Below the pieces are notes generated by a model. The model did no database searches. It had not been told where the DNA came from and saw only the letters and a program-made list of their open reading frames with translations. This document shows positions 1 through 64,000 of a stretch of DNA of 64,000 nucleotides, one piece after another. Made by a program: the position numbers and the translations under genes. Positions within the stretch are counted from its first letter, which is position 1; the number at the start of each line of letters is the position of its first letter. Origin of the DNA: Candidatus Nanoarchaeia archaeon. GTDB taxonomy: Archaea > Nanobdellota > Nanobdellia > Tiddalikarchaeales > Tiddalikarchaeaceae. The stretch is taken from positions 93 to 64,092 of the forward strand of contig JBAZFK010000005.1 of the NCBI GenBank assembly GCA_041653395.1, in the 5' to 3' direction.

Positions 1-162
1 ATAGACATTAAGGCTTTGACAAAAACTCTTAAGCAGAAGTTGGCTTGCGGAGGAACATACAAGGATGAAACAATAGAGCTTCAGGGAAAGCATGCAAAAA
101 AAGTGAAAGAAATATTGCTAACTGAAGGATTCAATCCTGAAAGCATTGAGGTAAAATGTTAA
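1..162 (+). CDS. sui1: Translation initiation factor SUI1/aIF1 (3' part; 5' end outside window)
   Basis: Read manually in frame 1: IDIKALTKTLKQKLACGGTYKDETIELQGKHAKKVKEILLTEGF..., the SUI1 LACGGT/IELQG signature. Sits before rnp1 as in archaeal spc operons. Confidence 0.9.
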   Translation: MDIKALTKTLKQKLACGGTYKDETIELQGKHAKKVKEILLTEGFNPESIEVKC

Positions 163-431
163 GTGAATCCAACATTAAAAGCCATGAATTAATAGGGCTT
201 AAAGTGAAGGCAAAAAAAGCAAAAGGACTCATAGTTGATGAGTCAAAAAACACGATAACAATATGGAACAAAAAAAAGGAGAGTATAATACCAAAAAAAG
301 GCAATGAGCTTATATTTAAACTAGGCAAAAAAATCATAATAATCGATGGCGAGCAAATAGCTCAAAAGCCATATGATAGGTTAAAAAAAAAATACAAGGT
401 GAAAGATAAATGGCAAAAAAAGTTGGATTAA
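156..431 (+). CDS. rnp1: RNase P protein subunit Rpp29 (aPop4)
   Basis: HELIGLKV...GLIVDESKNT...IPK...F...IDG..I...P.DR pattern; conserved position between SUI1 and S17. Confidence 0.9.
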   Translation: MLSESNIKSHELIGLKVKAKKAKGLIVDESKNTITIWNKKKESIIPKKGNELIFKLGKKIIIIDGEQIAQKPYDRLKKKYKVKDKWQKKLD

Positions 432-814
432 TCGGAATAACAGCACCAGAGCATGACTGTAAAGACAGGAATTGCCCTTTTCATGGAAATTTAAAATTAA
501 GGGGAAGAATGTTTAAGGGGGTTGTAAAAAGCGCTAAAATGGAAAAAGGGGTAGTTATAGAGTTTGACAAAAGGTACATGATTCCAAAATATGAAAGGTT
601 TTCAACAAAGAAAACCAAAATAAAAGCGCATAATCCTGATTGCATCAAAGCAAAAGAAGGAGACTTGGTGACAATCATGGAAACAAGGCCAATATCAAAG
701 ACTAAATCATTCGTTGTTATAAAAAAAGAATCAAAAGCTCAAGTAATTAAAGGAACTGAAGAAGCAAAGGTTGAAAAAAAGGAAAAAAAAATAAAAAAGG
801 CTGAGAAAAAATGA
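410..814 (+). CDS. rps17: 30S ribosomal protein S17 (uS17) with Lys/Glu-rich C-terminal tail
   Basis: CxDxNCPFHGNLKLRGR and PISKTKSFVV motifs. Confidence 0.97.
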   Translation: MAKKVGLIGITAPEHDCKDRNCPFHGNLKLRGRMFKGVVKSAKMEKGVVIEFDKRYMIPKYERFSTKKTKIKAHNPDCIKAKEGDLVTIMETRPISKTKSFVVIKKESKAQVIKGTEEAKVEKKEKKIKKAEKK

Positions 815-1212
815 AAGCAGTAAAAGCAAGGCTTACAAAAGGGCTGGATATAGGAGCAAGGCTAGTTGTTGCCGACAATAGCGGAGCAAAAATAGCTGAA
901 ATACTTTCAGTAAAGCTTGGAAAATCAGTCAAAAAAAGAAGGCAAGGTTCAGGAGTAGGGGACATGGTAAGTGTAACAATTAAACAAGGAAACCAGAGTG
1001 TTAAAAAGAAAGTCATGCTAGCAATTATTATAAGGCAAAAAAAAGCTTACAAGAGAAGGGATGGCACAAGAATCAAATTTGAAGATAATGCTTGCGTAAT
1101 ATTGAAATCAGATGAAGGAGATCCTAAGGGAACCGTTGTTAAAGGTCCTGTTGCGCGTGAAATAGTTGAAAGGTTTCCAAAAATAGGAAAAATAAGCAGT
1201 ATAGTGGTGTAA
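811..1212 (+). CDS. rpl14: 50S ribosomal protein L14 (uL14)
   Basis: ADNSGAK, GVGD, RRDGTRIKFEDNA, KGPVARE motifs. Confidence 0.98.
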   Translation: MKAVKARLTKGLDIGARLVVADNSGAKIAEILSVKLGKSVKKRRQGSGVGDMVSVTIKQGNQSVKKKVMLAIIIRQKKAYKRRDGTRIKFEDNACVILKSDEGDPKGTVVKGPVAREIVERFPKIGKISSIVV

Positions 1213-1216
1213 AAAA

Positions 1217-1591
1217 ATGAAAGAATATTCAAGTCAATGGAAAAATAGTGTAAAGCCAAAAAAACAGAGGAAATACTTAGCAAATGCTCCTTTGCATACA
1301 AGAAGGACAATAATGAGCGCTAACTTGTCAAAAGAACTAAGAAAAGATGTTAATAAAAGAAATATTCCTATAAGAAAAGGAGACAAAGTAAAAATAATGA
1401 GAGGAAGATTCAAGGAAAAAACTGCAAAGGTTGAAAAAGTACTAAGGAAAGATTATAAACTAATACTTGAAGGGATAATGATTGAAAAAAAGGATGGCAC
1501 AAAGGTGAAGTTCCCAGTTCATTATTCAAATGTTCAAATCATAGAGCTGGATTTAGCTGACAAAAAAAGGATAACTAAAAAGGTGAAATAA
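1217..1591 (+). CDS. rpl24: 50S ribosomal protein L24 (uL24)
   Basis: PKKQRKY..NAPLH, IRKGDKVKIMRG KOW motif. Confidence 0.97.
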   Translation: MKEYSSQWKNSVKPKKQRKYLANAPLHTRRTIMSANLSKELRKDVNKRNIPIRKGDKVKIMRGRFKEKTAKVEKVLRKDYKLILEGIMIEKKDGTKVKFPVHYSNVQIIELDLADKKRITKKVK

Positions 1592-1593
1592 AA

Positions 1594-2292
1594 ATGCATT
1601 TAAAACGATTAAATACCCCAAAAAGATGGAATATAAGCAAGAAAAAGACGACTTTTATTGCACGAACAAGCCCAGGGCCGTATTCAAAAGAGATGAGTTT
1701 GCCTTTAATAGTTATATTAAGAGAGCATTTGAAGCTAATAAGCTCCAAAAAAGAGGCAAAAGAGTTAGCAAATAACAAAAACATCTTGGTGAACAATAAA
1801 GCAGTAACTGATTTGAACCAGGCAATTGGATTATTTGATACTATAAGTATTCCAGTAAGCAATAATTTTTACAGATTAGTTTTGGATTACAAAGGAGGAT
1901 TAATCTTAATACCTATTGATGAAAAAGAGGCAAAAGTTAAACTGTTAAGGGTTGATAATAAAAAAAGGCTGAAAAAAGGAGTGATACAGTTTAATTTAAC
2001 TGGTGGAAGAAACTTGCTTTCAAAAGACAGCTTTAGCATAGGAGACACTTTATTATTTGATTTGGATAAAAATAAGGTGCTGAAAAAATTGCCAATCAAG
2101 ATTGGCTCAAAAGTTTTAGTAATAAAAGGAAGGCATGCAGGAGAGACTCCAATGCTTTTAGGATTCAAAGAATTCGAAAACATCACAAAAGACAGGGCAA
2201 TACTGAAAAATAAGGATTCCACTTATCAAACAATGAAGGATTACATCTTTGTTTTAGGAGAAGGAAAAGAGGAGATAAAAATTAGCGAGTGA
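1594..2292 (+). CDS. rps4e: 30S ribosomal protein S4e
   Basis: MHLKRLNTP..W, PGP, LPL..ILR, GGRN motifs. Confidence 0.96.
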   Translation: MHLKRLNTPKRWNISKKKTTFIARTSPGPYSKEMSLPLIVILREHLKLISSKKEAKELANNKNILVNNKAVTDLNQAIGLFDTISIPVSNNFYRLVLDYKGGLILIPIDEKEAKVKLLRVDNKKRLKKGVIQFNLTGGRNLLSKDSFSIGDTLLFDLDKNKVLKKLPIKIGSKVLVIKGRHAGETPMLLGFKEFENITKDRAILKNKDSTYQTMKDYIFVLGEGKEEIKISE

Positions 2293-2825
2293 TTAATATG
2301 GCTGACAAAAAAGATAAAAAACTAAACCCTATGAAAAATGTGAAGATTGAAAAATTAACGCTTAACATTGGTGTTGGAGAAGCTGGAGACAAGCTTGAAA
2401 AAGCATATTCACTGCTTAAAACTTTAACAGGAAAGATTCCGGTAAAAACAGTCACAAATAAAAGGATTCCTAAATGGAACGTAAGGCCAGGAATTGGAAT
2501 AGGTACAAAAGTAACCTTAAGAAAAGATTATGAAGAATTGCTGAAAAGATTATTGCTATCAAGGGAGTATACTTTAAAAAAATCATGCTTTGACAACTAT
2601 GGAAATATTAGCTTTGGAGTTGACGAATATGTTCATATTCCAGGAGTTAAATATGACCCAAAGATGCCAATGTTTGGATTAAACGCGACAATAACCTTAA
2701 AAAGAGCAGGTTATAGGATAAGAGATAGAAGGTTAAATAACAAGAGAATTCCAAAAAATCACAGGATTAATCAAAGTGAGGCTATTGATTTTTTTAAAAA
2801 AAAATATGAAGTGAAAATAATATGA
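2289..2825 (+). CDS. rpl5: 50S ribosomal protein L5 (uL5)
   Basis: [32 protein letters not shown] motifs. Confidence 0.97.
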
Positions 2826-3049
2826 CTGCAAAGAATTGGAAGAAAACTTTTGACACAATATCTCACAAAAAAGCTGAATCAGGAAGGATGCTTAAATTCA
2901 ACAAGCCTGATGAAAAAAAATTCGGCAGGGGAAAGAGGGTTTGTGATATTTGCGGAAGAAGAGGGGCATTGATAAGAAGGTATTCATTGAATATATGCAG
3001 GCAGTGCTTTAGGGATGTTGCAAGAGATATAGGTTTTAATAAATTTTAA
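2822..3049 (+). CDS. rps14: 30S ribosomal protein S14 (uS14), zinc-finger type with N-terminal extension
   Basis: [27 protein letters not shown]. Confidence 0.95.
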
Positions 3050-3061
3050 GGTGAAAAAAAG

Positions 3062-3445
3062 ATGAGACATGATTTACTAGCGGATGTATTGTCAGCAATG
3101 ACTAGTGCTATGAAGAATGGGAAGAATGAATTGAATTTGAATTTTAATTCAAAATTTGCAATGAAAGTTCTTGAAATTTTCAAAACAGAAGGCTTCATAC
3201 AAGATTATATGGCAGTTCCTGAAACCAAAGGAATAAAAATTATACTGAACGGAAAACTAAATAAGTGCAATGCAATAAAGCCAAGATTTTCAGTGCAAAA
3301 GGATGAAGTTGAAAAATTTGAAAAAAGGTATTTGCCTGCAAAGGATTTCGGATGCTTAATCGTCTCAACAAATCAGGGATTGATGACTCATTACCAGCTG
3401 AAAGAAAAAAAATTAGGAGGAAAACTAATAGCTTATGTTTACTGA
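3062..3445 (+). CDS. rps8: 30S ribosomal protein S8 (uS8)
   Basis: D.LADVLSA, AIKPRF, LPAKDFG.LIVST.QGLMTH, GGKLIAYVY. Confidence 0.97.
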   Translation: MRHDLLADVLSAMTSAMKNGKNELNLNFNSKFAMKVLEIFKTEGFIQDYMAVPETKGIKIILNGKLNKCNAIKPRFSVQKDEVEKFEKRYLPAKDFGCLIVSTNQGLMTHYQLKEKKLGGKLIAYVY

Positions 3446-3450
3446 ATAAA

Positions 3451-3981
3451 ATGAAAACCTCAATCGAGATTCCGAAAGGATATACTGTAAAAAAGGAAGG
3501 GAAAAAAATTATAATTTCAGGCAATGGAAAAGAGAATAAAAGAGAACTTTTTTATCCATTAATTGACATAATATTCACTCCTGAAAGCATTGAGCTGCAG
3601 TCAAAAAAGGAGAACAAGAACGTTAAAAAAATGATGATGACATTTAAATCCCATCTTGAAAATATGATTATGGGCCTAAAAAAGCCTTTCATTTACAAGC
3701 TTAAAATTTGCGCATCGCACTATCCTATGACTGTAAAAGTTGAGGGAAACCAAGTTATAATACATAATTATTTGGGCGAAAAAGTTCCAAGAAAATGCGG
3801 CATTGTAGGAAATGCGAAAGTGACAGTTAATAAGGATGAAATAATAGTTGAATCAGTAGACAAAGAAGCAGCAGGAATGACTGCAGGAATAATTGAAAAA
3901 ATCAGCCAGATAAGAATACATGACAGAAGAATATTCCAGGATGGCATATACATAATTGAAAAGGACGGTTATAAAATATGA
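3451..3981 (+). CDS. rpl6: 50S ribosomal protein L6 (uL6); start moved to ATG at 3451
   Basis: SHLENMIMGL..PF.YKLKI..SHYPM, NYLGEK.PR, D.RIFQDGIYI motifs. Confidence 0.96.
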   Translation: MKTSIEIPKGYTVKKEGKKIIISGNGKENKRELFYPLIDIIFTPESIELQSKKENKNVKKMMMTFKSHLENMIMGLKKPFIYKLKICASHYPMTVKVEGNQVIIHNYLGEKVPRKCGIVGNAKVTVNKDEIIVESVDKEAAGMTAGIIEKISQIRIHDRRIFQDGIYIIEKDGYKI

Positions 3982-4523
3982 GTGAAGAGTTAATAAAAGC
4001 AAAGCAGAGCATGAAAAAGAAGCTTCCTAAATTCAGAAGGGTTGAAAAGCACAGGCATCCTCAGCTTCCTGATAATTGGAGAAAGCCAAAAGGCCACCAT
4101 TCAAAGATAAGAAGAGCAATGAAATGGGAGATGAGAATTCCAAAAATAGGAATGAAAACACCTAAAGTGCTTCAGAATCTTGACAAGTTCGGAAGAGAAT
4201 TAATACTAATAAGGACTATTGAGGATTTGAAAAAATTAAGCGAAAAAACTGTTGGAATAGTTGCAGCAAAATTAGGCTTGAAAAAAAGGTTACTGATTGC
4301 AAAGCAAGCACTTGGTAAAAAATACAAGTTTTTGAATTTTAATCCTGAAAAAATAATAAAAAAAGTTGAGGATAACAAAAACTCTAAAAAGCCTAAGCCT
4401 AAAATAGAATTAAAAGAAACAGCTGAACAAAAACCTGCTGAAAAACCTGCAAAGCCCACTATTAAACCTCAAAAGCCTAAAAAGGAAGAAAAAGCAAGCA
4501 AGCCTAAAGGTGACAAACAATGA
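3978..4523 (+). CDS. rpl32e: 50S ribosomal protein L32e with Lys/Pro-rich C-terminal extension
   Basis: P.FRR....H..L..NWRKPKG.HSK.R motif. Confidence 0.95.
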   Translation: MSEELIKAKQSMKKKLPKFRRVEKHRHPQLPDNWRKPKGHHSKIRRAMKWEMRIPKIGMKTPKVLQNLDKFGRELILIRTIEDLKKLSEKTVGIVAAKLGLKKRLLIAKQALGKKYKFLNFNPEKIIKKVEDNKNSKKPKPKIELKETAEQKPAEKPAKPTIKPQKPKKEEKASKPKGDKQ

Positions 4524-4960
4524 ATTTGAATAACCAAAAAAAATTAGCAGCAAAAACTTTTAAAGTTGGAAAAAAAAGAATCAAGCTTAATCCTGAAAAA
4601 AAGGATAAGCTGAAAGATGCAATCACAAGATTTGACATAAGAAAGCTAAAAGGAACTGCTATAACTGTTGAGAGTAAAAAAGGAGTGAGCAAGGCAAGGT
4701 CAAATAAGCTGAAAGAGCAGAAAAAGAAAGGCAGAAAGAAAGGGCCAGGAAGCAAGAAAGGCGCAAAATATTCAAGAATTTCAAGGAAACAATTATGGAT
4801 TAACAAAGTCAGAATCCAAAGAAAATTAATAAAGGAATTAAAGCAAAAAAGTATATTAAGCAAGGAGTTTTATAGAAAAATCTATAACATGGTAAGCGGA
4901 GGATTTTTCAGAAGCAAAGCTCACTTAAAGCTTTATATAACAAATAAATTGGAGAAATAA
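4520..4960 (+). CDS. rpl19e: 50S ribosomal protein L19e
   Basis: QKKLAA..., AITR.DIR, GRKKGPGSKKG, W...VR.QR, Y....GG.F. Confidence 0.96.
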   Translation: MNLNNQKKLAAKTFKVGKKRIKLNPEKKDKLKDAITRFDIRKLKGTAITVESKKGVSKARSNKLKEQKKKGRKKGPGSKKGAKYSRISRKQLWINKVRIQRKLIKELKQKSILSKEFYRKIYNMVSGGFFRSKAHLKLYITNKLEK

Positions 4961-4965
4961 AAAAA

Positions 4966-5475
4966 ATGGCAACAGGACCAAGGTATTCAGTACCGTACAA
5001 AAGGAAAAGGGAAAACAAGACAAATTATGCTAAGAGATTGTCAGCAGTTAAGTCAACTAGTCCTAGATTAGTTGTAAGAAAAACTAATCTTAGAATACTT
5101 GCTCAAATAGTTAAATTTGAAGAAAAAGGTGACAAAACATTAGTTTCCGCCTCAAACATTAACCTAAAAGAGTATGGTATTGAAAAAGCTCCGAAAAACT
5201 TAGTTACATCTTATTTAGTGGGATACTTAATAGGGAAGCTTGCTTTGAAAAACAAGATAAAAGAAGCAGTATTCGATATTGGGCTTAATATTAATACGCA
5301 GGGTAATAGAATGTTTGCAGTTTTAGCAGGAGCAGTTAAATCCGGACTAAAAATACCTCATGATGAAAAAATTTTCCCATCAAAAGAGAGACTGGAAGGC
5401 AAGCATATTAAAGGCTTTGATGCTAAAATAATAGAAAAGGTAATGAGTAATATTGATTCAAAGGTGAAAGCATGA
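4966..5475 (+). CDS. rpl18: 50S ribosomal protein L18 (uL18, archaeal)
   Basis: MATGPRY.VPYKRKRE.KTNY.KRL, RLVVRKTN, YLVGYL.G. Confidence 0.97.
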   Translation: MATGPRYSVPYKRKRENKTNYAKRLSAVKSTSPRLVVRKTNLRILAQIVKFEEKGDKTLVSASNINLKEYGIEKAPKNLVTSYLVGYLIGKLALKNKIKEAVFDIGLNINTQGNRMFAVLAGAVKSGLKIPHDEKIFPSKERLEGKHIKGFDAKIIEKVMSNIDSKVKA

Positions 5476-6206
5476 AAAAAATGAAAAGAGCTCCAAGAAA
5501 AGAAGAAAATATTAGCAATTTAGAGGAATGGGTTCCGAAAACAAATCTTGGAAGAGCTGTCAAGAATGGAGAGATAACAAGCATTGAGCAAATAATTGAT
5601 AATAATTTAAAGATAAAAGAGCCCCAGATTACTGAGACTCTCATGCCTGCATTAAGCGTTGATTTATTAGAAGTTGGACAAGCAAAAGGAAAATTCGGAG
5701 GAGGCCAAAGAAGGCCTTTCAGGGTAACTCAAAAAACAACCTCAGATGGCAAGAAACCTAAATTTTTATGCTTTGCAATAATCGGAAACAAGGATGGAAT
5801 AATAGGCTATGACAGGGGTTCAAGCAATGAAACTGTTCCTGCAAGAAACAAATCAATAGCTAATGCTAAAAAGAATTTGTTTAAAATAAAAAGGGGATGC
5901 GGAAGTTGGGAGTGCGGATGCGGAAAGCCGCATAGTATTCCATTCGAAGTTACAGGAAAATGCTCAAGCGCAATAATAACATTATTCCCAGCTCCAAAAG
6001 GCTTAGGATTATGCGTGAATGATGAATGCAAAAAAATACTTAAAATGGTAGGAATAACAGATGTTTGGAGTAAAACTAGTGGGCAAACAAGATCCAGATT
6101 AAACCTTGTTAAGGCTTGCTTGAATGCATTAAAGAAATTAAGCAAGGTTCGTTTGAATGAAAAATACGCCAATAATGTGAAAATAGTTGAAGGTGCGCTT
6201 AAATGA
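5472..6206 (+). CDS. rps5: 30S ribosomal protein S5 (uS5)
   Basis: W.PKT.LG, GCGSWECGCG.PHSIPF.V.GK..S, PAP.G.GL. Confidence 0.97.
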   Translation: MKKMKRAPRKEENISNLEEWVPKTNLGRAVKNGEITSIEQIIDNNLKIKEPQITETLMPALSVDLLEVGQAKGKFGGGQRRPFRVTQKTTSDGKKPKFLCFAIIGNKDGIIGYDRGSSNETVPARNKSIANAKKNLFKIKRGCGSWECGCGKPHSIPFEVTGKCSSAIITLFPAPKGLGLCVNDECKKILKMVGITDVWSKTSGQTRSRLNLVKACLNALKKLSKVRLNEKYANNVKIVEGALK

Positions 6207-6637
6207 CTAATTTATTAATAAGGTTAAGGGGAACAGTTGGATTAAACAAGGATATTAAAGACACTTTTTTAATGCTAAGGCTAACAAGAAGCCACTGGGC
6301 AACGCTTTTGCCAGAAACTCCAATTTATGATGGAATGATAAAAAAAGTGAAAGATTTTAGCATTTTTGGAAAAATAAGCGACAAAGTGCTTGAAGAATTA
6401 TTAGAAAAAAGGCTTAAGGCAAAGAATGGCAAGCCAGCAACCAAAGAATTAATCAAGAAAGCAATGGATGCATTGAAATCAGGAAAACTATTAAAAGATG
6501 TAGAAGAGCTTCATCCAATATTAAGGCTTCATCCTCCAATTAAAGGATTTAAGGGAGGAGTAAAAAAAACAGTGAAACAAGGAGGAGTGCTAGGAAAGCA
6601 TGACTCCATTGATGAAATTGCAAAAAAGATGATGTAA
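6203..6637 (+). CDS. rpl30: 50S ribosomal protein L30 (uL30, archaeal long form)
   Basis: IRLRG.V, T..MLRL, GMI.KVKD, LRLHPP.KGF. Confidence 0.96.
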   Translation: MTNLLIRLRGTVGLNKDIKDTFLMLRLTRSHWATLLPETPIYDGMIKKVKDFSIFGKISDKVLEELLEKRLKAKNGKPATKELIKKAMDALKSGKLLKDVEELHPILRLHPPIKGFKGGVKKTVKQGGVLGKHDSIDEIAKKMM

Positions 6638-6638
6638 A

Positions 6639-7037
6639 ATGGTAGTAACTCATAGGAAAAAAAGCGTAAAAAAACTCGGGCATAATGATCACAATGGTCT
6701 TAGAAGAAGAGGCAGCGGAAACAGGGGAGGAGTTGGAAAAGCAGGGCATGGAAAAAGAATGAAGCAGAAAAAAATGTCTTACATAATAGACGGAAAAGTT
6801 GATTACGGAAAGCACGGCTTCACTTCAATTTACAAGAAATTAAAAACTATTAGTGTTGGATTAATCAGCGAAATGGCTGAAAAGTCAACTTCCAAAGAAT
6901 TCGAATATGATGCTAAGTATAAAAAAATCTTAGGAACTGGAACTGTACATAAAGCAATAATTGTTAAAAATTATGCAGGAATAACAAACAAAGCAAAAGA
7001 TAAGATTGTTAAAGCTGGTGGAGAAGTTAAAGAATGA
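6639..7037 (+). CDS. rpl15: 50S ribosomal protein L15 (uL15)
   Basis: RRRGSGNRGG.GKAG, GKHGF, KILGTG, A.DKI.KAGG. Confidence 0.94.
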   Translation: MVVTHRKKSVKKLGHNDHNGLRRRGSGNRGGVGKAGHGKRMKQKKMSYIIDGKVDYGKHGFTSIYKKLKTISVGLISEMAEKSTSKEFEYDAKYKKILGTGTVHKAIIVKNYAGITNKAKDKIVKAGGEVKE

Positions 7038-8398
7038 AGGATTGGGTTGATTATTTGAGGCTCTTGCCTGAGGTAAAAAAGCCTGAAAAAAAATTGGATT
7101 TTAATGAAAAATTAAAATGGACATTAATCGTTCTTGTATTATTTTTCTTTTTAAGCGTTGTACCTTTATATGGACTTTCAAGTAATTATGTAAGCCAGCT
7201 GCAGGACTTAAGCCTTATATTGGCAGCAAAGATTGGCTCATTAATCAGCTTAGGTATTGGGCCAATAGTAAGTGGCAGCATTATTCTTCAGCTGTTAAAA
7301 GGCGCTGATGTAATAAAACTGGACACTAATTCCAAGGAAGGGAAAGAGAAATACCAGCTAATACAGAAAGGAATAAGTGTTTTATTCATAATAGTAATGA
7401 ATGCAATGTATGTATTCTCAGGAGCAATACCTCCCTCTAGTGCAACATTATTCAACCAAATAATAATGATTCTTCAGTTAATCTTCGGAGGATTATTGTT
7501 AATGCTTTTTGATGAAATCTGCAGTAAATGGGGCTTTGGAAGCGGAATCAGTTTATTCATAGCAGCAGGAGTCAGCCAGCAATTATTTATTAAAGCTTTA
7601 AGTTTAGTCACTGACTCTTCATCAGGTTTTTTCACAGGTTACATACCTTTAATTTTCCAATCCCTGCTTTCAGGAAATTTCGGATTAATGATTTGGCCAT
7701 TAATCAGCGTAGTTGCTACAATAGCAGTATTTTTACTAATAGTTTTTGCAAGCAGCATTAAAGTCAACATTCCGTTGACTCTTGGAAGAGTCAGGGGATA
7801 CAATATTAAATGGCCAATAAAATTTTTCTACACAAGCAATATTCCAGTAATCTTTGCAGCAAGCTTGATTGCAATGGTCCAAATGCTTGGATTAATGCTT
7901 TTCAATGCAGGCTTCCCAATACTTGGAACTTATTCAGGTCAAAGCGCGCAAACAGGCATTGCTTCATGGCTAGTTTTTCCTAGCCTAAGGACAATAATAA
8001 CTAATGGATTAGGTAGTTATATTCCTCAATTAATATTTTATCCCTTATTCATGATAGTTGGTTGCGTATTATTCAGCATTTTATGGGTTCAAGTTGGAGG
8101 CCAGGATGCAGCAAGTGTTGCAGACCAAATACACGAATCAGGCTTGTCAATCCCAGGATTCAGAAGAGACAAAAGAATTCTAGAAAGGGTTGTAAAAAGA
8201 TACATTGATCCCTTAACTATTCTTGGAGCTATAGCTGTAGCATTACTTGCAGTTGTTGCTGAACTATTCAGCGCATTGACTTCAGGAACAGGATTATTAT
8301 TGTCAGTAATGATAATTTACGGATTTTATGAAAACATTAAAAGAGAGGGAATGCAAGGAGCAAACTCAACTGTTAAAAAATTATTAGAGGCAGTTTAA
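7034..8398 (+). CDS. secY: Protein translocase subunit SecY (Sec61 alpha)
   Basis: About 10 TM segments; LGIGPIV, DEI.SKWG.GSGISLFI, PIKF.Y.SNIP, IPGFRRD, GTGLLL.V. Confidence 0.98.
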   Translation: MKDWVDYLRLLPEVKKPEKKLDFNEKLKWTLIVLVLFFFLSVVPLYGLSSNYVSQLQDLSLILAAKIGSLISLGIGPIVSGSIILQLLKGADVIKLDTNSKEGKEKYQLIQKGISVLFIIVMNAMYVFSGAIPPSSATLFNQIIMILQLIFGGLLLMLFDEICSKWGFGSGISLFIAAGVSQQLFIKALSLVTDSSSGFFTGYIPLIFQSLLSGNFGLMIWPLISVVATIAVFLLIVFASSIKVNIPLTLGRVRGYNIKWPIKFFYTSNIPVIFAASLIAMVQMLGLMLFNAGFPILGTYSGQSAQTGIASWLVFPSLRTIITNGLGSYIPQLIFYPLFMIVGCVLFSILWVQVGGQDAASVADQIHESGLSIPGFRRDKRILERVVKRYIDPLTILGAIAVALLAVVAELFSALTSGTGLLLSVMIIYGFYENIKREGMQGANSTVKKLLEAV

Positions 8399-8403
8399 AG
8401 ATA

Positions 8404-8850
8404 ATGGTTGAATATTTATATGGAATAACCTGGCTTACTCCATTAATATTTACAATAGTGCTTTCAATGCTAACAAGCCTTATTTCTCAATTAAGCTTTA
8501 AATTATTTGCAAACAACCAATTTTTAAAGCAAGGCATGAAGGAAGCTAAAGAGCTGCAGCAAAAAATGCTTAAAATGGACCAATCAGACAAGGACTACCA
8601 AGAAGTTCAAAATAAGCTATTAGATTTGAATATGAAATTAATGAGCGAGCAATTCAAGCCAACAATGATTACAATGGTTCCTTTTCTTCTATTATTTGCT
8701 TATGCAAAAAGCGTGATTCCAATGGACCAGACTTTAATTCATTTAGGAATCACTTTGCCTTTAATAGGCGAAGGCTTAGAGTTTTTTGGAGTATACTTTT
8801 TAGTGAGCATAATCTTTTCAAACATTTTAAGAAAGCTTTTAAATCGTTAA
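8404..8850 (+). CDS. DUF106 / EMC3-TMCO1 (Oxa1 superfamily) membrane protein
   Basis: TM - coiled coil (K.LQ.KM) - FKP...T.VP.L...W/Y - TM layout; conserved post-secY position. Confidence 0.85.
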   Translation: MVEYLYGITWLTPLIFTIVLSMLTSLISQLSFKLFANNQFLKQGMKEAKELQQKMLKMDQSDKDYQEVQNKLLDLNMKLMSEQFKPTMITMVPFLLLFAYAKSVIPMDQTLIHLGITLPLIGEGLEFFGVYFLVSIIFSNILRKLLNR

Positions 8851-8885
8851 TTTTTTAAACAAACAATCATTGAGTTGATAATATT

Positions 8886-9152
8886 ATGGCAAAAACTAGA
8901 AGTGAAAAAACAAGCAAGAAAAGAACTTATGTTGCTCCAGGAGGAGAGACAAGAACCGAGTATCATAATAGGAAACACACCAAAACCTTGTGCGGAATGT
9001 GCGGAATCGAATTAAGCGGTGTTCCAATGAGCATGAAAAAGAAGGCAAAAACTGAAAAAGTGCCTAACAGGCCTTATGCTGGAAATTATTGCAGTGCATG
9101 CTCAAGAAAAATAATTAAGGAAAAAATATTTAAAGAGGTTGAGAAGAAATGA
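8886..9152 (+). CDS. rpl34e: 50S ribosomal protein L34e
   Basis: PGG, C..CG..L.GVP, KVPNRPYAG..CS.C. Confidence 0.95.
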   Translation: MAKTRSEKTSKKRTYVAPGGETRTEYHNRKHTKTLCGMCGIELSGVPMSMKKKAKTEKVPNRPYAGNYCSACSRKIIKEKIFKEVEKK

Positions 9153-9613
9153 TTGAAATAGGAAGAGTATGCTTTAAAATAGCTGGAAGGGAAGCTGGAA
9201 AATTAGCAGTAATAATTGATGTAATTGACAATAATTATGTATTAATTGATGGATTAGTAAGAAGAAAAAAATGCAATGTGTCTCATTTAGTTCCTTTAGG
9301 AACAGTTCTTAAGATTAAGAAAAATGCACCAACAGCTGAGATTCATAAGGCAATGATTGATTCTAAAATAATTGATGAAGTACCAAAGAAAGGCGAGAAA
9401 AAAGAAAGGAAAGAAAAGAATGTAAAGCAGCACATCAAGAGAGAAAAAGAAGCTAAACCAGAAAAAAAAGAAGAGAAAAAGGAAGCTAAGCCAATAAAGA
9501 AAGAAGAGAAAAAGGAAGCTAAGCCAGCTAAGAAAGAAAAAGCTAAGCCAATAAAGAAAGAAGCTAAAAAAAAGGAAGCTAAGCCAGCTAAGAAAGAATC
9601 AAAAAAGAAATAA
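9149..9613 (+). CDS. rpl14e: 50S ribosomal protein L14e with repetitive KKEAKP tail
   Basis: IEIGRVC.KIAGREAGK..VI.DVID.NYVLIDG..RRKKCN..HL. Confidence 0.95.
   Translation: MIEIGRVCFKIAGREAGKLAVIIDVIDNNYVLIDGLVRRKKCNVSHLVPLGTVLKIKKNAPTAEIHKAMIDSKIIDEVPKKGEKKERKEKNVKQHIKREKEAKPEKKEEKKEAKPIKKEEKKEAKPAKKEKAKPIKKEAKKKEAKPAKKESKKK
9440..9610 (+). repeat. Imperfect tandem repeats (unit core AAGGAAGCTAAGCCA) encoding the KKEAKP tail of L14e
   Basis: GAAGCTAAGCCA or AAAGCTAAGCCA recurs about five times in 170 bp. Confidence 0.8.
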
Positions 9614-9675
9614 TTAAAAAATATTTCTTTTATTTTTTTTTAATGCATTAATCAACTATTTTTTTAAAAAATTAA

Positions 9676-11307
9676 TTATTTCATTTCCTTAGCTGCTTTA
9701 ATAAAGCCTTTAAATAAAGGATTAGGCTTTAAAGGCTTGCTGGTAAGCTCAGGATGAAACTGGCTTGCCATGAAAAAATTATGGTCTGAAAGCTCAATTA
9801 TTTGCTTAACTAATCCATCAGAGGATTCTCCGCTAAAAATCATTCCTTTAGCTTCAAGCTTTTTCACATAAGCAGGATTAACCTCATAACGGTGCCTGAA
9901 CCTTTCATTTATGAGCTCTTTTCCATATAAAGAGAATGCTTGAGTTCCTTTTTTCAGCCTTGTTTTATAAGCTCCAAGCCTCATAGAGCCTGATTTATAA
10001 GTTACTTTATGCTGCTCGGGCAGAAGAAAAATAATAGGATTAAGTGTTGAACCATTAATTTCAGTAGTGTTCGCATCATTTAATCCGCAAACATTTCTGC
10101 CAAATTCAATAACAGCTAATTGCATGCCATAACATAGCCCTAAAAAAGGCTTGTTGCTCTCTCTAAAAGCCCTTATTGCGTTAATTTTTCCCTCAACACC
10201 CCTTGTTCCAAAGCCTCCAGGAACTATTAATCCATCAAATCTGTTAGCTAAAGATTTGGCGCTATCAAAGGATAAATCAGTAGTTTCTACTAATTCATAA
10301 TTGACTCTGACATCATTAGCTGCTCCAGCATGCTTTAATGCCTCAATAATGCTTGCATAACTGTCAGAAACGCTTGTGTACTTGCCTGCAATCATTATCT
10401 TAACCTCACCTTTAGGATTAAGCACTTTATTGACAAACTTTTTCCAGCCAGCCAAAACAGCAGAGCTTTCATTTGCGCCTAAATGCTTCATTATTCCATG
10501 CTCCTTAAGAAGCAAAGGAACTTCATAAATAGTTTTTAAATCAGGAATGCAATAAACCCTGTCAATAGACAGATTTGAAGTATTGCTTAATTTTTTTCTA
10601 ATCCCTTCACTTATAGGATTCTCGCTGCGTGCAATAATAATATCAGGATAAAGACCCTGCCTCATCAGCTCCTTAATACCTAACTGAGCAGGCTTGCTTT
10701 TCTGCTCACCAAGGCTAGGAGGTTCAAGAATGTAAGTAATATTGATTACTGTCACATTGCTTTTTCCCTCTTCAGCAATCAACTCCCTTACAGCTCCGAT
10801 GAATACAGCATTTTCATCATCGCCCACTGTTCCTCCAACTTCAATAATCATTGTATCATAACCCATTACTCTTTCCCTGATAATTTTTTTAATCTCGCCT
10901 GAAACATGAGGATAATATTGGACATCCCTTCCAAGATACTCCCCTTTCTCTTCCTTATTAAGAATCATCTTCATTAACGTGCCATTAGTTAAATAGCTGC
11001 GGCTGGAAAGGTTAGTGTTAAGGAATCTCTCATAAGTCCCTAAATCCATATCACACTCTAAGCCATCATCAAGCACGAAAACCTCCCCATGCCTAAAAGG
11101 GCTTAGAGTTCCAGCATTAATGTTTAAATAACCATCGAATTTGAAAGGCAGAACTTTCAGGCCGGAATCTTCAAGCAGCCTTGCAATGCTTGCAGCAACA
11201 ACCCCTTTTCCAACTCCGCTGATAACCGAGCCTGTAACAATAATAAACTTTGCAGCGCCTTTAACATAATTTTTAGGGATAGAATTAAAATCTTCAATTG
11301 AGAGCAT
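9676..11307 (-). CDS. pyrG: CTP synthase (likely start ATG at 11307)
   Basis: KFIIVTGSVISGVGKG, DGYLN..AGT.SP..HGEVFV..DG.ECD.DLG.YERF, GLCYGMQ (Cys nucleophile), ERFRHRYEVN, QFHPE. Confidence 0.98.
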   Translation of the reverse strand: MLSIEDFNSIPKNYVKGAAKFIIVTGSVISGVGKGVVAASIARLLEDSGLKVLPFKFDGYLNINAGTLSPFRHGEVFVLDDGLECDMDLGTYERFLNTNLSSRSYLTNGTLMKMILNKEEKGEYLGRDVQYYPHVSGEIKKIIRERVMGYDTMIIEVGGTVGDDENAVFIGAVRELIAEEGKSNVTVINITYILEPPSLGEQKSKPAQLGIKELMRQGLYPDIIIARSENPISEGIRKKLSNTSNLSIDRVYCIPDLKTIYEVPLLLKEHGIMKHLGANESSAVLAGWKKFVNKVLNPKGEVKIMIAGKYTSVSDSYASIIEALKHAGAANDVRVNYELVETTDLSFDSAKSLANRFDGLIVPGGFGTRGVEGKINAIRAFRESNKPFLGLCYGMQLAVIEFGRNVCGLNDANTTEINGSTLNPIIFLLPEQHKVTYKSGSMRLGAYKTRLKKGTQAFSLYGKELINERFRHRYEVNPAYVKKLEAKGMIFSGESSDGLVKQIIELSDHNFFMASQFHPELTSKPLKPNPLFKGFIKAAKEMK

Positions 11308-11394
11308 ATAAAAATTATGCAATTTGTTTTAATAACTTTTGCTATACTATAAAACAATAATTCAAAAATTATATTATAAAAAACTTTCAATTAA

Positions 11395-11403
11395 TTTTAT
11401 AAA
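11395..11403 (+). promoter_or_regulatory. TATA box (TTTTATAAA) 24 nt before the pilin-adhesin ATG; probable leaderless transcript
   Basis: The same box at the same spacing precedes the sister remnant (12912-12920, ATG 12944). Confidence 0.55.
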
Positions 11404-11426
11404 CAATCTATTAATCTTATTAATCA

Positions 11427-12902
11427 ATGAAGTCAATCACTCCAGTAGTTAGTGTCATATTATTGGTTTTAATCACTATTATTGCAAGCGTTTCAGCTTA
11501 TTTTTTCATCAATTCCAGTGTTTTAAATTTAGAATCAAGGGGTAATTTGGACAATAATCCAATAACTGATAATTCAAGAATTAATTTAGTTTCAATCACT
11601 GGCTCTAAGGCAATAATCAGGAATGACGGCTCAAGCCCAGTGATTGATGTTGTAATCTTTATCAATGGTGAACTGTTAAATTTTACTCTAAATAACCCTA
11701 TTTTGCCAGGAGAATTAATGGAGATTAATTATAATGCAAGGCAAGCAGGTGAAGATTTGGAAATAAAATTGATATATAATTATGGAAAAACTGTGCAAGC
11801 AGTAAGCCCAGCTAGCATGAATACTAATTCTTCAGGATTCACTAATAACTCATTGCCATTAAATGAAATAGGAGAAAATCAGGAGCCTGATTATTCTTTT
11901 TTTAATTGCATTGATAATGACATCAATAATACCTGGTTTAGTGGAGCAATAAATGGGAGCAATGGCGCTTGCTGCGGAGATGATGGAGCACTTGATACTT
12001 TTTTTAATGGAAGCATTTCTTCAACATCTACTTTCTGCCAGAACGGAACTTATGTCAATGCAGATATTGACAATAATCAAACAGTTTGTGAATACTATGG
12101 TTATAATTGGTTTTTTTATGAACTTTATAATCAGACATGGTCTTTTGAAGAAGGCTCAGGAACAACTACTACAAGCAATAATGGAATTTCAGGCACTTTT
12201 AGCAAAAGCAGCAATACTGATGGAACAATAATAATTCCCCAATGGACTACTGGTTATTCTGGAGGAGGATTATATTTTCAAAATGAAGTAATGTATGGGT
12301 ATTCTGCAGGAGGCAGAGTGGTTGTTGGCAATGTAGCACAGATAAACATGACTCAAGAAGTAACCTTGAGCGCATGGATTTATCCTCAAACTTTTGGAAC
12401 TTATCCTGATATGAATGTTATTGCAGGAAGGGAAAAAGCATACACTATGAGAATCTATAAGTCAACAGGGCAATTCTATGTTTATTCAATAGATGAGGAG
12501 GGTGATGTAACCACTTGCCAAGCTCAAGCTGGAATAATTGATGAAGAATGGAGATATGTTACTATGGTTGTTAGACCTTATACTGATGGCTGGACAATAA
12601 GAGGATATGTTAATGGAAGTTTAATATGCGAAGATACAAACACTCTTTTTAATGGGCCAAGAGATGATTCCGAATCCTTCAGGATAGGTGAAGAAAAGGA
12701 TTGGTGGGGATTAAGTTATAGTGTGGGCAATTTTGAAGGAAAAATAGATGAATTAATGCTTACAAATATTTCTTTATCAAGCATAGAGATAAATAATTTG
12801 TATAAAGGTTATTTAGTTGCTTGTTGTGGAGATGACGGTGATCTTGATAATTTCAGCAACAGCACTCATCAATGTGTTAACGGCGTTTTTAGCGTAATTT
12901 GA
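11427..12902 (+). CDS. Archaeal pilin-like (class III signal) surface protein with LamG/concanavalin-like domain
   Basis: MKS-ITPVVSVILLVLITI leader; T.SAW.Y...W.YV..V...YVNG...F.G.IDE LamG pattern between two CCGDD motifs; many N-x-S/T sequons. Confidence 0.85.
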   Translation: MKSITPVVSVILLVLITIIASVSAYFFINSSVLNLESRGNLDNNPITDNSRINLVSITGSKAIIRNDGSSPVIDVVIFINGELLNFTLNNPILPGELMEINYNARQAGEDLEIKLIYNYGKTVQAVSPASMNTNSSGFTNNSLPLNEIGENQEPDYSFFNCIDNDINNTWFSGAINGSNGACCGDDGALDTFFNGSISSTSTFCQNGTYVNADIDNNQTVCEYYGYNWFFYELYNQTWSFEEGSGTTTTSNNGISGTFSKSSNTDGTIIIPQWTTGYSGGGLYFQNEVMYGYSAGGRVVVGNVAQINMTQEVTLSAWIYPQTFGTYPDMNVIAGREKAYTMRIYKSTGQFYVYSIDEEGDVTTCQAQAGIIDEEWRYVTMVVRPYTDGWTIRGYVNGSLICEDTNTLFNGPRDDSESFRIGEEKDWWGLSYSVGNFEGKIDELMLTNISLSSIEINNLYKGYLVACCGDDGDLDNFSNSTHQCVNGVFSVI

Positions 12903-12943
12903 TTTAAGCAATTTTATAAATAACCCATTAATATTTATGATTA

Positions 12944-13046
12944 ATGAAATCAATCACTCCAGTAGTCAGTGTCATATTATTGGTGCAATGACGGCGTAGA
13001 CAATGACGAAGACGGCTACTATGACTCTGATGATTCGGATTGCTGA
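12944..13046 (+). pseudogene. Internally deleted pilin-like adhesin gene: 5' leader fused out of frame to a C-terminal CxDGxDNDxDG motif
   Basis: The first ~40 nt match 11427-11466 with 2 mismatches (MKSITPVVSVILLVQ*). From 12981 another frame reads WCNDGVDNDEDGYYDSDDSDC*. Confidence 0.75.
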
Positions 13047-13086
13047 CACAAAAGAATTAAAAAAGCGCTGTTTCTTTAATTAATTC

Positions 13087-14067
13087 ATGGGACTCTTGCC
13101 TTTTGAAAAAGAAAAAAATGAATTGATTGAGAGATATAAATCCAAGACTAATATTAATTATGGTAAAGAGCCAAGCAAGAGAACTGTTGCTGAATTGCTT
13201 GATTATGGATTTATTAATGTAGACAAACCTAGCGGTCCAACAAGTCACGAGGTTGCTGATTTTGTCAAAAAAATCTTAAATGTTAAAGCAGCAGGTCATG
13301 GAGGAACATTAGATCCAAGAGTTACAGGAGTGCTTCCAGTGGGGTTAAATAAAGCCACAAGAATTTTAGAGGTGTTCTTGCTAGGAGGTAAAGAATACGT
13401 GTGCGAAATGAGCATACACACTGAAGTATCAAAGCAAGAGCTGTTAAAGGCTTTTAAAGCGTTTACTGGAGTTATTAGGCAGTTGCCTCCGATTAAAAGC
13501 AATGTTAAAAGGCAGTGGAGAAACAGGGAAATCTACTATATTGATGTCTTAGAAGTTTATCCAAGAAAAGTTTTGTTCAAAGTTGGCTGCGAAGCAGGAA
13601 CTTATATAAGAAAATTATGCACAGATATTGGAGAATATTTAGGAACTAAAGCGCATATGCAGGATTTAAGAAGAACTAAAGCAAGCTGTTTTAATGAATC
13701 AAGCAGCCATTCATTGCATGAACTGCAGGAAGCCAAGAGTTTATATGATGAAACAGGTGATGAATCCTTATTAAGGCAGATAATATTGCCAGTTGAATCA
13801 GCAGTTGGACATCTGAAAAAAATCGTAATAAGCGATGGCGCAACTCCAGCACTGCTAAACGGCTCGCCTTTAATGCTTCCAGGCTTAGTTAAATTATCAA
13901 GCAACATAAAAGTCAATGATATCTTGGCAATATTCACACTAAAAAACGAATTAGTGGGCTTAGGCATTGCATTAATGACCTCTGAAGAGATGAAGAAAGA
14001 AAGCAAAGGCATTTGTGTCAAGCTAAAAAAAATAATAATGCCAATGAATACTTATAAGAGGGAATAA
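13087..14067 (+). CDS. truB: tRNA pseudouridine-55 synthase / Cbf5 with PUA domain
   Basis: DKPSGPTSHEV, GHGGTLDP.VTGVL, PP.KS.VKR..R.R.IY, GTYIRKLC.DIG, LRRT. Confidence 0.97.
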   Translation: MGLLPFEKEKNELIERYKSKTNINYGKEPSKRTVAELLDYGFINVDKPSGPTSHEVADFVKKILNVKAAGHGGTLDPRVTGVLPVGLNKATRILEVFLLGGKEYVCEMSIHTEVSKQELLKAFKAFTGVIRQLPPIKSNVKRQWRNREIYYIDVLEVYPRKVLFKVGCEAGTYIRKLCTDIGEYLGTKAHMQDLRRTKASCFNESSSHSLHELQEAKSLYDETGDESLLRQIILPVESAVGHLKKIVISDGATPALLNGSPLMLPGLVKLSSNIKVNDILAIFTLKNELVGLGIALMTSEEMKKESKGICVKLKKIIMPMNTYKRE

Positions 14068-14073
14068 CAAAAA

Positions 14074-14658
14074 ATGGAGCATTATTACACAAGGAATCCA
14101 ACAAGCCCTTTAAACTTTTATGAAATCAAAAAAAAATTAAGGGGCAATGATTTAAAATTTCATACAAGCACTGGGGTTTTTTGCCCTAAAAAAATTGACT
14201 GCGCAACCAAATTATTAGCAGAGAAGATGATAATAGAAAAAGGCCAAGAGTTTCTAGATTTAGGTAGCGGATACGGAGTAATAGGAATAGTTGCAGCAAA
14301 AATGGGAGCAAATGTTTCAATGAGTGAGATTAATTTAAGGGCTTTAATGCTGATTAAAAAAAACATAAAAGAGAATAAAGTTAATGCTGAAATAATAGAT
14401 AGCAACGGGTTTAGAAGCATAAAAAAAAACTATGACAACATTGTTTTGAATCCTCCAATAAGCGCAGGAATGAAACTATGCCAAGAGTTAATAAAGGAAT
14501 CATTCAATCATTTAAACAAAAAAGGCGTGCTTCAAATAGTTGCAAGGCATAACAAGGGGGGAAGCAGATTGCAAGATTACATGAATGAAATATTTAATAA
14601 CTCTGAAGTGTTAGCAAAACAAGGAGGTTTCAAAGTTTATGTCAGCAGAAAAGATTAA
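14074..14658 (+). CDS. Class I SAM-dependent methyltransferase, RsmC/MTS-like
   Basis: MEHYY...P.S, GVF....ID..T.LL, LDLGSGYGVIG, NPP motif IV. Confidence 0.9.
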   Translation: MEHYYTRNPTSPLNFYEIKKKLRGNDLKFHTSTGVFCPKKIDCATKLLAEKMIIEKGQEFLDLGSGYGVIGIVAAKMGANVSMSEINLRALMLIKKNIKENKVNAEIIDSNGFRSIKKNYDNIVLNPPISAGMKLCQELIKESFNHLNKKGVLQIVARHNKGGSRLQDYMNEIFNNSEVLAKQGGFKVYVSRKD

Positions 14659-14800
14659 CAAAGAATTATTAAACCTGCTCGCCTGCCCTATGTGCAAAGC
14701 AAGCTTAGAATTAGAAAAAAATTCACTAAAATGCCCTAAATGCAACAAAAACTATGCCATAAAAAGCGGAATTCCAATACTATTACTTGAAAATCAATAA
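14639..14800 (+). CDS. Trm112-family methyltransferase activator (53 aa; not in ORF track)
   Basis: Read manually: MSAEKINKELLNLLACPMCKASLELEKNSLKCPKCNKNYAIKSGIPILLLENQ*. GGAGG at 14623-14627 upstream; overlaps the MTase 3' end. Confidence 0.85.
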   Translation: MSAEKINKELLNLLACPMCKASLELEKNSLKCPKCNKNYAIKSGIPILLLENQ

Positions 14801-14836
14801 TTTTATAAATAAAAAAATATGCCCTAGTACTCATAA

Positions 14837-17164
14837 ATGATTAAAAAATTCCTACTCTTAACTGTATTATTATTAGCACTAAGCACGTCTTACAGTGAAG
14901 CAACTTATGGGTATAATAACACAAAAGGTTATGTGAACTTATCAAATGGGAATCCAGCAGCTAACATGAACATAAGCCTTAACTGCTCAAGCGAACTAGA
15001 AACCTTCACCCATTATGTTTTAACTAACTCTTTAGGTTACTATACTTTTTCAGGAATAATTGATATTTATAACTCTTCAGCAACAGAAGCATTATGCATT
15101 ATTAATTCATCAAAAAAAGGAATGCTAAATATCACTAACAATGCTTTTTCAATAACTATTAATCCAGGAACACAGGATTATTACAAAGGTATAGAGGCAA
15201 ATTTCACATTTAATAACACAGGTACTGCAATTTTTGATTTTTCAGGATTAAACGGAACATTGATTTCTTCAGACAATGAAGGCGTGAAAAATAAAACCAT
15301 AACTTTAAACTGCCCAAACCAAATTAATACAACAGTGACTGATGAGTACGGGTTTTATAATTTCTCAGGAGTAAACTTTGAGCATGCCTGCAACGCTGAA
15401 GGCTGCGAATTATTATGCAATGTAAGCCACTTAACAGAATATAACCTTTTCACAATTGACCCTCAAGGATACTATGGAGAAACAATAACTGTCAATTTAA
15501 CAAAGAATATCAATTACCAGCAAGGGGTAAAAGTTAACGGAGTTTTTACTCCAATTAACGGAAGCTACGGCAACATGACTTATTTTATCTTCAATGCATC
15601 CAGCTACGCTGGCACTATTAACTCATGCAGATATTCTAACGAGTCAAAAACTTTCAATAGCATGACTGATTTTAACATAACTTCTGGAAAAGTTTTCACT
15701 GCAAATATTTCAACAATTGTTTCAGGGCAGTACAATTTTTATGTATTATGCAACACTTCATTGTCAGTTGAGTCAAATCCAAGAATGGTGTCTTATGATG
15801 TTCATTTAAACGGAACCAACATAACTATTAATTCTCCAATTAACGGAAGCGTTTTTTCAAAAAATTCAATCTTTAACATAACCTTAGATATTCCAGCACT
15901 CATCTGCAGCTACAAGATTAATTATGATTCAAATGCTCATCAAATGACTAACACGAGCTTACTTACTTTTATAGCAAATCAAACAGGATTAGTTGAAGGA
16001 AGCAACAATGTCACTTTTTACTGCACTGATTATTATGGTGTGGGTTCAAACATTCAAATGAATTTTACAGCAGATATAACTGCTCCTTCTGCAGCTGAGT
16101 CTTTTTCAGCTAAAGCAACCAATGTTGGAACTGCAATATTAACATGGAATGAAGTGTCTGATGCTACTTATTATTATATTTACAGGGGGCAGTCAAACCA
16201 AGGGGCGATCACTTTTAGTTTTCTTGCAAATATTTCTTCATCAACCTCTTATCAAGATTTAAATGTGGAAACTTATCAAGTATATTACTACAAAATTAGT
16301 GCAGTTGACTTGTATGGCAATGAAGGCCCAGTTTCTTACAGTTTAGGTGTTTCAATTATGAACGAGCTGGACTATAGAAAAGAAATTTTTGATTTAGTAA
16401 CTGAATTAAACACTCTTAAAAATGAAACAGTTAAATCTGAAAATGATTTGAAAGAAAAAAATGAACTAATCGCTAAAGCATCAGGGTTGTGGAATGATTT
16501 AGGATTCTTCAATGATTATCTTACCTTACTATCATTATCAGAGATTGAAACAATAAACAATGTGAAATATTTAATGAATAATTATGAAACTAAGACTTTA
16601 GATGAGCTGAAATCAATGAGTTACCAGCTGGATTACAACCTGAAAACTTACTTGAAAAATTACAAAAAATCCATTAATGTTAAGACTTTAAACACTTCTA
16701 TTGATTCATTGAACATTACTTCAATAATTAATGAATCATTACTTGAAGTTAACGGAAACAAGTACTATAAATATAATATAACAAATATTATTTTAAACCC
16801 TTCAAATAATCTTGTAAAAAACATTAATATGACATTTAAAGTGCCACAAGGGGCAGAAATTGAAGGCTTTGAAATTATTAATTCAACAATTATTTACTCT
16901 CTTAATTCCCTTGATTCGTTGAGTTCGCAAACAATTTCATACGCATTCCTTTCATTAAGCAGCTACAGCAACAATATCACTGCTCAAATGCTTGAAGTTG
17001 AAATGCCTAAATCAATCACTGCTTACCAAGTTTTGAATGAATCAAAAGACACTACTATTATAGGCTTAAGCATATGGGGATTAACCCTAATATTGTCAGT
17101 TTCATTATTATTTCAGTACAAAAATTACCACATAAATTTTAAAAATAGGCAGAATTCTAATTAA
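14837..17164 (+). CDS. Large secreted/surface glycoprotein: signal peptide, beta-sandwich repeats, FN3 domain, coiled coil, C-terminal TM anchor
   Basis: Hydrophobic N-terminus; LTWNEV....YYIYR...Y.D..V.....YYYKISAVD..GNEG FN3 motif; dense N-x-S/T; C-terminal hydrophobic helix. Confidence 0.7.
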   Translation: MIKKFLLLTVLLLALSTSYSEATYGYNNTKGYVNLSNGNPAANMNISLNCSSELETFTHYVLTNSLGYYTFSGIIDIYNSSATEALCIINSSKKGMLNITNNAFSITINPGTQDYYKGIEANFTFNNTGTAIFDFSGLNGTLISSDNEGVKNKTITLNCPNQINTTVTDEYGFYNFSGVNFEHACNAEGCELLCNVSHLTEYNLFTIDPQGYYGETITVNLTKNINYQQGVKVNGVFTPINGSYGNMTYFIFNASSYAGTINSCRYSNESKTFNSMTDFNITSGKVFTANISTIVSGQYNFYVLCNTSLSVESNPRMVSYDVHLNGTNITINSPINGSVFSKNSIFNITLDIPALICSYKINYDSNAHQMTNTSLLTFIANQTGLVEGSNNVTFYCTDYYGVGSNIQMNFTADITAPSAAESFSAKATNVGTAILTWNEVSDATYYYIYRGQSNQGAITFSFLANISSSTSYQDLNVETYQVYYYKISAVDLYGNEGPVSYSLGVSIMNELDYRKEIFDLVTELNTLKNETVKSENDLKEKNELIAKASGLWNDLGFFNDYLTLLSLSEIETINNVKYLMNNYETKTLDELKSMSYQLDYNLKTYLKNYKKSINVKTLNTSIDSLNITSIINESLLEVNGNKYYKYNITNIILNPSNNLVKNINMTFKVPQGAEIEGFEIINSTIIYSLNSLDSLSSQTISYAFLSLSSYSNNITAQMLEVEMPKSITAYQVLNESKDTTIIGLSIWGLTLILSVSLLFQYKNYHINFKNRQNSN

Positions 17165-17177
17165 ATTACAATTAATT

Positions 17178-17261
17178 GCTAAGATGGCGGAGCGGTCTAA
17201 CGCGTCAGCCTTGAGAGCTGATCTCCGAAAGGGGGCGCAGGTTCAAATCCTGCTCTTAGCG
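17178..17261 (+). tRNA. tRNA-Ser (anticodon UGA), long variable arm, CCA not encoded
   Basis: Acceptor GCTAAGA/TCTTAGC, anticodon arm TCAGC-CTTGAGA-GCTGA, variable arm, T-arm GCAGG-TTCAAAT-CCTGC, discriminator G. Confidence 0.96.
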
Positions 17262-17322
17262 GTACGATAAAAGTCAATCGCTGTTTTGTGTGTTTTTAAA
17301 TTACTTTGAGAGTTAATAAAAC

Positions 17323-18480
17323 ATGAAAGACAGATGGAAACTTCACAGCTACGAAAAGGATCTTGACCGTAGAGTGAAGAACATAAAAGAGGGAAAAGTT
17401 TCCGATATATCTAACAAGAATTACCTTTTGGATTATTATGATTACCTGCTTAGCCAAGGGCTGAGCGTGCCAAGAATAGCTAAATGTTTGAGATTAGTTC
17501 AGAAAGCTGATGAATTTTTGAAAAAAGACTTAAAGACAGTTACAGAGAAAGATGTTATATCTTATTTTGGTTGGCTTGAAAGAAGCGAGTACAGCGAATG
17601 GACTAAGTCAGATTTCAAATCAGAGCTTAAGAAATTCCTAAAAAGGTTGTATGATGGTGAAGCTCCAAAATTCATAAATAACATTAAATCCACTGTGAAA
17701 AATAAGAGCAAGATGCTTCCGCAAGAGGTTATTACTGAACAGGAAGCAATAGAAATGATAAAGATTGCAGGAAGTGTAAGGAACAAAGCCTTAATCAGTG
17801 TGCTTTATGAAAGTGGGTGCAGAATCGGAGAGATACTCACTCTTAAAATGAAACATGTAGTGTTTGATGAATACGGCTGCTTACTTAATGTGAATGGAAA
17901 GACTGGAGTTAGACAGGTAAGAATTATATCTAGCACTCAATTGCTAAGCCAATGGTTCACAGACCACCCAAACCAATCACCAGAAAGCTACATCTGGAAT
18001 TCAAGGCAAAACGACTTAATTAATTATAACTCCATTGTCAAGTTTTTGAAAGACACAGCTAAAAGAGCAGGCATCACTAAAAGAGTTAACCCTCACTCAT
18101 TCAGGCACGCCAGAGCTACACACCTGGCAAATAAATTAACAGAAGCCCAGATGAAAATGTATTTTGGCTGGTCCCAAGCATCCAAAATGGCAGCAGTATA
18201 TGTTCATTTATCAGGCCGTGATGTAGACAACGCAATACTTGACGTGTACGGAATCAAGAAAAAAGAAGATGTCAAAGACACCTTTGCTCCAAAGAAATGC
18301 AGATGCGGACAACTAAACACACCAAACAATAAATACTGCTCTAAGTGCGGACAAATTCTAGACTTGAAATTACAAATGGAAGTGCAAGACAAAAAAACAG
18401 AACTAAAAGACATACTTTCAGAACTAATAAACAACCCAGAAACCCTTGAAAAACTTAAGCAAATGGTGCAGGCCAAATGA
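17323..18480 (+). CDS. Tyrosine recombinase/integrase with C-terminal zinc ribbon
   Basis: ESGCRIGE (R), GKTG (K), HSFRH (HxxR), FGW, AVYVH (Y), then CRCG...YCSKCG. Confidence 0.95.
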   Translation: MKDRWKLHSYEKDLDRRVKNIKEGKVSDISNKNYLLDYYDYLLSQGLSVPRIAKCLRLVQKADEFLKKDLKTVTEKDVISYFGWLERSEYSEWTKSDFKSELKKFLKRLYDGEAPKFINNIKSTVKNKSKMLPQEVITEQEAIEMIKIAGSVRNKALISVLYESGCRIGEILTLKMKHVVFDEYGCLLNVNGKTGVRQVRIISSTQLLSQWFTDHPNQSPESYIWNSRQNDLINYNSIVKFLKDTAKRAGITKRVNPHSFRHARATHLANKLTEAQMKMYFGWSQASKMAAVYVHLSGRDVDNAILDVYGIKKKEDVKDTFAPKKCRCGQLNTPNNKYCSKCGQILDLKLQMEVQDKKTELKDILSELINNPETLEKLKQMVQAK

Positions 18481-18664
18481 AAACAGACGCACTAACACTA
18501 AATATGATGCACCATTTGACTCTTTTTATTGCCTTTGTCTACTGGTCTAAAACTCTTGATACTTGGATGGCATTTGGAATAATAAGCATAAGTATTTTTA
18601 TTGGATATTTTTTAGATTAAATTCTTAAAATGAAAAATTCACAATCTTTTTATCTAATAAATTA

Positions 18665-19684
18665 TTGAAATTTTTTATGTTATATGAAATTATTACTGGA
18701 ATTTTATTATTAATTTTAATAGGTATTATAATTTATACATCATGTACCATTTTTAGAAATTTTAGTATATTTAAAAAAAATATTAAAAAAGAATGGAATC
18801 AATTTTTTAAAAAACATGATTTTAAGAAAACTTTTTTAAAAAATACTTTTTTAAAGAAATTTAATTTACTTAAAAAACCTCTTTTTTCAATTTTTTTAGT
18901 TACCATAATATCCATAATTTTACTTGTAATAATTTTTACTACAAAAACTTTTATTGATTTATTTATATTTTCATTTTCTTTTTTAAAAAATTCAATATAT
19001 GATTCAATGAAACTTTTTATTTTAAATTTAGGAATTTTAGATTTTTCAGAATTATTTTTAATTTCATTATATACATATATTTTTTTATCATTATTATATT
19101 TTTTAATTTTCTTTACCCTTATGATTTTATCAATATTAATTAATAAAAAAGATCTTACTTTTTCTTCTAATCTTCCAAATGCAGCTTTAATTATTATAGT
19201 TTTTGGAGTTTTTTGTATGGGAATTCAATTTTTAGATAATGAATGGGGAACTCCTCGATTAAACTTTGATAATTACTCTTTTTCAGATCCAAGTGGTTTT
19301 TTTATGGTAGGCAATAACATTACTATTAAATCTACTTTAGATGGAGCATTAATAAATGGAAAGGTTGAATATACTTTTTATAATGGTTCTAAATTAATTC
19401 ATTATTTAAATAATGAGACATTTCCAAAAGATTATACTAATTCTTCAGAGGCATCTAATGTTTTTTTTGATAAAGTATACTTTAAATCTCTAGAAAATGT
19501 AATTTCTTTAGATATTACTATAGAAACTCATTATAAAAATGAATCTTTTATTTCCAACTATTATTATCCTATAAACTTTTTAACTTTAAAAGAATATAAA
19601 GAAAGAAGATCAACATATATAACATATCTGTTAGCATTAATAGGATTATTAATTTTTACATTACCTAAATATTTAAAAAAGTAA
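18665..19684 (+). CDS. Very AT-rich multi-pass membrane protein (cargo), unknown function; ATG at 18677
   Basis: Long ORF with several hydrophobic helices; no recognisable motif. Confidence 0.55.
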   Translation: MKFFMLYEIITGILLLILIGIIIYTSCTIFRNFSIFKKNIKKEWNQFFKKHDFKKTFLKNTFLKKFNLLKKPLFSIFLVTIISIILLVIIFTTKTFIDLFIFSFSFLKNSIYDSMKLFILNLGILDFSELFLISLYTYIFLSLLYFLIFFTLMILSILINKKDLTFSSNLPNAALIIIVFGVFCMGIQFLDNEWGTPRLNFDNYSFSDPSGFFMVGNNITIKSTLDGALINGKVEYTFYNGSKLIHYLNNETFPKDYTNSSEASNVFFDKVYFKSLENVISLDITIETHYKNESFISNYYYPINFLTLKEYKERRSTYITYLLALIGLLIFTLPKYLKK

Positions 19685-19882
19685 ACACTCTTCTCTCTCT
19701 GCAAGTATTTTAAGCTCCTTCGCTCAAGCTCAGAGAGCATTAAAAAACTTGCTGCCACAGTATAACACAGTGTTTGGCACCGCTCGAGAAGAAAAGCCTT
19801 CTATTCTTTCCTTGACTGACGTGCCCAAACCCCGGATTTTTTCAACGAAAGTCTTTGATTGAAAAAATCGGAGGTTTGTAAA

Positions 19883-20119
19883 ATGAATACAAAAATGTTA
19901 GTAAGTAGGGTGTGGGCAACCACAGGGTTAAGCTTCAAGGTAAAGAAGCTAATCGACGAAAAAACGAGAAAGGTTTTAGAAGAAACCAATCCAGAAGTGA
20001 ATCAGATAGGTATGCTGGAAGATATCAGCAAGCTATTAAGCTTGGACTGGAAGGTCTCAAGGCAGCTCTGGAGAATGAGAGAAGAGCTGAAAGCTGTTAA
20101 AGAAGGTGCTCAAGAATGA
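19883..20119 (+). CDS. Small element protein, possibly a ribbon-helix-helix regulator
   Basis: GGAGG at 19870-19874 before ATG 19883; strand-helix-helix pattern TGLSFKV/KKLIDEKTRKVLEE/IGMLEDISKLL; higher GC than cargo. Confidence 0.5.
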   Translation: MNTKMLVSRVWATTGLSFKVKKLIDEKTRKVLEETNPEVNQIGMLEDISKLLSLDWKVSRQLWRMREELKAVKEGAQE

Positions 20120-20219
20120 GCACTTCTTTACTAATATTAAATTGGCTTCGCCTGTGTTATAGGCTCGCTCTTCGAGCTCGCCAAAGAATTTTTAAGTAAA
20201 TAATATTAAATAAAAATAT

Positions 20220-20840
20220 ATGCAAGATAAAAATCAATTTATTATAAAGATTATTTTTAGTATAGTTTTATTTGTTGTATTCTTAGTTTCTTGGATTTTT
20301 AATAATTTTAAGTTTATAACTGAATATATTTTTATTTTTATACTAATATTTGCACTTTATTTAATAGAGTATATAAAAGAAATTAAATATAAAGAGCTTG
20401 AGATAAAATTTGGAAAGGAAGAAATAAACTCATTATTGTCTGAAGTTAAAGAATCAAAAGATATACACATTATTACAAAAACAAAGTCTTTAAGTGGAAC
20501 ATCTAAATCAAGAATAACTTTTGGTAATGATAAATTAGATGAAATATATACTTATATAAATAAAGGAGATTATACATTATCAATTATTCAAACATCAAAA
20601 TTATTAGAGGAATTATTAATGAAAAAATTAGAAGAAAATAAGAATAGAGGTCTTGGATATTTGATAAGATTAAGTCTTGAAAAAGAATATATTAATAAAA
20701 ATGAATTTGAATTATTTTTAATATTTAGTCAATTAAGAAATTCAATTGTACATTTTAATAATGATAATAAATTTATACCTTCAGATATCACAAATATTTT
20801 ATACCCTGTTTTAAATCTGCTAAGAACAAAATTGTTATAA
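20220..20840 (+). CDS. Two-TM protein with C-terminal HEPN/DUF4145-like domain
   Basis: N-terminal TM pair; LRNSIVH fits the RxxxxH HEPN motif. Confidence 0.55.
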   Translation: MQDKNQFIIKIIFSIVLFVVFLVSWIFNNFKFITEYIFIFILIFALYLIEYIKEIKYKELEIKFGKEEINSLLSEVKESKDIHIITKTKSLSGTSKSRITFGNDKLDEIYTYINKGDYTLSIIQTSKLLEELLMKKLEENKNRGLGYLIRLSLEKEYINKNEFELFLIFSQLRNSIVHFNNDNKFIPSDITNILYPVLNLLRTKLL

Positions 20841-21503
20841 TTTAGGTAAATCTTCTTTAATAAATTTTAACATTTTATTTACATCTTCTTCAGAATATTT
20901 TTCAAAATCTCCATGTGCTGCATAATTTCCTATATCTAATTGTGCTTGAATAATTCTTTCCATAGGTAAATTGTAAATTTCATTTTCTCTTAATTTAATA
21001 TTTAATGAAGAAGCTCTTTCTTTTTCAGAATAATTAATTGATTCTCTTTCACATATTTTTTTAAGTGTTGTTTCTATAACTACTCGTAATAATACAGCTG
21101 TTGGGTCCTTAAAATGTTTTTTGAGTAATTCTTCTGCTTGGTCACTAATTGATTCAAAAAAATCACCTGCAATTAAATTTTCAATTTTATATAAAAATCC
21201 ATTATTAATTTCATCTAAAGCACTTTCTAATAATCCTTGTAGTCTTGAGATTGTTACAGAATAATTAGAAATATAGTCTCCATAAAGACTTTGTAATCTA
21301 TCAATAGTTGGTGCAGAATCTTTAAAGGATTTATAATATGAGGATTTTTGAGAAAAAGTTCTATCTAAAATGTTTAAACAACTATGTCCCCACTTGTAAA
21401 AATCTTTAACTTCTTCATTTTTTAAAGGAACTTTATAATCTCTAAATTCTTTACATTTTTGTATTAATTCATCAAATCTTTTTATAATACTATTTCTTAT
21501 CAT
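20835..21503 (-). CDS. DUF4145 (HEPN-like) domain protein
   Basis: DF...I.DQAEELL....D..AVLLR.V.E..LKK.C ... GNYAAHG. Confidence 0.7.
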   Translation of the reverse strand: MIRNSIIKRFDELIQKCKEFRDYKVPLKNEEVKDFYKWGHSCLNILDRTFSQKSSYYKSFKDSAPTIDRLQSLYGDYISNYSVTISRLQGLLESALDEINNGFLYKIENLIAGDFFESISDQAEELLKKHFKDPTAVLLRVVIETTLKKICERESINYSEKERASSLNIKLRENEIYNLPMERIIQAQLDIGNYAAHGDFEKYSEEDVNKMLKFIKEDLPKL

Positions 21504-21528
21504 AATTAAAAATAATTGATACTACTAT

Positions 21529-22587
21529 TTATTTCTTTCTTCTTCTAAATAAGAAGAATATTAGGTATGCTACTGTTGAGAGCCAGTATCCTATTTCAAA
21601 TTGTTTTTGGCCATAAAAAACATATCTTAATGTCATCATTAAATACGCAATGTTAACTATGTTGTTTGAGCTGATTAGGTTTATTCTATTAGTGCTTGGC
21701 TTGATGTGTTCTACTAGCTTATTTTCTTCATTTAATTCTTTTAATGCTAAGTTTTGTTCGCAGACTTTCTTTATCTGCTCCGGAGTATTATTTGTGCTGT
21801 TTTGAACTATTCTAGAAACCTCTGTTATGTTGTCACATTTGCCTTCTAAGAGTTTCATAACTAATTGATTGGCTTCTTGTTTAGTTAATGATTTGAGCTT
21901 GATTGTGTGGTCAAATTCTATGTAAGCTTTGTTGTTAATTCCTGCACCTATGAATTGGTAATTATTTCTCATTAAATCCTTAATTATTTTCTTATCATTA
22001 ACAGTGGCAGATTCTAGTGAATCTAATAGGACAATTATGTGATTGTTGTCTTGGCGTAATTTATTCATTAATTCCTGCTTATTAGCAGACTTGCCAAACA
22101 TTATTCCTTTGGCTTTGCATATATTTTCTAAGCAATTCTTTATAGGCTTAATCTCTGCATAAACACTACTTTTCAAATATTTATCATTTAACCTTTTAAG
22201 CAGTGCAGTTTTTCCATAACCACTCTGACCTAATAAAATCACATTTTTCTTTCTTTCAGCATTGTAAAGAATTTCATCAATTATTTCTTTGTTTTCTATG
22301 AATAAATCTTTAGAATCAAAGATTAATTCTTGCTTTAATTCTGTGTTTATTGATTCAAATTTTCCTAACACTGTTAAAGCTAAAAGTTTGCCTTTAGAAG
22401 TTAAGAAATATTTTCCTTCAATCTTTTCTGCAATTCCATTGATTAAATAAGAATTAATTATTCTGTAAAAAGTCTTTTTATTTACATTTTTTATTTCATT
22501 AAAATATTTGGAATTATCAAATAATTCTTCAAGTATTAACTGATGATTCTTTGTTTTAGAGCATAACTGCACAAGCTTAAGCCACAT
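21529..22587 (-). CDS. P-loop AAA ATPase with N-terminal winged helix and C-terminal TM helices
   Basis: Walker A GQSGYGKT, Walker B-like VLLDSLE; N-terminal KTFYR...GIAEK....YFLT.KG wHTH; hydrophobic C-terminus. Confidence 0.8.
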   Translation of the reverse strand: MWLKLVQLCSKTKNHQLILEELFDNSKYFNEIKNVNKKTFYRIINSYLINGIAEKIEGKYFLTSKGKLLALTVLGKFESINTELKQELIFDSKDLFIENKEIIDEILYNAERKKNVILLGQSGYGKTALLKRLNDKYLKSSVYAEIKPIKNCLENICKAKGIMFGKSANKQELMNKLRQDNNHIIVLLDSLESATVNDKKIIKDLMRNNYQFIGAGINNKAYIEFDHTIKLKSLTKQEANQLVMKLLEGKCDNITEVSRIVQNSTNNTPEQIKKVCEQNLALKELNEENKLVEHIKPSTNRINLISSNNIVNIAYLMMTLRYVFYGQKQFEIGYWLSTVAYLIFFLFRRRKK

Positions 22588-22669
22588 GAAAGATATTAGA
22601 ATTAAACTATTATAAAAAGAATAAAATTATTCTTTTATTAGAATATATTATACACTAGTTAGTGTATTC

Positions 22670-23119
22670 TCAAGGAATGAGACTGAATTCATAGTAAACA
22701 ACAACGCATTCTAATACTAGGAATATGAAGCATATTATTACATCTTTAGCGGAACCAGTCTCTACTGGACCATCAAAAATCACGAATCTTGACTTGTTTG
22801 GATAGAATAACTGCACTCCTGAAGGTGTAAATAAGTCCAAAACTATATGAGCAGTGTATCCAATGAAGCAAAATAAGAAATTGGTCTCTAAAAATGATAG
22901 TAATCCTAGCAGTAGAGACCAATAAATACTATGAAAAAGCCCTCTATGCCCAAATTTCTTGTACAAATACTCACTAATCCATGGAAAAAACATACCTAAT
23001 AATGTGTTAGGGTTATCAATGTCAGGAATAATGCTAAACAAAACAAGCAACATATTAGGATTTAAACCTAACAATAAAGAAACAAGTATAGCAAAGTTAA
23101 TGTGAGTTAACCAAATCAT
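22670..23119 (-). CDS. Membrane metal-dependent hydrolase (YbcI/YdjM/DUF457-like)
   Basis: TH, PDID.P, HRG.FHS, GY.AH...D..T..GV.L..P motifs. Confidence 0.85.
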   Translation of the reverse strand: MIWLTHINFAILVSLLLGLNPNMLLVLFSIIPDIDNPNTLLGMFFPWISEYLYKKFGHRGLFHSIYWSLLLGLLSFLETNFLFCFIGYTAHIVLDLFTPSGVQLFYPNKSRFVIFDGPVETGSAKDVIICFIFLVLECVVVYYEFSLIP

Positions 23120-23155
23120 AAAATAAAAAGACTTAAAGTTATATATAAATACAAT

Positions 23156-25105
23156 TTATTTTTTTCTTTTTGGTTTTTCAATTTTTTTTCCTTCAATTAA
23201 ATTATAATAATATAAATCAATTTTTTCAGAAAAATCATTAATTAAGTTTTGTTTACCAATAAAATCTTTAGCTTTGATTAAATTTCCTTCTAATAAAAAA
23301 TAACCAAATAAATCAAGTTCATCAAAAGCTATCAATTCATTAGTAATATTAATTTTTAACCTTTGTTCAATATAATCTATAAAGTCTTGATAATTTTCAA
23401 TTAAATCCCTAAAAATCATTAAATCATAAATATTTAAAGTTAAAAAATCTTTACTCTTATCAAAATAATCTTTATTAATGGATTTGATCTGATTTGAACA
23501 AGAAGTTAATGAAAAAAAGCTATCTGCATGGATAGATAATTTGAAAATTTTATTAAAATTTTCTTTTTTTAATCTAAATTTTTCTTTTCTTTTCTTTTTA
23601 TTATTTGAATCATAAAAAATAACTTCAGAATAGTTATTAATATAATCAAATGTTGAGTTAACCTGTTCAAATGCTTGATATATTGATTCATCAAAATCTT
23701 CTTTTGTTTGTTGTATTATATCAGAAACATCTGAAAATAATCTTCGTTTTTTTCCTTTAACTTCTACAATAAATAAAATATTATTTTTTATAAATAATAA
23801 ATCATTTTCATTTCCAAAAATATCATAATTATTTTGATAAAACTTGTCAGGGTTCAATATTTTTTCAAAACATTCTTTTACCTTATTTTCATAAAATTGG
23901 CCTTTTAACTTGAAATACAAACTTTTATCTGAAACTAAATTTTCAAATATTAATTTTAAATTTCTTAATAAATTTTGAGGTAAAAAACAATAATAATCAT
24001 TATTATATTTAATTAAAGGATTTGTTATAACTAAATCATAATCAAGTATTTTTTTCCATTTTTTATTATCTCCAAAATTTAAACTTATAAAATTTAAATA
24101 TTCTTTTTTAATGTTTTGGTTCAGATTTATTTTAAAATTTTCTTCATAATTTAATAATTCATAAGTTGCTTTTTTAATAAGTTCTGAATTATTTTTTTTA
24201 AACTCATCAATAGAATCTTTTTTAATTCGTTTTTTAGATTCTTCTCTAATAAGTTCAAGTGTTTTTGAATAAGATGAATACATAGTTTTTATATTATTAC
24301 TAATTTGGCTTATAATTTCATTTATTGTTTTTAAAAAAAATTCACTATTAAAAGTTGAATTAAAACAAGATTTAGTGTAATCCAATAGCTGAGTATTTAT
24401 TTCAGTATAATGAACAGCTTGTGCTTCACCTCTTACTATTAAATATGTTGATAAAATAATATGAAAACATAATTTTATTTCTTTAGATTCTTTTCCAGTT
24501 ATAAATATAGTATAATAAATTAAATCAAATTTAAATTTTTCAAGTAAGTTATATAAGTCATCAATTTTATTATTTTCTGCTTTTAAATTAAATTCAGATA
24601 TATTGTGTTTTAATATAAGTTTTTGTACTATTTCATAAATTATAGTTAATTCATCTTTATTTTTTCCGAGTTCATCACTAGTTTTTGTATTATATTTAAA
24701 AAATAAATCTGCTAATACTTTAAATGGATTTAATGTTAACAACATTTTTTCAATTTTATCTAAAGTATCATATAACTTCTGTTCATTTTCATTAGATATT
24801 TTTATTAATTCTTTTTCATCTAAATCACCCAATGATTTTTTAGATTCGTTTTTTAACATAATTTGTCTACCTTTTCTTGATATTTTAAAAGGACCTAATT
24901 GTTCTTCTTCATCAAAAATAATAGGCAAACTAATTTTATTATTTTTAATATCTAATTCTTTTTTTATTATTGATTTTGTAATTCTTAATTCAATTATTTT
25001 TTTATCAAGACATGTTTTTTTTTCTAATAAATTAACTAATTCTTCTTTTTCAATTTCATGATTTTTTTCTAAAATAATTTTTATATCATCTATTATTTTA
25101 ACCAC
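23156..25105 (-). CDS. Large AT-rich cargo protein with C-terminal PD-(D/E)xK/NERD-like nuclease domain
   Basis: G..YE....E, END.L......IVEVKG, Q catalytic-like pattern near the C-terminus. Confidence 0.55.
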   Translation of the reverse strand: MVKIIDDIKIILEKNHEIEKEELVNLLEKKTCLDKKIIELRITKSIIKKELDIKNNKISLPIIFDEEEQLGPFKISRKGRQIMLKNESKKSLGDLDEKELIKISNENEQKLYDTLDKIEKMLLTLNPFKVLADLFFKYNTKTSDELGKNKDELTIIYEIVQKLILKHNISEFNLKAENNKIDDLYNLLEKFKFDLIYYTIFITGKESKEIKLCFHIILSTYLIVRGEAQAVHYTEINTQLLDYTKSCFNSTFNSEFFLKTINEIISQISNNIKTMYSSYSKTLELIREESKKRIKKDSIDEFKKNNSELIKKATYELLNYEENFKINLNQNIKKEYLNFISLNFGDNKKWKKILDYDLVITNPLIKYNNDYYCFLPQNLLRNLKLIFENLVSDKSLYFKLKGQFYENKVKECFEKILNPDKFYQNNYDIFGNENDLLFIKNNILFIVEVKGKKRRLFSDVSDIIQQTKEDFDESIYQAFEQVNSTFDYINNYSEVIFYDSNNKKKRKEKFRLKKENFNKIFKLSIHADSFFSLTSCSNQIKSINKDYFDKSKDFLTLNIYDLMIFRDLIENYQDFIDYIEQRLKINITNELIAFDELDLFGYFLLEGNLIKAKDFIGKQNLINDFSEKIDLYYYNLIEGKKIEKPKRKK

Positions 25106-25138
25106 AGTTAATAAACATAAATAATAATTAAAAAATCT

Positions 25139-25444
25139 TTAGTATTTGAGCATCATTTCTCTTTTCATGTGTCTTAATGCTTTGAAAAGTAACTTCTCGT
25201 TTAGGTTTAGCTTGCTAGCTATTGTATTCATAGTTAGCTCTCCGCCGTAGTTCTTGACTACATAATAAGCTAAAGCTCCTATTGTTAGGCCTAGTTCTCT
25301 GCCTTGTGTAAGGTTGTTCTGCAAGGCTTTGAAGTATAACCTTTTTACTTCGCTTACTTGGTACTCTTTTAGCTCCAATTTATCGCACATTATATCTATA
25401 TCTGGCTCATTTAATCCGAATCTTCTCTCATTGTAGTTTGTCAT
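25139..25444 (-). CDS. Single TFB (TFIIB) cyclin-repeat protein; probable start ATG 25444
   Basis: IDIMCDKLEL....V.EVKRLY.KA...NL.QGR......GA..Y.V.K..G...T...IA parallels the TFB cyclin repeat. Confidence 0.7.
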   Translation of the reverse strand: MTNYNERRFGLNEPDIDIMCDKLELKEYQVSEVKRLYFKALQNNLTQGRELGLTIGALAYYVVKNYGGELTMNTIASKLNLNEKLLFKALRHMKREMMLKY

Positions 25445-25446
25445 AT

Positions 25447-25683
25447 TTACCCGCACCTCACTGAGCAAGCCATCCTATTATTTAGTATAGCTCTGCCGTT
25501 TATTATTTTTGCTTCACTCATTGTTTGCCTGAAGTTGCATCTCCAAGCATTATACAAGCTCTCCTTAGTTGCCTTCACGTTCCCACCATAATAGATGTAA
25601 TCATCTACTACATGACCGCAGTGATAGCAGTAGTACTCGTATCTCCCTTTCATCATTACTATGTCGCAGTTAGGACAAAGCAT
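25447..25683 (-). CDS. TFB-type N-terminal zinc-ribbon protein
   Basis: CPNC...YYCYHCGHVVDD.I..GG; GGAGGTG upstream; stop lies 2 nt before the cyclin-repeat ATG. Confidence 0.6.
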   Translation of the reverse strand: MLCPNCDIVMMKGRYEYYCYHCGHVVDDYIYYGGNVKATKESLYNAWRCNFRQTMSEAKIINGRAILNNRMACSVRCG

Positions 25684-25971
25684 AAATTAACACCTCCATT
25701 TAATCGAATGCTTTTTTTTAACCCTATTACAGCTTAACAAAAAAATTATTCAAAAACTCTTATTCAATAGTTTTAAAAGATTAATCTGACGTTGTCTATG
25801 CTTTTATTATTTCCCTGCTGAAATAAAGTATAGTTGTCATCATAATAATATAGTGTGTTAAAGTAATATATAAAGACTTAGTTTTAGTATTTTAGTTTGT
25901 GTTTCATTATTAATTAATTGTAAGTGAATAAATAAAGAAAGATTTTTATTTTATAAAAAAAATAATCTTTT

Positions 25972-26286
25972 ATGAAGTCTGGTATTTTTAAGGGTATTTT
26001 GTTTGGTTGTGTAGCAGGAATAATTGATATTATTCCTATGTTTTTACAGGGTTTGACTTGGGATGCTAACCTTAGTGCTTTCTCAATGTGGATAGTTATT
26101 GGATTCTTATTATCAATATCAACACTAAAAATTAACGGAACACTTAAAGGATTATTAATTTCATTCCTTGTATTACTTCCTAATGCTTTTATTATAGGTT
26201 GGAAAGAACCAGTTAGTTTAATCCCAATTGGGATAATGACACTAATACTTGGAAGTGGATTAGGATATATATTAAACAAGAAATAA
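25972..26286 (+). CDS. Small four-TM membrane protein
   Basis: Four hydrophobic segments; GIIDIIPM...W...SAF..W pattern. Confidence 0.6.
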   Translation: MKSGIFKGILFGCVAGIIDIIPMFLQGLTWDANLSAFSMWIVIGFLLSISTLKINGTLKGLLISFLVLLPNAFIIGWKEPVSLIPIGIMTLILGSGLGYILNKK

Positions 26287-26327
26287 AAAATGTAAATAAC
26301 CTTAAAGAAATAATTTAATTAAAAAAT

Positions 26328-26528
26328 TTAGCATTTCAGTTTTCTTTTCATCTTAAATTCTTCATTTTTTCTTTTTACATATTCTATTACTTGAATTGGA
26401 ACTCTTTTGCCAATATACCTGATGATTTCAGGCCTAACTTTTCCGTTTACTCTTATGCTCATAGCTACATAGTAGTAGACTCCGAGTTTTCCGTTTTTTA
26501 GCGTGACTATTTTCTTTTTAATATACAT
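26328..26528 (-). CDS. Small basic beta-sheet DNA-binding protein (possible excisionase/regulator)
   Basis: YYYVAMSIRVNGKVRPEIIRYIGK, a three-stranded DNA-binding type motif I recall from MGE small proteins. Confidence 0.55.
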   Translation of the reverse strand: MYIKKKIVTLKNGKLGVYYYVAMSIRVNGKVRPEIIRYIGKRVPIQVIEYVKRKNEEFKMKRKLKC

Positions 26529-26781
26529 AAAAATTATTGGGATTAAAGAAGTATTTAAACAAGGATCAACAGCTTCTTATTGTTCTAAACTGCGGATTTA
26601 TGGATTTGCTAAATTGAAGGCTTGCTGTTTAATTTTGTTCGTTTTTAACAAATTCGCGAGCCGCGAATTTCTTATTTTTGCATAAAATAAACAATCAAGC
26701 CTTACAGTCAAGAAATCCATAAATACAGGAAATAAAGGTGTAAGAAAATACTTTTAAATAGAATTGATTATTTATTTTGAT

Positions 26782-28707
26782 ATGAATAAACAAATATTAT
26801 TACTGATTTTTGTATTATTAATTTCAAAATCTTTCTCTTTAGATTGCCAATATACTCAAATTTTTTCAATTACTCAAGATGAATCTTTTTTAGTTTATGA
26901 TGAAAACCAATCTATTATTGGCAGTCCTTTAAATATAACTGATATAACTGCAGGAAGCCAATATTTCACTGGAGGAACACAAAGAAATTTAGCCACTCTT
27001 AAAATACATAATCCTTATTATTTTGATTTAAATGTTACTTTAAATGTTGATGTATCTGGAAGTTGCAGTACACGTTCAAACATTATTAAATTCCAGATAA
27101 AAGCAAGGGATTATTATTTAGTTGAAACTGATGGTGGATGGGGTCAAACTCCTTGTACTATAATTATAAATGAGCATACTTTGTCTTATCATGTTGATTA
27201 TCCTTTTAATGCTTCAGAGAGCATATTGGCCATTAATAGAAATTCTATTATTTGTAAAATATGCGAATCTGGTTTAAATTGCACTGACAATGGGGGATTT
27301 TGTTCTAATTCTAACCAATGTGGAGGAGGTTATTGTATAGAAGGAATATGTAATAATCAATCTTTATGTTATAATGATGATTGTAAATGCTCCTTAGATA
27401 AAATTCAATGTTCTACTAATGATAAATGTGTTATAAAAACATCATTAGAAGTTGGTTCCAAACCTATTTGCAGAGTAGAAGAATGTAAAACTAATTATAT
27501 TAATCAAAGTACAGGAATATGCGCCAATGAACCAAAATTAGATGGGCAACAGTGTGAATTTGGTTTAGAATGTTCTGGAAGTTATTGTATTAAAAAAAGA
27601 TGCAATACTCAACTAACATGTTATAATAATGATTGTGAATGTTCTACAAATGAAATTCAAAAATTAGATAATACTGATTGTGTTTTAATGGGTTCAGCAA
27701 TTATTGATATGGTTCCTTTATCGGGAGATCCAAGAGAATGCAAAACTAACTATATAAATAATGAAACCGGAAGATGTTCTAAAACTCCTGAAACAATAAG
27801 AAATGAAAATCTATCATTAATAGGATTATTAATTCTAACAGGAATAATAATATTTTATATTATCACAAGAATAGTAATTAAAAATAAAAAAGATACTTCA
27901 ACAGTTGTATCTGATGAAGCAAATGCAATAGCTACGGCAACAGCAATAAGTGAAGGAGAAAAAAGGAAAACTATAGAATTAGATTTATCTGCTATAGAAA
28001 TAAGTTTATCTGCCGAAAAAGAAAAATATGAACAACAAAAAGATTTACTTAATTCTTATAATAAACAGATATTAAATGCTAGTTCAGTAATTAAAGATGC
28101 TGAAAAAGAACTTAATAAATTAAAAGATATAAAAACTGAAACTGAACTTGAAAAAAAATTAATTATAGAAAAACAAACTAGTTTACAAGAAGAGATTAAA
28201 ATTCAAAATAATATTAGAGCAAATTTGAAAAAACAAAAAGAAAAAACAAAAGAGTTAATTGAATCGGAAAATTTAGATATTCAAAAGAAAACTAAGGAAT
28301 TAAGATTAAGACATGAAAAATTAGAAAAATATACTGAAGTAAGAAAAAGCACAATCTTACATAATGATGTTTGGGAATGGAGAAATCCCAATATGAGATA
28401 TTATCCTTGCTATGTAAATCACGGAAAAAAAACAGATATTTTAATTCATAGGGACCAAGCAGAGAAAAAGATATTTAAAAAATATGTTAATTGGTTTAAT
28501 GAAAATTATTTGAATAAAAAGTATAAAGATTTAGTTGTACATCATATAGATGCGAATCCTGATAATTATAGAATTAATAATTTAGCTGTTATAACTCAAA
28601 TGCAGCATAATGAAATAAAACCTGAAAATATAATATTTGGTAATTTAAAATCAGGTATAAAAGAATTGAAGAGATTAAATATAAAACAACCACATTTAAA
28701 CATTTAA
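26782..28707 (+). CDS. Signal peptide + Cys-rich repeats + TM + coiled coil + C-terminal HNH endonuclease domain
   Basis: Two ~90 aa Cys-rich repeats (C..GGYC..GIC / CKTNYIN..TG.C); TM LIGLLILTGIIIFYII; VVHHIDANPDNYRINNL...QHN. ATG at 26782. Confidence 0.75.
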   Translation: MNKQILLLIFVLLISKSFSLDCQYTQIFSITQDESFLVYDENQSIIGSPLNITDITAGSQYFTGGTQRNLATLKIHNPYYFDLNVTLNVDVSGSCSTRSNIIKFQIKARDYYLVETDGGWGQTPCTIIINEHTLSYHVDYPFNASESILAINRNSIICKICESGLNCTDNGGFCSNSNQCGGGYCIEGICNNQSLCYNDDCKCSLDKIQCSTNDKCVIKTSLEVGSKPICRVEECKTNYINQSTGICANEPKLDGQQCEFGLECSGSYCIKKRCNTQLTCYNNDCECSTNEIQKLDNTDCVLMGSAIIDMVPLSGDPRECKTNYINNETGRCSKTPETIRNENLSLIGLLILTGIIIFYIITRIVIKNKKDTSTVVSDEANAIATATAISEGEKRKTIELDLSAIEISLSAEKEKYEQQKDLLNSYNKQILNASSVIKDAEKELNKLKDIKTETELEKKLIIEKQTSLQEEIKIQNNIRANLKKQKEKTKELIESENLDIQKKTKELRLRHEKLEKYTEVRKSTILHNDVWEWRNPNMRYYPCYVNHGKKTDILIHRDQAEKKIFKKYVNWFNENYLNKKYKDLVVHHIDANPDNYRINNLAVITQMQHNEIKPENIIFGNLKSGIKELKRLNIKQPHLNI

Positions 28708-28748
28708 TTTTTTTCTTTTATATACATCTTTGTTCCCATTAGTATTTC

Positions 28749-29897
28749 ATGTTAGATGATGCTCCTGCTTTATTGAAAGATAAGAATTTCTTGGATGTTT
28801 TGCATAATGAATGGAATAAAAGGATAGTTGGAGAGATAACTGCTAGGGAAATAATCTTTGCTATGGGCTTAGGCGGATGCCTTTGCTTAAATGCTCAAAA
28901 GACAAGCAATAACTTGATAGTTAACAGCAAGAGCGGTTCAGGAAAAGACTACCTTACCACTCAAGTATTAAACATTATTCCAGGAAAAGAGAGCAAATGG
29001 ATTAAAAGGACTAGAATAACTAAAACTGCGTTCACTTATTGGCATAATAGCACTATTGAGCCTAACTGGACATGGAACAATAAGATATTTTACGGAGAAG
29101 ATATGAATAGTGAAATGATTAACAGTGATGTTTTCAAAGTAATATGCTCAGGAGAAAACTACTCTACTATTGTTAAGGATCAGAAAGCTATTGATTTAAA
29201 GATTAATGGCAAGCCTAGTATTATTATCACTGCAGCCAAAGCTATTTTGGAGGAAGAGTTACTTAGAAGGTTTGCAGTGTTAAATCTTGATGAATCTAAA
29301 GAGCAAGATGACTTAATCATTGACTTTCATTCTAAGGCTGCAATGAATGAAGGCCTGCTAAACTATGATGAATCGGTAATGAAAGCTCTTGATGGATTAA
29401 AACCTGTCAGTGTAATTATTGATTTCGCTGACAAATTCGGCAAATACTTCAAGGAAATGAACGCTAATGTAATAGTCAGAACTAACTACAACAGATTTAT
29501 TGACTTAATCAAATACAGTGCAGTATTATTTCAGCATCAAAGGTTTTGGTTAGATGGAAACACTATCAAAGCTGAGCCTGAAGATTATGACAGAGCTATT
29601 GAATGGTTTACTCATTTATTCAAAAACCAATGTTTAATACCAATCACTAAAGACCAGCAAAAACTTATTCAAATAGTTCAAACATTAGGCCAGACCACAG
29701 TGGATGAAATCATATCAGAAGTAACCTTTGCAGGAAGAACATGGACATACACTAACCTGAACTTACTAACTGAGAAAGGATTACTAGAAAAAACAAGAAT
29801 AGATGACGAAACAGGCAATTCAAGAAAAAAATTAGACTCTTATATTGCAACAGGTCAGACAAAAATTAAACTTCCTTACTGGGTAGACTTAGAGTAA
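28749..29897 (+). CDS. AAA+/MCM-like P-loop helicase-type replication protein with C-terminal winged helix
   Basis: IVGE, SKSGSGKD Walker A, ED Walker B-like, LLRRF arginine finger, C-terminal wHTH. Confidence 0.75.
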   Translation: MLDDAPALLKDKNFLDVLHNEWNKRIVGEITAREIIFAMGLGGCLCLNAQKTSNNLIVNSKSGSGKDYLTTQVLNIIPGKESKWIKRTRITKTAFTYWHNSTIEPNWTWNNKIFYGEDMNSEMINSDVFKVICSGENYSTIVKDQKAIDLKINGKPSIIITAAKAILEEELLRRFAVLNLDESKEQDDLIIDFHSKAAMNEGLLNYDESVMKALDGLKPVSVIIDFADKFGKYFKEMNANVIVRTNYNRFIDLIKYSAVLFQHQRFWLDGNTIKAEPEDYDRAIEWFTHLFKNQCLIPITKDQQKLIQIVQTLGQTTVDEIISEVTFAGRTWTYTNLNLLTEKGLLEKTRIDDETGNSRKKLDSYIATGQTKIKLPYWVDLE

Positions 29898-30536
29898 TTA
29901 TTCAAAATAAGTTTGAATTAATGCTTTTATTTCGGAATAGGTATTCTTATTTCTTATTTTTATATCATTATCATGAACATATTTTTTTATAACTAAAGTT
30001 TTTGCCATTTCACTGTTTGCTTTAGAATATTCAGGTAAAGAATTTATTATTTTTGCTGTATTCATTAATAGGTTAATATATTCTTTTTCTTTTTCATTAT
30101 TTAAATTTGTATTTTCATTAAATTCTGAATCTCTTAATTCGCTTATATCATTATTTATCATTTTTAATATAAGATTAAATATTTTTTCGTCAAATTCAAT
30201 ATTTTTATTGATTAAATATTCTTCTAATACATAATTATCAATTGTTTTTGTTATATTTTTTTCAGTTAAAAATTGAATTGACATTTCTCTTGCTTTTTTA
30301 ATCATAGAATTACCATAAAAAATATTTTCTTCTTTATCTTCTGGAAAATCTTCATTACTTGTGTCAGGAAATTTGTATACAAAATCATCTTTGAAAACAT
30401 AATACTCTTCAGTTCCATCTTCTTTTTTTATGAAAAATTTTAAATTTGAATTAATTTCGTCTAAATCAGAAATAGATTTAACATAAATTTCATTTTCTGC
30501 AACATGAGTTATACCTGAAATTTCTTTAAAAACCAT
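29898..30536 (-). CDS. Hypothetical AT-rich cargo protein
   Basis: 212 aa ORF; no motif recognised. Confidence 0.5.
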   Translation of the reverse strand: MVFKEISGITHVAENEIYVKSISDLDEINSNLKFFIKKEDGTEEYYVFKDDFVYKFPDTSNEDFPEDKEENIFYGNSMIKKAREMSIQFLTEKNITKTIDNYVLEEYLINKNIEFDEKIFNLILKMINNDISELRDSEFNENTNLNNEKEKEYINLLMNTAKIINSLPEYSKANSEMAKTLVIKKYVHDNDIKIRNKNTYSEIKALIQTYFE

Positions 30537-30669
30537 AAGATTTAATGAAAATTTGCTAATTAAAAATATATTTATCTACTACTTTAAAAGTGATAGTTTT
30601 ATGGATAAAGAGCTTGAGTAATTTATTCTAATAATAAAGTTAAAATATATGAAAGAAATATTATAATCT

Positions 30670-31332
30670 ATGAGTATTATAGATATTGGTTCATTATTTG
30701 GAGGATTTATTTGGAATTCATTACCAGAGACTGCATTAATTTTTATCATATATTCTTACCTTCTTTATACTCTTTTTTTTAAGAATAGTAAATTCGCTGA
30801 AATAAAGAATCTAGAAGAAGCTGGAAGTTTAATTCTGATATTCTTGAATTTATATATATTAATAATACCTTTAATATTGGGAATATATTATTTAAGTTAT
30901 ATTATTTATGATAATATATTACCAAGTACTTTAACATTTAGCATAACTGATTCGATTATAGCAATAATAATGTTTACTTTTTTTCCTTATCAAATCAAAA
31001 AATCTATGGAAAGAAAAAAGAAAAAATTCTCTTTGGGAGATTGGTTATTATTAATTAATATAATTTATTCAGGGGTATTTATTTTTTCATTAATAAATAT
31101 TATTTATACATCAAATATTTCTACTAAAATAAATTCTCAATTTATGGGAACTAGCATAATTTTAGCAATTATATTTATTATAAATTTGGGATATCTTCAT
31201 GTATTGTCTATAAATTTAAAACAAATGAAAATAAACAAATTAAATATATTAAATATTATTTATATAATAATATTTCAAATTTTATCATCAATAATATTTT
31301 GCTTTTTACATTGGAATTTAAAGATTATATAA
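30670..31332 (+). CDS. Hypothetical multi-pass membrane cargo protein
   Basis: Six hydrophobic segments. Confidence 0.5.
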   Translation: MSIIDIGSLFGGFIWNSLPETALIFIIYSYLLYTLFFKNSKFAEIKNLEEAGSLILIFLNLYILIIPLILGIYYLSYIIYDNILPSTLTFSITDSIIAIIMFTFFPYQIKKSMERKKKKFSLGDWLLLINIIYSGVFIFSLINIIYTSNISTKINSQFMGTSIILAIIFIINLGYLHVLSINLKQMKINKLNILNIIYIIIFQILSSIIFCFLHWNLKII

Positions 31333-31336
31333 AAAA

Positions 31337-31783
31337 TTAATTATCTCTATCCCATATAAGTAGATCATAAACAGTTATAATAAATAAAGGAGTAATGAAA
31401 ATTGCTAGTGAAAAAATAATTACTTCTAAACCTTCAAGAGGTATTAACTTATGCAATGTACCTATAGTAAATAATGCTATTAATAACCATCCAAATTTAA
31501 AATTATTTATTTTTGTTTTTTTTATTTTTTCAAAATTTGAATGGATTACATAAAATTCTTTATTAAATTCAGTAATTGATTTCCAATTAATTTTTTGAGA
31601 TTTATGATTAAAACATTCAAATTGAGATTTTTCTTTTTCTTTTATTTTATTAGAAACTATTCTAAATAAAGTATAATATTGAAAAAAGAAAGCAGAAGCT
31701 ATGAATCCTAAAATTGCTAAATATTTTATATCCAACATACTTAAAAAAATATCCATTTCAGTCATTTTACCACTTATTTTCAT
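31337..31783 (-). CDS. Hypothetical three-TM cargo protein
   Basis: Hydrophobic segments at both ends; start uncertain. Confidence 0.45.
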   Translation of the reverse strand: MKISGKMTEMDIFLSMLDIKYLAILGFIASAFFFQYYTLFRIVSNKIKEKEKSQFECFNHKSQKINWKSITEFNKEFYVIHSNFEKIKKTKINNFKFGWLLIALFTIGTLHKLIPLEGLEVIIFSLAIFITPLFIITVYDLLIWDRDN

Positions 31784-32057
31784 TATTCTCCGAATTTAAT
31801 GTAGATCCTGATATTATTCCTATTAATCCTCCAACAATTGCTCCACCTGATCCTGCTATAGCTGCTCCCATTAAAGCCCCAGTTACTCCTGCAATAAATG
31901 CTTTTTCTTGTGCAGATGAAAAAACAGTTCTATTAAGTTTCATTTCTTTTCCACAACAGTTACATTTCACTGGATCTTTTTTGGTAGATATTGGCCCTTC
32001 AACTTCGCATCCTTTATTATTACATAATTCATTAGTACAAAGATAATAATTTTTCAT
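31767..32057 (-). CDS. Small Cys-rich zinc-ribbon plus glycine-zipper protein
   Basis: CTNELC...CNCC followed by GxxGAxxGAxxxGxxGAxxGGxxG. Confidence 0.6.
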   Translation of the reverse strand: MKNYYLCTNELCNNKGCEVEGPISTKKDPVKCNCCGKEMKLNRTVFSSAQEKAFIAGVTGALMGAAIAGSGGAIVGGLIGIISGSTLNSENNENKW

Positions 32058-32125
32058 AAAATTAATTATCCTAAGCTAATTTAAAATATTATGTTTTAAT
32101 ATTACTTTAAAACTATTATTTATTT

Positions 32126-32254
32126 ATGGATAAAGAACTTGAGCAATTTTTTCAACCCTGGGAGTTAAAACTCTTAGAGATAATTGAAGAAGCTAAAAAA
32201 GAAAAAATTGATAAAACTAATAAAAAGTTAAATAATGATATTATAACACATTAA
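32126..32254 (+). CDS. Short 42 aa ORF (MDKELEQFFQPWELK...), with a truncated 5' copy at 30601
   Basis: Read manually; first 24 nt duplicated at 30601-30624 where codon 7 is TAA. Confidence 0.35.
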   Translation: MDKELEQFFQPWELKLLEIIEEAKKEKIDKTNKKLNNDIITH

Positions 32255-32304
32255 AATTTAATAAAGGATGTTTTTATATATACTTTAAATTATTACTTTA
32301 TTAT

Positions 32305-33030
32305 ATGAGTTCAATAAAAGATCTAAAAGAAAATATTCTTTTAAGAGAAAATTTACTTAAAGTTCAAAAAGAAGATTATGAGAAAACTAAATTTTTAGGG
32401 TATGAAGTAGGTACTTTTGAATTATATAATAATTATATTGAATCTTTGAGTATTGCATTCAAAAAACTTGTATCTGATAAAAATTTAAAAATATCATTTA
32501 ATGATTTGGCAATAAATAAAAAATGGTTAGATATTATTGGTCAAATGCAAGATATATTAACTGCTGCTTATCCTATGATAAATGATGAAACTTCAGATCC
32601 TTTATTAATGGGTTATTTATATGTTAAGTTTTATCAATCAGGATTTGGTCATGCAATTAGTTTTTTTAGAAAATTGGCTATTATTATAAATAATGTATAT
32701 AAATTTAATTCTAAAAAAATTAATTTTTTATCAGATAAAAATTGTATAGATATTTTAATTAAATATGATTTAACTTACAAATTTATTTTGTCTAATTTTG
32801 ATAATGAAATACGAAATTGTATTGCGCATGAAGATTATATTATAAATAAAGATAACACAATAAAATTTATGACTTCTGAAGGAAAAATAATTAAAAAAAC
32901 TTTTGTAGAAATAGGACTTATGGATTCATATTTTTCATTTTTGAATAATGCTTTAATATTTGTAGTAACAAATTATGAACTTAAACTTCTTAAAAGACAT
33001 CTTAATGATAAGGTATCTAAAAATAAATGA
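32305..33030 (+). CDS. HEPN-domain cargo protein
   Basis: D.EIRNCIAH.DY RxxxxH motif. Confidence 0.6.
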   Translation: MSSIKDLKENILLRENLLKVQKEDYEKTKFLGYEVGTFELYNNYIESLSIAFKKLVSDKNLKISFNDLAINKKWLDIIGQMQDILTAAYPMINDETSDPLLMGYLYVKFYQSGFGHAISFFRKLAIIINNVYKFNSKKINFLSDKNCIDILIKYDLTYKFILSNFDNEIRNCIAHEDYIINKDNTIKFMTSEGKIIKKTFVEIGLMDSYFSFLNNALIFVVTNYELKLLKRHLNDKVSKNK

Positions 33031-33156
33031 TTTTTTTATATATAGAAAATTCAGGAAACATTTATATAAAATCGCTGACTTGTTTGATCTTTGTAAATAA
33101 AAAAACATGCTAAAAATTGGGGCGATTGACCTTTTGTGTCTCGCCTGCTCTCAGCG
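33031..33156 (+). repeat. Right-end/att repeat copy A (TATA-like box, ATCGC motif, left arm, tRNA-derived core)
   Basis: Aligns with 34324-34450 and 39315-39441; TTTAT box to TGCTC core spacing is 85 nt in both A and C. Confidence 0.85.
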
Positions 33157-33290
33157 AAAAAATCATATATACATTTATTAATATTAAAGTAGTATTTAAA
33201 GAGTTTTTAAATGAGACAAAACCAAAATACTTTATTGGTGCAAATTATAAAAGAGAAAAGTTTTAAAGTATAATTACGTCTTCTTTAATT

Positions 33291-33473
33291 ATGGATTTAA
33301 GAGAAAATTTTCTTACTATTTATGCAGATTTACCTTTAGGATTAAGAAAAGAGGTGATTTTAATATTAGATAAGGAACCAATAAGTTGGAATGTAGCTTA
33401 TATTGAAATTTTTAACAAAACTGAAAAAAGTAAAAAAATTCTTAAAGAATTAAAGGAAATGAATATAATATGA
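33291..33473 (+). CDS. Small helical protein, gene 1 of a three-gene protease module
   Basis: 60 aa; overlaps the next gene (ATGA). Confidence 0.7.
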   Translation: MDLRENFLTIYADLPLGLRKEVILILDKEPISWNVAYIEIFNKTEKSKKILKELKEMNII

Positions 33474-33685
33474 GTGAAACTATTTCTGAAAAAGAAAAGC
33501 AGCTTGTTATTTTTAGATTAAGCAAAATGCCGGTAAACAAAAAAATATCTATAGGTTCTGAAGGTCAATTTGATAAAGATGAATTAATAGATCATGTTAA
33601 AAATGAAGATTCAGTGGGTAAAAAAATAGTTGAAATTCAAATGGCTTTCTTAAGAGCAATGAAATCAGGTAAATTATATGCCTAA
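33470..33685 (+). CDS. Small protein, gene 2 of the module; probable distant paralogue of gene 1
   Basis: 71 aa; shared helix-P-hairpin-helix-(G/S)KKI pattern. Confidence 0.7.
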   Translation: MSETISEKEKQLVIFRLSKMPVNKKISIGSEGQFDKDELIDHVKNEDSVGKKIVEIQMAFLRAMKSGKLYA

Positions 33686-34316
33686 ATATTTAATTACAAG
33701 ACCAGAACATGACGATACTACTTTTTTGCTTTCTAGTTTTATGAATCAAACAATATCTTTTGCTAAAAATAGGGGCTTTGAAGTTTTTGATTTGCATAGA
33801 GAAAAAGCTACCAAATTTAATTTTGAAGGATTAATTAAAAAAAATCCTGAAATCATTGTTTTAAATGGGCATGGGGCTATAAATATGGTAACAGGTCATA
33901 AAAATAAACCTCTCTTAATAGCTGGAATTAATGATTATACTCTTAAATCAAAGACAATTTATGCTATTTCTTGTCAATCTGGAGTTGGATTGGGACCTAG
34001 CAGTATTAAAGAAGGTGCTTTAAGTTATACAGGTTATGTTAATGATTTTATTCTATATTATACTCCAAAATTACTTAGTAAACCTTTAAATGATGATACT
34101 TTAAAATTTTTCCTCGAACCTTCTATAATTCTTATTGAATCTATATTAAAAGGTAACTCAATAAACGATTCTCACATTAAATGTAAAGAAAAAATGATAA
34201 ATAACTTAAAGAAAATGATGAGTAGTGGTGAAGAAGATTATAATGATATGGCTCAATATTTATGGTGGGATATACAAAATTTTAGGACATTTACACAAAC
34301 TGAAATTTTAGATTAA
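33678..34316 (+). CDS. Caspase-fold (clan CD, CHAT/gingipain-like) cysteine protease
   Basis: IIVLNGHG (His65) and IYAISCQSG (Cys99) after hydrophobic strands; no signal peptide. Confidence 0.75.
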   Translation: MPKYLITRPEHDDTTFLLSSFMNQTISFAKNRGFEVFDLHREKATKFNFEGLIKKNPEIIVLNGHGAINMVTGHKNKPLLIAGINDYTLKSKTIYAISCQSGVGLGPSSIKEGALSYTGYVNDFILYYTPKLLSKPLNDDTLKFFLEPSIILIESILKGNSINDSHIKCKEKMINNLKKMMSSGEEDYNDMAQYLWWDIQNFRTFTQTEILD

Positions 34317-34323
34317 CACATTA

Positions 34324-34450
34324 TTTTTTTATACATAGAAAAATCACAAAACATTTATTATAAAATCTCTGTTTATTTGATTTTTGTAAATAAAAAAATG
34401 ACCTAAAAAATAGGGTGTTATCAGTTTCTATGATTGCTAAGTTAGAGCAA
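34324..34450 (+). repeat. Right-end/att repeat copy B (degenerate core)
   Basis: TTTTTTATACATAGAAAAATC...ACATTTATTATAAAATCTCTG...TTTGATTTTTGTAAATAAAAAAA aligns to copy A; core-like TGCTAAGTTAG at 34435. Confidence 0.7.
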
Positions 34451-34496
34451 TTTATTTTCCTTAATATTTATAAATATAGAATATATCAAATTGCTG

Positions 34497-35207
34497 ATGT
34501 TAAAAGTTTTAGTAATGGCAAGTGGAGGAGCTACTAGTGGTAGATACTTATTTGATAATAATCCTGGAACTTATGAAATTGCTGGAGTAGTTTTAAGTAA
34601 GAATTCAGCTAGTGGTATTGAACATTTTGAAAATAGGGGTTTTTTGAAAGGTAAGAATTTGTTTGTCTGTGATGTTTATGATTTTTATAAAAGTAAAGGC
34701 AAAAATTCTTTAAAAGATTCACAGACTAGAATTGAGTATGAAGCTAGTATTGAAGATGCAATTAAGGATGTTAGTTTTGATGTTATTGCTCTTAGTGGAT
34801 ATATGCTTAGAATGTTCACTATTCATAATAAGTATAATACTTTAAATGTTCATCCTGCAGATTTACGAATCATTAATGATAAATGTGAAAGAAAGTATAC
34901 TGGAGATAATGCTGTTACTTGTGCAATAAGAGCAGGAGAGAAAGAGACACGTTCTAGTATTCACTTAGTTACTGATGAAGTTGATGGAGGTCCATTAATT
35001 GTAGTATCAGACAGTGTTAAAGTTCCAAGCTGGAATAATAGTAATCTTGAAACTATTGCTAATAATGTTCAGGAAGAAATGAAAATTAAATGCGATAATC
35101 CTGCATATATGTGGACAATACAAAACTTGGCAAATGAAAACTTAAAAATAGAAAATAAAGTTATTTATTATAAAAATAAAATATTACAATCTCCAATCAT
35201 CTTATAA
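34497..35207 (+). CDS. purN: Phosphoribosylglycinamide formyltransferase-like protein
   Basis: VLVMASG, LSGYM, NVHPADL (NxH), SSIHLVTDEVDGGP (catalytic Asp). Confidence 0.8.
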   Translation: MLKVLVMASGGATSGRYLFDNNPGTYEIAGVVLSKNSASGIEHFENRGFLKGKNLFVCDVYDFYKSKGKNSLKDSQTRIEYEASIEDAIKDVSFDVIALSGYMLRMFTIHNKYNTLNVHPADLRIINDKCERKYTGDNAVTCAIRAGEKETRSSIHLVTDEVDGGPLIVVSDSVKVPSWNNSNLETIANNVQEEMKIKCDNPAYMWTIQNLANENLKIENKVIYYKNKILQSPIIL

Positions 35208-35315
35208 AATTAAAATTTTTTTTTAAACAATAAATATAAATTTTTCCTTCTAAATTAAAATACAACTTATTAGTGATTACAAATATTATTTAAATACTAT
35301 AGGATAAAAATATAT

Positions 35316-38300
35316 ATGCCTCTGGATGAAATAGCAATACGTGCCATCAAAAGAATAGAAATAGAACGATTAATTCCGGACACTAGAGCGCAAAAACTTA
35401 AGACAGAATTAAATCTTAAAGGATACTCAGTCACTGACTTAAAATGGCTTGATGTTTACACAATAAATGAGGCACTAACAAATCAGGAATCTGACTTAAT
35501 TGCGAAAAATCTTGCAATAGCATGCAATTATGAAAATGGAATCAAGATACACTCAGCTCACATTTATGAACCAGCAAGTATTCAGGGATTTGATCAAGCA
35601 ATAGAAACCGGCTTTTTGCCAGGAGTGACAGATAATATAGGAAAAACAGCAAAAATAGTAATAGAAGATACGCTGGAAAGAAAATTAAATGATGTTCAAG
35701 GAGTATATACTTCAAGATTACTTTTAATAAAAGGAATAACAGGTGAGCAAGCAAGAGAAATACCTTCATTATTAATTAATAAATTAATAGAAAGATCACA
35801 AATCAAGAACAATCATGAATATCTTAATGATCATGGAATGGGTGCAACAATACCTAAAGTAAATATAGATCATGAACCAAGAATTTTGGATGTTGATTTA
35901 GAATTGCAAGATGATGAATTAATAAAATTAGGAAAAGAAGGAATATATGATCCATTAACAAAAATGAGAAGAGGGCCTTTAGCGCTAGATATTGAATCAT
36001 TAAAATCAATAAAGGAATACTATAACAAAATAAGCAAGAAACCAACAGATATTGAATTAGAATCAATAGCTCAAACTTGGAGTGAGCATTGCAAGCACAG
36101 AATATTCAGCGGTTCTCTTGATGACATAACTGAAGGAATATTCAATAAACACATTAAAGGAGCAACTAATGCCATAAGGGCTGAACTAGGAGAGAACGAC
36201 TTCTGCACATCAGTATTCAGTGATAATTCAGGCGCAATAAAATTCAATGATATATTTAGTGTATGCTTCAAGAGCGAGACGCATAACAGCCCTTCAGCAC
36301 TAGACCCTTTTGGGGGAGCAATAACTGGAATAGTTGGTGTTAATAGAGATACCCTAGGATTTGGATTAGGTGCGCTTCCAGTAAATAATTCATATTACTT
36401 CATGTTCGGTGAACTCAATGATATGAATCGTTACTTTAAAAATAAGGAATTAACAGATGAGATACTCAGTTCAGAATCAATAATGAATGGAGTAATAGCC
36501 GGAGTTAATGCCGGAGGAAACCAGTCAGGAATACCAACAAATGTTGGAGGAATGTATATGCACTCATCTTACAGGGGAAAACCCTTAGTTTATGTAGGAA
36601 CTTCAGGAATAATACCAACAAATAAGATAGAAAAAAAAGCAAATCCTGGAGATTTAATAGTTGTGATTGGCGGACGTGTAGGCGCTGATGGAGTTCATGG
36701 TGCGACATTCTCAAGTGAGGCATTAACAAGCGGAAGTCCAGCAACAGCAGTGCAGATAGGGGATGCAATAACTCAGAAGAAACTAAGTGATTCTTTACTG
36801 AAAGAAGCAAGGGATCTAGAATTTTATACAAGCATAACAGACAATGGAGCTGGAGGATTATCATGCAGTGTTGCTGAAATGGCGCAGGAAAGCGGAGGAT
36901 TCACAGTAAATCTTAATAAAGTCCCGCTAAAATACGCAGGATTACAGCCATGGGAGATATGGATATCAGAATCGCAAGAGAGAATGACATTATCCGTGCC
37001 AAAAAATAAGATAGATAACTTCATGGAATTAATGAAGAAACATGATGTTGAAACAAGCATAATAGGAGAATTTACTAATTCAGGAAAAGCGCAAGTAAAT
37101 TACAATAATCAATTAATAATTAATCTTGACATGGACTTCCTTCATAATGGAGCTCCAAAGAAAATAATGAAAAGCGAGGAATTCCATAATACATTTGAAG
37201 AGCCTAATTTTGCAATGCCTGAACTAAACTCAACGCTTGATGAAATGCTATCAAGATATAATATCTGTAGCAAGGAGTTCATAAGCACCCAATATGATCA
37301 TGAAGTTCAGGGAGGCTCAGTAATCAAGCCATTAATTGGCAAAGGCAGGCTGCAATCAAAAGCAGGGGTTTACAAACCCTTATTAGATTCAAATAAAGGA
37401 GTAGTTGAAGCAAATGGGTTATGCCCAACATACAGCCAAATAGACACTTATGATATGGCTATGTGCTCAATAGATACAGCAATAAGGAACGCGTTAAGTG
37501 TTGGAGGCTCACTCAAACATATGGCCTTATTAGATAACTTCTGCTGGAATTCAAGTGAAGATCCAAAAATGCTTTATTTATTAAAAAGAGCAACAGAAGC
37601 ATGTTATGATTACGCAACGAAACTAAAAACTCCATTCATATCAGGAAAAGACAGCATGTTCAATGATTTCAAAGGCTATGACGCGAAAGGCAAACCAGTA
37701 AAAATATCAGTACTACCTACACTGAAAATACAAGCATGCGGAGTTATAGATGATGTTAATAAGTGCATAACTCATGAAGCAAAATTTGAAAATGACCTTG
37801 TCTATGTTATAGGCGAAACATTTAATGAATTAGGAGGAAGCGAGTATTTTAGGATGAAAGGAAATCATGTTGGAAATAATGTGCCAAAAGTTAGAATAGA
37901 ACAGGCAATAAAGACTTATAATTCATTAGAGCAAGCAATAAATAATGAATTATTAGTGTCATGCAATCCAGTAAATATTGGAGGGCTTGGTGTAGCATTA
38001 TCAGAAGCATCATTAGGAGGAAAGATAGGAATGAATATTGATATTAATGGAATAAACAGCAACCTACGCGATGATTTCTTATTATTCAGCGAGTCACAAT
38101 CAAGATTTGTTGTTACAGTAAACCCTGAACTTAAAGAAGAATTCGAAAATACAATGCAAGGTATTTACTGTCAGCAGATAGGCACTGTAGAAGGGGATTC
38201 ATTAATTATTAACAATGGAAGTAAAAACTTAATAAATATGAAAGTGACTGAACAATTAAACGCTTATAAGAAAACTTTTGCCAACAAAATGAGCGTTGCT

Positions 38301-38342
38301 GGCTGGGATAAAGAATCTTACATGCAAGGTGATTGGTTATGA
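35316..38342 (+). CDS. purL: FGAM synthase PurL (~1000 aa form with N-terminal PurS-like region)
   Basis: AQTWSEHCKH, SDNSG, K.ETHNSPSALDPFGGA.TG, DGVHGAT, TDNGAGGLS, SESQERM, QYDHEVQG, ISGKDS. Confidence 0.96.
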   Translation: MPLDEIAIRAIKRIEIERLIPDTRAQKLKTELNLKGYSVTDLKWLDVYTINEALTNQESDLIAKNLAIACNYENGIKIHSAHIYEPASIQGFDQAIETGFLPGVTDNIGKTAKIVIEDTLERKLNDVQGVYTSRLLLIKGITGEQAREIPSLLINKLIERSQIKNNHEYLNDHGMGATIPKVNIDHEPRILDVDLELQDDELIKLGKEGIYDPLTKMRRGPLALDIESLKSIKEYYNKISKKPTDIELESIAQTWSEHCKHRIFSGSLDDITEGIFNKHIKGATNAIRAELGENDFCTSVFSDNSGAIKFNDIFSVCFKSETHNSPSALDPFGGAITGIVGVNRDTLGFGLGALPVNNSYYFMFGELNDMNRYFKNKELTDEILSSESIMNGVIAGVNAGGNQSGIPTNVGGMYMHSSYRGKPLVYVGTSGIIPTNKIEKKANPGDLIVVIGGRVGADGVHGATFSSEALTSGSPATAVQIGDAITQKKLSDSLLKEARDLEFYTSITDNGAGGLSCSVAEMAQESGGFTVNLNKVPLKYAGLQPWEIWISESQERMTLSVPKNKIDNFMELMKKHDVETSIIGEFTNSGKAQVNYNNQLIINLDMDFLHNGAPKKIMKSEEFHNTFEEPNFAMPELNSTLDEMLSRYNICSKEFISTQYDHEVQGGSVIKPLIGKGRLQSKAGVYKPLLDSNKGVVEANGLCPTYSQIDTYDMAMCSIDTAIRNALSVGGSLKHMALLDNFCWNSSEDPKMLYLLKRATEACYDYATKLKTPFISGKDSMFNDFKGYDAKGKPVKISVLPTLKIQACGVIDDVNKCITHEAKFENDLVYVIGETFNELGGSEYFRMKGNHVGNNVPKVRIEQAIKTYNSLEQAINNELLVSCNPVNIGGLGVALSEASLGGKIGMNIDINGINSNLRDDFLLFSESQSRFVVTVNPELKEEFENTMQGIYCQQIGTVEGDSLIINNGSKNLINMKVTEQLNAYKKTFANKMSVAGWDKESYMQGDWL

Positions 38343-39190
38343 ATAATTACATACATTTAGAAAAATGGGTAAATCATCAAGAAGGACCTAACGCATTAGT
38401 GCTTTATGGTGAAGGAATAAATTGCGACAGGGAAACAGCTTATGCATTAAACAAAGCAGGGGCAAACCCTAATGTAATGCATATTAATGAATTAACAAAA
38501 AAATCTGAAGTATTAAATAATTACCAGATACTAGTTGTGCCTGGAGGATTCTCATATGGTGATGATTTAGGCTCAGGACTAGTCTTTGGCAAAAATCTTC
38601 TAAAATTAGGAAATAAATTAAAAGACTTCATTGAGGAGGGTAAAGCAGTAATAGGAATATGCAACGGCAATCAAATATTAACTGTTGCTGGATTAATACC
38701 TGCATTGCAAGATATTATAGGTATACAGGAAGTATTCATGAGCAATAACACTAACGCTCGCTACACTTGTTTATGGAATCACTTAAAAATAGAAAACCAA
38801 ACACCTTATTTAAAGAATGTAAAAGATTTAATTTTACCCTGTGCTCATGGTGAAGGATTATACACAATGGCTCAAGAAACCTTGGATACATTAATCAAGA
38901 ACAAACAAGTAGTTCTTCGATTCACTAAACCTGATGGAATGCCAGCAAAGGGGCAATTCCCTTTCAGCCCGAATGGTTCTATGTATGATATTGCTGCAAT
39001 AACTAACACGAAAGGAAATGTCTTTGGAATAATGCCTCACCCAGAGAGATTTATAAACATGACACAACATCCTGAGTACGCGTTCATAAATGAAAAAAGC
39101 AAAAGAACAAAACAGCCACTTCCAAAAGAAGGGTCTGGGCTGCAGATATTCAAAAATATTGTGGATTACGCGAAGAATCTTAGCTTATAA
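38339..39190 (+). CDS. purQ: FGAM synthase glutaminase subunit PurQ (ATG 38339 overlaps the purL stop)
   Basis: G.NCDRET, PGGFSYGDDLG, GICNG.Q, AHGEG, PNGS, MPHPER. Confidence 0.96.
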   Translation: MNNYIHLEKWVNHQEGPNALVLYGEGINCDRETAYALNKAGANPNVMHINELTKKSEVLNNYQILVVPGGFSYGDDLGSGLVFGKNLLKLGNKLKDFIEEGKAVIGICNGNQILTVAGLIPALQDIIGIQEVFMSNNTNARYTCLWNHLKIENQTPYLKNVKDLILPCAHGEGLYTMAQETLDTLIKNKQVVLRFTKPDGMPAKGQFPFSPNGSMYDIAAITNTKGNVFGIMPHPERFINMTQHPEYAFINEKSKRTKQPLPKEGSGLQIFKNIVDYAKNLSL

Positions 39191-39314
39191 TACAATGATT
39201 ATTTATTCCAAAGATTACACCAAAGCCAAAAGGAGTTCTGAAGATTAAATAGCTGAGTACAATAATAATAATTGCAGGAATCCTGTTAATATTATATTAA
39301 AATAAATAAGTGAA

Positions 39315-39459
39315 TTTTTTATATATAGAAAATTCAGGAAATATTTATAAAAAATCGCTGTTTTGTTTGATTTAGCATATATAAAACTCACGCAAAAAGT
39401 GATAGCGAGTGACCTTTAGTTAGACGCGTGCTCTTAGCGGTCTAATAATAGTCACTCGC
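39315..39459 (+). repeat. Right-end/att repeat copy C: complete attP-like site with both inverted arms
   Basis: 13/13 match TGCTCTTAGCGGT (39429-39441 = 17251-17263), flanked by GCGAGTGAC (39405-39413) and GTCACTCGC (39451-39459); AATCGCTGTTTTGT at 39353-39366 = 17276-17289. Confidence 0.85.
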
Positions 39460-39685
39460 CCTTTCTCGTGAAGTTTAACTGTATCAAAAAAATGGGAAGA
39501 TTATAGTTCTAAAGTTAGAAATCTTATATCTTCTTATTGGGCAGCAAGTAAAAATTGTTGTTGTGTTTCATTATATTCAAATGAAATACCTAAAAATGAG
39601 GTAATTAAAATTTTCAAAATATTTTTTATTGGCAAATATAAAAAAATTATATTAAATAATATTAATTAATAATTACTTTTTTTTC

Positions 39686-39751
39686 CTTCTAAACAAGAAG
39701 AATATTAGGTATGCTACTGTTGAGAGCCAGTATCCTATTTCGAATTGTTTT
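39686..39751 (-). pseudogene. Remnant of the 3' end of the element AAA ATPase gene
   Basis: 66 bp with 2 mismatches to 21542-21607. Confidence 0.85.
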
Positions 39752-39833
39752 GTTTATAATAAGTTATAAATTAATTAAGAATGCTAGGTTCTACCTAGCT
39801 ATTAACTAAACAATTAGCTTCGCTTGTTAGTAG

Positions 39834-39854
39834 GGCTCGCTCTTCGAGCTCGCC
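39834..39854. repeat. 21 bp structured motif GGCTCGCTCTTCGAGCTCGCC, identical to 20162-20182
   Basis: Exact duplicate; both copies are preceded by a GCTTCGC motif. Confidence 0.85.
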
Positions 39855-39943
39855 TGAAGAGTGTTCCTAAAAAAGGATTCTATATTTGAAGGTTCTTTAT
39901 TAAGGGAAATAAGTTTTTAAATACATTTTTCTCTTTTTAAATT

Positions 39944-40210
39944 ATGGTAATAGATTATGTCAAAGAAAGCATAAAAGCAGGCAATCCTTTTGCATTACAT
40001 ATCTTTGCACGCGGAAATGAAACAGAAGATATGAAAATGGAAGCTTACAAGAACGGGCTTAAAAAAGAGATAAATAATGTGAAAGATGCAGTAAAAAATG
40101 GCAAAGACTCATTTATGTATGCAGCAACTGCAATAGAGTATGCAAAAAAGTTGGGAAAAGAAGAAGAAACTGCCAGTGAACTGGAAAAGTTGTGTGGCTG
40201 GATAAGATGA
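39944..40210 (+). CDS. Hypothetical helical protein
   Basis: 88 aa ORF with TATA-like box upstream. Confidence 0.5.
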   Translation: MVIDYVKESIKAGNPFALHIFARGNETEDMKMEAYKNGLKKEINNVKDAVKNGKDSFMYAATAIEYAKKLGKEEETASELEKLCGWIR

Positions 40211-40413
40211 ATAATAAAAGAGAATTTTATGACTCTTATAATTATTTATAATTTTCTCCACTTATAATCCTCCTTTGCTATCAGGCATACTCTGCTTGGC
40301 TCGTGCTCGTCTGATACTGGACTATCAAAAGATCAGATAGAATTAATAAAAAAATCTATTAAATTATTATATAAGTGAAAAACCCATGAAATATTTTCAA
40401 AAAATATAAAAAA

Positions 40414-40662
40414 ATGATAGAAAATAAAACAGGTCCAAGGGGACTAGGGCAATTAACAGGAAGAGGAATGGGTCCTTGTGGTTGCGGAATGGGTAGAGGA
40501 AGAAGATTCGCTAGAAATAGAGTTATTTCTGTGTCGCAGCCAACAATATTTCGGATTTTAGAGTCTGCAAGAAAGAAAGTGGCAACAGCTCTAACAAAAG
40601 GCAAAGCAATTAGGATAGAATTAAATGCCCTTGAAAGCAGCAAAAGCTCAAGATATAAATAA
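40414..40662 (+). CDS. Chimeric DUF5320-like N-terminus fused to a DUF134 (UPF0251)-like C-terminal fragment
   Basis: TGPRG.G..TGRGMGPC followed by VSQPTIFRILESARKKVATAL..GKAIRIE. Confidence 0.55.
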   Translation: MIENKTGPRGLGQLTGRGMGPCGCGMGRGRRFARNRVISVSQPTIFRILESARKKVATALTKGKAIRIELNALESSKSSRYK

Positions 40663-40672
40663 CTAGCTAAAT

Positions 40673-40864
40673 TCAGTGATTTTTTTCAAATCTTTTTTTC
40701 AAAGCAGTTGTGGGAAAAAGTGTTGCCAGTATCTGGCTTTGCCATTTAATAAATTTGTCAATGCACTTGGGGCAAACATTTATCGAATGAGTTTCATCAA
40801 TGACAAAATGATTAAAATTAGGATTATATTTTTCTATATTATTCCTGCACAAATCGCACTTCAT
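40673..40864 (-). CDS. Small zinc-finger protein
   Basis: CDLC...VCPKC. Confidence 0.6.
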   Translation of the reverse strand: MKCDLCRNNIEKYNPNFNHFVIDETHSINVCPKCIDKFIKWQSQILATLFPTTALKKRFEKNH

Positions 40865-40980
40865 AGTATTGCCTAACCCTTTCTTTGTTTATAAATTTGA
40901 AGATTTGCGCATAATTTTTGGTGTACATACATTTTTATTCTTGAGCTAAATAATTCTCACTAGTGGAGGTTTGAATATTT

Positions 40981-41184
40981 ATGGCAGGATTAATAAAATC
41001 AATGGACAGCAAAGTAAAAAAAATGAATGTATTGGATTTGGGATTAACAAAATTTGCAGTCATTTTTGTTACTTTAGCAGTTGCAAAATTATGGTCACCA
41101 ATATTATCCCTTGATTGGTATTGGTATTTAATGTTCGGGATAATTTTAGCAATAAAGCCATTAAGCAATTTTTTTAGCAAATAA
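40981..41184 (+). CDS. Small two-TM membrane protein
   Basis: D.GL.K..V....L..AKLW..ILSLDWYWY pattern. Confidence 0.6.
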   Translation: MAGLIKSMDSKVKKMNVLDLGLTKFAVIFVTLAVAKLWSPILSLDWYWYLMFGIILAIKPLSNFFSK

Positions 41185-41202
41185 AGACAGCCTTAATTTT
41201 TT

Positions 41203-41928
41203 TTATTTTATTTTTAAGATAAATTTTTTTGCTAATTCATCATTAGGATTAATAAGTAAGGCTTTTTTGTATAATTCTATTCTTTTATCTTTAGTTGTTT
41301 CTTTGTATGCCCTGCTTCTGTAGACTGCGCCTAATAAGTCGCTCAGCTTTGCGCCTTTAACCTCACCATAAGTTAGTTTTGAAAGTACTACTTCAACTTT
41401 ATAGTCCTCATAATTTTTTTTGTTGATATTTTCATCAGGAGTATCTGACACGCAATCAACATAATATTCTTTGTTGGATATTATGACTTTATTAAAAAAA
41501 TGAAGCCCTTTATTGTTGGTAACTAATTCAATATCTAGTCCTATTTTTAATGCAAATATTGAATAAATAGTTGTTAAGCCTATGCAATTGCCATTATAAT
41601 TTGTAACTGCATTGCTTAGTTCTGGAGCGTGCTTTTTTGGCATGAATTTGGAATAAACTGCTTTTTGCAGCGAGTTTAATTTTGCGTAATCATCTTTAAA
41701 ATTTATTTTTTTAAGTATCAAATCATATGCCTCAAAAAATTTAGTGTAATAAAAGTCTAGCTCTTTGTCTTTTATTCCGCTGACAGCAAAAGCATTATCT
41801 ACTAAGAGCTCATACCTATTTTTATTGTCTTTATTGTTCAGCTGAGTTAATACGCTTTCATAATTATTAATTAAGACTTCTTCCATTCCATTGTCAAAAT
41901 TCATTCGATTTTCATTTAACAGCATCAT
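41203..41928 (-). CDS. Transglutaminase-like (SirB1-type) cysteine protease fold with C-terminal TPR
   Basis: GNCIGL..IY...A...G, H.F, Y.D; terminal YKKAL.INP TPR. Confidence 0.6.
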   Translation of the reverse strand: MMLLNENRMNFDNGMEEVLINNYESVLTQLNNKDNKNRYELLVDNAFAVSGIKDKELDFYYTKFFEAYDLILKKINFKDDYAKLNSLQKAVYSKFMPKKHAPELSNAVTNYNGNCIGLTTIYSIFALKIGLDIELVTNNKGLHFFNKVIISNKEYYVDCVSDTPDENINKKNYEDYKVEVVLSKLTYGEVKGAKLSDLLGAVYRSRAYKETTKDKRIELYKKALLINPNDELAKKFILKIK

Positions 41929-41979
41929 TAAGGATACTTATTAATAAAATTAGCTTAAAAATCTTTTTATTTTGTAATC

Positions 41980-42789
41980 TTACAGCATCTTTATTATATT
42001 AAATAATGCAAACAATGTTGTTACTATGTAAAAATCCGGCTCTTTTAGACCTAATATTTTTTTGAAAGGATACTTGCTAGGCCTCATTATATTAATAAAT
42101 ATGTCCTTAAATCCGGTTTTCAGCTTAGAATAATGATTTATGCATTCTTTCAGGTTTTTTGTGAATCTTCTGAGTGAAGAGCGCACTTTTATTCCAGGCA
42201 CATAAGTTTTTAGCCCTAAAGGCTCGATATCATAGCAGTACTGCAAGTCTTCAGCAATTCCTGGGTCAGTGTTGAATCCTCCTACTTTGTCAAAAACCCA
42301 TCTTGGAGTGCAAAGTGACCAGCCTGCAAATGAAACAGTATTCCTTAAGCATTGGAATCTTAATACAGTGCTTAAAATTATTCTTCCTATTGCAATTGAA
42401 AGAATTTTTTTTATTAATGAGTATTCTCCATCATAATAATCCCAGTGCCCGCAAATGAATCCGACATATTTTTCAGTCTTAAAGACTTCATAGGCTTTTT
42501 TCACAAAATCTTTGGGATAAACAGTGTCAGCATCAACATTGATAATATATTTTCCTGAACTGTTTTTTATTCCAGTGTTTCTTCCATTAGCTATGCCTTT
42601 ATTTTTTTCAAAAACAATTTTGTCAGCATATTTTTCAGAGATTTTAACAGTATTATCTGTGCTTAATCCATCACATATAATTATCTCATAAGAAATGTCT
42701 GTTTCCTGATTTTTTAAGCATTTCAAAGCCCTTTCAACATATTGCTCTTCATTCAAAGTCGGCATTACAATGCTTATTACTGGAGCCAT
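41980..42789 (-). CDS. Glycosyltransferase family 2
   Basis: SIVMPTLNEE, DG.STD.T, G...GRN.G, VDAD, ED, RRF. Confidence 0.9.
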   Translation of the reverse strand: MAPVISIVMPTLNEEQYVERALKCLKNQETDISYEIIICDGLSTDNTVKISEKYADKIVFEKNKGIANGRNTGIKNSSGKYIINVDADTVYPKDFVKKAYEVFKTEKYVGFICGHWDYYDGEYSLIKKILSIAIGRIILSTVLRFQCLRNTVSFAGWSLCTPRWVFDKVGGFNTDPGIAEDLQYCYDIEPLGLKTYVPGIKVRSSLRRFTKNLKECINHYSKLKTGFKDIFINIMRPSKYPFKKILGLKEPDFYIVTTLFALFNIIKML

Positions 42790-42868
42790 ATTAACTATGT
42801 TTAATCATTGTTTTAAAAAACTATTTTTTTAGGCAAGTAATTTAAATAATGAATCTATAAATTAATTA

Positions 42869-43603
42869 ATGGATGTTAAAAAAATAGTTAAAACTCATTA
42901 TTCAAAGGTTGCAAAAACTGGATGCTCATGCTCCTGCAATAAAAAAGCTCTTGATGCTAAAAAATTAGCATTAAGCATTGGCTATTCAAATACTGAATTA
43001 AGCGAAGCAGGGATAGCTAATTTAGGGCTTGGATGCGGAAACCCTGTGGCTTTGTCAGATATAAGGGAAGGGGACACTGTGCTGGATTTGGGAAGTGGCG
43101 CAGGAATTGACTGTTTTTTAGCATCAAAAAGAACTGGAATAAAAGGAAGAGTGATTGGCTTAGATTTCAATTCTGATATGCTTAACTTGGCTAATAATAA
43201 TGCCAAAAAATTGAAATTAAGCAATGTTGAATTCATCAAAGGGGATATTGAAAAAATACCTCTGCCAAACAATTCAATTAATGTGATAATAAGCAATTGC
43301 GTGATTAATTTAGCTGTAAGCAAAGAAAAAGTGTTTAATGAAGCTTATAGGGTTTTAAAAAAAGGAGGAAGAATGTTTGTCTCTGACATAGTGCTGTTAA
43401 AGGAATTATCCGCACAGCAAAAAAGGGACAAACAATTAATCTCAGGTTGTGTTGCAGGAGCGCTGCTCAAAAAAGATTATTTAGAAATAATAAAAACTTC
43501 AGGATTCGTTGTTGAAATATTAAGTGAGGATAAGAAAATAAGCAAAGAGCAATACAATGGAGTTCCTTTAGAAAGCCTTAAAGTGAAAGCAATAAAGATG
43601 TGA
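42869..43603 (+). CDS. arsM: Arsenite methyltransferase
   Basis: LGLGCGNP, VLDLGSGAG.DCF, ISNCVINL, GCVAGAL. Confidence 0.92.
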   Translation: MDVKKIVKTHYSKVAKTGCSCSCNKKALDAKKLALSIGYSNTELSEAGIANLGLGCGNPVALSDIREGDTVLDLGSGAGIDCFLASKRTGIKGRVIGLDFNSDMLNLANNNAKKLKLSNVEFIKGDIEKIPLPNNSINVIISNCVINLAVSKEKVFNEAYRVLKKGGRMFVSDIVLLKELSAQQKRDKQLISGCVAGALLKKDYLEIIKTSGFVVEILSEDKKISKEQYNGVPLESLKVKAIKM

Positions 43604-43659
43604 TTAAATAGTTTTTTAAAAATATGAATTGTAATAATTATTTGGAGGTGCATATTTAA

Positions 43660-44010
43660 ATGGCAAAATCAAACTCAAAAAAGGTTGAGAAAAAAGAAGT
43701 CGTAAAAACTAGTGATGTTGAGTCAGGTAAAACTCTTGCAGCATTGTCGTATTTATGGATTGTTGGAGTAATACTTTTCTTTACTGAAAAAAATAATAAA
43801 TTTATTATTTTTCATGCAAAGCAAGCAACAGCATTGTTTGTAATAGAGACTGTTTTGATGCTAATACCAATACTAGGAATGCTTAGCATAATACCTGGAA
43901 TTGCAGCAATTTACGGATTCATAATGGCTTTGCAGGGAAGCGAAACAAAAATACCTCTTGCGAATGAATTAGGGGAAAAAATTGCTGAATTAATAACTCC
44001 AAAAAAATAA
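43660..44010 (+). CDS. DUF4870-like membrane protein
   Basis: LAALSY, FI.FHAKQA, ALQG....IPL. Confidence 0.8.
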   Translation: MAKSNSKKVEKKEVVKTSDVESGKTLAALSYLWIVGVILFFTEKNNKFIIFHAKQATALFVIETVLMLIPILGMLSIIPGIAAIYGFIMALQGSETKIPLANELGEKIAELITPKK

Positions 44011-44039
44011 CTAATTACTTCTTATTTTTTTTATTTTTT

Positions 44040-44765
44040 TTATTGGCTTGCTGCATAATTAATCATGTGCCTAAGAAGATAATACTGGCATTCTTCATTA
44101 TCTTCGCATAAGTCAGGATTAAAAACTCCAACAGAAGGCATGGTTTTTTGATACATTGCTTTAATATGGCAATAATACCATTCATCAACTCCTACGCTTT
44201 TTAAGGGATCGCAATCAGAGTCATTTCCTGAAATCATTGCTTTGCATGAAGTGTCAAAACCCATAAGATTAGTTAATTTATCGCAAATTGTTGAATCGTT
44301 CAATTTCCAAGCATAGTTAAAAATGCATTCAGTTTCATAATCCCCTGTTTTTCTCCTGCATTCTTCAAAAGTTTTTGAAGCCCTAGTAATATTAACCATG
44401 TAATCGCAGCCATTAGGAGAAGAAGCTAAAGAGCATATAGGATTATTTAATGAAGCCATTGCAACAGTTGTGTAACAATCATCAGGAACATAAGCAGCAA
44501 TGCTTTCGCAGGCTGATACATTCTTGTTCGCAGCTGCTGCATAAATCACACAATGAATATAATCATCTCCATTAAGCTCTGAGCAGAGTGAAGCATTATT
44601 AAAAGCTGCTGCGCACATTATCCTAACCTTTTCATCAAAAAACCCTAAGCATGTTGAAAACAACTCTGATTGTGATACAGTTGGCTCATCAAAGGAGCCA
44701 AGAGTATTGTTGCTAGTACATCCAGCAATAAATAAAACACTAATAAGCAAATACAAATATTTCAT
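44040..44765 (-). CDS. Cys-rich lipoprotein-like surface protein
   Basis: Lipobox-like FIAGC; repeated C...A......C..I......C units. Confidence 0.65.
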   Translation of the reverse strand: MKYLYLLISVLFIAGCTSNNTLGSFDEPTVSQSELFSTCLGFFDEKVRIMCAAAFNNASLCSELNGDDYIHCVIYAAAANKNVSACESIAAYVPDDCYTTVAMASLNNPICSLASSPNGCDYMVNITRASKTFEECRRKTGDYETECIFNYAWKLNDSTICDKLTNLMGFDTSCKAMISGNDSDCDPLKSVGVDEWYYCHIKAMYQKTMPSVGVFNPDLCEDNEECQYYLLRHMINYAASQ

Positions 44766-44837
44766 TAGTTAATTAATAACCAAGCTCTTAATTATAAATA
44801 TTTCATTAATTATTCAAGTTTAAAAAGATAAAAATTA

Positions 44838-45404
44838 TTAAAATCCGTATCTTTTCTTGAATTCATCAGCTTCTATTTGCAGCATTTCAAGTTCTTTATA
44901 AACATCGTCGCTTTTTTTTATCAGGTAAAAAAAATTATTCGTCAAAGCTCCATCAATTTTTGAAAGAACACCTAATTCTTTTGCTGCGTTTTTGAATTTT
45001 TCAACGCAATCAGAATAATGAAATCCTGAAACAATTAATTCTTCTAGAGGCATTAATTCTTTTATTATGCTTTTTTCGTCAGGATAAACCTCATTTTTGC
45101 AATGATTTCTGAATGTAACTTTTGAATTTATAAATGAATCAGTGTCTAAAAAATTAAAAATTTTTGAAAACAATGACTTATTTAGTTCCCCGCTTGGCTT
45201 GCTGAATCCTAAATAGGCTATTTTGAAGCCTTTTTTGCGGTAATCATTAATGAAATTATTTATTGATTTGATTTTAATATTATATTCAGCTATTCCTTTT
45301 TCTCTATTTTCAAGGCCTCTTTCATGATAATAGCTCCAGGCGTTGTTATGGATCTCCCAATTAACATACATAGTTATAGGGTATAAATATATGAAAAGCT
45401 TCAT
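44838..45404 (-). CDS. Hypothetical protein (possible isochorismatase-like fold)
   Basis: LIVSGFH..DCVEKF motif only. Confidence 0.5.
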   Translation of the reverse strand: MKLFIYLYPITMYVNWEIHNNAWSYYHERGLENREKGIAEYNIKIKSINNFINDYRKKGFKIAYLGFSKPSGELNKSLFSKIFNFLDTDSFINSKVTFRNHCKNEVYPDEKSIIKELMPLEELIVSGFHYSDCVEKFKNAAKELGVLSKIDGALTNNFFYLIKKSDDVYKELEMLQIEADEFKKRYGF

Positions 45405-45481
45405 GTATAAAAGCGTATAAAAATTTATTTAAAAACATTTTGATTAGCTCTTATTTTTTAAAAAGAAAATAGTTAAAAAGA

Positions 45482-47179
45482 ATGAATAATTTGCTAAAAA
45501 TAATCATGAAACATTTCATATTATTGTCATTAGTTGCATTAATGCTTTCAAGTGCTTATGCTGAGTATCAAGCAGATGTTTATTTTTTCTGGGGCGATGG
45601 CTGCCCTCATTGCGCTGCAGAAGAGCTGTTTTTAGAGTCCTTGCAGAGCCAATACCCTCAGATGAATCTGAAAACTTATGAGGTTTGGAAGAATTCAACA
45701 AACAGGGATTATTTTATACAAAAATCCAATGAATTAGGAATTAGCTCTGGAGGAGTTCCAGTTACAATAATAGGGGATAAACACTGGATAGGCTATACTT
45801 CTAGCTATGATTCAGCGATTATTGCGCAAATAGAGAACTGTATTAATGATGGCGGTTGCGGAGAATTATACACTAATGAGTCAAATACTATTTGCCTGCA
45901 CGCTTTTCTTACAGATGAATGCATACAATGCGGAATAGCCAACCAAACTTTTTCAATGCTTAAGGAAAAATATGGTATTGAGGTAGAAATACATAATTAT
46001 CCTTTAGAAAAAGAATTATATAATAACTTCAAAAAAACTTACAGCATTGTAAGCGCAGGATTCCCAATAGTGTTTTTAGGAAACTATTACTTGGCGGGAG
46101 ACAGCGCCATACAGAATAATTTGGAGTCCTTGGTTGTAAAATGCATTAATGAATCATGCATTTGCCCAATCCAAAACATTGAAGCTTATAGCTCTAATCT
46201 TCCTGCTTCAGGCTCAATGACTCCTGAGGATGAATTCTTAATCACGATTCCATTCATTGGTGAAGTTGATTTGTCGAATATGTCGCTTTATTTGGTGACT
46301 TTAATCGTTGCATTCATGGATGGAGCTAATCCTTGCTCATTATGGATGATTTCATTTCTTTTAGGAATAGTGATTTACACTGGCTCAAGAAAAAAAATAT
46401 TATTAATAGGCTTGACTTTTTTAGTGACGATCACTCTTGTCTATGGAATCTTTTTAATGGGCTTAATCAATGCGCTTTACTATATTGGTTATATATTTTG
46501 GATAAGATTACTGGTTAGTTTAATGGCATTAATTTTTGCAGCAGTTAACATTAAGGATTATTTTTACTATAAAAAAGGCTTATCCTTTACTATCTCTGAT
46601 GATGCTAAGCCAACATTGTTTAAAAAAATCAGAAATATTATGAATCCTGAAAATTCAATTAAAGCAGTAATTGCTGGCACAATAGTTTTGGCATTAAGCG
46701 TCACCTTAATGGAGCTTCCTTGCACTGCAGGCTTGCCAATGCTTTGGACTTCAATACTTGCAAGGAACAACGTAGTTGGTTTAGAATTCTTTATTCATCT
46801 GGCAATTTATTTGTTCATCTTTTTAGTAGATGAATTGGCATTAGTATTGATTGCTGCTTACACTTTGAAGATAACAAAGTTTGAGGAAAAGCATGGAAGA
46901 ATACTGAAGTTATTTGGAGGATTAATCATGGCATTCTTAGGCTTTTCAATGATTTTTATGCCAGAATTAACGGATAGCTTCATAAACCTGCTCATAGTAT
47001 TTATTGCATCATTACTTTTAACTGCAGGAATTAATTATGCTTACACTAATTTCAAGATTGAAAAAGTGAGCAAAGAGCCAATTGTTGAAAAATTAGAAGT
47101 TAAAAAAATAACTAAGAAAAAAACAACAAAAAATAAAACAATTAAAGCTAAAAAAAGGAAAAGAGGTGTGAATAAATGA
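45482..47179 (+). CDS. Thioredoxin/glutaredoxin domains fused to a CcdA/DsbD-type membrane domain
   Basis: Signal peptide, FWGDGCPHC, second CxxC (CIQC), DG.NPCS and ELPCT TM cysteines. Confidence 0.85.
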   Translation: MNNLLKIIMKHFILLSLVALMLSSAYAEYQADVYFFWGDGCPHCAAEELFLESLQSQYPQMNLKTYEVWKNSTNRDYFIQKSNELGISSGGVPVTIIGDKHWIGYTSSYDSAIIAQIENCINDGGCGELYTNESNTICLHAFLTDECIQCGIANQTFSMLKEKYGIEVEIHNYPLEKELYNNFKKTYSIVSAGFPIVFLGNYYLAGDSAIQNNLESLVVKCINESCICPIQNIEAYSSNLPASGSMTPEDEFLITIPFIGEVDLSNMSLYLVTLIVAFMDGANPCSLWMISFLLGIVIYTGSRKKILLIGLTFLVTITLVYGIFLMGLINALYYIGYIFWIRLLVSLMALIFAAVNIKDYFYYKKGLSFTISDDAKPTLFKKIRNIMNPENSIKAVIAGTIVLALSVTLMELPCTAGLPMLWTSILARNNVVGLEFFIHLAIYLFIFLVDELALVLIAAYTLKITKFEEKHGRILKLFGGLIMAFLGFSMIFMPELTDSFINLLIVFIASLLLTAGINYAYTNFKIEKVSKEPIVEKLEVKKITKKKTTKNKTIKAKKRKRGVNK

Positions 47180-47556
47180 ATTTTTTAAAAAATTTAATGT
47201 ACAGCAAAGACTATTTATGGGTTGAAGAAAAAGGTGACTTAGCAATTATAGGAATAATTGATTTGGCTGCAAAAAAGGCAAAAGAATTTGCATATATTAA
47301 TCTTCCAAAAAAAGGTGGCAAAATAAAAAAAGGAGATAACTTAATTTCCCTAGAAGCTGTGAAATGGACTGGCAACTTAAAAAGTCCATTAAGCGGTGAA
47401 GTTAGTGAAATTAATCTGCAGGCATATAATGAGCCTTCAGATATTAATTTAAATCCTTATAATACATGGCTTGTGAAGCTAAAAATGCAGGACAAAGCTG
47501 AACTTAAGGAGTTAATGAACAGCCAAAAGGCTTTAAAATACTATGAAAATAACTAA
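47176..47556 (+). CDS. gcvH: Glycine cleavage H-like lipoyl carrier protein
   Basis: YSKD..WV, IG...A......Y..LP, lipoyl-Lys motif LEAVKW, SPLSGEV...N, N..PY..W. Confidence 0.88.
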   Translation: MNFLKNLMYSKDYLWVEEKGDLAIIGIIDLAAKKAKEFAYINLPKKGGKIKKGDNLISLEAVKWTGNLKSPLSGEVSEINLQAYNEPSDINLNPYNTWLVKLKMQDKAELKELMNSQKALKYYENN

Positions 47557-47578
47557 AAAAAGGAGGAATGAATAAAAA

Positions 47579-47866
47579 ATGGACCCAAACAAAGAAAATA
47601 CTGAAGCTTTCATGGAGCTTGCAAAAGTAATAAAAAAACAAGGAGTTTTAAGTGAGAAACACAAAGAATTAATAGCTATTTCTTTGGCAGTTAAAGCCCA
47701 ATGTGATGATTGCATAACTCATCATTTAAAAGAATTAATAGAGCTAAAAGCAACAGATGATGAGATTAATGAGGCAATGTGGGTTGCAGTGATGATGGGA
47801 GGTGGACCCAGCTTAGTTTATTTAATGAAAGCTCAAAAAGTATTGAAAGAATTAAGGGAAAAATGA
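47579..47866 (+). CDS. Carboxymuconolactone decarboxylase/AhpD-like protein
   Basis: L..K.KELIA..LAV..QCDDCI.HH...L...GA-type motif; A..MGGGPS. Confidence 0.88.
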   Translation: MDPNKENTEAFMELAKVIKKQGVLSEKHKELIAISLAVKAQCDDCITHHLKELIELKATDDEINEAMWVAVMMGGGPSLVYLMKAQKVLKELREK

Positions 47867-48735
47867 TACTTTATGAAAAAACTCCAAGGCTTGCAAGCGA
47901 GAACTTGGCAATTAACAGGATTTGCGCAGAATTAGTAGGCAATAAAGAAATTGATTTCTTGGCAAGGTTTTATTATCATAAAAAAGGAGTAATACTTGCC
48001 AATAACCAAAGCCTAAACGATTTATATACTGAAAATTGTAAAAATTTAACTTATGAGATTTCAAAGAGGCCTTCAGGAGGTTCAGCAATAATTGTCAATC
48101 CAGAGTTAGCTTTGTGTTATTCATTGTTTTTTAAGCCTGATTTTTTAAGCACAAGGTTTGATTTTAACACTGCATATAAAAAAATAACTTTTGAGCTTAT
48201 TAAGAATTTAGGCCAAAGCTTTAGAGTTAAAGGAAATTATTACTTAAGATATAATGGCTTTCCAATAGCTGGGCATGCAATGAAGAATTATTCAAACTCT
48301 ATCCAATTTGATGGAGTTTTGCACCTATTGCCTTTGAATGTTTATGAAGCTTCAAAATTAATCAAGTTAAGAAAATTAGGAACTAACTTGGGCAAAAAAT
48401 ATGTTTTTATGGAAAACCAAGTCTATAATTTAAGAGGCAATGCTGTCAAATTGAAAGAAAACGAATTAAAAATATTAATTAATGAAGAAGAAGAATTGGG
48501 AAAAATAATAGGCTTATCCCAAACTAATTTAACATTGGACGAGTTTTTGGCAGCTTTTTATAAGACAATCAATGCTCTTTTTGGAAAGCAAGAACTATTA
48601 AATGAATACTCATTCGATTCTGATAAAATAAAAAAATATGAAGCCAAAATTCTTAGCAAAGACTATTTAATGAAGGGCAGAACCTGCCTAGGCCATTGCT
48701 TTATTGATTTATTAGAGCCTGAAGAGGAATTCTAA
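47863..48735 (+). CDS. Lipoate-protein ligase (BPL/LplA/LipB) family protein, atypical; start ATG 47863
   Basis: KRPSGGSAII and LCYSL motifs; the usual GxKxxG lysine reads GFPIAG. Confidence 0.7.
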   Translation: MILYEKTPRLASENLAINRICAELVGNKEIDFLARFYYHKKGVILANNQSLNDLYTENCKNLTYEISKRPSGGSAIIVNPELALCYSLFFKPDFLSTRFDFNTAYKKITFELIKNLGQSFRVKGNYYLRYNGFPIAGHAMKNYSNSIQFDGVLHLLPLNVYEASKLIKLRKLGTNLGKKYVFMENQVYNLRGNAVKLKENELKILINEEEELGKIIGLSQTNLTLDEFLAAFYKTINALFGKQELLNEYSFDSDKIKKYEAKILSKDYLMKGRTCLGHCFIDLLEPEEEF

Positions 48736-48848
48736 AAGTTTATAAAAACAAAAAGCTAATACTATTTCTGAATTATACCGACTAACGAATGTTTAATTAA
48801 CAAATTCTTAGATTAAAGGTTATAAGAAAAATTTAAAGGTGAAAAAAA

Positions 48849-50354
48849 TTGAGAGAAAACAGAAATGAATATAGAGGCATTAATCAAGATGCTCAAAAAG
48901 ACTTATCCAAAGTAAACGAAGGTGATTACTATAAAGGAACTGTGAAAGTGCTCAGGAAATCAGTGCCAGGGCCTGTAATATTTTCATTGACTGACGGAAA
49001 CAAAGCAATTGATGGAGTGATAAAAACTTCAGACTATGATGTTGATGACATCTTAAGTGTTGAAGGCTACGTGTCAATAAGGGCTGGGCAAATGCAGCTG
49101 GAAATAAATAAAATAAAGAAAGTGTCAGTTGATTTTGATGAGATAATTGACAAGATTAGCGAGCCAAAAAGAACTGATTTTAGCATTAACTCTGAAAGGT
49201 ATGAGAAAATGAAGCCAGCATTCTTAAAAATTGCCAAAAGAATAAGGAAAGCAGTTTTTGACAGCCAGCCAATACTTATAAGGCACCATAATGACTCTGA
49301 TGGAATAACTGCAGGACTCAGCATTGAGAAAGCATGCACTGCTTTGATTGAAAAAACAGGGCTTAATCCTGACTATAATTTGTACAGGAATCCGAGCAAG
49401 GCTCCTTTTTATGAAACAACTGATGTTTTTAGGGATATGGTGCTTTCAGAAAGGGTTATAAGCCACGGCCAAAAAAAGCCCCTGATACTAGTGCTAGACA
49501 ACGGCTCAACTCCTGAAGATGTTTTTGCATTCAAATTATTGAAATCAATGAATTATGAATGCATAGTAATAGACCATCATAATCCTGTGATAATTAATAA
49601 TGGAAAATCTTTGGTGTGCGAATATTTGTCAATGCATTTAAATCCTTACTTGTTCGGGCTTGACAGTCAGACAAGCGCTGGAATGCTATGCTACGAGCTG
49701 GCAAGATTTATCAGTGAAGAGTTTGAAAATAAGCCAATGCCTGCTGTTGCAGCAATCTCTGATAGATGTGTAATACAAGAAACTGAGAATTATATTAAGG
49801 AATCAAATAAATCAAGGGAAGAGCTGGGAAAAATAGGAGTTGCAATTGATTTCATGGCTTACAATTTAAGGTTTGATTCAGGAGAAGGAGTGATAGATGA
49901 ATTGTATTCTAATCCTAAGCTCGTTGAATTAATCAATGAAGAGGTAAGGAAAGGCGTTGAAACGCAACTGCAAAGCACTCTGCCTTATTTAAGGACAATC
50001 GAAATTAACGGAATAACATTCTCTTATATTGATTTGGAAAAATACACTTTAAGGTTCACTTACCCAACACCCGGAAAAGTACTCGGATTAATACATGACA
50101 CTGTTGCAAAAGACAGAGAGAATGCTGTACTAACAATAGGGTATCTTTCGGATATGATAATTATCAGGGCCACTAAGCCAGTCTTTCCAGTAAGCAAAAT
50201 AATTGAAACTTTAAGGCAGAAACTTCCTCAGGCAAATGTTGACGGCGGAGGCCATGAGCAGGCTGGAACAATCAAATTCGTGCCAGCTCACTTGAACGCA
50301 ATAATTGAACTACTCAAGGAAGAGCTTAGAAAGATTTCATTAGCAGAACAATAA
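48849..50354 (+). CDS. Archaeal RecJ-like DHH exonuclease with OB fold
   Basis: RHHNDSDG, LDNGST.ED, IDHH, DGGGHE.AG. Confidence 0.88.
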   Translation: MRENRNEYRGINQDAQKDLSKVNEGDYYKGTVKVLRKSVPGPVIFSLTDGNKAIDGVIKTSDYDVDDILSVEGYVSIRAGQMQLEINKIKKVSVDFDEIIDKISEPKRTDFSINSERYEKMKPAFLKIAKRIRKAVFDSQPILIRHHNDSDGITAGLSIEKACTALIEKTGLNPDYNLYRNPSKAPFYETTDVFRDMVLSERVISHGQKKPLILVLDNGSTPEDVFAFKLLKSMNYECIVIDHHNPVIINNGKSLVCEYLSMHLNPYLFGLDSQTSAGMLCYELARFISEEFENKPMPAVAAISDRCVIQETENYIKESNKSREELGKIGVAIDFMAYNLRFDSGEGVIDELYSNPKLVELINEEVRKGVETQLQSTLPYLRTIEINGITFSYIDLEKYTLRFTYPTPGKVLGLIHDTVAKDRENAVLTIGYLSDMIIIRATKPVFPVSKIIETLRQKLPQANVDGGGHEQAGTIKFVPAHLNAIIELLKEELRKISLAEQ

Positions 50355-50388
50355 TTAATTTAAAACATTGATTAATGATTTTTATTAA

Positions 50389-51156
50389 ATGAATATTGAC
50401 AAATCATTAATCCTGTTTTTTATAATACTCCTTGTTGCTCTAGCTTTTTCATTAATTGACTACTCTCCTAAGAGTCCAGTAAGCATTGCCTCATGGAATC
50501 TGAATGTGTTTGGTGACAAGAAAGCAGGCAATGAAACAATAATGCTGCAATACCAAGAAATTATCTCGCAATTTGATATTGTTTTCTTGCAGGAATTAAG
50601 GGATGCGGATGGCTCAGCCCTAGCAAGATTGTGCGAATTATTCAATGAGTCTTATAATTGCTTTAATTCCTCAAGGGCTGGGACTACTTCAAGCAAAGAG
50701 CAGTATTATTTACTATATAGTAAAGAATTCACATTAATTAATTACACAGACTATAATCTAGAAAATATTACTGGCTTTGAAAGGCCTCCAATTAAATTAG
50801 ACTTTAATTACAACAATATTAATTTTACAATCTACGGCATCCATGTGAAGCCTGATAATGCATATAGTGAGATAAGCAATTTAGAAGCCTTAATTGCCAA
50901 CGAAGGCAATATAATAGTCTTAGGGGATTTGAATGCTGACTGCGCATATTATAAAAGAGGCAATGACTTCAAGGATTGGCACTGGGCTATTAATGAAGAC
51001 ACAACAGTGTCAAGCAGTGACTGCACCTATGATAATATAATGACCAACCAAGAGTTTTACAACTATTTCATTCAATCAGGAGTATACTCAATAAATATCA
51101 CAAAAGAATTGTCAGACCATTATTTAATCTATTCAATCTTTGACTTAACTGAGTAA
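50389..51156 (+). CDS. Membrane-anchored extracellular DNase I-like (EEP) nuclease
   Basis: IASWN...FG, LQE.RD, R.P, H.KP, GD.NADC, YD.I, SDHY; N-terminal TM. Confidence 0.88.
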   Translation: MNIDKSLILFFIILLVALAFSLIDYSPKSPVSIASWNLNVFGDKKAGNETIMLQYQEIISQFDIVFLQELRDADGSALARLCELFNESYNCFNSSRAGTTSSKEQYYLLYSKEFTLINYTDYNLENITGFERPPIKLDFNYNNINFTIYGIHVKPDNAYSEISNLEALIANEGNIIVLGDLNADCAYYKRGNDFKDWHWAINEDTTVSSSDCTYDNIMTNQEFYNYFIQSGVYSINITKELSDHYLIYSIFDLTE

Positions 51157-51233
51157 TACTCCTTTTTATAAAAAAAAAGTCATATTCAATTAATTTTTTT
51201 AAAAGATTTATAAATAATTATTTAAATTATCCA

Positions 51234-52046
51234 TTGTTATACTCTAAGATGAAGCTAGCTTACAAAAGAATGATTAATTTTACAGTTCTTATACTTATTT
51301 GCATCTTGGCAGCTTTTTTAATCAAAGGAACAAACTCAATAAGTGATTATAGCGAAATAATCGGAGCGCTTTTCTTTGTCTATGGAATACTGTCCGCTTA
51401 TTATTTGACAAAAATGCAGGATACGGAATCCAGCATTGGAGAGCAGACAATGATAGAATCTTCATCATGGAAATTGCTTTATTTATACTATAGAAATAAG
51501 TGGCCAAAACTGCTCTCTAAAATCTCTGATTTAATCTATGGCTATATAAAAGAAATTTATAGCTTCGAATACAGGGAATACCATAAATCAGACAGCAAAT
51601 TTTACAAAATAGTTGATTACTTATTCTCATTGAATTATGGGAGTGAAATCACTTCAATCTATGATTATTTAAAATCAGTTCAGGACAGCCGCGAATCCCA
51701 GAAAATTCTTTATAAAAAAAGCAGAAGCACAAGAGTATACTTACTAATTTATGTTCTTTTGATTATTTCTGTTTTCTCCATCTATGCATTTAAAGGAAAC
51801 GACCCATTATATAATATTATTGTGGGCAGCTTTTCAGCAGCAATGATTCTTGTAATGCAAATAATAGTTGAGAAAAAAAACCTTGCAGGTGATGAATACA
51901 ATACTTTTTTCAGGCCTTTTGATGAACTCATAGATTTGATGGGCAAAAAAAGGGTTTATGCAGAATCAGTTATAAAATACGGCTTAATTGACACTAAATT
52001 GCTTGAAAAGAAAAATATTCCTTATGAAATAATGAAAGGAAAATAA
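51234..52046 (+). CDS. Four-TM membrane protein (DUF4239/bestrophin-like layout)
   Basis: Two TM pairs around a helical soluble region; start uncertain (ATG 51249). Confidence 0.5.
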   Translation: MLYSKMKLAYKRMINFTVLILICILAAFLIKGTNSISDYSEIIGALFFVYGILSAYYLTKMQDTESSIGEQTMIESSSWKLLYLYYRNKWPKLLSKISDLIYGYIKEIYSFEYREYHKSDSKFYKIVDYLFSLNYGSEITSIYDYLKSVQDSRESQKILYKKSRSTRVYLLIYVLLIISVFSIYAFKGNDPLYNIIVGSFSAAMILVMQIIVEKKNLAGDEYNTFFRPFDELIDLMGKKRVYAESVIKYGLIDTKLLEKKNIPYEIMKGK

Positions 52047-52093
52047 GGTGGAGAAAGCAAGATTTATAATTTGAAATTTAATCCTAATATTCA

Positions 52094-52582
52094 ATGAAAT
52101 CTGACAAAAGGGCAAATTATATCTCTTGGAATGAGTACTTTATGGGCATAGCATTATTGTCCAGCATGAGAAGCAAGGACCCTAACACTCAAGTTGGGGC
52201 ATGCATAATTGATGATTCTAATAAGATTGTAGGCATTGGCTATAACGGCTTCCCTATTGGCTGCAGTGATGATGAGTTACCTTGGTGCAACACTTCAAGC
52301 AGCCCGAATGATACAAAGTACCCTTATGTTGTTCATGCTGAAGTTAATGCTATTTTGAATGCAACCAAGAATTTAAAGAATGCCAAAATCTTTGTAGCCT
52401 TGTTTCCATGCAACGAGTGCGCGAAAGTGATAATTCAATCAGGCATTAAGGAAGTAATCTATTTGTCAGACAAGTACGCTGATAGTGATTCAGTGAAGGC
52501 AAGCAAAAAAATGTTTGACTTGGCAAAAGTCAAATACACTCAATTCAAAACTGAGCTAAAAGAATTAAAAATTCAGTTTTAA
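52094..52582 (+). CDS. dCMP deaminase
   Basis: SW.EYFM.IA.L...RSKDP.TQVGA, GYNG.P, HAE.NAI, PC.EC. Confidence 0.95.
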   Translation: MKSDKRANYISWNEYFMGIALLSSMRSKDPNTQVGACIIDDSNKIVGIGYNGFPIGCSDDELPWCNTSSSPNDTKYPYVVHAEVNAILNATKNLKNAKIFVALFPCNECAKVIIQSGIKEVIYLSDKYADSDSVKASKKMFDLAKVKYTQFKTELKELKIQF

Positions 52583-52621
52583 AAAACTTATTTAAATGCT
52601 TAGTTTATTTAAAAATCTATA

Positions 52622-55600
52622 ATGAAAGCAATAACTCCTATTATAAGTGTTGTTTTATTAATCCTGATTACTGTTTTTGCCAGCGTGTCAGCTTATTTTT
52701 TCATAACTTCAACAATGAATGATTTGGAAGGTGGCATTAATCTTAACACCGCCTTTTCTGATAATTCAAAACTAAGCATTATAAGCTTGTCAGGCAGCAA
52801 GGCAATCATTAAAAATGATGGAAAAAGCTCAATCAGCGAAGTTATTGTTTTTTTAAATGGCGAAATGTTCAATTACACCTTTAATCCAGCCCTTCCAGGA
52901 GGCGAGGCTGCTGAGATGTATTTTTCGCCCCAATTAGCTGGAGAGGATTTGGAGCTGATAATATTTTATGGAATTGGAAAAACTGTTAGCTACACTAGCC
53001 CTGCAGCAGCCAACACTAATGATTCAGGATTTGTCACAGCAACTATTCCAGTTGTTGTTTTGGCAAGCATTGTGGATAATACTACTCAATTATTAGGCTA
53101 CTGCCAAGCCTCAGTGTATAATGCATCAATTGAGTCAATTTATTATTATGAATGGCTGCTTGATGAAGAGCTAAACAGCTCAGGAAGCGCTATAGGCAAC
53201 CATGACAATGAGAACTACTTATTAAGCAATATCACTTCAGCTGAAGGCTCATGGAAATTCAAATGCTTAATAGGAAATGGTACTTATAATTCTTCATGGA
53301 AGCTAAGCGCAGCAGTAATAGTGGGAGAATCAGGAAGCAACGAGCCAGATGACACTCTTATTTACTGCTTATCTAATAATTCAAGAAATACTTGGTTTAG
53401 CGGAAGCATAACTGGAAACAATGGCGCTTGCTGCGGAGATGACAGAATAAATGATGTTTTCCACAACAATTCTTACTTATGCAGTTATGGAGGAGTAATC
53501 TATGATGAAGATAATTTGTACACTGAAGACAATTATGGGGACTATTATGATTACTCAAGCGGAAAAGGGGTTTGTGAATTAAATGGCAATGTTTGGTTTG
53601 AGAATCCAGTCAGTTTTGAAGATGATGTTTCTTATGGGTTGGGTCCAGTGCTTATTGATGTAGAGCTTTCAGATTTTGATAATGATGGTGATTTGGACAT
53701 TGTTGTTTTAAACCAGTACGATGTTTCATACACTGATGCTGTTTTCAGGGTTTTGTTTAATGATGGAGATGGGCTTTTTTCAGGAACAACTGTTTACGTT
53801 GTTGATGGCAATATTGTTGATTTAAGCATTGCTGACATTAACAATGATGGTTACAATGATATTTTAATAGTTAATTATGGGGGTAGTGAATTGGATGTTT
53901 ACTTGAATGATGGTGACGGAACATTCACTTATGATTCTTATGTTGAGATTAGTTGGCCTTGGAAGAGCATAGTTGGAGATTTAGATAATGACGGTGACTT
54001 GGATGTTATTGCAAGCACTTACTTTGATGATGACATCAGTGTTTTCTTGAATGATGGCACTGGAAGCTTAAGCTATGATGATGATTGGAGTGATTTGGGA
54101 GGAGCAGGTGATTTGAAGCTCGCTGATTTAAACTTTGATGGCAATCTTGATGTTATTAATGCTGATTCTAATTCTGATAGCATAAGGTACAGATTAGGTG
54201 TTGGAGATGGGACTTTTGGGTCTTTAAATACTTTAAATGTAGGAACTAACCCTATTGGATTAGGGATTGGAGACTTAGATAAAGATGGTGACTTGGATAT
54301 TATAGCATCAAATAATGGTTCTGATAGTTTCAGCGTTTGCTTGGGAGATGGTGCGGGCAGTTTTGCAGAGGATGTTGAATACGATTTTGATTACGCGCCC
54401 ACTTACATAACTCTTGGAGATTTGGATAATGACGGTGACTTAGATGTTCTTGCAACAACTCAATTATCAAATAATTTCATGATTTCATTTAATGATGGTG
54501 ATGGCACGTTTGGCTCAAGCACTCTTTATGGCTTAAGCAACTCAACTTATGCAATAGCTGTTGGCGACTTGGATAATGATGGTGACTTAGATGCAGCATT
54601 TACGCATTTTCAAAATGATTACTATAAAATTGACCATTTACTTATTAGTTTAAACACAGGCATAACTGGAACTAAGGGTCCATGCTGCGGGGATGATGAA
54701 GCAACTGATGATTTTTACAACTCAACAAATTATTGCTGCAACGGAGCCTTTAATACAGGAAGTTGCTATTGCGGGGATGGAGTATGCCAAGCATGGGAGA
54801 GTGAATTAAGCTGCAGCGAAGACTGTATTTTTGTATTTATTAACAATGTAAGTATTGTTAGTTTTAACTATGGATTAAGAGGATATTGCAATGCTTCAAG
54901 CAGCAATGAACTTGAAACATTAGCTTATGAATATAATTGGTCAAAGAATGGTGAAATATTTCTTAGTGGCATCATGTTCAGGCATAATTCCATAACTTCC
55001 AGTAAATATAATTCCTGCGGCTTATTGGAGAACGGCAGTGCGATGTGCTGGGGCAGAAACGATTATGGTCAGTTAGGCACTGGAGATACGACTTTAAGCA
55101 ATGTGCCAGTCTATGTAAGCGGAGGCTACAATTTTTCAGAAATTGCTTCAGGAGATGAGTATTCATGCGGCTTGCTCACTAATGGAAGCGTGATGTGCTG
55201 GGGAAGTGGAAGCAATGGGCATTTGGGCAATGGAGGCAATTCAGAAAGTCATGTTCCAGTTTTTGTAAGAGGAAATTATGTTTTCAAAGAGTTAAGCAGC
55301 ATAAAATTAGAGCATACTTGCGGAATCTTGACTAATGGGCGCGCTGTTTGCTGGGGTGATGGAGATTATGGGGATTTAGGAAATGGAGGAGAATCAGGCA
55401 GCAATATGCCAGTTTTCGTAAGCGGGAATTATGAATTTTTGGAAATCAGCACGGGAATGTATCACACTTGCGGAATATTAATTAATGGAAGTGCGATGTG
55501 CTGGGGCTCTAATTATTACAGCCAATTAGGCATAACTGGAGCAAGCTTCAGTTATGTTCCAATATTTATCAGTGAAGAATACTCTTTCAGAGCAATCAGC

Positions 55601-57592
55601 GCTGGATGGCAGCATACTTGCGGAATATTGACTAATGGAAGCGCTGTTTGCTGGGGTTATAATAATCATGGCCAGTTAGGAAATGGTGAAATTGGCGAAA
55701 GTTATATACCTGTCTTTGTTAATGGGAATTATTCATTTATTGATATCTCTGCTGGAAATATTTTTACTTGCGGAGTGCTTGCGAATAATTCAGCAGTTTG
55801 TTGGGGTGACAATTATTACGGCCAGTTAGGCAACGGCAGCTCTGGGGGGCAAAGCAGCGTGCCAGTCTTCGTAAATGGAGGTTACAATTTTAGTGTAATA
55901 AATTCAGGGGCAGTGAATGATTTTTCATGTGCAGTAATGGCTAATGGAAGCGCTGCTTGTTGGGGTTATAATGGCAATGGCCAGTTTGGCAACGGCAGTT
56001 CAGGGGGCATAAGTGCAGTGCCTATGTTCGTTTCAGGAGCTCACAATTTCAGTGCTCCTAATTATTATAATAACAAAAATTTGCTTGTAAGTCAGGTAAG
56101 TCTTGATAATTATTATTACCTGCAAGGTGGGCTTTTGATTTTCAGCTGCAGAGTCAAGGATTATTTAGGGGATTATTCAGGATGGATGAGTCAGGAAATT
56201 AATTTGCCTGTGCCTTCAGCTAACAATGCAAGCATTGTTGAATTCAGCTACGGCTTAAAAGGGTACTGCAATATCACAAGCAATTATAACAATGACTTAT
56301 TGAAGTATAATTTCACTTGGAAAGTTAACGGGGCAAGCATTATTAATAATATAAACTTTAAGCAGTCAAGTTATTCTCTTGGAGAAAGGCACTCTTGTGA
56401 TGTTCTCGAAAATGGCAGTGTTGTGTGCTGGGGAGAGGGAGGATATGGTCAGTTAGGCAATGGCTTAGATGACAGCAGCAATGACCCTGTTTTTATAAGT
56501 GGAGGTTACAATTTTACTAAGGTAAGCAGCAATACACTCAGTGTGTGCGGGATTTTAGGGAATGCTAGCGCTGTGTGCTGGGGTTACAATAATTACGGCC
56601 AGTTAGGCAATGGAGGAACAGGTTATAGTAACTTGCCAGTTTTTGTCAGCGGAGGCTATAATTTCAGTGATTTAAGAATGGGAGGTTATCACTCCTGCGG
56701 AGTTCTCTTTAATGGCAGCGCTGTGTGCTGGGGTTATGGAATATATGGTGAATTAGGAAATGGTACTTCATTAAGCAGTTCAGTGCCAGTTTTTGTAGCT
56801 GGAGGCTATAATTTTTCAAGTATCTCTGTTTCGCAGAATAATGGTCCTGGAACAGGAAGCCATTCATGCGGAATATTAATTAATGGTAGTGCTGTGTGCT
56901 GGGGTTTGAATGAGTATGGCCAATTAGGTAATGGTAGCTCAGGAGGACAGAGCAATGTGCCAGTCTTCGTAACTGGAAACTACAAGTTCGCTTCAATAAA
57001 CACTGGTTATAAATTCACTTGCGGAGTATTACTTAATGGCAGTGTTGTGTGCTGGGGTTATGGAGAAGATGGTGAATTAGGCAATGGAGGTAGCAGCAGT
57101 TCCAGTACGCCAGTCCTTGTCAATGGAGGTTACAGGTTCGTTTCTATAAGTGTTTCTAAATATTATGCTTGCGGTTTATTGATTAATTCTAGCGCTGCTT
57201 GCTGGGGTTATAATGGTTACGGCCAGTTTGGCAACGGCGGAACAGAGAGCACTAACTCTCCAGTTATTGCAGGAACAGGATATAATTTCTCTCAAATTGC
57301 CACAGGAAACTCTCATGCATGCGGAGTGCTTATAAATGGGAGCAAAGTTTGCTGGGGTTACAATACTTATGGCCAGTTAGGCAACGGAAGCTCAGGAGGA
57401 CAGAGCAATGTGCCAGTCTTCGTAACAGGAAACTATAATTTTGTAAATAATTCTTATTATTGGAACAAAAATGATTTTGTCAGCATGCTTCCAAGCAACT
57501 ATTACTCTTCAGGAAATACAGTGGTTTTTGAATGCATAACCGCTGATGCAGCAAGTCAGTCACTTCCAAAAAATATGACTTTAGTAATTTAA
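52622..57592 (+). CDS. Giant pilin-anchored adhesin: class III leader, Ig-like, CCGDD hinge, 7 FG-GAP/VCBS repeats, two 7-blade RCC1/BLIP-II propellers
   Basis: MKA-ITPIISVVLL leader; seven DxDxDGDLD repeats; 14 CWG.N.YGQLG repeats. Confidence 0.88.
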   Translation: MKAITPIISVVLLILITVFASVSAYFFITSTMNDLEGGINLNTAFSDNSKLSIISLSGSKAIIKNDGKSSISEVIVFLNGEMFNYTFNPALPGGEAAEMYFSPQLAGEDLELIIFYGIGKTVSYTSPAAANTNDSGFVTATIPVVVLASIVDNTTQLLGYCQASVYNASIESIYYYEWLLDEELNSSGSAIGNHDNENYLLSNITSAEGSWKFKCLIGNGTYNSSWKLSAAVIVGESGSNEPDDTLIYCLSNNSRNTWFSGSITGNNGACCGDDRINDVFHNNSYLCSYGGVIYDEDNLYTEDNYGDYYDYSSGKGVCELNGNVWFENPVSFEDDVSYGLGPVLIDVELSDFDNDGDLDIVVLNQYDVSYTDAVFRVLFNDGDGLFSGTTVYVVDGNIVDLSIADINNDGYNDILIVNYGGSELDVYLNDGDGTFTYDSYVEISWPWKSIVGDLDNDGDLDVIASTYFDDDISVFLNDGTGSLSYDDDWSDLGGAGDLKLADLNFDGNLDVINADSNSDSIRYRLGVGDGTFGSLNTLNVGTNPIGLGIGDLDKDGDLDIIASNNGSDSFSVCLGDGAGSFAEDVEYDFDYAPTYITLGDLDNDGDLDVLATTQLSNNFMISFNDGDGTFGSSTLYGLSNSTYAIAVGDLDNDGDLDAAFTHFQNDYYKIDHLLISLNTGITGTKGPCCGDDEATDDFYNSTNYCCNGAFNTGSCYCGDGVCQAWESELSCSEDCIFVFINNVSIVSFNYGLRGYCNASSSNELETLAYEYNWSKNGEIFLSGIMFRHNSITSSKYNSCGLLENGSAMCWGRNDYGQLGTGDTTLSNVPVYVSGGYNFSEIASGDEYSCGLLTNGSVMCWGSGSNGHLGNGGNSESHVPVFVRGNYVFKELSSIKLEHTCGILTNGRAVCWGDGDYGDLGNGGESGSNMPVFVSGNYEFLEISTGMYHTCGILINGSAMCWGSNYYSQLGITGASFSYVPIFISEEYSFRAISAGWQHTCGILTNGSAVCWGYNNHGQLGNGEIGESYIPVFVNGNYSFIDISAGNIFTCGVLANNSAVCWGDNYYGQLGNGSSGGQSSVPVFVNGGYNFSVINSGAVNDFSCAVMANGSAACWGYNGNGQFGNGSSGGISAVPMFVSGAHNFSAPNYYNNKNLLVSQVSLDNYYYLQGGLLIFSCRVKDYLGDYSGWMSQEINLPVPSANNASIVEFSYGLKGYCNITSNYNNDLLKYNFTWKVNGASIINNINFKQSSYSLGERHSCDVLENGSVVCWGEGGYGQLGNGLDDSSNDPVFISGGYNFTKVSSNTLSVCGILGNASAVCWGYNNYGQLGNGGTGYSNLPVFVSGGYNFSDLRMGGYHSCGVLFNGSAVCWGYGIYGELGNGTSLSSSVPVFVAGGYNFSSISVSQNNGPGTGSHSCGILINGSAVCWGLNEYGQLGNGSSGGQSNVPVFVTGNYKFASINTGYKFTCGVLLNGSVVCWGYGEDGELGNGGSSSSSTPVLVNGGYRFVSISVSKYYACGLLINSSAACWGYNGYGQFGNGGTESTNSPVIAGTGYNFSQIATGNSHACGVLINGSKVCWGYNTYGQLGNGSSGGQSNVPVFVTGNYNFVNNSYYWNKNDFVSMLPSNYYSSGNTVVFECITADAASQSLPKNMTLVI

Positions 57593-57862
57593 AATCCAGA
57601 TGAAAGCGAGTCATTATGCATAAGCTTTAATTATAAATGGATAAATTTTGAATTGATTCCAACGGGCGTTGCTGAAAATAAATATTGGAGTACTGTTTCT
57701 ATGAGTTCAGATGGCAGCGTAATAATTGCAGGTGTTTACAATGGCTGCTTGTACAAACTTGATTTTTCAGGTTTTAGCGCTTGCTGCGGCGATGACGGGG
57801 CAGCTGATATTTTCAATAATGGAATTTACCAATGCGTTGGCGGAGTATTTAGTGCTATTTAA
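57593..57862 (+). pseudogene. Orphan C-terminal adhesin module, open and in frame directly after the stop of the giant adhesin
   Basis: Reads NPDESESLCISFNYKW...WSTVSMSSDGS...[21 protein letters not shown], matching the C-terminus of 11427-12902. Confidence 0.7.
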
Positions 57863-58445
57863 TGATTACCAAGATTATTTTAGTCTTCGCTTTATTTTTA
57901 GTGTGAAACCTGAACTGGTTTTTTAATAATAACTCATCCTGCTTAATCACTTCAACATTTTTTTCAGGGAATAATTTTTGCAAGATTTTCAAGCCGTCCC
58001 CTTTGTAAATAAGGTAGATAGTGTTAGATAACTTTGAGCATTTCATCAAGAACTCTTTGTCGCTGTCTTTAGTTTGCACGCCAAAAGGAGGGTTAGTGAT
58101 TAACACATCTGCTTTTCCGTTGTAGTCAAAAATGTTGGAGTTAACAACTTCAAAATTATTTAATTTTAATTCTCTAAGGGTTTCATTAGTTGCTTTAATT
58201 GCGCTAGGGTCAATGTCTATAAAGATTACTTTTTTAGCGCCAAGCATTAAAGCTCCAATTCCTAAAATGCCATTGCCGCATCCAGCGTCAATAATAGTCT
58301 TAGTAGTGAGGTCATCATTCATGTAAGCAGTCCATAATAAGTCAGCAGCAATGCTTGAAGGGGTAGTGTACTGCTCTAAGGAGGGTTTTTTATCAAGGAA
58401 ATCTTTAATGAATGATAATTTAATCTCCAACTCTTTCTTATTCAT
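57855..58445 (-). CDS. METTL5-like (archaeal rRNA m6A) methyltransferase
   Basis: LEQY.TP..IAA..L, DAGCG.G.L..G, NPPFG. Confidence 0.9.
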
Positions 58446-58897
58446 TTATTAAACCTTGCAACTATTCTTTCAATCTGGAAAGCGTAGTTGCTGAATGTGT
58501 CAAGATTAATCCTGAATTCATTCTCTTCAATGTGCAAAGTTTTAGGGAAAGTAGCCAAGTGCCAGTCAATGCTAAACTCTCCGTTTTCTTCAATCATTGA
58601 TTTAATAGTGTTAAGTGAGGCATTAACAGTAATATAGAAGTCAAAGATTAAGTTGTCGCTTAGTTCATTTATTGCTTTGATATAGTCAGCGTTTGAGTCG
58701 CATTGAGCTAATAATATTTCGTCGCTTCCTAGCTTCATTTTTTCCATTTTTTCATAGTTGAATTTGGATTTTTTCTTGTTAAATGCAAGTATTGTGAACT
58801 TGTTAGACATTAAATCAAGCACTTCCCATAAGAACTTGTTATAGTCCTTTTTTGAGTCCTGCTCAACTATTACTTCATTTCCGCTTATTTTAATCAT
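58442..58897 (-). CDS. Hypothetical protein
   Basis: 151 aa ORF coupled to gatE and the methyltransferase by overlaps. Confidence 0.6.
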
Positions 58898-60677
58898 TTA
58901 TTCTCAACTCCTGTTTTACCACTTTGCTTATGAGTCCAGCATCAGCTTTTCCTCTTAATTGCTCTAGCGCTTTTTTCATTAGTATCCCAAAAGCGTTCTC
59001 ATTTTTAAGCAACTCTTTATTATTATCAATAATTGCTCTTATTTTTAACTTTAACTCTTTAGGGCTTAACTGCTTATATTCAGCAATTAAGCTTTTAATA
59101 TTCTCTTTTTTTAGCATTCTTTCAATGATTAATGGCAATGATTCTTTGCAGATTTTCTCCTCTTCAAGCAATTTGAACAAAAGTATCAGGTTTTCTTTGC
59201 CTATTTTCTCAGCAGGGTTCATCAGTATTATTGAAGCAGCAGTGGTATTGTCAGCATTAGTTTTGTCAATAATTAATTCATAAAGTGATAATTTGTCGCT
59301 TTTTAATAATTGGGAGCTTAATTCATCATTAAGCCCTGTTGATTTCAGCCAAGCATATTTTTCTTCAGGGGTTTTGCTGATATTAGCTATTATGTCAGCA
59401 ATCATTTCTTGCTGTATTCTTATTACTGGCACGTCAGTTTCAGGGTACATTCTTTGTCCGCTAGGCAAAGGCCTTAAGTAAGAATTAGTTGCGTCAGCAT
59501 GATTAGGAGCTCTCACTTCCTTTATTATCTCTTCAGATATTGCTTTTAAGAATTCCATTATTATTTTCTCGGCAGAGATTATTTTCTCGCTATTGGTTGA
59601 GATTAGGATAAAATTATCCTTGTCTTTGCATTCAAGCGCTTTAATGACGCTGTTAACTTCATTAATGCTGACTCCATAGTTTGGCAGCTCATCTTTATGA
59701 AGCAAGCCATTGATTGACAATCCCACTTTTAAGTGCTCAGCTATCTCTTTTCCGAAAGTTTTATCTTTTTGGATTTTAGTTCCTAAAATCCCTGAAGCGT
59801 TGCTTAATTTAAAGCCGTAAATTGTCTGGTTTTTTAAAAAATTGCAAGCAGTGTTTGAAAATACTTTGCTAACATCTTTATAGTCATTTAATTTCACTTT
59901 ATTTTTCTTTAATTCCTGCCTAATTTTTATCAAGTTTTCTTGCCTACTAATCTCATTTTCTATGAATTTAGGCATTAAGCTTAAGTCCTGAACACCCTTT
60001 ATTTCAACTCTTGCGCCTAAAGGTATTGAGACATTTACATCTTGGCGTATGCTTCCAATTCCTTTCACTATTTTTCCTGTGAATTTGGCAATCATTCCTA
60101 TTTTTTCAGCAACCTCCCTTGCATGCATAGGGTTTTTAATGTCAGGCTCAGTTGCTATCTCAATTAAGGGTATTCCTAATCTTTCCAGCGAAAAAGTGTT
60201 GTCATCAACTCTTTTAGCGCTGTCTTCTTCAATGCATAATGAGGCAATCCTCACTTTTCCTTGGCTTGTTTCAATCCATCCGTTAGTTGCGAGCAGCCCT
60301 GTTCTTTGAAAGCCTGCTACAGCGCTTCCGTCAATTATTAATTTTCTCATGATTTGCAGCTCATCAACAGGTTTCATGTTTAATAATATTGCAATTTCAA
60401 GCCCTGTTTTAAGGGAGTATTCATCTATTTCTCTTGGAGGCTCTTCATCAATGTCAACTAAGCAGGTGTTTTCATAAAAGCAATTATATTTAACAATCTT
60501 ATTTTTTTCCTCTTCTTTTTTTGCAGCTAGGTCAATGCTTCCAGTTTCTCCTTTGACAGCGTGCAGCTTCCTTTTTATAACATAATCTGGCTTGTTTTTA
60601 GTGTCATCCTGGCATGGGCATCTGCAGAATAATTTTGAGCTATTAACCTGCACATGCAGTTCTAGTCCGCATTTCAT
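58890..60677 (-). CDS. gatE: Glu-tRNA(Gln) amidotransferase subunit E
   Basis: CGLE.H.Q....KLFC.C, CLVD.DEEPP, MRK..IDGS...GFQRT, EED, RLGIPLIEIATEP, G.G.IRQD.NVSI, RMYPETD. Confidence 0.96.
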   Translation of the reverse strand: MKCGLELHVQVNSSKLFCRCPCQDDTKNKPDYVIKRKLHAVKGETGSIDLAAKKEEEKNKIVKYNCFYENTCLVDIDEEPPREIDEYSLKTGLEIAILLNMKPVDELQIMRKLIIDGSAVAGFQRTGLLATNGWIETSQGKVRIASLCIEEDSAKRVDDNTFSLERLGIPLIEIATEPDIKNPMHAREVAEKIGMIAKFTGKIVKGIGSIRQDVNVSIPLGARVEIKGVQDLSLMPKFIENEISRQENLIKIRQELKKNKVKLNDYKDVSKVFSNTACNFLKNQTIYGFKLSNASGILGTKIQKDKTFGKEIAEHLKVGLSINGLLHKDELPNYGVSINEVNSVIKALECKDKDNFILISTNSEKIISAEKIIMEFLKAISEEIIKEVRAPNHADATNSYLRPLPSGQRMYPETDVPVIRIQQEMIADIIANISKTPEEKYAWLKSTGLNDELSSQLLKSDKLSLYELIIDKTNADNTTAASIILMNPAEKIGKENLILLFKLLEEEKICKESLPLIIERMLKKENIKSLIAEYKQLSPKELKLKIRAIIDNNKELLKNENAFGILMKKALEQLRGKADAGLISKVVKQELRIND

Positions 60678-61999
60678 TTTACTAGCCTCTTTTTAATCTC
60701 TCCTTTAAGATTAGTGCCCATTAATTCCTTAATCTTTTTAGGGTGATTAGCTAGTAGCCATGCCATCTTAACAAATGCTGTTTCAGCAGTCATTGTTTCA
60801 CTGCTTATTACTCCATAATTCAATAAATCCCTTCCTGGGCTGTAAACATTCATGTTAACTCTTCCGTTAATTGTCTGAGAGCACATAGCAACAACGCATC
60901 CGCTGTCAATTAAGGCTTTAATCTCTTGCCTGATTAAATCATGCTCTTTAGTTAAGGAGTCAATCTCGCTTATGGGGCAATGGCCTAGCCCTGTTCCTTC
61001 AATGATTAAACCCTTATATTTTTTTTCTCTAAAAAATGCGAAATGATCACTAAACATGTTAGTGTGAATTTTTATAATAGCCACTTTTTCTTCCATTTTT
61101 GGCAATACTTCAAATTCAGCTCTCAGCTCTTTTTTGCTAGTGTATTCATTAAAAAAAGTGACGTCATCATCTAAATATTCAACTTTTGCAATCAAGTCGT
61201 CGTTTATTTGCTTGAAAGCATCCCTTTTGCTTGAATGAAGCTTTTTAGCATTAACTCCCCTTATTATTGAGCAGGCATCATCGCTGCTTGAATTATGCAT
61301 GCAGATTGCGACTCCGCAAAAATCAGTATTCCTTATGAACTTGGCTGCGCAGACAATGTTCATTTCAGCATCGCTGCTTGGCCGATCGCTGCTTCTTTGG
61401 GCGCCAACCAATAATACTGGCACAGGAATGTTGTTTAAGATAAATGATAATGCTGCGCTAGTATAAGCCATTGTGTCAGTGCCATGAGTAATTATTATTC
61501 CTTTGCTTCCTAGAGCAATCTCGGATTTTACAAACTCTGCCATTTTTTTATAGTGAGCAAACCTCATATCATCACTGAACATGTTTCCCATGAACAAGCT
61601 GTTAATTGGCCCGTATTTCATAAGCCCTGGAAACATTCCAATTAATTCATCAGGATTAAATCTAGACACCACACCTCCAGTTCTGTAATCCACTTTGCTC
61701 GCAATGGTTCCTCCAGTGTGCAGGATACTGATGAATCCCTTTTTTAATGCCATTTTTTTCGTTTTTTCTTCCTTAGGATTGGAGGCTTTTTTTACTAGCT
61801 TAATTTCATCAATGTTTTTTATATTGATTCCAATATTGTAACCATTGTCTAATTTAAGAATAATTGTCTCTTCTTTCAAATAATCAGGCCTGTTGATTAA
61901 TGTTCCATTGAAAGCTTCATTTCCTTTTTTAACCTCAATAATGTCAAGAATCCCTATTTTTTTCTTTTTCAACTGCTCCAAAACTTCCTTTGAATACAT
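60674..61999 (-). CDS. gatD: Glu-tRNA(Gln) amidotransferase subunit D
   Basis: LKLDNGYNIG, TGGTIASKVDYRTG, HGTDTM, GAQRSSDRPSSD, asparaginase fold. Confidence 0.96.
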   Translation of the reverse strand: MYSKEVLEQLKKKKIGILDIIEVKKGNEAFNGTLINRPDYLKEETIILKLDNGYNIGINIKNIDEIKLVKKASNPKEEKTKKMALKKGFISILHTGGTIASKVDYRTGGVVSRFNPDELIGMFPGLMKYGPINSLFMGNMFSDDMRFAHYKKMAEFVKSEIALGSKGIIITHGTDTMAYTSAALSFILNNIPVPVLLVGAQRSSDRPSSDAEMNIVCAAKFIRNTDFCGVAICMHNSSSDDACSIIRGVNAKKLHSSKRDAFKQINDDLIAKVEYLDDDVTFFNEYTSKKELRAEFEVLPKMEEKVAIIKIHTNMFSDHFAFFREKKYKGLIIEGTGLGHCPISEIDSLTKEHDLIRQEIKALIDSGCVVAMCSQTINGRVNMNVYSPGRDLLNYGVISSETMTAETAFVKMAWLLANHPKKIKELMGTNLKGEIKKRLVK

Positions 62000-62088
62000 A
62001 CTATTAGCAAATTTTCCAAGATTTTAATATCTTTTGGAAATTAGTTAATTACTAATTTATTTAAATAAGCAATTGATAAAAATGTTTA

Positions 62089-64000
62089 ATGAAAACTATC
62101 ACTCCAATAATTAGTGTTATCTTATTGGTCTTAATTACTATAGTTGCCAGCGTTTCAGCTTATTTTTTCATCAATTCCAGTGTTTTAAATCTAGAGTCTA
62201 GGGGTAATCTAGACAATTATCCTGGAGCTGACAACTCAAGGCTTAATTTAGTGAGCATAACAGGAAGCAAGGCAATTGTCAGGAATGACGGCTCCAGCCC
62301 AGTGAATGAGGTTATTGTTTTCATTAATGGCGAATTGTTCAACTACACTTTAGACTCTCCTCTTTTGCCGGGTGAGTTAAGGGAGATTGATTATTTTACT
62401 CAGGCTGCTGGTGAGGATTTGGATATAAAGCTTATTTATAACAGGGGAAAAATTGCCCAAGGAGTAAGCCCTGCTGACAAGAACACTCCAGCTTCAGGCT
62501 TTGACAGCACCCCAGATATTTTTTACGATGCTTGCGGAGCAGGAAACACAGTTGTTGATTGGAGTGATAAATTAATCTTTTCATTGCTTGATGATCTTAC
62601 CTGCGGATGCAATTCCAGTTTTGGCTCTAACTATTTAATTAATCCTGATTTTGAGCAAGGTTTGGACAATTGGACTGTTACTACTTATGGAGAAACTGTT
62701 GAAATAAGCACTGATACTGTTTTTTCTGGAACTAACTCTGTTTATATTGAAAATAACGCAGGAGATTTAGGGGTTCAGCCAGGAGTTTTTCAACTCGTTT
62801 CAGATGCAGGAAGTTTTGCTTTCAGAATAAATGGAACTAATGCTTCATCAGAGTCATTTATTGCTGCATTTTTTGACGGAGGAGAGCACGCAATTTATTA
62901 TGTAATATTAGGCAGTGATGATTTGACTGAAATGTGCAATACAACTCAAGGGGGTGGTGTTTTTGTTAAATGCTTAAGTGGTTATGCTGAGAATGTGTGG
63001 AATCTTGTTGAAGTGTTCCCTGAAAGCGATTACTTAGAACTTTTTAGTGCACAGCCTTCCCAGTATGTATTAGGATTTAGAATTGGAGGTTCGGGAAGCG
63101 CTTATTTTGACAGCGCAGGAGTTTACAATTCTAGCGAGGGAAAATATTGCGATTCCAGCAATACCAGAGGGGAAGCTGAAGGAGTATGCTATAATAACCA
63201 ATGCACTTCAACTTACTTAGGCGCCAGAACAAGCGCTTCAGAGTTCTTAACCAATGAAGACCAATCAGTTTCGTATGATTTAATTAATTTTAACAGTTCA
63301 GCAAGATGCATTCTTAATATAAACAGCCAAAATTATGAAATGAGTCTTTCAGCTTCAAGCGCGAGCTACAATTTTATCACTCCTTTAGGTAGAGGAGATT
63401 ATGTTGCAAACATTACATGCTTAAGTGCTATTAATATGAATAAAGAATACAATTACTCAGTTAATATTGTTAAAAATTATAAGACAATTGATTATAATTT
63501 AGGAAGCATTTTTGATTGGTATTATATCACTGGAATGGTTGGGGATTTTATTCCAGCCTCCAGCGGCAAGGAAATAATTATTCATGACAGAGATAATAGC
63601 TCTTATTTTATTTTTTCAAGCGAAGGAGATTACTTGGCAAACATTAGTTATCCCTCATATGATCCAATTTTTTCTTATCTTGCAGATTATGATCTTGACG
63701 GAAGCAACGAGCTAGTAACAAAAGATTATTATAGAATTTATATTTTTAATGAGTCTTTGCAAATGGAGTTGAATTTTTCTTCTCCTGGCACTAGGGGAGG
63801 GCTTGCAGTCTCTGATATTAATGAATCAGCTGGTTTAGAGATAATAAACTATTATTGCGGAGGAATAACTGCTTACAATAACACTGGGGGTTTAATTTGG
63901 GAGTTTTTCTCATACAACACTGAATGCCCGCAACTTTATTCAGGAATAGTCACTCCAGTAGTTGAAGATATTGATTTAAGCACTCCAGGTTTAGAAATAT
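62089..64000 (+). CDS. Pilin-anchored adhesin (partial, runs off window): class III leader, CBM-like domain, FG-GAP-like repeats
   Basis: Read manually: MKTITPIISVILLVLITIVASVSAYFFINSSVLNLESRGNLD..., NPDFEQG...W (CBM4/9-like), DYDLDGSNEL. 42 bp at 62149-62190 are identical to 11487-11528. No stop seen to 64000. Confidence 0.85.
   Translation, partial: MKTITPIISVILLVLITIVASVSAYFFINSSVLNLESRGNLDNYPGADNSRLNLVSITGSKAIVRNDGSSPVNEVIVFINGELFNYTLDSPLLPGELREIDYFTQAAGEDLDIKLIYNRGKIAQGVSPADKNTPASGFDSTPDIFYDACGAGNTVVDWSDKLIFSLLDDLTCGCNSSFGSNYLINPDFEQGLDNWTVTTYGETVEISTDTVFSGTNSVYIENNAGDLGVQPGVFQLVSDAGSFAFRINGTNASSESFIAAFFDGGEHAIYYVILGSDDLTEMCNTTQGGGVFVKCLSGYAENVWNLVEVFPESDYLELFSAQPSQYVLGFRIGGSGSAYFDSAGVYNSSEGKYCDSSNTRGEAEGVCYNNQCTSTYLGARTSASEFLTNEDQSVSYDLINFNSSARCILNINSQNYEMSLSASSASYNFITPLGRGDYVANITCLSAINMNKEYNYSVNIVKNYKTIDYNLGSIFDWYYITGMVGDFIPASSGKEIIIHDRDNSSYFIFSSEGDYLANISYPSYDPIFSYLADYDLDGSNELVTKDYYRIYIFNESLQMELNFSSPGTRGGLAVSDINESAGLEIINYYCGGITAYNNTGGLIWEFFSYNTECPQLYSGIVTPVVEDIDLSTPGLEI

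Follow-up and report, generated by a model that had tools for sequence, protein, structure and literature searches.

Three intact genes, a deleted remnant and an orphan 3' module of one gene family are present in the window, the whole DNA stretch of 64,000 nt that was analysed, of a tiny, uncultured groundwater archaeon (DPANN, Nanoarchaeia). The genes probably encode archaeal 'modular pilins', in which a pilin module is joined to extracellular binding modules for pilus-like display, within a recombining family. Paralogs and homologs of the family recombine with each other and so generate its diversity. Breakpoints lie at module borders, chiefly where the pilin module ends and, secondarily, at or immediately past small Cys-rich connectors with the motif CCGDD. 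Replacement, insertion, deletion and duplication of cassettes are the outcomes. The same chromosomal slots demonstrably contain different binding cassettes in sister species. Coordinates are given in Table 1.

Table 1. Members of the family in the window and their modules
Feature	Position	Strand	Basis or remark
Family gene 1, 491 aa	11427..12902	+	translation
Gene 1 pilin module, aa 1-138	11427-11840	+	
Gene 1 opening CCGDD connector	about 11880-12125	+	CCGDD at 11970
Gene 1 LamG passenger	about 12315-12791	+	Laminin_G_3, aa 297-455, 4.4e-16
Gene 1 terminal CCGDD...QCVNGVFSVI module	12822-12899	+	
Deleted remnant of roughly 540-aa 'DND-tail' family subtype	12944..13048	+	compared with leader and tail DNA of L022
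Family gene 2, 1656 aa	52622..57592	+	translation; Pfam WD40_RLD, RCC1, FG-GAP_3
Gene 2 pilin module	52622-53032	+	
Gene 2 Ig-like spacer	about 53033-53335	+	
Gene 2 hinge 1	CCGDD at 53429	+	
Gene 2 7-blade FG-GAP propeller	about 53627-54620	+	FG-GAP_3 repeats; seven DxDxDG blades counted
Gene 2 hinge 2 and CGDGVCQAWE..C..DC unit	CCGDD at 54683, to about 54830	+	
Gene 2 Ig and RCC1 propeller #1	about 54830-56206	+	
Gene 2 Ig and RCC1 propeller #2	about 56207-57589	+	
Gene 2 stop TAA	57590-57592	+	
Orphan 3' module	57593..57862	+	in frame with gene 2, behind a single TAA
Family gene 3, 637 aa or more, cut by window end	62089..64000	+	translation; relatives about 895-899 aa
Gene 3 pilin module	62089-62502	+	

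Pilin module and placement of the products

Leaders of the form MK[SAT]ITP... start at 11427, 12944, 52622 and 62089 and nowhere else in a six-frame scan of the window, which confirms all four starts of the genes or remnants credited with a common class III leader in an earlier sequence-only reading. The N-terminal block common to the three intact genes (11427, 52622 and 62089), put at about 140 aa in that reading, measures about 138 aa. Its identity is 76% between 11427 and 62089 and 52% between 11427 and 52622. The profile TIGR02537 (cutoff 20) matches the 11427 protein at 22.5 bits and its N-block alone at 25 bits; scores slightly below the cutoff are obtained for the proteins of 62089 (19.9 bits) and 52622 (17.1 bits). 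The leader motif, MK[SAT] before and ITPV(V/I)SV(I/V)LL... after the predicted cleavage site, is kept in 46 relatives. Residue -1 at this site is S, A or T, the usual one being G or A. Pfam Pilin_N (PF07790) has no match at E <= 0.01 in any of the three proteins. The two sub-cutoff leaders, the missing Pilin_N match and the atypical -1 residue count against the modular-pilin reading.

The AF2 model of the gene 1 module has a helix (4-38) and the strands of a beta sandwich (52-127), with pLDDT above 90. In the PDB, Foldseek ranks archaeal type IV pilins and archaellins highest (8fk7, 6w8u, 9eq7 and 5tfy), 8fk7 being matched at E 7.2e-6 over 139 columns with a target of 136 residues; FlaF/FlaG are also among the top hits. 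NCBIfam profile and predicted fold identify the N-block as a complete pilin module of the archaeal type IV class; the match of the 11427 protein to the profile and the predicted pilin fold both point to the archaeal type IV pilin/archaellin superfamily. The N-block is kept at 61-96% identity, whereas passengers fall to 36-41%. Constraint on a whole pilin-size fold while the passengers drift suggests a constrained interaction surface, e.g. for filament packing.

Passengers in the window are of adhesin type, namely LamG, one FG-GAP propeller of 7 blades, two RCC1 propellers and a CBM-like domain. Family-wide, each pilin module is followed by one to several passengers, of the types LamG, FG-GAP, RCC1, BspA-LRR, PQQ propellers and CBM-like domains. 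N-glycosylation sequons number 2.7-3.05 per 100 aa, compared with 1.44 in the other long ORFs of the window; this density and the adhesin-type domains indicate an extracellular location. Class III signal peptidase would remove the short leader MK(S/A/T); the pilin module would then be built into a type IV pilus-like filament, at its base or its tip, or alternatively act as a pseudopilus or membrane stalk, and the passengers would be exposed outside the cell as adhesins. Location at the pilus tip, processing by prepilin peptidase and host recognition are predictions. A passenger of 1656 aa is hard to place in a filament other than at the tip, and counts against the modular-pilin model.

It is possible, though on balance unlikely, that the pilin-like N-terminus is a signal-anchor only and that the products are single membrane proteins or a short bindosome-like stalk with no long pilus. 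Very bulky passengers fit such an arrangement, and archaeal class III signal peptides are well known on non-filament binding proteins (PMC13705601). The family genes are also dispersed among housekeeping genes, with no pilus operon found nearby. A point against the modular-pilin reading itself is that the 64,000-nt window has no gene for an assembly ATPase, a platform protein or a signal peptidase; the assembly machinery is encoded by most Nanobdellati genomes having T4F components (PMC13705601). Against an anchor alone stand the conservation of the whole pilin-size fold, beyond the helix, at the identities given above, and the short pilins of 151-160 aa with nearly identical leader in relatives, which could be the major subunit. 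The modular-pilin reading is preferred here, and a toolkit for attachment to other cells is a plausible role of the family.

Homologs were sought in GTDB contigs and protein databases, and 49 were found. Among the genomes searched, the full N-block family is confined to a few of Nanoarchaeia, with 6 to 10 or more copies in each of three species-representative genomes. A TATA-like box about 25-30 nt upstream and the leader are present in the three full genes and the remnant alike. The gene was not found in any of the RNA runs searched for it. The means by which DPANN archaea recognise partner cells and hold on to them are little understood, and these organisms are uncultured; a lineage-specific family of pilin-fused adhesins offers concrete candidates for tests of binding and localisation.

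Passengers and the CCGDD connector

Five CCGDD motifs are present in the window (11970, 12822, 53429, 54683 and 57782). Different passengers lie between paired motifs, as had been claimed: Laminin_G_3 within 11970/12822 and FG-GAP_3 within 53429/54683. Among relatives the FG-GAP cassette is present or absent, with its limits exactly at the CCGDD motifs. Passengers are strung on such connectors in a subset of members; the motif is absent from most of the family, including the visible part of gene 3, and giant proteins that lack a pilin leader can have as many as 16 copies of the unit. In a set of 1.84 billion proteins, the connector is limited to 92 cluster representatives, and every named protein looked up belongs to a DPANN archaeon. 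There is no Pfam model for it, and the string 'CCGDD' was not found in the relevant literature. The unit is a rare Cys-rich connector, not specific to pilins; its definition may provide a marker of the DPANN secretome. AF2 modelling of the connectors (pLDDT 40-70) and of the LamG part gave no confident model, and the low confidence on the connectors makes a disulfide map and hinge-hinge packing not claimable.

When the LamG passenger was searched for relatives, the protein itself was the sole match. The two RCC1 cassettes of gene 2 are 49% identical to each other. Beyond its pilin module, gene 3 has a CBM-like domain (weak CBM_4_9 match), an Ig-like part and an FG-GAP-like propeller; its homologs are L006 and L024.

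Recombination at module borders

On the N-block tree, genome labels change 10 times versus 18.4 when shuffled (0/200 shuffles reach so small a value). On the same tree, passenger type is distributed almost at random (21 changes versus 23.4), and a single N-block clade is rejected by the AU test for both the BspA type (p = 2e-6) and the RCC1 type (p about 5e-181). Collinear stretches of the sister contig L034 have 86-89% DNA identity; homology ends at 54947, just past hinge 2 of the 52622 gene, gives way to different cassettes and resumes at 57870. Segment by segment, the gene 2 protein is 95.6, 82, 92, 81 and 80% identical to its ortholog P0058, then 41%, and DNA identity to the syntenic ortholog drops from 80-93% to 50-60%. 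Syntenic slots in the sister hold different cassettes and a whole extra gene. Gene 1 and P0005 share 65% identity over aa 1-235 and 67% in the terminal module, with unrelated passengers between.

Ordinary duplication and divergence without recombination, the common blocks being due to strong purifying selection on some domains, is hardly credible. The N-block and connectors are clearly under strong constraint, but the AU tests, the step in DNA identity, the unrelated passengers inside the conserved flanks of gene 1 and P0005, and the other cassettes and extra gene in syntenic slots all oppose it. Of the proposal that passengers are swapped by recombination, the mosaic history holds, on the AU tests and the identity step; the CCGDD hinges as main breakpoint do not. 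Internal similarity ends at the pilin-module end in 61% of cases and near CCGDD in 9.5%, the latter being only 1.8 times expectation. Slot C (62089) does not show a clean exchange of the passenger alone: the N-block is only about 71% identical to the syntenic gene, and the long match that includes the flanks averages 89%. The whole gene at this slot may have been exchanged.

Two pieces of recombination debris, both of which had been described and are present, are the remnant (12944) and the orphan (57593). The remnant consists of 14 leader codons, a +1 frame junction at 5-6 bp of microhomology (TTGGTG), and then the tail WCNDGVDNDEDGYYDSDDSDC*, out of frame with the leader; it still has its own TATA-like box upstream. 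X1 contigs match it without differences, one of them across the junction, and an X3 contig starts just 3' of it. The orphan opens with a degenerate 'PDES..C...W' stretch, continues with a single piece resembling a propeller blade and closes with a 27-letter peptide. The TAA before it is seen in assembled contigs of two samples. A nonsense mutation at 57590 was considered and dropped, because RCC1-type relatives normally end exactly at the peptide ...FEC...LPKN.T..I. Since this TAA is the normal end of RCC1-type members, the orphan probably represents an older 3' end of the gene 2 slot that has been displaced. It falls within the region differing from the sister contig, where its best match is the terminal module of P0058 (65% over 26 aa).

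Two exact DNA identities had been reported, and both are found. The 42-bp run in the leader (11487-11528 = 62149-62190) is unusual for a pair 76% identical in nucleotides (codon-shuffle P = 0.0006). The 23-bp run at the hinge (11961-11983 = 53420-53442) has P of about 0.01 per identical-peptide pair, several pairs being available. TGC makes up 87% of Cys codons in the genome, and GGA and GAT are preferred; these codons on a conserved peptide explain the high hinge identity, which is rejected as evidence of recombination.

Programmed variation like that of Neisseria pilE/pilS, with hinge repeats and orphan modules feeding frequent gene conversion that switches the adhesin, is improbable. A promoterless orphan 3' module does adjoin a full gene, but it is the only one; all other copies are complete genes, and with a leader and TATA-like box on every copy, there is no arrangement like an expression site supplied from silent cassettes. 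The 42-bp patch between two paralogs is statistically unusual and the clustering of N-blocks by genome is consistent with conversion, but the hinge identity is explained by codon bias, and the N-block of slot A is 95.6% identical to its ortholog versus about 52-55% to paralogs in its own genome, so homogenisation is no general feature of the family. At the hinge, unitigs part from each other, and in one contig hinge 1 runs in frame into hinge 2 (53443->54707); this was rejected as an alternative junction, as its single-copy depth and the 22 matching letters on one side are most simply explained by another paralog. Alleles of the window are identical in assembled contigs of three metagenomes (three runs; Logan contigs lose rare variants) and give no sign of fast switching.

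It is conceivable, but rather unlikely, that the family and its connector form a dedicated 'plug-and-play' system by which ultra-small DPANN archaea re-tool pilus-displayed adhesins through recombination at standard junctions (the pilin-module end and the CCGDD connectors). The cassettes in a few conserved chromosomal slots would then determine host range or partner specificity, with orphan and remnant as fresh footprints.

Comparison with known systems

The bindosome of Sulfolobales consists of binding proteins with class III signal peptides, namely solute-binding proteins of ABC transporters (Sivabalasarma & Albers 2026, PMC13705601), and scattered pilin genes are known in Nanobdellati (DPANN) (PMC13705601). 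The present family is similar in having several proteins per genome with a conserved class III N-terminus and diverse C-terminal binding domains, encoded away from the assembly machinery. It differs in that the passengers are adhesin and propeller domains with no adjacent transporters, and the conserved part is a full 138-aa pilin fold.

In pilE/pilS antigenic variation, one expressed locus is accompanied by promoterless silent partial copies. Common features are a pilin-linked multi-copy family, recombination among copies and one promoterless 3' fragment. Distinguishing features are the absence of a silent-cassette array, each copy here being a full gene with promoter (the three full genes and even the remnant have leader and TATA-like box), the variation of whole domains rather than hypervariable loops, and no population-level variation in the contigs of three runs. 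Replacement flexible islands and the module exchange of phage tail fibres resemble the family in syntenic slots with different cassettes and sharp borders at modules; here, exchange takes place inside chromosomal pilin-fusion genes of a DPANN archaeon.

Streptococcus sanguinis has modular type IV pilins, PilB with a vWA module and PilC with a concanavalin-A-like lectin module, for which a tip location was proposed on steric grounds (Raynaud et al. 2021, PMC8179133; PMC9934059). As in the modular pilins of Raynaud et al. (2021), where the extra module is one with no specific tie to pilus biology, such domains (LamG, FG-GAP and RCC1) lie C-terminal to the pilin module. Both sets combine a small pilin module with a bulky functional or adhesive module at the C-terminus, and both have lectin-like passengers (ConA/LamG superfamily). 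Unlike in the bacterial set, the pilin module is of archaeal type (TIGR02537 leader), presumably lacking the bacterial N-terminal methylation motif IPR012902, with a fold like that of Pyrobaculum pilins and archaellins; the family is multi-copy in a small genome (6-10 or more in relatives), all members being built on one pilin module; some members have up to three passengers in series; and a dedicated Cys-rich connector and demonstrated cassette exchange are present. Because its leader is of the archaeal type, the family is best treated as an archaeal analogue of the bacterial modular-pilin set, not a member of it, and it broadens the 'modular pilin' concept, so far a bacterial one, to include archaea.

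Family genes and their pilin module

The window is low in GC and archaeal in content (GatD/GatE, Cbf5, a ribosomal protein cluster). Its relatives carry the names Candidatus Nanoarchaeia or Woesearchaeota. The class III-type leader MK[SAT]ITP... occurs exactly four times in a six-frame scan, at 11427, 12944, 52622 and 62089, the same loci from which the sequence-only reading had drawn a family of pilin-anchored adhesins with swappable passengers; CCGD[DNE] occurs five times. The shared N-terminal block, earlier put at about 140 aa, is 138 aa long in the three open genes (identity 76% and 52%). Passengers between paired CCGDD motifs differ as described: Pfam places Laminin_G_3 between both motifs of gene 11427, and FG-GAP repeats between motifs 1 and 2 of gene 52622, downstream of which lie two RCC1 propellers.

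By sequence and predicted structure, the N-terminal block is a full pilin module, more than a leader. Gene 11427 scores above the cutoff of TIGR02537 (archaellin/type IV pilin N-terminal domain, NCBIfam), genes 52622 and 62089 just below. AlphaFold2 predicts a helix (4–38) and a beta sandwich (52–127) with pLDDT above 90, both for gene 11427 and for a 267-aa relative composed of pilin module and two connectors, without any passenger. Foldseek ranks archaeal type IV pilins and archaellins first among PDB structures, with 8fk7 at the top (E 7e-6, matched end to end) and 6w8u, 9eq7 and 5tfy as further matches. Sequon density in the family is about twice that of other long ORFs of the window, consistent with glycosylated surface proteins.

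Features of the window and their coordinates
Feature	Position	Strand	Remarks
Family gene 11427	11427		491 aa
Helix-coding segment	11484-11625		raised depth
CCGD[DNE] motifs	11970, 12822, 53429, 54683, 57782		53429, hinge 1; 54683, hinge 2
Family gene remnant	12944
Surface protein	14837-17164		775 aa; Sec signal, CarboxypepD_reg-like domain, C-terminal membrane anchor; outside the pilin-fusion family
Probable integrated mobile element	17177-35000		GC 21-29% after the integrase gene
tRNA-Ser(TGA)	17177-17262		followed at once by the integrase gene
Tyrosine integrase gene	17323-18480
STAND-like NTPase	21529-22587	minus	in the low-GC region
Cys-rich secreted protein	26764-28707		647 aa, HNH motif; in the low-GC region
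CPHC protein	45482-47179		565 aa
Collinear with L034	48800-62487		DNA identity 86-89%
Family gene 52622	52622		1656 aa
L034 homology interrupted	from 54947 to 57870		begins inside gene 52622
Orphan 3' module	57593-57862
Family gene 62089	62089		cut by window end

Cassette exchange among paralogs and orthologs

Mosaicism among paralogs is borne out by trees and by pairwise comparisons. On the N-block tree, paralogs group by genome (10 label changes vs 18.4 shuffled; 0/200 shuffles as low), whereas passenger type is almost random (21 vs 23.4). A single N-block origin is rejected by the AU test for BspA-type (p = 2e-6) and RCC1-type members (p about 5e-181). Gene 11427 and the database protein P0005 share 65% identity up to aa 235 and 67% in the terminal module, with unrelated passengers. 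In the relative L021, the Ig spacer matches the one in gene 52622 at 83% identity, the N-block at just 52%; a single hybrid CCGDD unit stands in place of hinge 1, FG-GAP propeller and hinge 2.

The sister-species contig L034 shares the order DHH, Exo_endo_phos, 265-aa gene, dCMP deaminase, family gene, methyltransferase, 151-aa gene, GatE, GatD, family gene, and has one additional whole BspA-type gene. Protein identity between gene 52622 and its ortholog P0058 is 95.6% in the pilin module, 82% in the Ig spacer, 92% in hinge 1, 81% in FG-GAP, 80% in hinge 2 and only 41% in the first RCC1 cassette. Beyond this, gene 52622 has Ig and a second RCC1, P0058 a hinge, a second FG-GAP and a terminal module. 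After GatD, the window has a CBM/propeller member and the sister, in the same slot, a PQQ-propeller member; with N-blocks only about 71% identical, this gene may have been exchanged whole.

Both kinds of gene debris reported earlier were found. The remnant at 12944 has retained a promoter-like box and 14 codons of the leader. The microhomology TTGGTG marks their out-of-frame junction with the final 21 codons of a subtype of about 540 aa, which relatives carry intact. The orphan is separated from gene 52622 by one TAA, in the same frame; this TAA is seen in contigs from two samples. The peptide before it, ...FEC...LPKN.T..I, is the usual C-terminal end of RCC1-type relatives. The orphan lies inside the region replaced relative to L034, where its best match is the terminal module of P0058. 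In the simplest reading, an RCC1 cassette with its own stop would have displaced the older 3' end, leaving the orphan.

The exact DNA matches at hinge (23 bp) and leader (42 bp) are both present. The former is accounted for by the genome's preferred codons over a conserved peptide and is rejected as a recombination trace. The latter, in the helix region, is unusual (codon shuffle, P = 0.0006). Summed contig depth over the helix-coding segment is about 6x the local baseline in the source-like metagenome run X1, indicating several copies of at least 90% identity in that community (paralogs or related organisms). Match and depth both fit either local gene conversion or a strong constraint.

Breakpoints were taken from high-identity alignments of family members with one another, which gave 1,394 internal ends; counts are phylogenetically non-independent. 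Under that limit, 61% fall no more than 12 aa from the pilin module end (expected 5%) and 9.5% no more than 20 aa from a CCGDD motif (5% expected; enrichment 1.8-fold); the ranking is clear despite the non-independence. The proposed clustering at hinges therefore holds in part: hinge-bounded swaps are real yet secondary, the main site being the pilin module end.

Window alleles show no differences where covered by Logan contigs (three metagenomes, two studies). In one contig, hinge 1 continues in frame into hinge 2 (GACCGDDWASDDFYNST...). Single-copy depth and 22 matching letters on one side argue against an alternative junction; most simply, it is another paralog. RNA runs with a family gene were searched for and none was found.

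The CCGDD connector

An alignment of copies yields the core G.NG.CCGDD(G)..D.F.N.(S/T)..C.(N)G. It continues in a terminal form, in a long form ending CE..G..W, or in a form followed by CGDGVCQAWE..C..DC. AlphaFold2 gives no confident prediction of its structure. A profile search found only 92 proteins with the unit among 1.84 billion representatives; all source-named ones are DPANN archaea (Nanoarchaeia, Ca. Tiddalikarchaeum, Crystal Geyser archaea). A class III-like leader is present in only 21 of 74 new hits, which excludes a pilin-specific hinge; in many of the rest, a Sec-type signal is paired with a C-terminal membrane anchor. Giant DPANN surface proteins (P0053, of 4102 aa, P0054, P0055, P0056) carry 10–16 units without such a leader, the first three ending in the anchor. 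In smaller Sec-signal proteins (e.g. P0057, P0072, P0075) the mature chain opens with a half-unit 'CE.GGY.W'. Judged from these sequences, the unit is a rare connector of extracellular proteins, with only DPANN-named sources in the present searches.

The 565-aa protein of the window has a Sec-type signal followed directly by a thioredoxin/glutaredoxin-like CPHC motif. It may act outside the cell as a disulfide oxidoreductase, a function that, if true, would match a secretome with many Cys-knotted connectors. Other surface-protein genes lie upstream of Cbf5 (77–84% identical) in two relatives (L036:3-1235, L035:3-614), whose contigs break before the N-termini; one product has FG-GAP and a terminal module CCGG..LQTG.C. 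In more distant relatives, Cbf5 lies directly behind the ribosomal protein cluster.

Range of the family and known systems

A word-based search gave 49 homologs with diverse passengers: FG-GAP/VCBS, RCC1, BspA-type LRR, PQQ-like and BNR-like propellers. The full N-block was found in only four MAGs when one genome per GTDB species was scanned with a single leader peptide pattern; in three of them the copy number is 6 to 10 or more, and the fourth has one partial copy at a contig end. Housekeeping genes surround family genes in every genome examined, in agreement with the scattered pilin genes published for Nanobdellati (PMC13705601). Relatives also encode pilins of 151–160 aa (L029:3992-4465, L030, L031, L032), whose leader, K[TA]ITP[VI][IV]S[VI]ILL..., nearly matches that of the family; RadA and thermosome are among the housekeeping genes around them. 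These short pilins are candidate major subunits of a putative filament carrying the modular pilins.

Overall, the original observation is confirmed, its interpretation supported in part and cassette exchange demonstrated; CCGDD as main breakpoint or pilin-specific hinge did not stand. By its sequences, the family adds a new, archaeal variant to the modular pilins, and a literature search found no published description of it or of the connector; pilus display, peptidase processing and a host-recognition role are putative. A pilE/pilS-type system is unsupported, since all copies are complete genes that have promoters of their own. Among known systems, the closest counterparts in function are two bacterial modular pilins, PilB and PilC of S. 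sanguinis (PMC8179133). In archaea, the nearest precedent is the bindosome, a set of binding proteins with class III signal peptides (PMC13705601).

Follow-up and report, generated by a model that had tools for sequence, protein, structure and literature searches.

How did some 24 kb of DNA with a single integrase gene, three related repeats and two gene groups lacking a recombinase come to lie 3′ of a tRNA-Ser gene in a Nanoarchaeia archaeon? A first-pass annotation of the locus had proposed an integron-like array of small att-terminated cassettes. We analysed it within the window, that is, the whole 64,000-nucleotide stretch of contig JBAZFK010000005.1, to which all coordinates refer unless another contig is named. 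Our best reading is that the ~24 kb are made up of copies of one integrating-element family, one of them intact and several decayed, in a DPANN host belonging to the Nanoarchaeia, and the best explanation of the locus is repeated use, by one Nanoarchaeia family of integrative elements, of a hot spot for integration at the 3′ end of tRNA-Ser(UGA). The stacked mobile DNA makes up more than a third of the window.

Occupied and empty tRNA-Ser sites

The tRNA-Ser(UGA) gene, or tRNA-Ser(tga) (17177–17262, plus strand; ARAGORN and Rfam, 62 bits), is the integration target and provides the attB half, with its 3′-end core, CCTGCTCTTAGCG, at 17249–17261. In a more distant relative, L018, this site is empty. 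The genes for Cbf5, a methyltransferase, a 776-aa protein and the tRNA-Ser align there to window 13051–17261, the homology breaks off exactly at 17261, and 192 nt after the tRNA follows the next match, which corresponds to window 41195–41977. Because L018 has an empty site, the insert can be delimited as 17262 to ~41195 (23.9 kb), and the island end previously placed at 39459 proves too short. An intact tRNA and a directly repeated copy of its 3′ end bound the insert, and the first host gene to the right encodes a protein of 241 aa (41195–41928, minus strand), the L018 homologue of which (matching 41203–41928) lies 192 nt from the tRNA.

A sister strain, L019, carries flanks that are 88–92% identical and holds its own 16.3 kb array between them, with a truncated integrase, a reverse-transcriptase gene and a P-core-P′ junction. 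The pur genes described below are absent from the tRNA-Ser locus of both L018 and L019, and the L019 array also lacks the small-ORF trio that accompanies them here; when relatives are compared at this locus, as had been suggested, neither gene group is found as a stable resident, an outcome in favour of the first-pass annotation, as is the finding given below that the repeat is no genome-wide promoter. The empty site and the sister strain document a tRNA hot spot that drives strain-level change of gene content in a DPANN archaeon.

An intact element adjoins the tRNA

The element next to the tRNA, E1, spans 17263–33156 (15.9 kb), and its two ends match each other (GCGATTGAC and GTCAATCGC). On the attL side it opens with a P′ arm (17262–17322, plus strand) that aligns with the attL arms of the related elements L002, L003 and L019 and contains the inverted-repeat arm GTCAATCGC (17273–17281), the motif ATCGCTGTTTTGT (17276–17289) and, upstream of the integrase gene, the box TTTTTAAAT. 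This gene (17323–18480, plus strand) encodes an intact tyrosine integrase with a C-terminal zinc ribbon. The match to PF00589 (3e-22) covers positions 2–169 of 172, and the catalytic residues of a tyrosine recombinase are in place, with R167, K193, H258, R261 and Y293 invariant among 12 family members; the enzyme is probably active. It groups with DPANN 'XerA/XerD-like' integrases adjoining tRNAs, and every one of its relatives lies directly 3′ of a tRNA gene, including those on other Nanoarchaeia contigs beside tRNA-Ser(aga) (78% identity), tRNA-Arg(gcg) (77%) and tRNA-Ser(tga) (59%). For the element with the 59%-identical integrase (L005/L010), no attR was seen within 21 kb.

The body of E1 (18481–33020; GC 0.245) was examined with Pfam and compared by tblastn with L002, L010, L019 and L023, and about seven core genes are common to these elements. 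They include those for a 78-aa ORF (19883–20119), a STAND-like ATPase (21529–22587, minus strand), YdjM (22670–23119, minus strand), a TFB-like pair (25139–25683, minus strand) and a putative replication protein of 382 aa (28749–29897). NERD-like, HNH and membrane proteins form the cargo.

Three related att sites within the insert

With at most one mismatch, TGCTCTTAGCGG is found at three places in the window, where chance alone would give 0.14 matches; these are the tRNA, position 39429 and position 34787. The match at 34787, TGCTCTTAGTGG, lies inside the purN-like ORF and was rejected as a core, being probably due to chance. The tRNA 3′ end does recur, as first noticed, within a repeat of ~125 nt, at 33144–33156 (12/13) and 39429–39441 (13/13), and the window contains no copies of the repeat beyond the three designated A, B and C.

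Repeat A (33021–33156, plus strand) consists of the P arm of E1 and the core CCTGCTCTCAGCG at 33144–33156, and constitutes its attR. The left inverted-repeat arm, GCGATTGAC at 33122–33130, is the exact reverse complement of 17273–17281, and in a rejoined attP of E1 the two arms would be 37 nt apart. Once rejoined, the site folds into an imperfect palindrome (z = −3.1), a property that repeat A does not have in its present form (z = −0.96). The flank after the A core (33157–33212, plus strand) has a conserved counterpart, likewise next to P arm and core, on the metagenome contig L025, which is otherwise unrelated (positions 1498–1677 against window 33034–33212, 76% identity); this flank is probably what remains of the left arm of an older element. 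Repeat B (34314–34450, plus strand) is a degenerate P arm, 87% identical to A over 77 nt. The third copy described earlier thus exists, but only its left two thirds (a recognisable ~85 nt) are kept, and neither a core nor an inverted-repeat arm can be recognised in it. Behind A and B, neither a P′ arm nor a piece of an integrase gene is preserved.

In repeat C (39304–39470, plus strand), two stacked elements meet in a complete P-core-P′ junction. Its inverted-repeat arms, GCGAGTGAC (39405–39413) and GTCACTCGC (39451–39459), lie on either side of the core TGCTCTTAGCGGT (39429–39441) and an inner repeat, TTAGAC/GTCTAA. They form a compensated pair with the same 37-nt spacing as the E1 arms GCGATTGAC/GTCAATCGC, and the palindrome scores z = −5.2. 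L002 and L019 have attL arms that match the right arm of C (39442–39470), and C is therefore more than a right end; the earlier term 'right-end att sites' describes correctly a set of related att sites, belonging to the element family of the integrase, but falls short for C. Repeats A and C are 91% identical over the first 68 nt and co-linear in an ungapped alignment; the spacings of 85 nt and 24 nt quoted for them depend on cores placed 2 nt apart in register.

Gene modules lacking an integrase

The repeats divide the island into segments of 15.9 kb, 1.3 kb and 5 kb, as originally described, and the latter two indeed have no recombinase. The smaller is a trio of overlapping ORFs of 60, 71 and 212 aa (33291–34316, plus strand; GC 0.25), which have no hit in Pfam, NCBIfam or PHROGs, so that the label 'protease trio' finds no profile support. 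In the larger, both Pfam and NCBIfam uphold the assignments of a divergent purN-like formyltransferase (34491–35207), purL (35316–38342) and purQ (38333–39190), all on the plus strand. The best non-self database match of PurQ is 51% identical, and its named matches are mostly from CPR bacteria. Neither the trio nor the pur genes have a counterpart among L002, L010, L019 and L023, and no trio homologues were found in related elements. With no core left in B, the trio and the pur genes do not each have recombination sites at both ends; the segment from A to C does have a core at either end.

We favour as the best reading that both modules, having no integrase, are remnants comparable to cis-mobilizable elements (CIMEs), and the pur genes may be cargo of a now-decayed element. 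Such an origin of the trio and the pur genes rests on analogy with the L019 and L021 elements rather than on internal remnants, and the GC content of the pur module (34491–39190; 0.33, host-like, against 0.25 in E1) counts against it. The purL, purQ and purN-like genes are strain-specific, probably cargo, and have no close relatives, and they bear on the acquisition of purine genes by organisms usually thought to lack purine synthesis.

To the right of C, an L002-like element has left a remnant that lacks an integrase (39471–40423) and is recognised by its matches to E1 and L002. It retains the 3′ end of a STAND-like ATPase gene (39651–39751, minus strand), a conserved intergenic piece (39777–39854) and an 88-aa ORF (39944–40210), with 86% identity to E1 (21505–21607 and 20140–20182), 81–87% identity to L002 and a run of 25 aa at 96% identity. 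Behind it follows what is probably the oldest part of the insert (40424–41194), 90–93% identical to the sister strain and absent in L018, with a fused DUF5320/DUF134 ORF (40414–40662) and a 67-aa ORF (40981–41184). No recognisable att core marks the end of this rightmost 0.8 kb.

The same P arm joined to other tRNA cores

Related sites elsewhere indicate what the repeat represents. In the L019 array the junction (8236–8394 of that contig) is 87% identical to repeat C and is followed by a 5′ fragment of an integrase gene and then by more P-arm remnants. The same P arm is joined to a tRNA-Arg(gcg) core in L021 and to a tRNA-Ser(aga) core in L023, both in other MAGs, and to further cores in L024 and L025. 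On this comparison the ~125-nt repeat is the conserved right arm (P arm) of one tRNA-targeting element family of the Nanoarchaeia. L021 is a mini-unit in which attL and attR enclose 22 integrase codons and one cargo gene; it is a clear example of a unit that has kept both att sites but not its integration genes, and it shows how internal deletion produces an integrase-free unit.

Two further readings of the locus are improbable. That the repeat is a host promoter, or a small-RNA gene with a tRNA-like end, and the modules ordinary host operons, would agree with the position of every copy upstream of a plus-strand gene group, complete with TATA-like AT-rich boxes. The empty L018 locus contradicts this view, the downstream genes carry AT-rich boxes of their own that are closer, and the repeat is restricted to element ends, travelling with the elements and joining different tRNA cores instead of being spread genome-wide as a host promoter; we regard the proposal as extremely improbable. 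A small RNA with a terminal stem in the repeat was dropped since the att arms explain the pairing partners, and nothing in Rfam matches.

Scarcely more probable is a mis-assembly of co-occurring strains joined at shared repeats. Several strains do co-occur, unitigs break or branch at A and C, and a 1.3 kb metagenome contig, L027, changes from L019-like to window-like sequence within the P arm. Against this, a single unitig of 6295 nt spans A to C, depth in run X1, from a groundwater sample, is uniform at ~19–25 in all parts, identical (100%) sequence is present in runs from another site type (X2, landfill), and L027 itself confirms C through 40546 at 99.3%. Two X1 unitigs, of 3497 nt (31300–33112) and 6295 nt (33086–39380), have a depth of ~22, the same as E1. 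As L027 may be a strain chimera, it was set aside as evidence of a module exchange within the P arm.

Build-up of the array and candidate mobility

We tentatively outline how the array could have formed, and consider it likely that elements of one plasmid-like Nanoarchaeia family accreted in tandem at a tRNA hot spot and then decayed. The attP of the family would run from a conserved left (P) arm of ~110 nt, which contains an AT-rich box and a ATCGCTGTTTTGT motif, through a 9-nt arm, GCGAnTGAC, to the 13-nt core equal to the tRNA 3′ end, and on through the inverted 9-nt arm, GTCAnTCGC, to a short right (P′) arm that leads up to the integrase gene. On integration the element would restore the tRNA and leave P arm and core at the far end. 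In the order of events that we infer, E1 would be the newest arrival and still intact, and 33157 to ~41195 an older insert whose integrase genes were lost by deletion, the survivors being the P arms A, B and C, junction C, gene fragments and cargo (three small ORFs, purN-like, purL and purQ). Site-specific tandem accretion at tRNA-Ser, which the first-pass annotation had recognised, is supported by directly oriented att copies and by the P-core-P′ junctions that separate units, both at C and in L019. The route itself, in which elements accrete in tandem and then decay until integrase-less remnants are left, is well established (PMC5704250), and tandem integration with integrase loss has been reported for archaeal elements (PMC8371274). 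Genomic islands are known to grow in this manner, and none of the observations calls for a new mechanism.

The integron-like interpretation of the same sites is not supported. Behind C, itself a full P-core-P′ junction, lie fragments of another element from the same family, the homologous junction in L019 has an integrase gene fragment behind it, and the one mini-unit, L021, is explained by internal deletion, while B is without a core. There are no attC-like cassette sites, the sites being element P arms joined to tRNA cores, and the same cassettes do not return in other arrays: PurQ identity reaches at most 51%, and trio and pur genes are in no other array or element.

It is also conceivable, albeit unlikely, that the integrase-free segments are functional cis-mobilizable units like streptococcal CIMEs, with the E1 integrase recombining attL with C, or A with C, so that E1 leaves and re-integrates together with the trio and pur genes. 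Direct-orientation cores remain at the tRNA, A and C, an intact same-family integrase sits beside the array, recombination of attL with C would restore a complete P-core-P′ site, a fourth P arm is present in run X1 at equal depth, and bacterial tandems of this kind have been shown to be mobilised in cis (PMC5704250). On the other hand, B lacks a core, the E1 arms (GCGATTGAC type) are unlike the C arms (GCGAGTGAC type), trio and pur modules are seen nowhere else, and IMG/VR holds nothing related, neither the P arm nor a relative of the integrase. The suggested check for circular junctions agrees as far as it goes: assembler unitigs of X1 and X3 contain no excision products and no skip or go-back joints at ≥96% identity, a weak test in which rare forms are dropped. 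A joint from 39361 to 34377 ('goes back 4985') was rejected as a circle of the pur module, since five of its letters are foreign and one side spans 31 nt; a further P-arm copy, the fourth and distinct from the other three, would account for it. Were cis mobilisation to operate, the array would act as a platform for gene capture and export, and this is the part of the first-pass idea that could be kept. A broader idea, which we rate about as improbable, is that a conserved palindromic att module of the Nanoarchaeia (P arm, 9-nt arms and an exchangeable tRNA core) defines a pool of integrase-less units moved in cis or trans by a few intact integrases, the one in this window among them; genome-reduced DPANN archaea would then possess a site-specific route to metabolic genes such as purL/purQ.

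Comparison with known systems

Tandem accretion and decay, the reading we prefer, has its closest parallel in the ICESt1/ICESt3-related islands and CIMEs of Streptococcus thermophilus (PMC5704250), in which integration is likewise site-specific and repeated at the 3′ end of one gene, older copies are integrase-less with att sites and internal att junctions, and an intact element adjoins the remnants. The present host is, in contrast, a DPANN archaeon, conjugation genes are absent, site B is without a core, and mobilisation is a candidate property only. The tRNA-gene islands of the Islander database (PMC4383910) share the integrase beside a regenerated tRNA, the displaced 3′ tRNA fragment at the far end and tandem arrays at one tDNA. 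Islander counts tandems only if every member has an integrase, as opposed to one of at least three here, and the identity block at our locus is short (13 nt) and ends before the discriminator base.

Similarities to integrons are the resident tyrosine recombinase, followed by same-direction gene units that end in related sites, and the imperfect palindrome of the complete site. Unlike attC, the sites at this locus are attP arms with a tRNA core, and the same type of junction precedes an integrase gene fragment in the sister strain; the units are multi-gene remnants, one boundary has no core, and no unit occurs in a second array.

Among archaeal integrated plasmids and viruses with non-split integrases, tandem integration at one locus, later integrase loss and modular exchange between stacked elements are all described (PMC8371274), in a review that makes no mention of DPANN or Nanoarchaeota. 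What sets the present family apart from those elements is the C-terminal zinc ribbon of the integrase and a ~110-nt P arm found with several tRNA cores. With a reused P arm, matched 9-nt arms and a palindrome of ~55 nt, its att architecture is clear enough for systematic searches.

Repeated integration at a tRNA-Ser gene

One element family has integrated repeatedly at the tRNA-Ser 3′ end; P-core-P′ junctions, in which a left (P, ~110 nt) and a right (P′) att arm flank a tRNA-derived core, lie between its elements, and integrases have been lost through truncation and deletion. The nearest known process is deletion combined with tandem accretion, which yields CIMEs (PMC5704250). Archaeal elements have been reported to integrate in tandem and to lose their integrases (PMC8371274), and the Islander database lists tandem islands at tDNAs (PMC4383910). 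The interest of the locus lies in its DPANN archaeal host, its unusually legible att architecture and the purine-synthesis genes among the cargo.

The sole tRNA gene in the window is tRNA-Ser(UGA) at 17177-17262 (Rfam tRNA, 62 bits). With at most one mismatch, the 12-mer TGCTCTTAGCGG has three matches in the window against 0.14 expected: the tRNA, 39429 and 34787, the last of which lies within the purN-like ORF and was set aside as chance. The core of repeat copy A (33021-33156), CCTGCTCTCAGCG at 33144-33156, agrees with the tRNA end at 12 of 13 positions. A is 91% identical to copy C (39304-39470) over the first 68 nt of the repeat and 87% identical to copy B (34314-34450) over 77 nt; the window holds no further copies. 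These matches confirm the first-pass annotation in that the tRNA 3′ end recurs inside a repeat. Its three att sites are real as repeat copies, but B is the left part only, with both the core and the 9-nt arm missing, and C, taken there for merely a right end, carries both arms.

Read on the opposite strand, the arm in A, GCGATTGAC (33122-33130), equals GTCAATCGC directly past the tRNA (17273-17281). C has both arms, GCGAGTGAC (39405-39413) and GTCACTCGC (39451-39459), a change in one being compensated in the other; they are spaced 37 nt apart, and an equal 37 nt is expected in the site of the integrase-carrying element E1 (17263-33156) when rejoined from the left part of A and the right part of attL. 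When folded, C and this rejoined site form ~55-nt imperfect palindromes (z = -5.2 and -3.1), while A in its present state has no palindromic fold (z = -0.96). In addition, the 14-mer ATCGCTGTTTTGTx flanks the core on both sides (17276-17289 and 39353-39366), the version in A having two changes. Because of the matched arms and the 14-mer on either side of the core, the repeat acts like an attP left (P) arm, and C is a complete P-core-P′ site. The ATCGCTGTTTTGT motifs, like the 9-nt arms, are putative protein-binding sites.

The identity block goes no further than the acceptor stem, because the discriminator base varies: A in an empty-site relative (L018), G in the window and T in a sister strain (L019). 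The base at this position (17261-17263) comes from sequence beyond the crossover, the G in the window from the E1 arm, and integration may thus alter the discriminator base of tRNA-Ser.

Empty site and sister-strain array

On the 618 kb contig L018, genes for Cbf5, a methyltransferase, a 776-aa protein and tRNA-Ser(tga) align with 13051-17261, the alignment ending exactly at the tRNA end. The next match, 192 nt on, corresponds to 41195-41977, and includes a 60% homologue of the right-flank gene at 41203-41928. L018 is thus an empty site, which makes 17262 to ~41195 (23.9 kb) inserted DNA; the island proposed earlier was rightly placed behind the tRNA but extends 1.7 kb further. In L018 and another locus (L014), the tRNA side is separated from this 241-aa right-flank gene by a ~130-nt stretch with a 41-43-aa ORF, which is missing from the window (41184-41203).

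The sister strain (JBAZGS010000001.1) has an 88% homologue of the same right-flank gene, and its flanks share 88-92% identity with the window; between them lies a different 16.3 kb array. It comprises an attL with a GTCACTCGC-type arm, an integrase shortened to 237 aa and other genes, among them a reverse transcriptase (RVT_1, 471 aa; 6820-8235), the final gene of the first element ahead of a P-core-P′ junction. This junction (8236-8394) is 87% identical to C, and is immediately followed by an integrase 5′ fragment (8352-8736) with 76% identity to 17251-17636. Further along, a piece of P arm is fused to part of the 382-aa gene and followed by more cargo. The last part, with the DUF5320...DUF134, 63-aa and 67-aa genes, is shared with the window (40424-41194, 90-93% identical); the pur genes and the trio of small ORFs are absent from this array.

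The core and right arm of C (GGTCTAATAATAGTCACTCGCCCTTTCTCGTG) match the attL arms of the sister strain and of the related element L002. Right of C, the 3′ end of the E1 ATPase gene (21505-21607) recurs with 86% identity at 39651-39751 (25 aa at 96%), a segment that shares 81% identity with L002; another segment, 39777-39854, matches L002 at 87% identity and also matches 20140-20182. Together, the arm matches and element fragments indicate that C is a junction of two stacked elements, the second of which is nearly all deleted, with no integrase after C in the window. An 82-aa ORF (40414-40662) fuses a DUF5320-like start to a DUF134-like end; these are separate genes in the sister strain, with a 301-aa polysaccharide deacetylase gene in between, so the window carries a 1.25 kb deletion at 40529/40530.

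Occurrence of the arm elsewhere

A P-arm-derived pattern, searched against the GTDB genome set and JGI metagenome contigs, matched three Nanoarchaeia MAG contigs and four contigs, respectively. In L021 the arm precedes CCCGGCAGGGGCA, with which tRNA-Arg(gcg) ends at its 3′ side, and 870 nt upstream stand the gene for this tRNA, a P′ arm, an integrase gene truncated after 22 codons and one NYN-like gene. L021 is an integrase-free mini-unit that arose by internal deletion. In L023 an arm 90% identical to that of C is joined to a tRNA-Ser(aga) core; a tRNA-Asp(gtc) gene (1994-2071) lies within this related element ~80 nt upstream of the arm. L024 and L025 carry the arm with further cores, and L026 repeats the sister-strain junction. 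L025 also keeps the 56 nt that follow the core of A, so the right flank of A is probably element-derived too. The association with different tRNA cores shows that the arm is element-borne and re-used, which rules out a host promoter. The short JGI contig L027 (1-1349) equals the sister strain up to mid P arm and is then 99.3% identical to 39313-40546, being either a recombinant strain with another element ahead of junction C or an assembly chimera.

Groundwater run X1 contains the window sequence at 100% identity (depth ~22), and a second groundwater run and a landfill run contain it at low depth. An assembly artefact is ruled out by a single 6295-nt unitig covering 33086-39380 and by even depth over E1, modules and flanks. 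Inside A the X1 graph forks, a second path with GCGGTTGAC and a different core having depth 21.5 vs 21.9, which suggests that this genome or a co-abundant one has a fourth P arm. Beyond the tRNA end, the graphs of X1 and X4 fork into several continuations, and the locus is thus polymorphic in the community.

Order of arrival and alternative readings

E1 would be the most recent arrival because it adjoins the tRNA, its arms are matched and its integrase is intact, and the trio and pur genes would be cargo remaining from older elements. The tandem accretion proposed in the first-pass annotation is supported by these data, but its integron-like cassettes are not. Unlike those of an integron, the sites here combine attP arms with tRNA cores, a junction of the same type stands before an integrase gene in the sister strain, B is coreless and no unit was found again elsewhere. 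Joints that skip or go back among A, B and C were not found at ≥96% identity, although unitigs drop rare forms, so that a lack of circles carries little weight. It has also been considered that the remnants are mobilised in cis together with E1; recombination of attL with C would restore a full site, yet we regard such mobilisation as improbable. Stacking and decay of related elements remains our preferred reading.

Cargo and element family

Profile searches uphold the purN-like, purL and purQ gene calls. PurQ scores above the TIGR01737 cut-off and PurL slightly below its own (517 vs 526 bits); the purN-like formyltransferase, at 62 bits, is far below the PurN cut-off of 150 and may be a different kind of formyltransferase. 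PurL (35316-38342; 1008 aa) is longer by ~230 residues at the N-terminus and includes an FGAR-AT linker domain, with PurQ encoded apart, an architecture intermediate between small and large PurL. Among 5.8 billion proteins the best non-self match of PurQ has 51% identity; most named matches come from CPR bacteria (Gracilibacteria, Peregrinibacteria, Roizmanbacteria) and one, at 45%, from DPANN, and no close PurQ came from the sister species (MAG in NCBI). Located between B and C within the inserted region, the pur genes are strain-specific acquisitions, and their GC (0.33-0.35) is host-like, in contrast to E1 (0.25). The trio (33291-34316) matches nothing in Pfam, NCBIfam or PHROGs, which leaves its earlier 'protease' label unsupported.

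The ORF at 17323-18480, 60 nt downstream of the tRNA, encodes a tyrosine recombinase (PF00589, 3e-22) whose C-terminus weakly matches a zinc ribbon. Its relatives number in the thousands, those with names being mainly DPANN archaea, and the nearest all lie immediately downstream of a tRNA gene: tRNA-Ser(aga) in L002 (78% identity), tRNA-Arg(gcg) in L003 (77%) and tRNA-Ser(tga) in L004-L007 (59%). Their neighbourhoods share with E1 a 78-aa ORF, a STAND-like ATPase, YdjM, a TFB-like pair and a 382-aa putative replication protein, and by this gene sharing E1 belongs to a family of plasmid-like integrative elements that target tRNAs. The 78-aa ORF (19883-20119) is a widespread conserved small gene of this family, itself without a family match. 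It lies in a GC-richer stretch (19690-20200) that is 87% identical to L002 in DNA and has the highest summed depth across all metagenome runs. Beyond the island, a Cys-rich 241-aa gene (44040-44765) is absent in related strains (runs X1, X2 and X3, and L014), which have 19 other letters instead of it (44098-44839). Within E1, a 647-aa Cys-rich gene with an HNH end contains a 120-nt internal direct repeat (27317-27688; 70% identical, 252 nt apart), which reflects a duplicated ectodomain module.

Follow-up and report, generated by a model that had tools for sequence, protein, structure and literature searches.

In archaea and eukaryotes, RNA polymerase is universally linked to promoters that have bound TBP by the factor TFB, or TFIIB, which as a rule is one polypeptide containing two cyclin repeats. 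In TFB, the first of these repeats is seated on the C-terminal TBP stirrup and on the DNA just downstream of the TATA box. The zinc ribbon of the factor binds the dock of RNA polymerase, and the B-linker and B-reader help in DNA opening (PMC7289017). In human TFIIB, the G153-R154 loop of repeat 1 touches the DNA downstream of the TATA box (PMC4529316), and residues R169 and K188 bind TBP (PMC6004067).

Two kinds of departure from this scheme have already been published, namely truncated TFB3 and the TFB homologues of archaeal viruses and ICEs. TFB3 of the Sulfolobales is a truncated TFB paralogue and a DNA-damage-inducible activator that is thought to act in trans (PMC6101594, PMC6101591). The Sulfolobus protein keeps the ribbon, has no helix-turn-helix, cannot replace TFB1, and activates specific promoters beside TFB1 (PMC6101594). 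TFB/TFIIB homologues are carried by thaumarchaeal ICEs, by some rudiviruses such as SSRV1, and by Asgard viruses (PMC6563490, PMC13700489, bioRxiv 10.1101/2020.01.16.907410). In a full-text search of the literature, no description was found of a split between ribbon and core, of the tail motif reported below, or of a one-repeat TFB.

Organization of the locus

The window, i.e. the whole stretch of DNA that was analyzed, comprises 64,000 nucleotides of a contig from a Candidatus Nanoarchaeia archaeon. An initial annotation of this DNA had described an element-encoded mimic of TFB, composed of two adjacent minus-strand genes (one for a zinc ribbon, the other for a single cyclin repeat) separated by TAA-AT-ATG. 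Both genes were recovered where it had placed them, and the boundary at 25139 and the junction proved exact. Gene 1 (25447-25683, minus strand) encodes a 78-residue protein that starts MLCPNC...YYCYHCGHV, and gene 2 (25139-25444, minus strand) encodes 101 residues, counted from the ATG, with a single cyclin repeat. A Shine-Dalgarno sequence, GGAGGTG (25691-25697, minus strand), is located 7 nt ahead of the ATG of gene 1. A second, Shine-Dalgarno-like GAGGTG (25454-25459, minus strand) lies within the last codons of gene 1 and precedes the ATG of gene 2 by 9 nt, so that gene 2 has its own translation start, coupled to gene 1. The junction, with its own Shine-Dalgarno sequence and ATG, is conserved in the six copies that were compared. 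The pair constitutes a small operon, located on an integrative element of 15.9 kb in a Nanoarchaeia (DPANN) archaeon, and encodes a split, minimized TFB paralogue.

The cyclin gene

The cyclin protein matched the TFIIB repeat of Pfam (PF00382) with 27.5 bits, above the cut-off of 23.6 (E 3e-6), and the NCBIfam TFB model PRK00423 at positions 120-215 of 312. When the profile of its family was searched against the PDB, it was aligned to residues 5-99 of the Pyrococcus TFB core (1ais_B, 1d3u_B), which are the first repeat (E 9e-6); the second repeat of that core obtained no score. An AF2 model of the protein (pLDDT 82) featured five helices. This model was compared to the PDB in Foldseek, and the best match was 1d3u_B, with a TMq of 0.85 and an rmsd of 1.8 Å. 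The best 43 PDB matches were all TFB, TFIIB, or Brf (Brf1/Brf2), and human Orc6 was found among the distant matches, at rank 46. In a structure search of BFVD with the same model, viral TFIIB homologues ranked highest. No relative of the protein was found in the viral contigs of IMG/VR, and PHROGs yielded only a weak match (E 0.0045) to an unnamed family. That this gene corresponds to repeat 1 of TFB was thus upheld at the level of family, profile, and fold.

The earlier claim that the BRE-recognizing second repeat is absent also held. Only 33 nt lie between the cyclin stop codon and the next gene, no remnant of a second repeat was found downstream of the cyclin gene by tblastn, and the profile match covers repeat 1 alone. 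Because repeat 2 is missing, the C-terminal helix-turn-helix that reads the BRE is missing from the window's pair. Read-through extensions of two cyclin copies, which were returned by a genome search, were unconfirmed by tblastn and were taken as chance matches in AT-rich sequence.

At the sequence level, G48-R49 of the cyclin protein aligns to G153-R154 of human TFIIB (the BREd loop), and K64 aligns to the TBP contact R169; all three residues are invariant. The second TBP contact of human TFIIB, K188, aligns to E82, with K83 alongside. As G48-R49 and K64 are kept, the cyclin protein would still be built to sit on TBP-DNA, and its ribbon partner to bind the polymerase.

The ribbon gene and its tail

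Residues 1-30 of the gene 1 product probably form a TFB-type C4 zinc ribbon (CPNC...CYHCGHV), with its four cysteines at the right spacing for a TFIIB-type ribbon. The evidence for a TFB-type protein is weaker here than for the cyclin gene, and it is consistent with such an assignment. The best Pfam match was PF08271 (E 0.0017), whose 18.3 bits lie under the cut-off of 29, and the best PDB match was the ribbon of Pyrococcus TFB, 1pft (E 0.11). When the family profile was aligned to the N-termini of canonical TFBs in hhalign, a probability of 92% was obtained, over the 30 ribbon columns only. In other genomes, the next-best matches of this profile were the ribbons of canonical full-length TFBs. 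The AF2 model of the ribbon protein was unreliable (pLDDT 55); 1pft ranked first when it was searched in Foldseek, with matches that were not significant. Taken with the results for gene 2, these Pfam, PDB-profile, and hhalign matches support the earlier view that both genes of the pair are TFB-derived.

The remainder of the protein (residues ~32-78, 45 residues) is a family-specific tail with the motif W-x-x-N-[FL]-x-Q-T-x5-6-W-x-G-x-R. No B-reader or B-linker was detected in residues 32-78 by local or global hhalign against TFB (tail E 0.49). Homology of the tail to the B-reader was rejected, given that hhalign aligns the ribbon alone; the W-R-x-N-F of the tail merely resembles the EWRxF of TFB. 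The motif is kept among relatives of only 35-40% identity, and on this conservation the tail is judged to be functional. The motif may mark a new interaction domain.

Integrity of the pair

Two open reading frames that abut in different frames, as they do in the window copy, could be the product of an ordinary tfb that was recently broken, either as a pseudogene or through a frameshift error in one gene. Such an origin was evaluated against the other copies of the pair. The 1-Mb genome contains three intact copies (that in the window, C1:118210-118751, and C24:4695-5236), and more were found on metagenome contigs from groundwater, sediment, landfill, and wastewater; the split pair therefore recurs in related elements. 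For six copies, 15 pairwise comparisons were made per gene. The dN/dS ratio was 0.04-0.23 for the cyclin gene and 0.06-0.26 for the ribbon gene, with a single outlier pair at 0.44, while dS reached 0.76. Both genes are under purifying selection. A truly decayed copy is available as a contrast to the intact ones: C2:75251-75335 retains only the last ~28 cyclin codons.

The junction between the genes differs from copy to copy. It is TAA-at-ATG in the window and in C1, TAA-t-ATG in element L010, and an overlapping TAATG in C24, L013, and L015. The genes are separated by a 9-nt gap and two in-frame stops in L019 and by gaps of 131-163 nt in L016 and L029, and they are divergently oriented in G055 and G013. 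The frame offset between the two genes is accordingly +2, +1, or 0, depending on the copy. Because junction and frame offset vary between copies, a recent frameshift and programmed frameshifting are both excluded.

A recent break is thus scarcely credible as the origin of the pair, and the comparative sequence data can be regarded as having already refuted it. Nearly all of the dN/dS ratios of both genes fall within 0.04-0.26, the split is present in every copy down to relatives that are 35-40% identical, each gene has its own Shine-Dalgarno sequence and ATG at a junction of variable spacing and frame, and the clade to which the pair belongs stands apart from canonical TFBs (see below). What the homologues display is an old, selected split pair.

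A programmed -1/+1 ribosomal frameshift that fuses the two frames into one ribbon-cyclin protein was also considered, given that the cyclin frame extends without a stop for 8 codons ahead of its ATG, into the last part of the ribbon gene. The three frame offsets, the in-frame stops of L019, and the wide gaps or divergent orientation elsewhere all argue against a fusion; a slippery heptamer was not found in the window sequence. We judge a fused product to be highly improbable, and the comparison of copies indicates that the two proteins are translated separately.

The wider family

When 1.84 billion representatives were searched exhaustively with HMMER, only 51 proteins were returned at E <= 0.001. 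The best matches were short proteins that start directly at repeat 1, rather than canonical TFBs. Many of these N-terminus-less cores are ~180-190 residues long and have two repeats and a TFB-like C-terminal helix (…VSESAI…); others have ~100 residues and one repeat. In a tree of repeat 1, 25 N-terminus-less cores formed a Nanoarchaeia-specific clade separate from canonical TFBs (support 97/89), within which seven one-repeat proteins, including that of the window, formed a subclade (97/94) beside the two-repeat proteins P0010 and P0066. Since the one-repeat subclade is nested beside two-repeat cores, the second repeat was lost from an ancestor that was already split and had two repeats. According to the tree, the pair derives from a split TFB on an element that possessed both repeats and the C-terminal helix-turn-helix; since then, divergence of the one-repeat form has reached the level of about 40% identity. 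To call the pair a mimic, as was done at the outset, undersells its ancestry, for by sequence it is a member of a broader clade of split TFBs carried on elements.

The closest two-repeat relative, P0010 (178 residues; L016/L018), has a 72-residue ribbon-tail gene 131 nt upstream, and its element encodes YdjM and a STAND ATPase as well as a related integrase. The ribbon-tail family and the N-terminus-less cores were looked for in an evenly drawn set of 401 Nanoarchaeia genomes. The former was present in 8 genomes and the latter in 9, and all eight ribbon genomes were within those nine. In six of these eight, ribbon and core were neighbors or had no more than a few hundred bases between them; they were 11 kb apart on the same contig in G063 and on different contigs in G027. 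In this sample, one-repeat forms were confined to the host's own family, and two-repeat forms were found in three other families. L021 has an N-terminus-less core with no ribbon gene nearby, and L032 and L033 have ribbon genes with no adjacent core.

In one metagenomic protein of 291 residues (P0054), repeat 1 of an N-terminus-less core is joined directly to the second, C-terminal half of a tyrosine integrase (PF00382 + PF00589); the fusion is either genuine or the product of a chimeric assembly.

The element and its host

A tRNA-Ser gene (17177-17262) is followed by a tyrosine integrase gene (17323-18480, plus strand). Its product shares 59% identity with the integrase of L016, a related element, and 50% with another integrase, encoded on contig C4. 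The 3' end of the tRNA-Ser gene contains the attL core, CCTGCTCTTAGCG (17249-17261, plus strand), which is repeated as the attR core, CCTGCTCTCAGCG (33144-33156, plus strand); a third, tandem att copy with one mismatch is located at 39427-39439. Three matches to the core were thus found where 0.05 were expected. The G+C content falls from ~0.33 to 0.18-0.30 across roughly 18-36 kb, spanning the 17.3-33.2 kb element. The pair lies between the att repeats and near the integrase, amid a backbone common to other elements, and its description as element-encoded was therefore retained. The host recombinase XerA was ruled out as the identity of the integrase, the closest relatives of which are the integrases of related elements.

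The pair heads a co-directional gene array (20835-25105, minus strand) in which variable cargo comes first and the backbone genes for YdjM and the Avs-like STAND ATPase follow. Downstream of the cyclin gene are, in order, a cargo gene for a 649-residue NERD-domain protein (23156-25105), the YdjM membrane protein (22670-23119), the 352-residue STAND/Avs-like ATPase (21529-22587), and a DUF4145 protein (20835-21503), all on the minus strand. The slot beside the cyclin or core gene is filled by different cargo in each element (window, C24, L010, L013, L015, L016, L021). It holds the NERD protein in the window, a UvrD-like helicase-nuclease and an HD protein in C24 and L015, and a methylase with Vsr in L016; a PLD-SNF2 helicase with an MmeI-type enzyme and a small HEPN-like frame were also observed among the compared elements. 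The slot next to the TFB-like genes thus appears to be a hot spot for defense cargo.

Upstream of the pair, the backbone includes a 382-residue Walker-A protein (28749-29897, plus strand). Its homologue in L019 is 71% identical and carries a precomputed annotation as PF27228 (MTBMA_p00010_2nd); we infer that the Walker-A protein is a candidate replication protein. A gene for a basic protein of 66 residues (MYIKKKIVTLKNGKLGVYYYV...; 26328-26528, minus strand) accompanies the pair in C1, L013, L015, and L019. Identity of the basic protein is 94-95% in four other copies and drops to 51% in the distant L019; the protein matched no family and may be a DNA-binding partner of the module. In distant elements, a gene for a winged-helix protein of 187-191 residues is divergent from the ribbon gene (L016 5009-5584, L019 5110-5673, and L025); it is absent from the window copy.

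The neighborhood raises the question of whether the cyclin fold was recruited outside initiation, e.g. for replication or partition of the element, with the ribbon as a generic zinc-ribbon partner. Cyclin/TFIIB folds are reused elsewhere (hence the distant match to Orc6), the pair is located beside the candidate replication gene and the basic protein, and thaumarchaeal ICEs couple TFIIB homologues to ParB (PMC6563490). The cyclin protein nevertheless retains the TFB-specific G-R loop and the basic residue for TBP contact, its partner ribbon is closest to TFB ribbons, and initiation factors account for the best 43 structural matches. A role of this kind is, in our estimate, unlikely.

The host genome is ~1.0 Mb in 27 contigs, and the relatives of the pair that have a named source are all from Candidatus Nanoarchaeia. 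One TBP and three complete TFBs are encoded, so the basal machinery is complete without the pair. The TFBs are a canonical protein of 302 residues, one of 423 residues with an N-terminal extension of ~135 residues (C20:5512-6783), and a divergent one of 351 residues (C16:10654-11709). At least three related elements with the same backbone, and one that is decayed, were also observed in this genome (C1:111.5-123.7 kb, C4:69.6-77.5 kb + C24, C2:75-83 kb, and C21). The element on C1 adjoins a tRNA-Ser-like sequence, and no integrase was found there.

The upstream leader

The ~190 nt upstream of gene 1 (25684-25880, minus strand) constitute a leader/promoter region that is 89-99% identical among six copies. 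Its conservation exceeds that of the synonymous sites in both genes, and it includes a 41-nt block that is invariant in the six copies, TAAAAGCATAGACAACGTCAGATTAATCTTTTAAAACTATT. A consensus TATA box, TTTATATA (25867-25874, minus strand), is located at about -190. Judged by its sequence, the leader is the obvious candidate for a regulated promoter belonging to the pair itself; it may function as a long leader under regulation, as an operator region, or as a small RNA. With little variation between the copies, only two compensatory pairs were available for an RNA structure of the leader, and no Rfam family matched it. The locus was not found in RNA runs, and the one metatranscriptome from a DNA-positive sample returned only spurious AT-rich matches.

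Two further features of this region were noted. The leader contains a short open reading frame, MMTTILYFSREIIKA, whose frame and stop are kept in the C1 copy. A stretch of ~450 bp (25879-26326) is missing from the C1 copy and from variant contigs of two metagenomes, in which 25878 is joined to 26327 with GCT between them. The stretch encodes a hydrophobic frame of 104 residues (25972-26286, plus strand) and looks like a small insertion at the very edge of the TATA box.

Proposed function

Being old, conserved, and under selection, the pair probably represents a reduced but functional factor, with the transcription start machinery of the host as its target. The closest functional precedent is TFB3, and for that reason the reading that we favor is by analogy to it: an auxiliary initiation factor of two associated subunits that serves the element. 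We give this proposal an even chance. The first subunit would be the RNA-polymerase-recruiting zinc ribbon with its conserved 45-residue tail, and the second would be the first cyclin repeat, as the TBP-binding module. The two proteins would associate, probably via the tail, and would join host TBP and RNA polymerase at promoters. They would work beside host TFB, as truncated TFB3 does in Sulfolobus, and would thereby favor transcription of the element's genes. The pair would not be a replacement for host TFB, because it has neither the BRE-reading helix nor a recognizable B-reader or B-linker. Several observations speak against the proposal: the tail shows no alignment to B-reader or B-linker, K188 of human TFIIB corresponds to E82, and cores or ribbon genes are found unaccompanied in L021, L032, and L033.

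A factor without B-reader and B-linker could also form dead-end complexes and so act as an inhibitor. The initial annotation had offered a dominant-negative decoy as one of its two interpretations, the other being redirection of host transcription to the element's promoters. In a decoy, the ribbon would occupy the RNA polymerase dock and the cyclin protein the TBP stirrup with no opening of the promoter, and transcription of the host or of competing elements would be damped; this could serve host shut-off upon induction or superinfection exclusion. The lack of a detectable B-reader/B-linker and of a BRE helix would allow for such non-productive complexes, global inhibitors that bind RNA polymerase (RIP and TFS4) are known from archaeal viruses and hosts (PMC7289017), and the pair heads an array with defense-like cargo, i.e. 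the NERD protein and the Avs-like STAND ATPase. On the other hand, constitutive expression of three resident copies would be a burden on a genome of 1 Mb, the tail motif is conserved strongly enough to hint at a specific positive function, and the older relatives, with both repeats and a TFB-like helix-turn-helix, point to a productive ancestral role. Since those older members of the clade keep both repeats and the C-terminal helix-turn-helix, we regard a genuine alternative or auxiliary factor for initiation as no less likely than a decoy. The decoy is the main rival to the favored reading, and we consider it a rather doubtful explanation.

A more general statement is offered tentatively. Integrative elements of Nanoarchaeia may carry a natural two-subunit TFB in which the polymerase-recruiting module, made up of the ribbon and a new tail domain, is separate from the TBP-binding module, the latter having been reduced in one host family to one cyclin repeat. 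No smaller TFB-like factor would then be known, and the element would use it as a switch under its own control, with which the initiation complex of the host is captured or blocked and the BRE is not read.

A naturally split TFB and a selected one-repeat version of it show which parts of the factor are separable or dispensable. They amount to a natural test of the modular model, in which the ribbon is assigned to the dock, repeat 1 to the TBP stirrup, and repeat 2 to the BRE. To the mobile elements of DPANN archaea, which are almost unknown, the pair contributes a module that is likely to hijack or regulate transcription, and this TFB-like module adjoins a hot spot for defense cargo.

Comparison with known systems

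With canonical TFB/TFIIB (PF08271 + 2 x PF00382; PRK00423), the pair shares the five-helix first repeat (TM 0.85 to 1d3u_B), a probable C4 ribbon of the TFB type and, at the level of sequence, the G-R loop together with the basic residue for contact to the stirrup of TBP. It differs in that it is two polypeptides, with the ribbon on a separate chain; in that a family-specific tail is found where the B-reader/B-linker would be, neither of which is detectable; and in that it has no second cyclin repeat or BRE helix-turn-helix. It is also located on a mobile element, and it is additional to three complete host TFBs.

The comparison to TFB3 was made from published descriptions. By analogy, the pair is TFB3-like in having retained the ribbon and lost the helix-turn-helix. 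TFB3, as described, is encoded on the chromosome as one polypeptide, has a coiled coil at its C-terminus, and is found in Crenarchaeota only, whereas the pair is two proteins with a true five-helix cyclin repeat, is borne by an element, and occurs in Nanoarchaeia. Like the TFB homologues of other elements and viruses, the pair is a basal-factor homologue on an integrative element or virus that presumably steers host RNA polymerase; the homologue in SSRV1, however, is a single protein of 270 residues, whereas the pair is split. The nearest systems are the two-repeat cores of Nanoarchaeia elements (e.g. P0010), which belong to the same clade and share the ribbon-tail family and the backbone (integrase, YdjM, and STAND ATPase) with the window's element. 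These cores keep a shortened second repeat with a TFB-like terminal helix (…VSQSAIQVL…), whereas the protein in the window ends right after repeat 1.

Follow-up and report, generated by a model that had tools for sequence, protein, structure and literature searches.

Caspase-like proteases are increasingly recognised as central effectors of immunity in prokaryotes, and to our knowledge every prokaryotic member characterised so far either is fused to a large sensor or has one as a partner. The clan-CD (caspase/CHAT/gingipain) fold is built on a sheet of six strands in the order 2-1-3-4-5-6, the last of which is antiparallel, with a dyad made of a His (then Gly) after strand 3 and a Cys after strand 4. 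Gingipains R and K, clostripain, and the metacaspases and orthocaspases are Arg- or Lys-specific proteases of this clan. In the type III-B system of Haliangium, SAVED-CHAT (PDB 8tl0) and PCaspase occur together with the inhibitor PCi (bioRxiv 10.1101/2023.06.23.546230). The small partners of the CHAT-type proteases of CRISPR/CBASS signalling include PCi, an inhibitor that is itself cleaved, and PCc-sigma and Csx30, which are substrate-regulators.

Here we describe a trio of genes in Candidatus Nanoarchaeia archaeon that resembles these systems in part. The window, the whole 64,000-nucleotide stretch of DNA that was analysed (64 kb), holds within positions 33291-34316 three ORFs on the plus strand, which encode proteins of 60, 71 and 212 aa (P1, P2 and P3; Table 1). 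As the first-pass annotation had described, the genes overlap, P1 with P2 by 4 nt (ATGA) and P2 with P3 by 8 nt, and they lie between two copies of a repeat (A and B); these stand 1293 bp apart, and the repeat-to-repeat segment contains the trio only, with no integrase of its own. The arrangement recalls PCaspase/PCi and TPR-CHAT/Csx29 (type III-E; 7y84, 7zoq), in which a protease gene likewise sits beside small partners. In contrast to the CHAT systems, however, P3 is a bare 212-aa predicted catalytic domain that carries neither SAVED nor TPR nor any other sensor, genes for CRISPR, CD-NTase or sigma factors are missing from the vicinity of the trio, and the cassette is itself mobile.

The segment is AT-rich: the 2-kb bin with most of the trio has a GC fraction of 0.23, and bins outside an island at 18-36 kb of the 64-kb window are mostly at 0.30-0.40. 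In the leader, the final 43 nt are ~90% identical to the closest relative, locus L003 (blastn homology begins at -43). A TATA-like TTTTAAAGTATAA lies ~18-30 nt upstream of the P1 ATG, a position that suggests a short-leader or leaderless archaeal transcript.

Table 1. Features of the window, with positions counted from its first nucleotide.
Feature	Position	Strand	Composition or basis
tRNA-Ser(TGA)	17177-17262	+	ARAGORN, Rfam
Tyrosine integrase, 385 aa, C-terminal zinc ribbon	17323-18480	+	Pfam PF00589, E=3e-22
Repeat copy A	33021-33157	+	~100-nt arm 33032-33125 and tRNA-Ser-like core 33144-33157, CCTGCTCTCAGCGA
Cassette leader	33158-33290	+	Alignment and blastn against L003
P1 gene, 60 aa	33291-33473	+	ORF call; no family match
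P2 gene, 71 aa	33470-33685	+	ORF call; no family match
P3 gene, 212 aa, predicted minimal stand-alone clan-CD cysteine protease	33678-34316	+	Fold model, dyad
Repeat copy B	34314-34450	+	Arm 34325-34415 and degenerate core about 34432-34450
Repeat copy C	39304-39440	+	Arm and core 39427-39440, CGTGCTCTTAGCGG

An AlphaFold2 model of P3, built on a 29-sequence alignment, reached a pLDDT of 95.6 and a pTM of 0.92, with strands at residues 3-8, 35-40, 59-63, 93-97, 116-120 and 202-206. When compared with the PDB by Foldseek, its best structural match was SAVED-CHAT (8tl0), which shares the fold and likewise has the His before the Cys in its dyad; the DdvA CHAT domain (8rw5), caspase-11 (6ns7), gingipain R (1cvr), TPR-CHAT (7y84 and 7zoq) and caspase-4 were also among the top matches, all at a probability of 1.0 and a TM of about 0.5-0.57. 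An Omnitrophota orthologue retrieved the same families as well as C11 proteases (C11 zymogen, probability 0.94), and in the BFVD library of viral structures P3 matched caspase, clostripain and metacaspase-like proteins. The strand positions, together with the Foldseek matches of two orthologues in two libraries, fit the six-stranded alpha/beta/alpha architecture of clan CD.

The putative dyad falls where this fold would place it. His65, in the motif NGHG, is two residues past the third strand (59-63), and Cys99, in YAISC, is two residues past the fourth (93-97). The N-terminus, MPKYLITRPEH, is without a hydrophobic signal segment. The first-pass annotation had proposed a clan-CD fold from an HG and an SC motif behind hydrophobic strands in a protein with no signal peptide; the predicted structure and its Foldseek matches bear this out, and according to the model P3 has the caspase/CHAT/gingipain fold with the His-Cys dyad aligned in its canonical positions. 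Among 228 full-length relatives, drawn from 97 close relatives and the 150 best representatives, the Cys is kept in all 228 and the His in 227, with Gly on both sides of the His in every one. Judged by its model and by this conservation, P3 is very probably catalytically active.

Two further features of the N-terminal region are strongly conserved: Arg8-Pro9 shows almost no variation, and all 228 sequences have Asp or Glu at residue 12. The acidic residue after strand 1 occupies what we take to be the place of the main S1 determinant (Arg in caspases, Asp in metacaspases), and by analogy the invariant acidic residue 12, just past strand 1, suggests that P3 cleaves after Arg or Lys. P3 shares its fold and dyad positions with gingipains R and K (MEROPS C25), clostripain (C11) and the metacaspases and orthocaspases (C14B), but is about half their size or less, is only 9-16% identical to them, and is without a prodomain, an Ig-like or p10 extension, or a signal peptide.

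At the sequence level, P3 stands apart from all of these. Pfam, searched at E<=1, gave P3 no family, be it CHAT (PF12770) or Peptidase_C14, none of the HMMs of CHAT, C14, C25, C11 or C13 places it among its members, and NCBIfam, PHROGs and PADLOC gave no match; nor did a peptidase, or any other meaningful match, come up when PDB sequences were searched by profile. Because no named-family HMM and no PDB sequence matches P3 despite its known fold, we regard it as a new sequence family inside that fold. The family is sizeable: an exhaustive profile search recovers 2263 clusters at E<=1e-3, of which 1161 reach E<=1e-10. Its 97 close relatives measure 207-221 aa and carry a Pfam domain in no case, and the best 150 of the 2263 clusters are mostly about 205-220 aa long, with no multidomain proteins among them.

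The two small proteins are likewise without a named family. Neither P1 nor P2 had a significant match in Pfam, NCBIfam, PHROGs or PADLOC, also when 39 P1 and 40 P2 members were searched singly, and their profile searches of PDB sequences gave no meaningful match. DUF7675 for P1, and TBPIP and DUF1380 for P2, were considered and set aside as weak matches well below the cut-offs. The remark in the first-pass annotation that it recognised no family name in the trio is thus matched by blank results for all three proteins in the four collections. With no named family matched in these scans, P1 and P2 may differ from PCi, Csx30 and Csx31.

The AlphaFold model of the fused trio described below gives P1 a helix, a short helix, a beta hairpin and two helices, and P2 a helix, an LP loop, a beta hairpin and three helices. 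In P1 the residues F7, P15, R19, W33 and E39 are invariant and the C-terminus is always Ile-Ile; in P2 the invariant residues are V13, R16, G29 and G50. The two had been called paralogous, and in the model they do share a layout of secondary structure (helix, LP loop, beta hairpin and at least two further helices), but sequence-level paralogy did not hold up: hhalign gave P1 against P2 a probability of 2.5% when each alignment had seven sequences and 2.9% when they had 39 and 40, the alignment covering just 14-16 columns around an N-x-[TD]-x-x-G-KKI turn.

The three proteins were folded jointly as a single chain, for which we used an Omnitrophota locus (L080) whose three genes lie in one frame, with the two stops read as Gly and with 6, 41 and 46 alignment rows over P1, P2 and P3, respectively. 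The domains of this fused model fold well (mean pLDDT 90.3), and its Foldseek matches are dominated by P3. Its pTM of 0.61 gave no confident interface between P1/P2 and P3; because this value is about what P3's share alone would yield, we claim no such interface.

Across genomes, the trio behaves as a unit. It was present in all of the first seven contexts inspected, with proteins of about 60, 70 and 213 aa, and HMMs recovered P1-P2-P3 in the same order and on the same strand in 79/80 of the best loci, the remaining locus being cut by a contig end; the small proteins of the 80 loci scored E values of 1e-19 to 1e-37. The 4-nt and 8-nt gene overlaps are widely kept, and the genes of the trio always either overlap or abut. 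Archaeal carriers belong to the Nano-, Woese-, Pace-, Aenigm-, Undin-, Micr- and Marsarchaeota, and bacterial carriers to many CPR phyla and to the Omnitrophota, such that conservation of the trio across DPANN and CPR, which the first-pass annotation had put forward as a check, is found and reaches beyond these groups. A few bins labelled Gammaproteobacteria or Methanosarcinales have copies that group with those of CPR or DPANN. When the trio is concatenated for a tree, archaeal and bacterial copies fall on separate sides but for two label changes, with the phyla intermingled on both sides.

This distribution bears on the possibility that P3 is a processing protease of the ultra-small episymbiotic lifestyle, which would mature or turn over cell proteins with P1 and P2 as cofactors or chaperones. 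Strong purifying selection on all three proteins, even between domains, would suit such a role, as would the near-restriction to DPANN, CPR and Omnitrophota and the absence of the cassette from viral contigs (no trio relative was found in 2.9 million). However, a pattern-based scan found carriers in only 132/185,579 species genomes, the phyla are mixed within each domain of the tree, insertion sites are variable and repeat-flanked, some genomes hold multiple or tandem copies (L010, L057/L067), and P3 is frameshifted in three loci (L035, L063 and L078). We therefore consider a processing role unlikely. Since the carriers are few, their phyla mixed, the copies sometimes multiple or frameshifted and the repeat-flanked sites varied, the trio has the marks of an accessory, mobile gene set.

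The surroundings of the trio in the window point in the same direction. The 3' end of a tRNA-Ser gene, CCTGCTCTTAGCGG at 17249-17262, is the att core (attL) of an integration hotspot. A tyrosine integrase is the first gene of an AT-rich integrated element, E1 (about 17.26-33.16 kb), and lies 15 kb upstream of the trio; this ~16-kb block also carries STAND NTPase, NERD, HNH, DUF4145 and TFIIB-repeat genes. The 64 kb contain the arm motif TTTTTTATAYATAGAAAAWTCASRAAAYATTTAT at exactly three positions (33032, 34325 and 39315; 0 expected), and CCTGCTCTTAGCGG recurs after the arm in copy A (33144, two mismatches) and in copy C (39427, one mismatch), so that a search of the window for the tRNA-Ser core gave three matches (17249, 33144 and 39427) where 0.07 were expected. 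Furthermore, GCGATTGAC at 33122-33130 is the reverse complement of GTCAATCGC at 17273-17281.

Copy A is both the right att site of E1 and the left boundary of the trio cassette, copy B forms the right boundary of the cassette, and copy C ends a third segment with purN-like, purL and purQ genes. The order along the window is thus tRNA-Ser (attL), E1 with its integrase, copy A, trio, copy B, purN-like/purL/purQ, and copy C. Because the arm and the tRNA-Ser core recur downstream of the tRNA and the integrase, the window holds a tandem array of integrated elements at a tRNA-Ser hotspot. It resembles cis-mobilisable or tycheposon-type tRNA arrays in its tRNA-Ser, its integrase and its segments that end in arm and core, the core of copy B being degenerate.

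The closest relative, L003, whose P3 is 85% identical, provides a second example. There the cassette follows a tRNA-Asp gene and lies between 145-nt repeats of 96% identity that begin in the 3' end of the tRNA-Asp; on its right side stands the same arm as in copy B of the window, followed by a true tRNA-Asp 3'-end core. In both loci the flanking repeats thus contain the target tRNA's 3' end, with only a degenerate core in copy B. The bounding repeats had been taken for att sites from the outset, and the tRNA-Ser core at copies A and C and the tRNA-Asp end in L003 support that view. Like known integrase-less att-flanked cassettes, the trio segment does not encode an integrase.

Beyond these two loci, the trio also occurs, unlike the cassettes of tRNA arrays, at many unrelated non-tRNA sites, between repeats of unrelated sequence. 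Direct repeats flank it in 12/58 loci, compared with 3/172 shifted controls; they are 24-145 nt long, 83-99% identical and spaced 1135-1422 bp apart, and their sequence differs at every locus. Given so many unrelated sites and unrelated repeats, a single integrase/att pair cannot account for the cassette. Among close relatives, homology starts 15-66 nt before P1 and stops between 0 and about 135 nt after P3, and the genes beside the trio are unrelated from locus to locus. In one genome, two copies (L057 and L067) share 98.4% identity across precisely 1240 bp, while their flanks differ. By these sequence comparisons, the trio is a discrete, self-contained, horizontally mobile cassette of about 1.1-1.3 kb, which is at best mobilised in trans.

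The strain of the window was also present in two further metagenomes, and Logan contigs of four runs contained no clear empty site or circle. One short contig of the source run, which joins 33077 to 34377 with six other letters between, resembles another repeat copy more than an excision product.

A mobile unit that consists of the trio alone, with direct repeats at many different sites and no recombinase nearby, could in principle move itself, with P1 and P2 binding the cassette ends and P3 acting as a Cys/His enzyme of a new kind that processes DNA and is built on a flavodoxin- or resolvase-like scaffold. Yet all high-probability structural matches of P3 are clan-CD peptidases, and the sole match annotated as a recombinase stood at rank 21 in BFVD with a probability of 0.15, with none in the PDB top 50. 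The repeats, being unrelated and 24-145 nt long, look like att identity segments or products of repeat recombination and not like a target duplication of fixed length, and inspection by eye of nine repeat-to-gene flanks revealed no common end motif. Because the strong structural matches are all peptidases, we regard self-mobility as very improbable.

Integrases lie close to the trio in a few places, where a regulatory role has to be weighed. In L001 and L005 an integrase gene is directly upstream of the trio, in L005 just after a tRNA-Gly, and the window integrase is 31-39% identical to both over its full length (BLASTP). The trio could accordingly be the switch of an integrative element, like ImmR/ImmA of ICEBs1 or a phage repressor/anti-repressor pair, with P1, P2 or both as small DNA-binding repressors, of the element or of the resident integrase, that P3 cleaves on a signal, leading to excision or transfer. 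Its position directly after homologous tyrosine integrases in those two loci and at an att junction of an integrase-bearing array in the window would fit such a role; small helix-hairpin-helix proteins could also be DNA binders, and P2 has weak winged-helix-like matches (TBPIP in 2/40 members, E 0.009). However, an integrase lies within 3 kb of the trio in just 2 of about 75 other loci (~97% have none), matches of P1 and P2 to HTH or RHH families were never significant, and a mobile unit with only 15-66 nt upstream usually leaves no element to regulate. On balance, a switch of this kind seems improbable to us.

Recurring neighbours in the 80 loci comprise MmeI-type restriction-modification, HepT, HEPN, Fic/Doc, ParE, Bro-N, RadC and integrase families. 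Whether the trio sits in defence islands had been posed as a check: its surroundings, in the window and elsewhere, are rich in defence, toxin-antitoxin and mobile-element genes, each defence or toxin-antitoxin family recurring in only 2-4 loci. The suggested link to gasdermins or type III-E CRISPR, on the other hand, found no support, as gasdermin, Cas7-11/gRAMP, Csx30/31 and sigma factors are absent from the first contexts and from the recurring neighbours of the 80 loci, and PADLOC-DB v2 gave no match for P1, P2, P3 or the upstream ORF.

By analogy with the logic of PCaspase and PCi and with the gene sizes and order of omega-epsilon-zeta, we propose that the trio acts as a three-part toxin-antitoxin, addiction or abortive-defence module built around a protease, a reading to which we give an even chance of being right. 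It has the compact operon of small proteins and an effector, the accessory and mobile character and the patchy distribution of toxin-antitoxin systems, and the data suit a three-part toxin-antitoxin or addiction system no less than the pathway of sensor, protease and substrate proposed in the first-pass annotation. The likeness to omega-epsilon-zeta and other three-part toxin-antitoxin systems extends to the translationally coupled order of small, small and larger effector gene, and to a patchy, sometimes multi-copy or decayed occurrence in a mobile context beside toxin-antitoxin genes. The trio departs from them in having a protease, and no kinase or nuclease, as its proposed toxin, and in the conservation of its small proteins, which far exceeds that of typical antitoxins.

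In such a module, P3 would be an active protease whose unrestrained activity harms the cell. Translational coupling would let P1 and P2 be made in fixed proportion; the two would probably pair via their beta hairpins, bind P3 and hold it inactive, and one of the pair may in addition act as an autoregulator or be cleaved, as inhibitor or substrate. If the cassette were lost, or on a signal of infection or stress, P3 would be set free and would cleave cell proteins such that growth stops. Resident tyrosine integrases acting in trans, or else recombination at the repeats on either side, would presumably move the cassette itself.

Several observations weigh against a toxin-antitoxin or defence module. 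P1 and P2 are unusually conserved for antitoxins, with 45-70% identity between archaeal and bacterial copies, and the trio is absent from the 2.9 million viral contigs and from PADLOC models. Moreover, the fused model, with its pTM of 0.61, offers no confident P1/P2-P3 interface, an integrase is adjacent in only the 2 of about 75 other loci, and the defence and toxin-antitoxin neighbours recur in just those 2-4 loci each.

A more specific and bolder version of the protease-module proposal can be put forward tentatively, as one that may well prove wrong. The trio might be a recombinase-less mobile protease module of a class not yet described, nearly confined to ultra-small episymbionts, that has crossed between Archaea and Bacteria: a minimal caspase-type effector, checked by a P1/P2 heterodimer and cutting after basic residues, that would serve as an addiction or abortive-infection device and possibly as a weapon or switch between symbiont and host. 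If this were true, P3 would be the smallest complete caspase-type effector known, and P1 and P2 would be two tiny proteins of new fold.

Literature searches found no description of the trio cassette. Few families of unknown function in DPANN occur in bacteria (PMC8204110), and the trio is one of the few gene sets of this kind common to DPANN archaea and CPR bacteria. Because its tree shows a near-clean split between the domains with phyla mixed inside each, the cassette marks gene flow within and between both ultra-small radiations. It seems to move as a unit of ~1.2 kb without a recombinase, between long, locus-specific direct repeats. Reduced to a lone 212-aa catalytic domain and a pair of 60-70-aa proteins, the trio offers an unusually tractable model of how a caspase fold is restrained and released.

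Repeats flank the P1-P2-P3 cassette in some loci outside the window as well. In the complete genome of archaeon GW2011_AR20 (L036), the cassette lies between 97-nt repeats (5460-5556 and 6678-6774, 99% identical) that can be read as sequence coding for the C-terminus of a VanZ-like protein, and the 35 nt separating the P3 stop from the right repeat copy continue the VanZ-like reading frame. A gene 3' end thus apparently either moves along with this cassette or has been duplicated by it. One CPR genome carries two cassette copies that are 98.4% identical (L057 and L067). The repeat flanking the first copy (L057 3218-3276 and 4562-4620) contains a terminator-like hairpin and is also present upstream of the second (L067 5092-5206). 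The flanking repeat is therefore a dispersed element in its own right, a hint that the cassette moves by recombination at dispersed repeats.

Copies also occur in tandem and in decay. One Woesearchaeota contig (L010) holds cassettes at 2-775, broken off by the contig end, and at 1488-2520. L035, L063 and L078 are decaying copies, in which frameshifts or stops split P3 and P2 is intact; in L035, P1 is truncated as well. Several further cassettes (L028, L066, L070, L071, L085, L087) group with DPANN or CPR copies but lie on contigs whose bins carry the labels Methanosarcinales, Gammaproteobacteria or 'uncultured archaeon'. These contigs were more likely mis-binned than truly carried by the labelled organisms. 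In a block alignment of fused P1-P2-P3, MAFFT repeatedly aligned the N-terminal helix of P2 (KQLVIxRL) with the P1 segment RKEVILIL, a faint similarity without hhalign support.

In the window itself, the cassette is bounded by arm copies A and B. Within the source metagenome run (X1), one short contig connects copy A (33077) with copy B (34377), with 6 other letters intervening, at the same depth as the main contig. This contig most likely represents a further arm copy elsewhere in the genome, and could conceivably be an excised form instead.

E1, the integrase-headed element on the other side of copy A, looks like a defence-rich island (genes in the table). Two further direct repeats, 39654-39751 with 21510-21607 (87% identical) and 39812-39854 with 20140-20182 (81% identical), are probably what is left of an earlier copy of an element resembling E1. 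Both tie the non-coding stretch after copy C to the interior of E1, where the sequence involved takes in the 3' end of the STAND NTPase gene.

Att-bounded segments of the window and their genes
Feature	Window position	Details
E1	17262-33160	tRNA-Ser attL to copy A; includes integrase
DUF4145 gene (E1)	20835-21503	
STAND/AAA NTPase (E1)	21529-22587	
YdjM gene (E1)	22670-23119	
NERD protein (E1)	23156-25105	649 aa
TFIIB-repeat protein (E1)	25139-25468	
HNH protein (E1)	26764-28707	647 aa
Third att-bounded segment	34491-39190	purine-synthesis genes; between copies B and C
purN-like formyltransferase	in 34491-39190	PF00551
purL	in 34491-39190	1008 aa; AIRS/AIRS_C/FGAR-AT linker
purQ	in 34491-39190	GATase_5

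The purN-like gene, purL and purQ look like cargo carried by the integration array to which the cassette belongs; to our knowledge, the purine-synthesis pathway is usually missing from organisms of this type.
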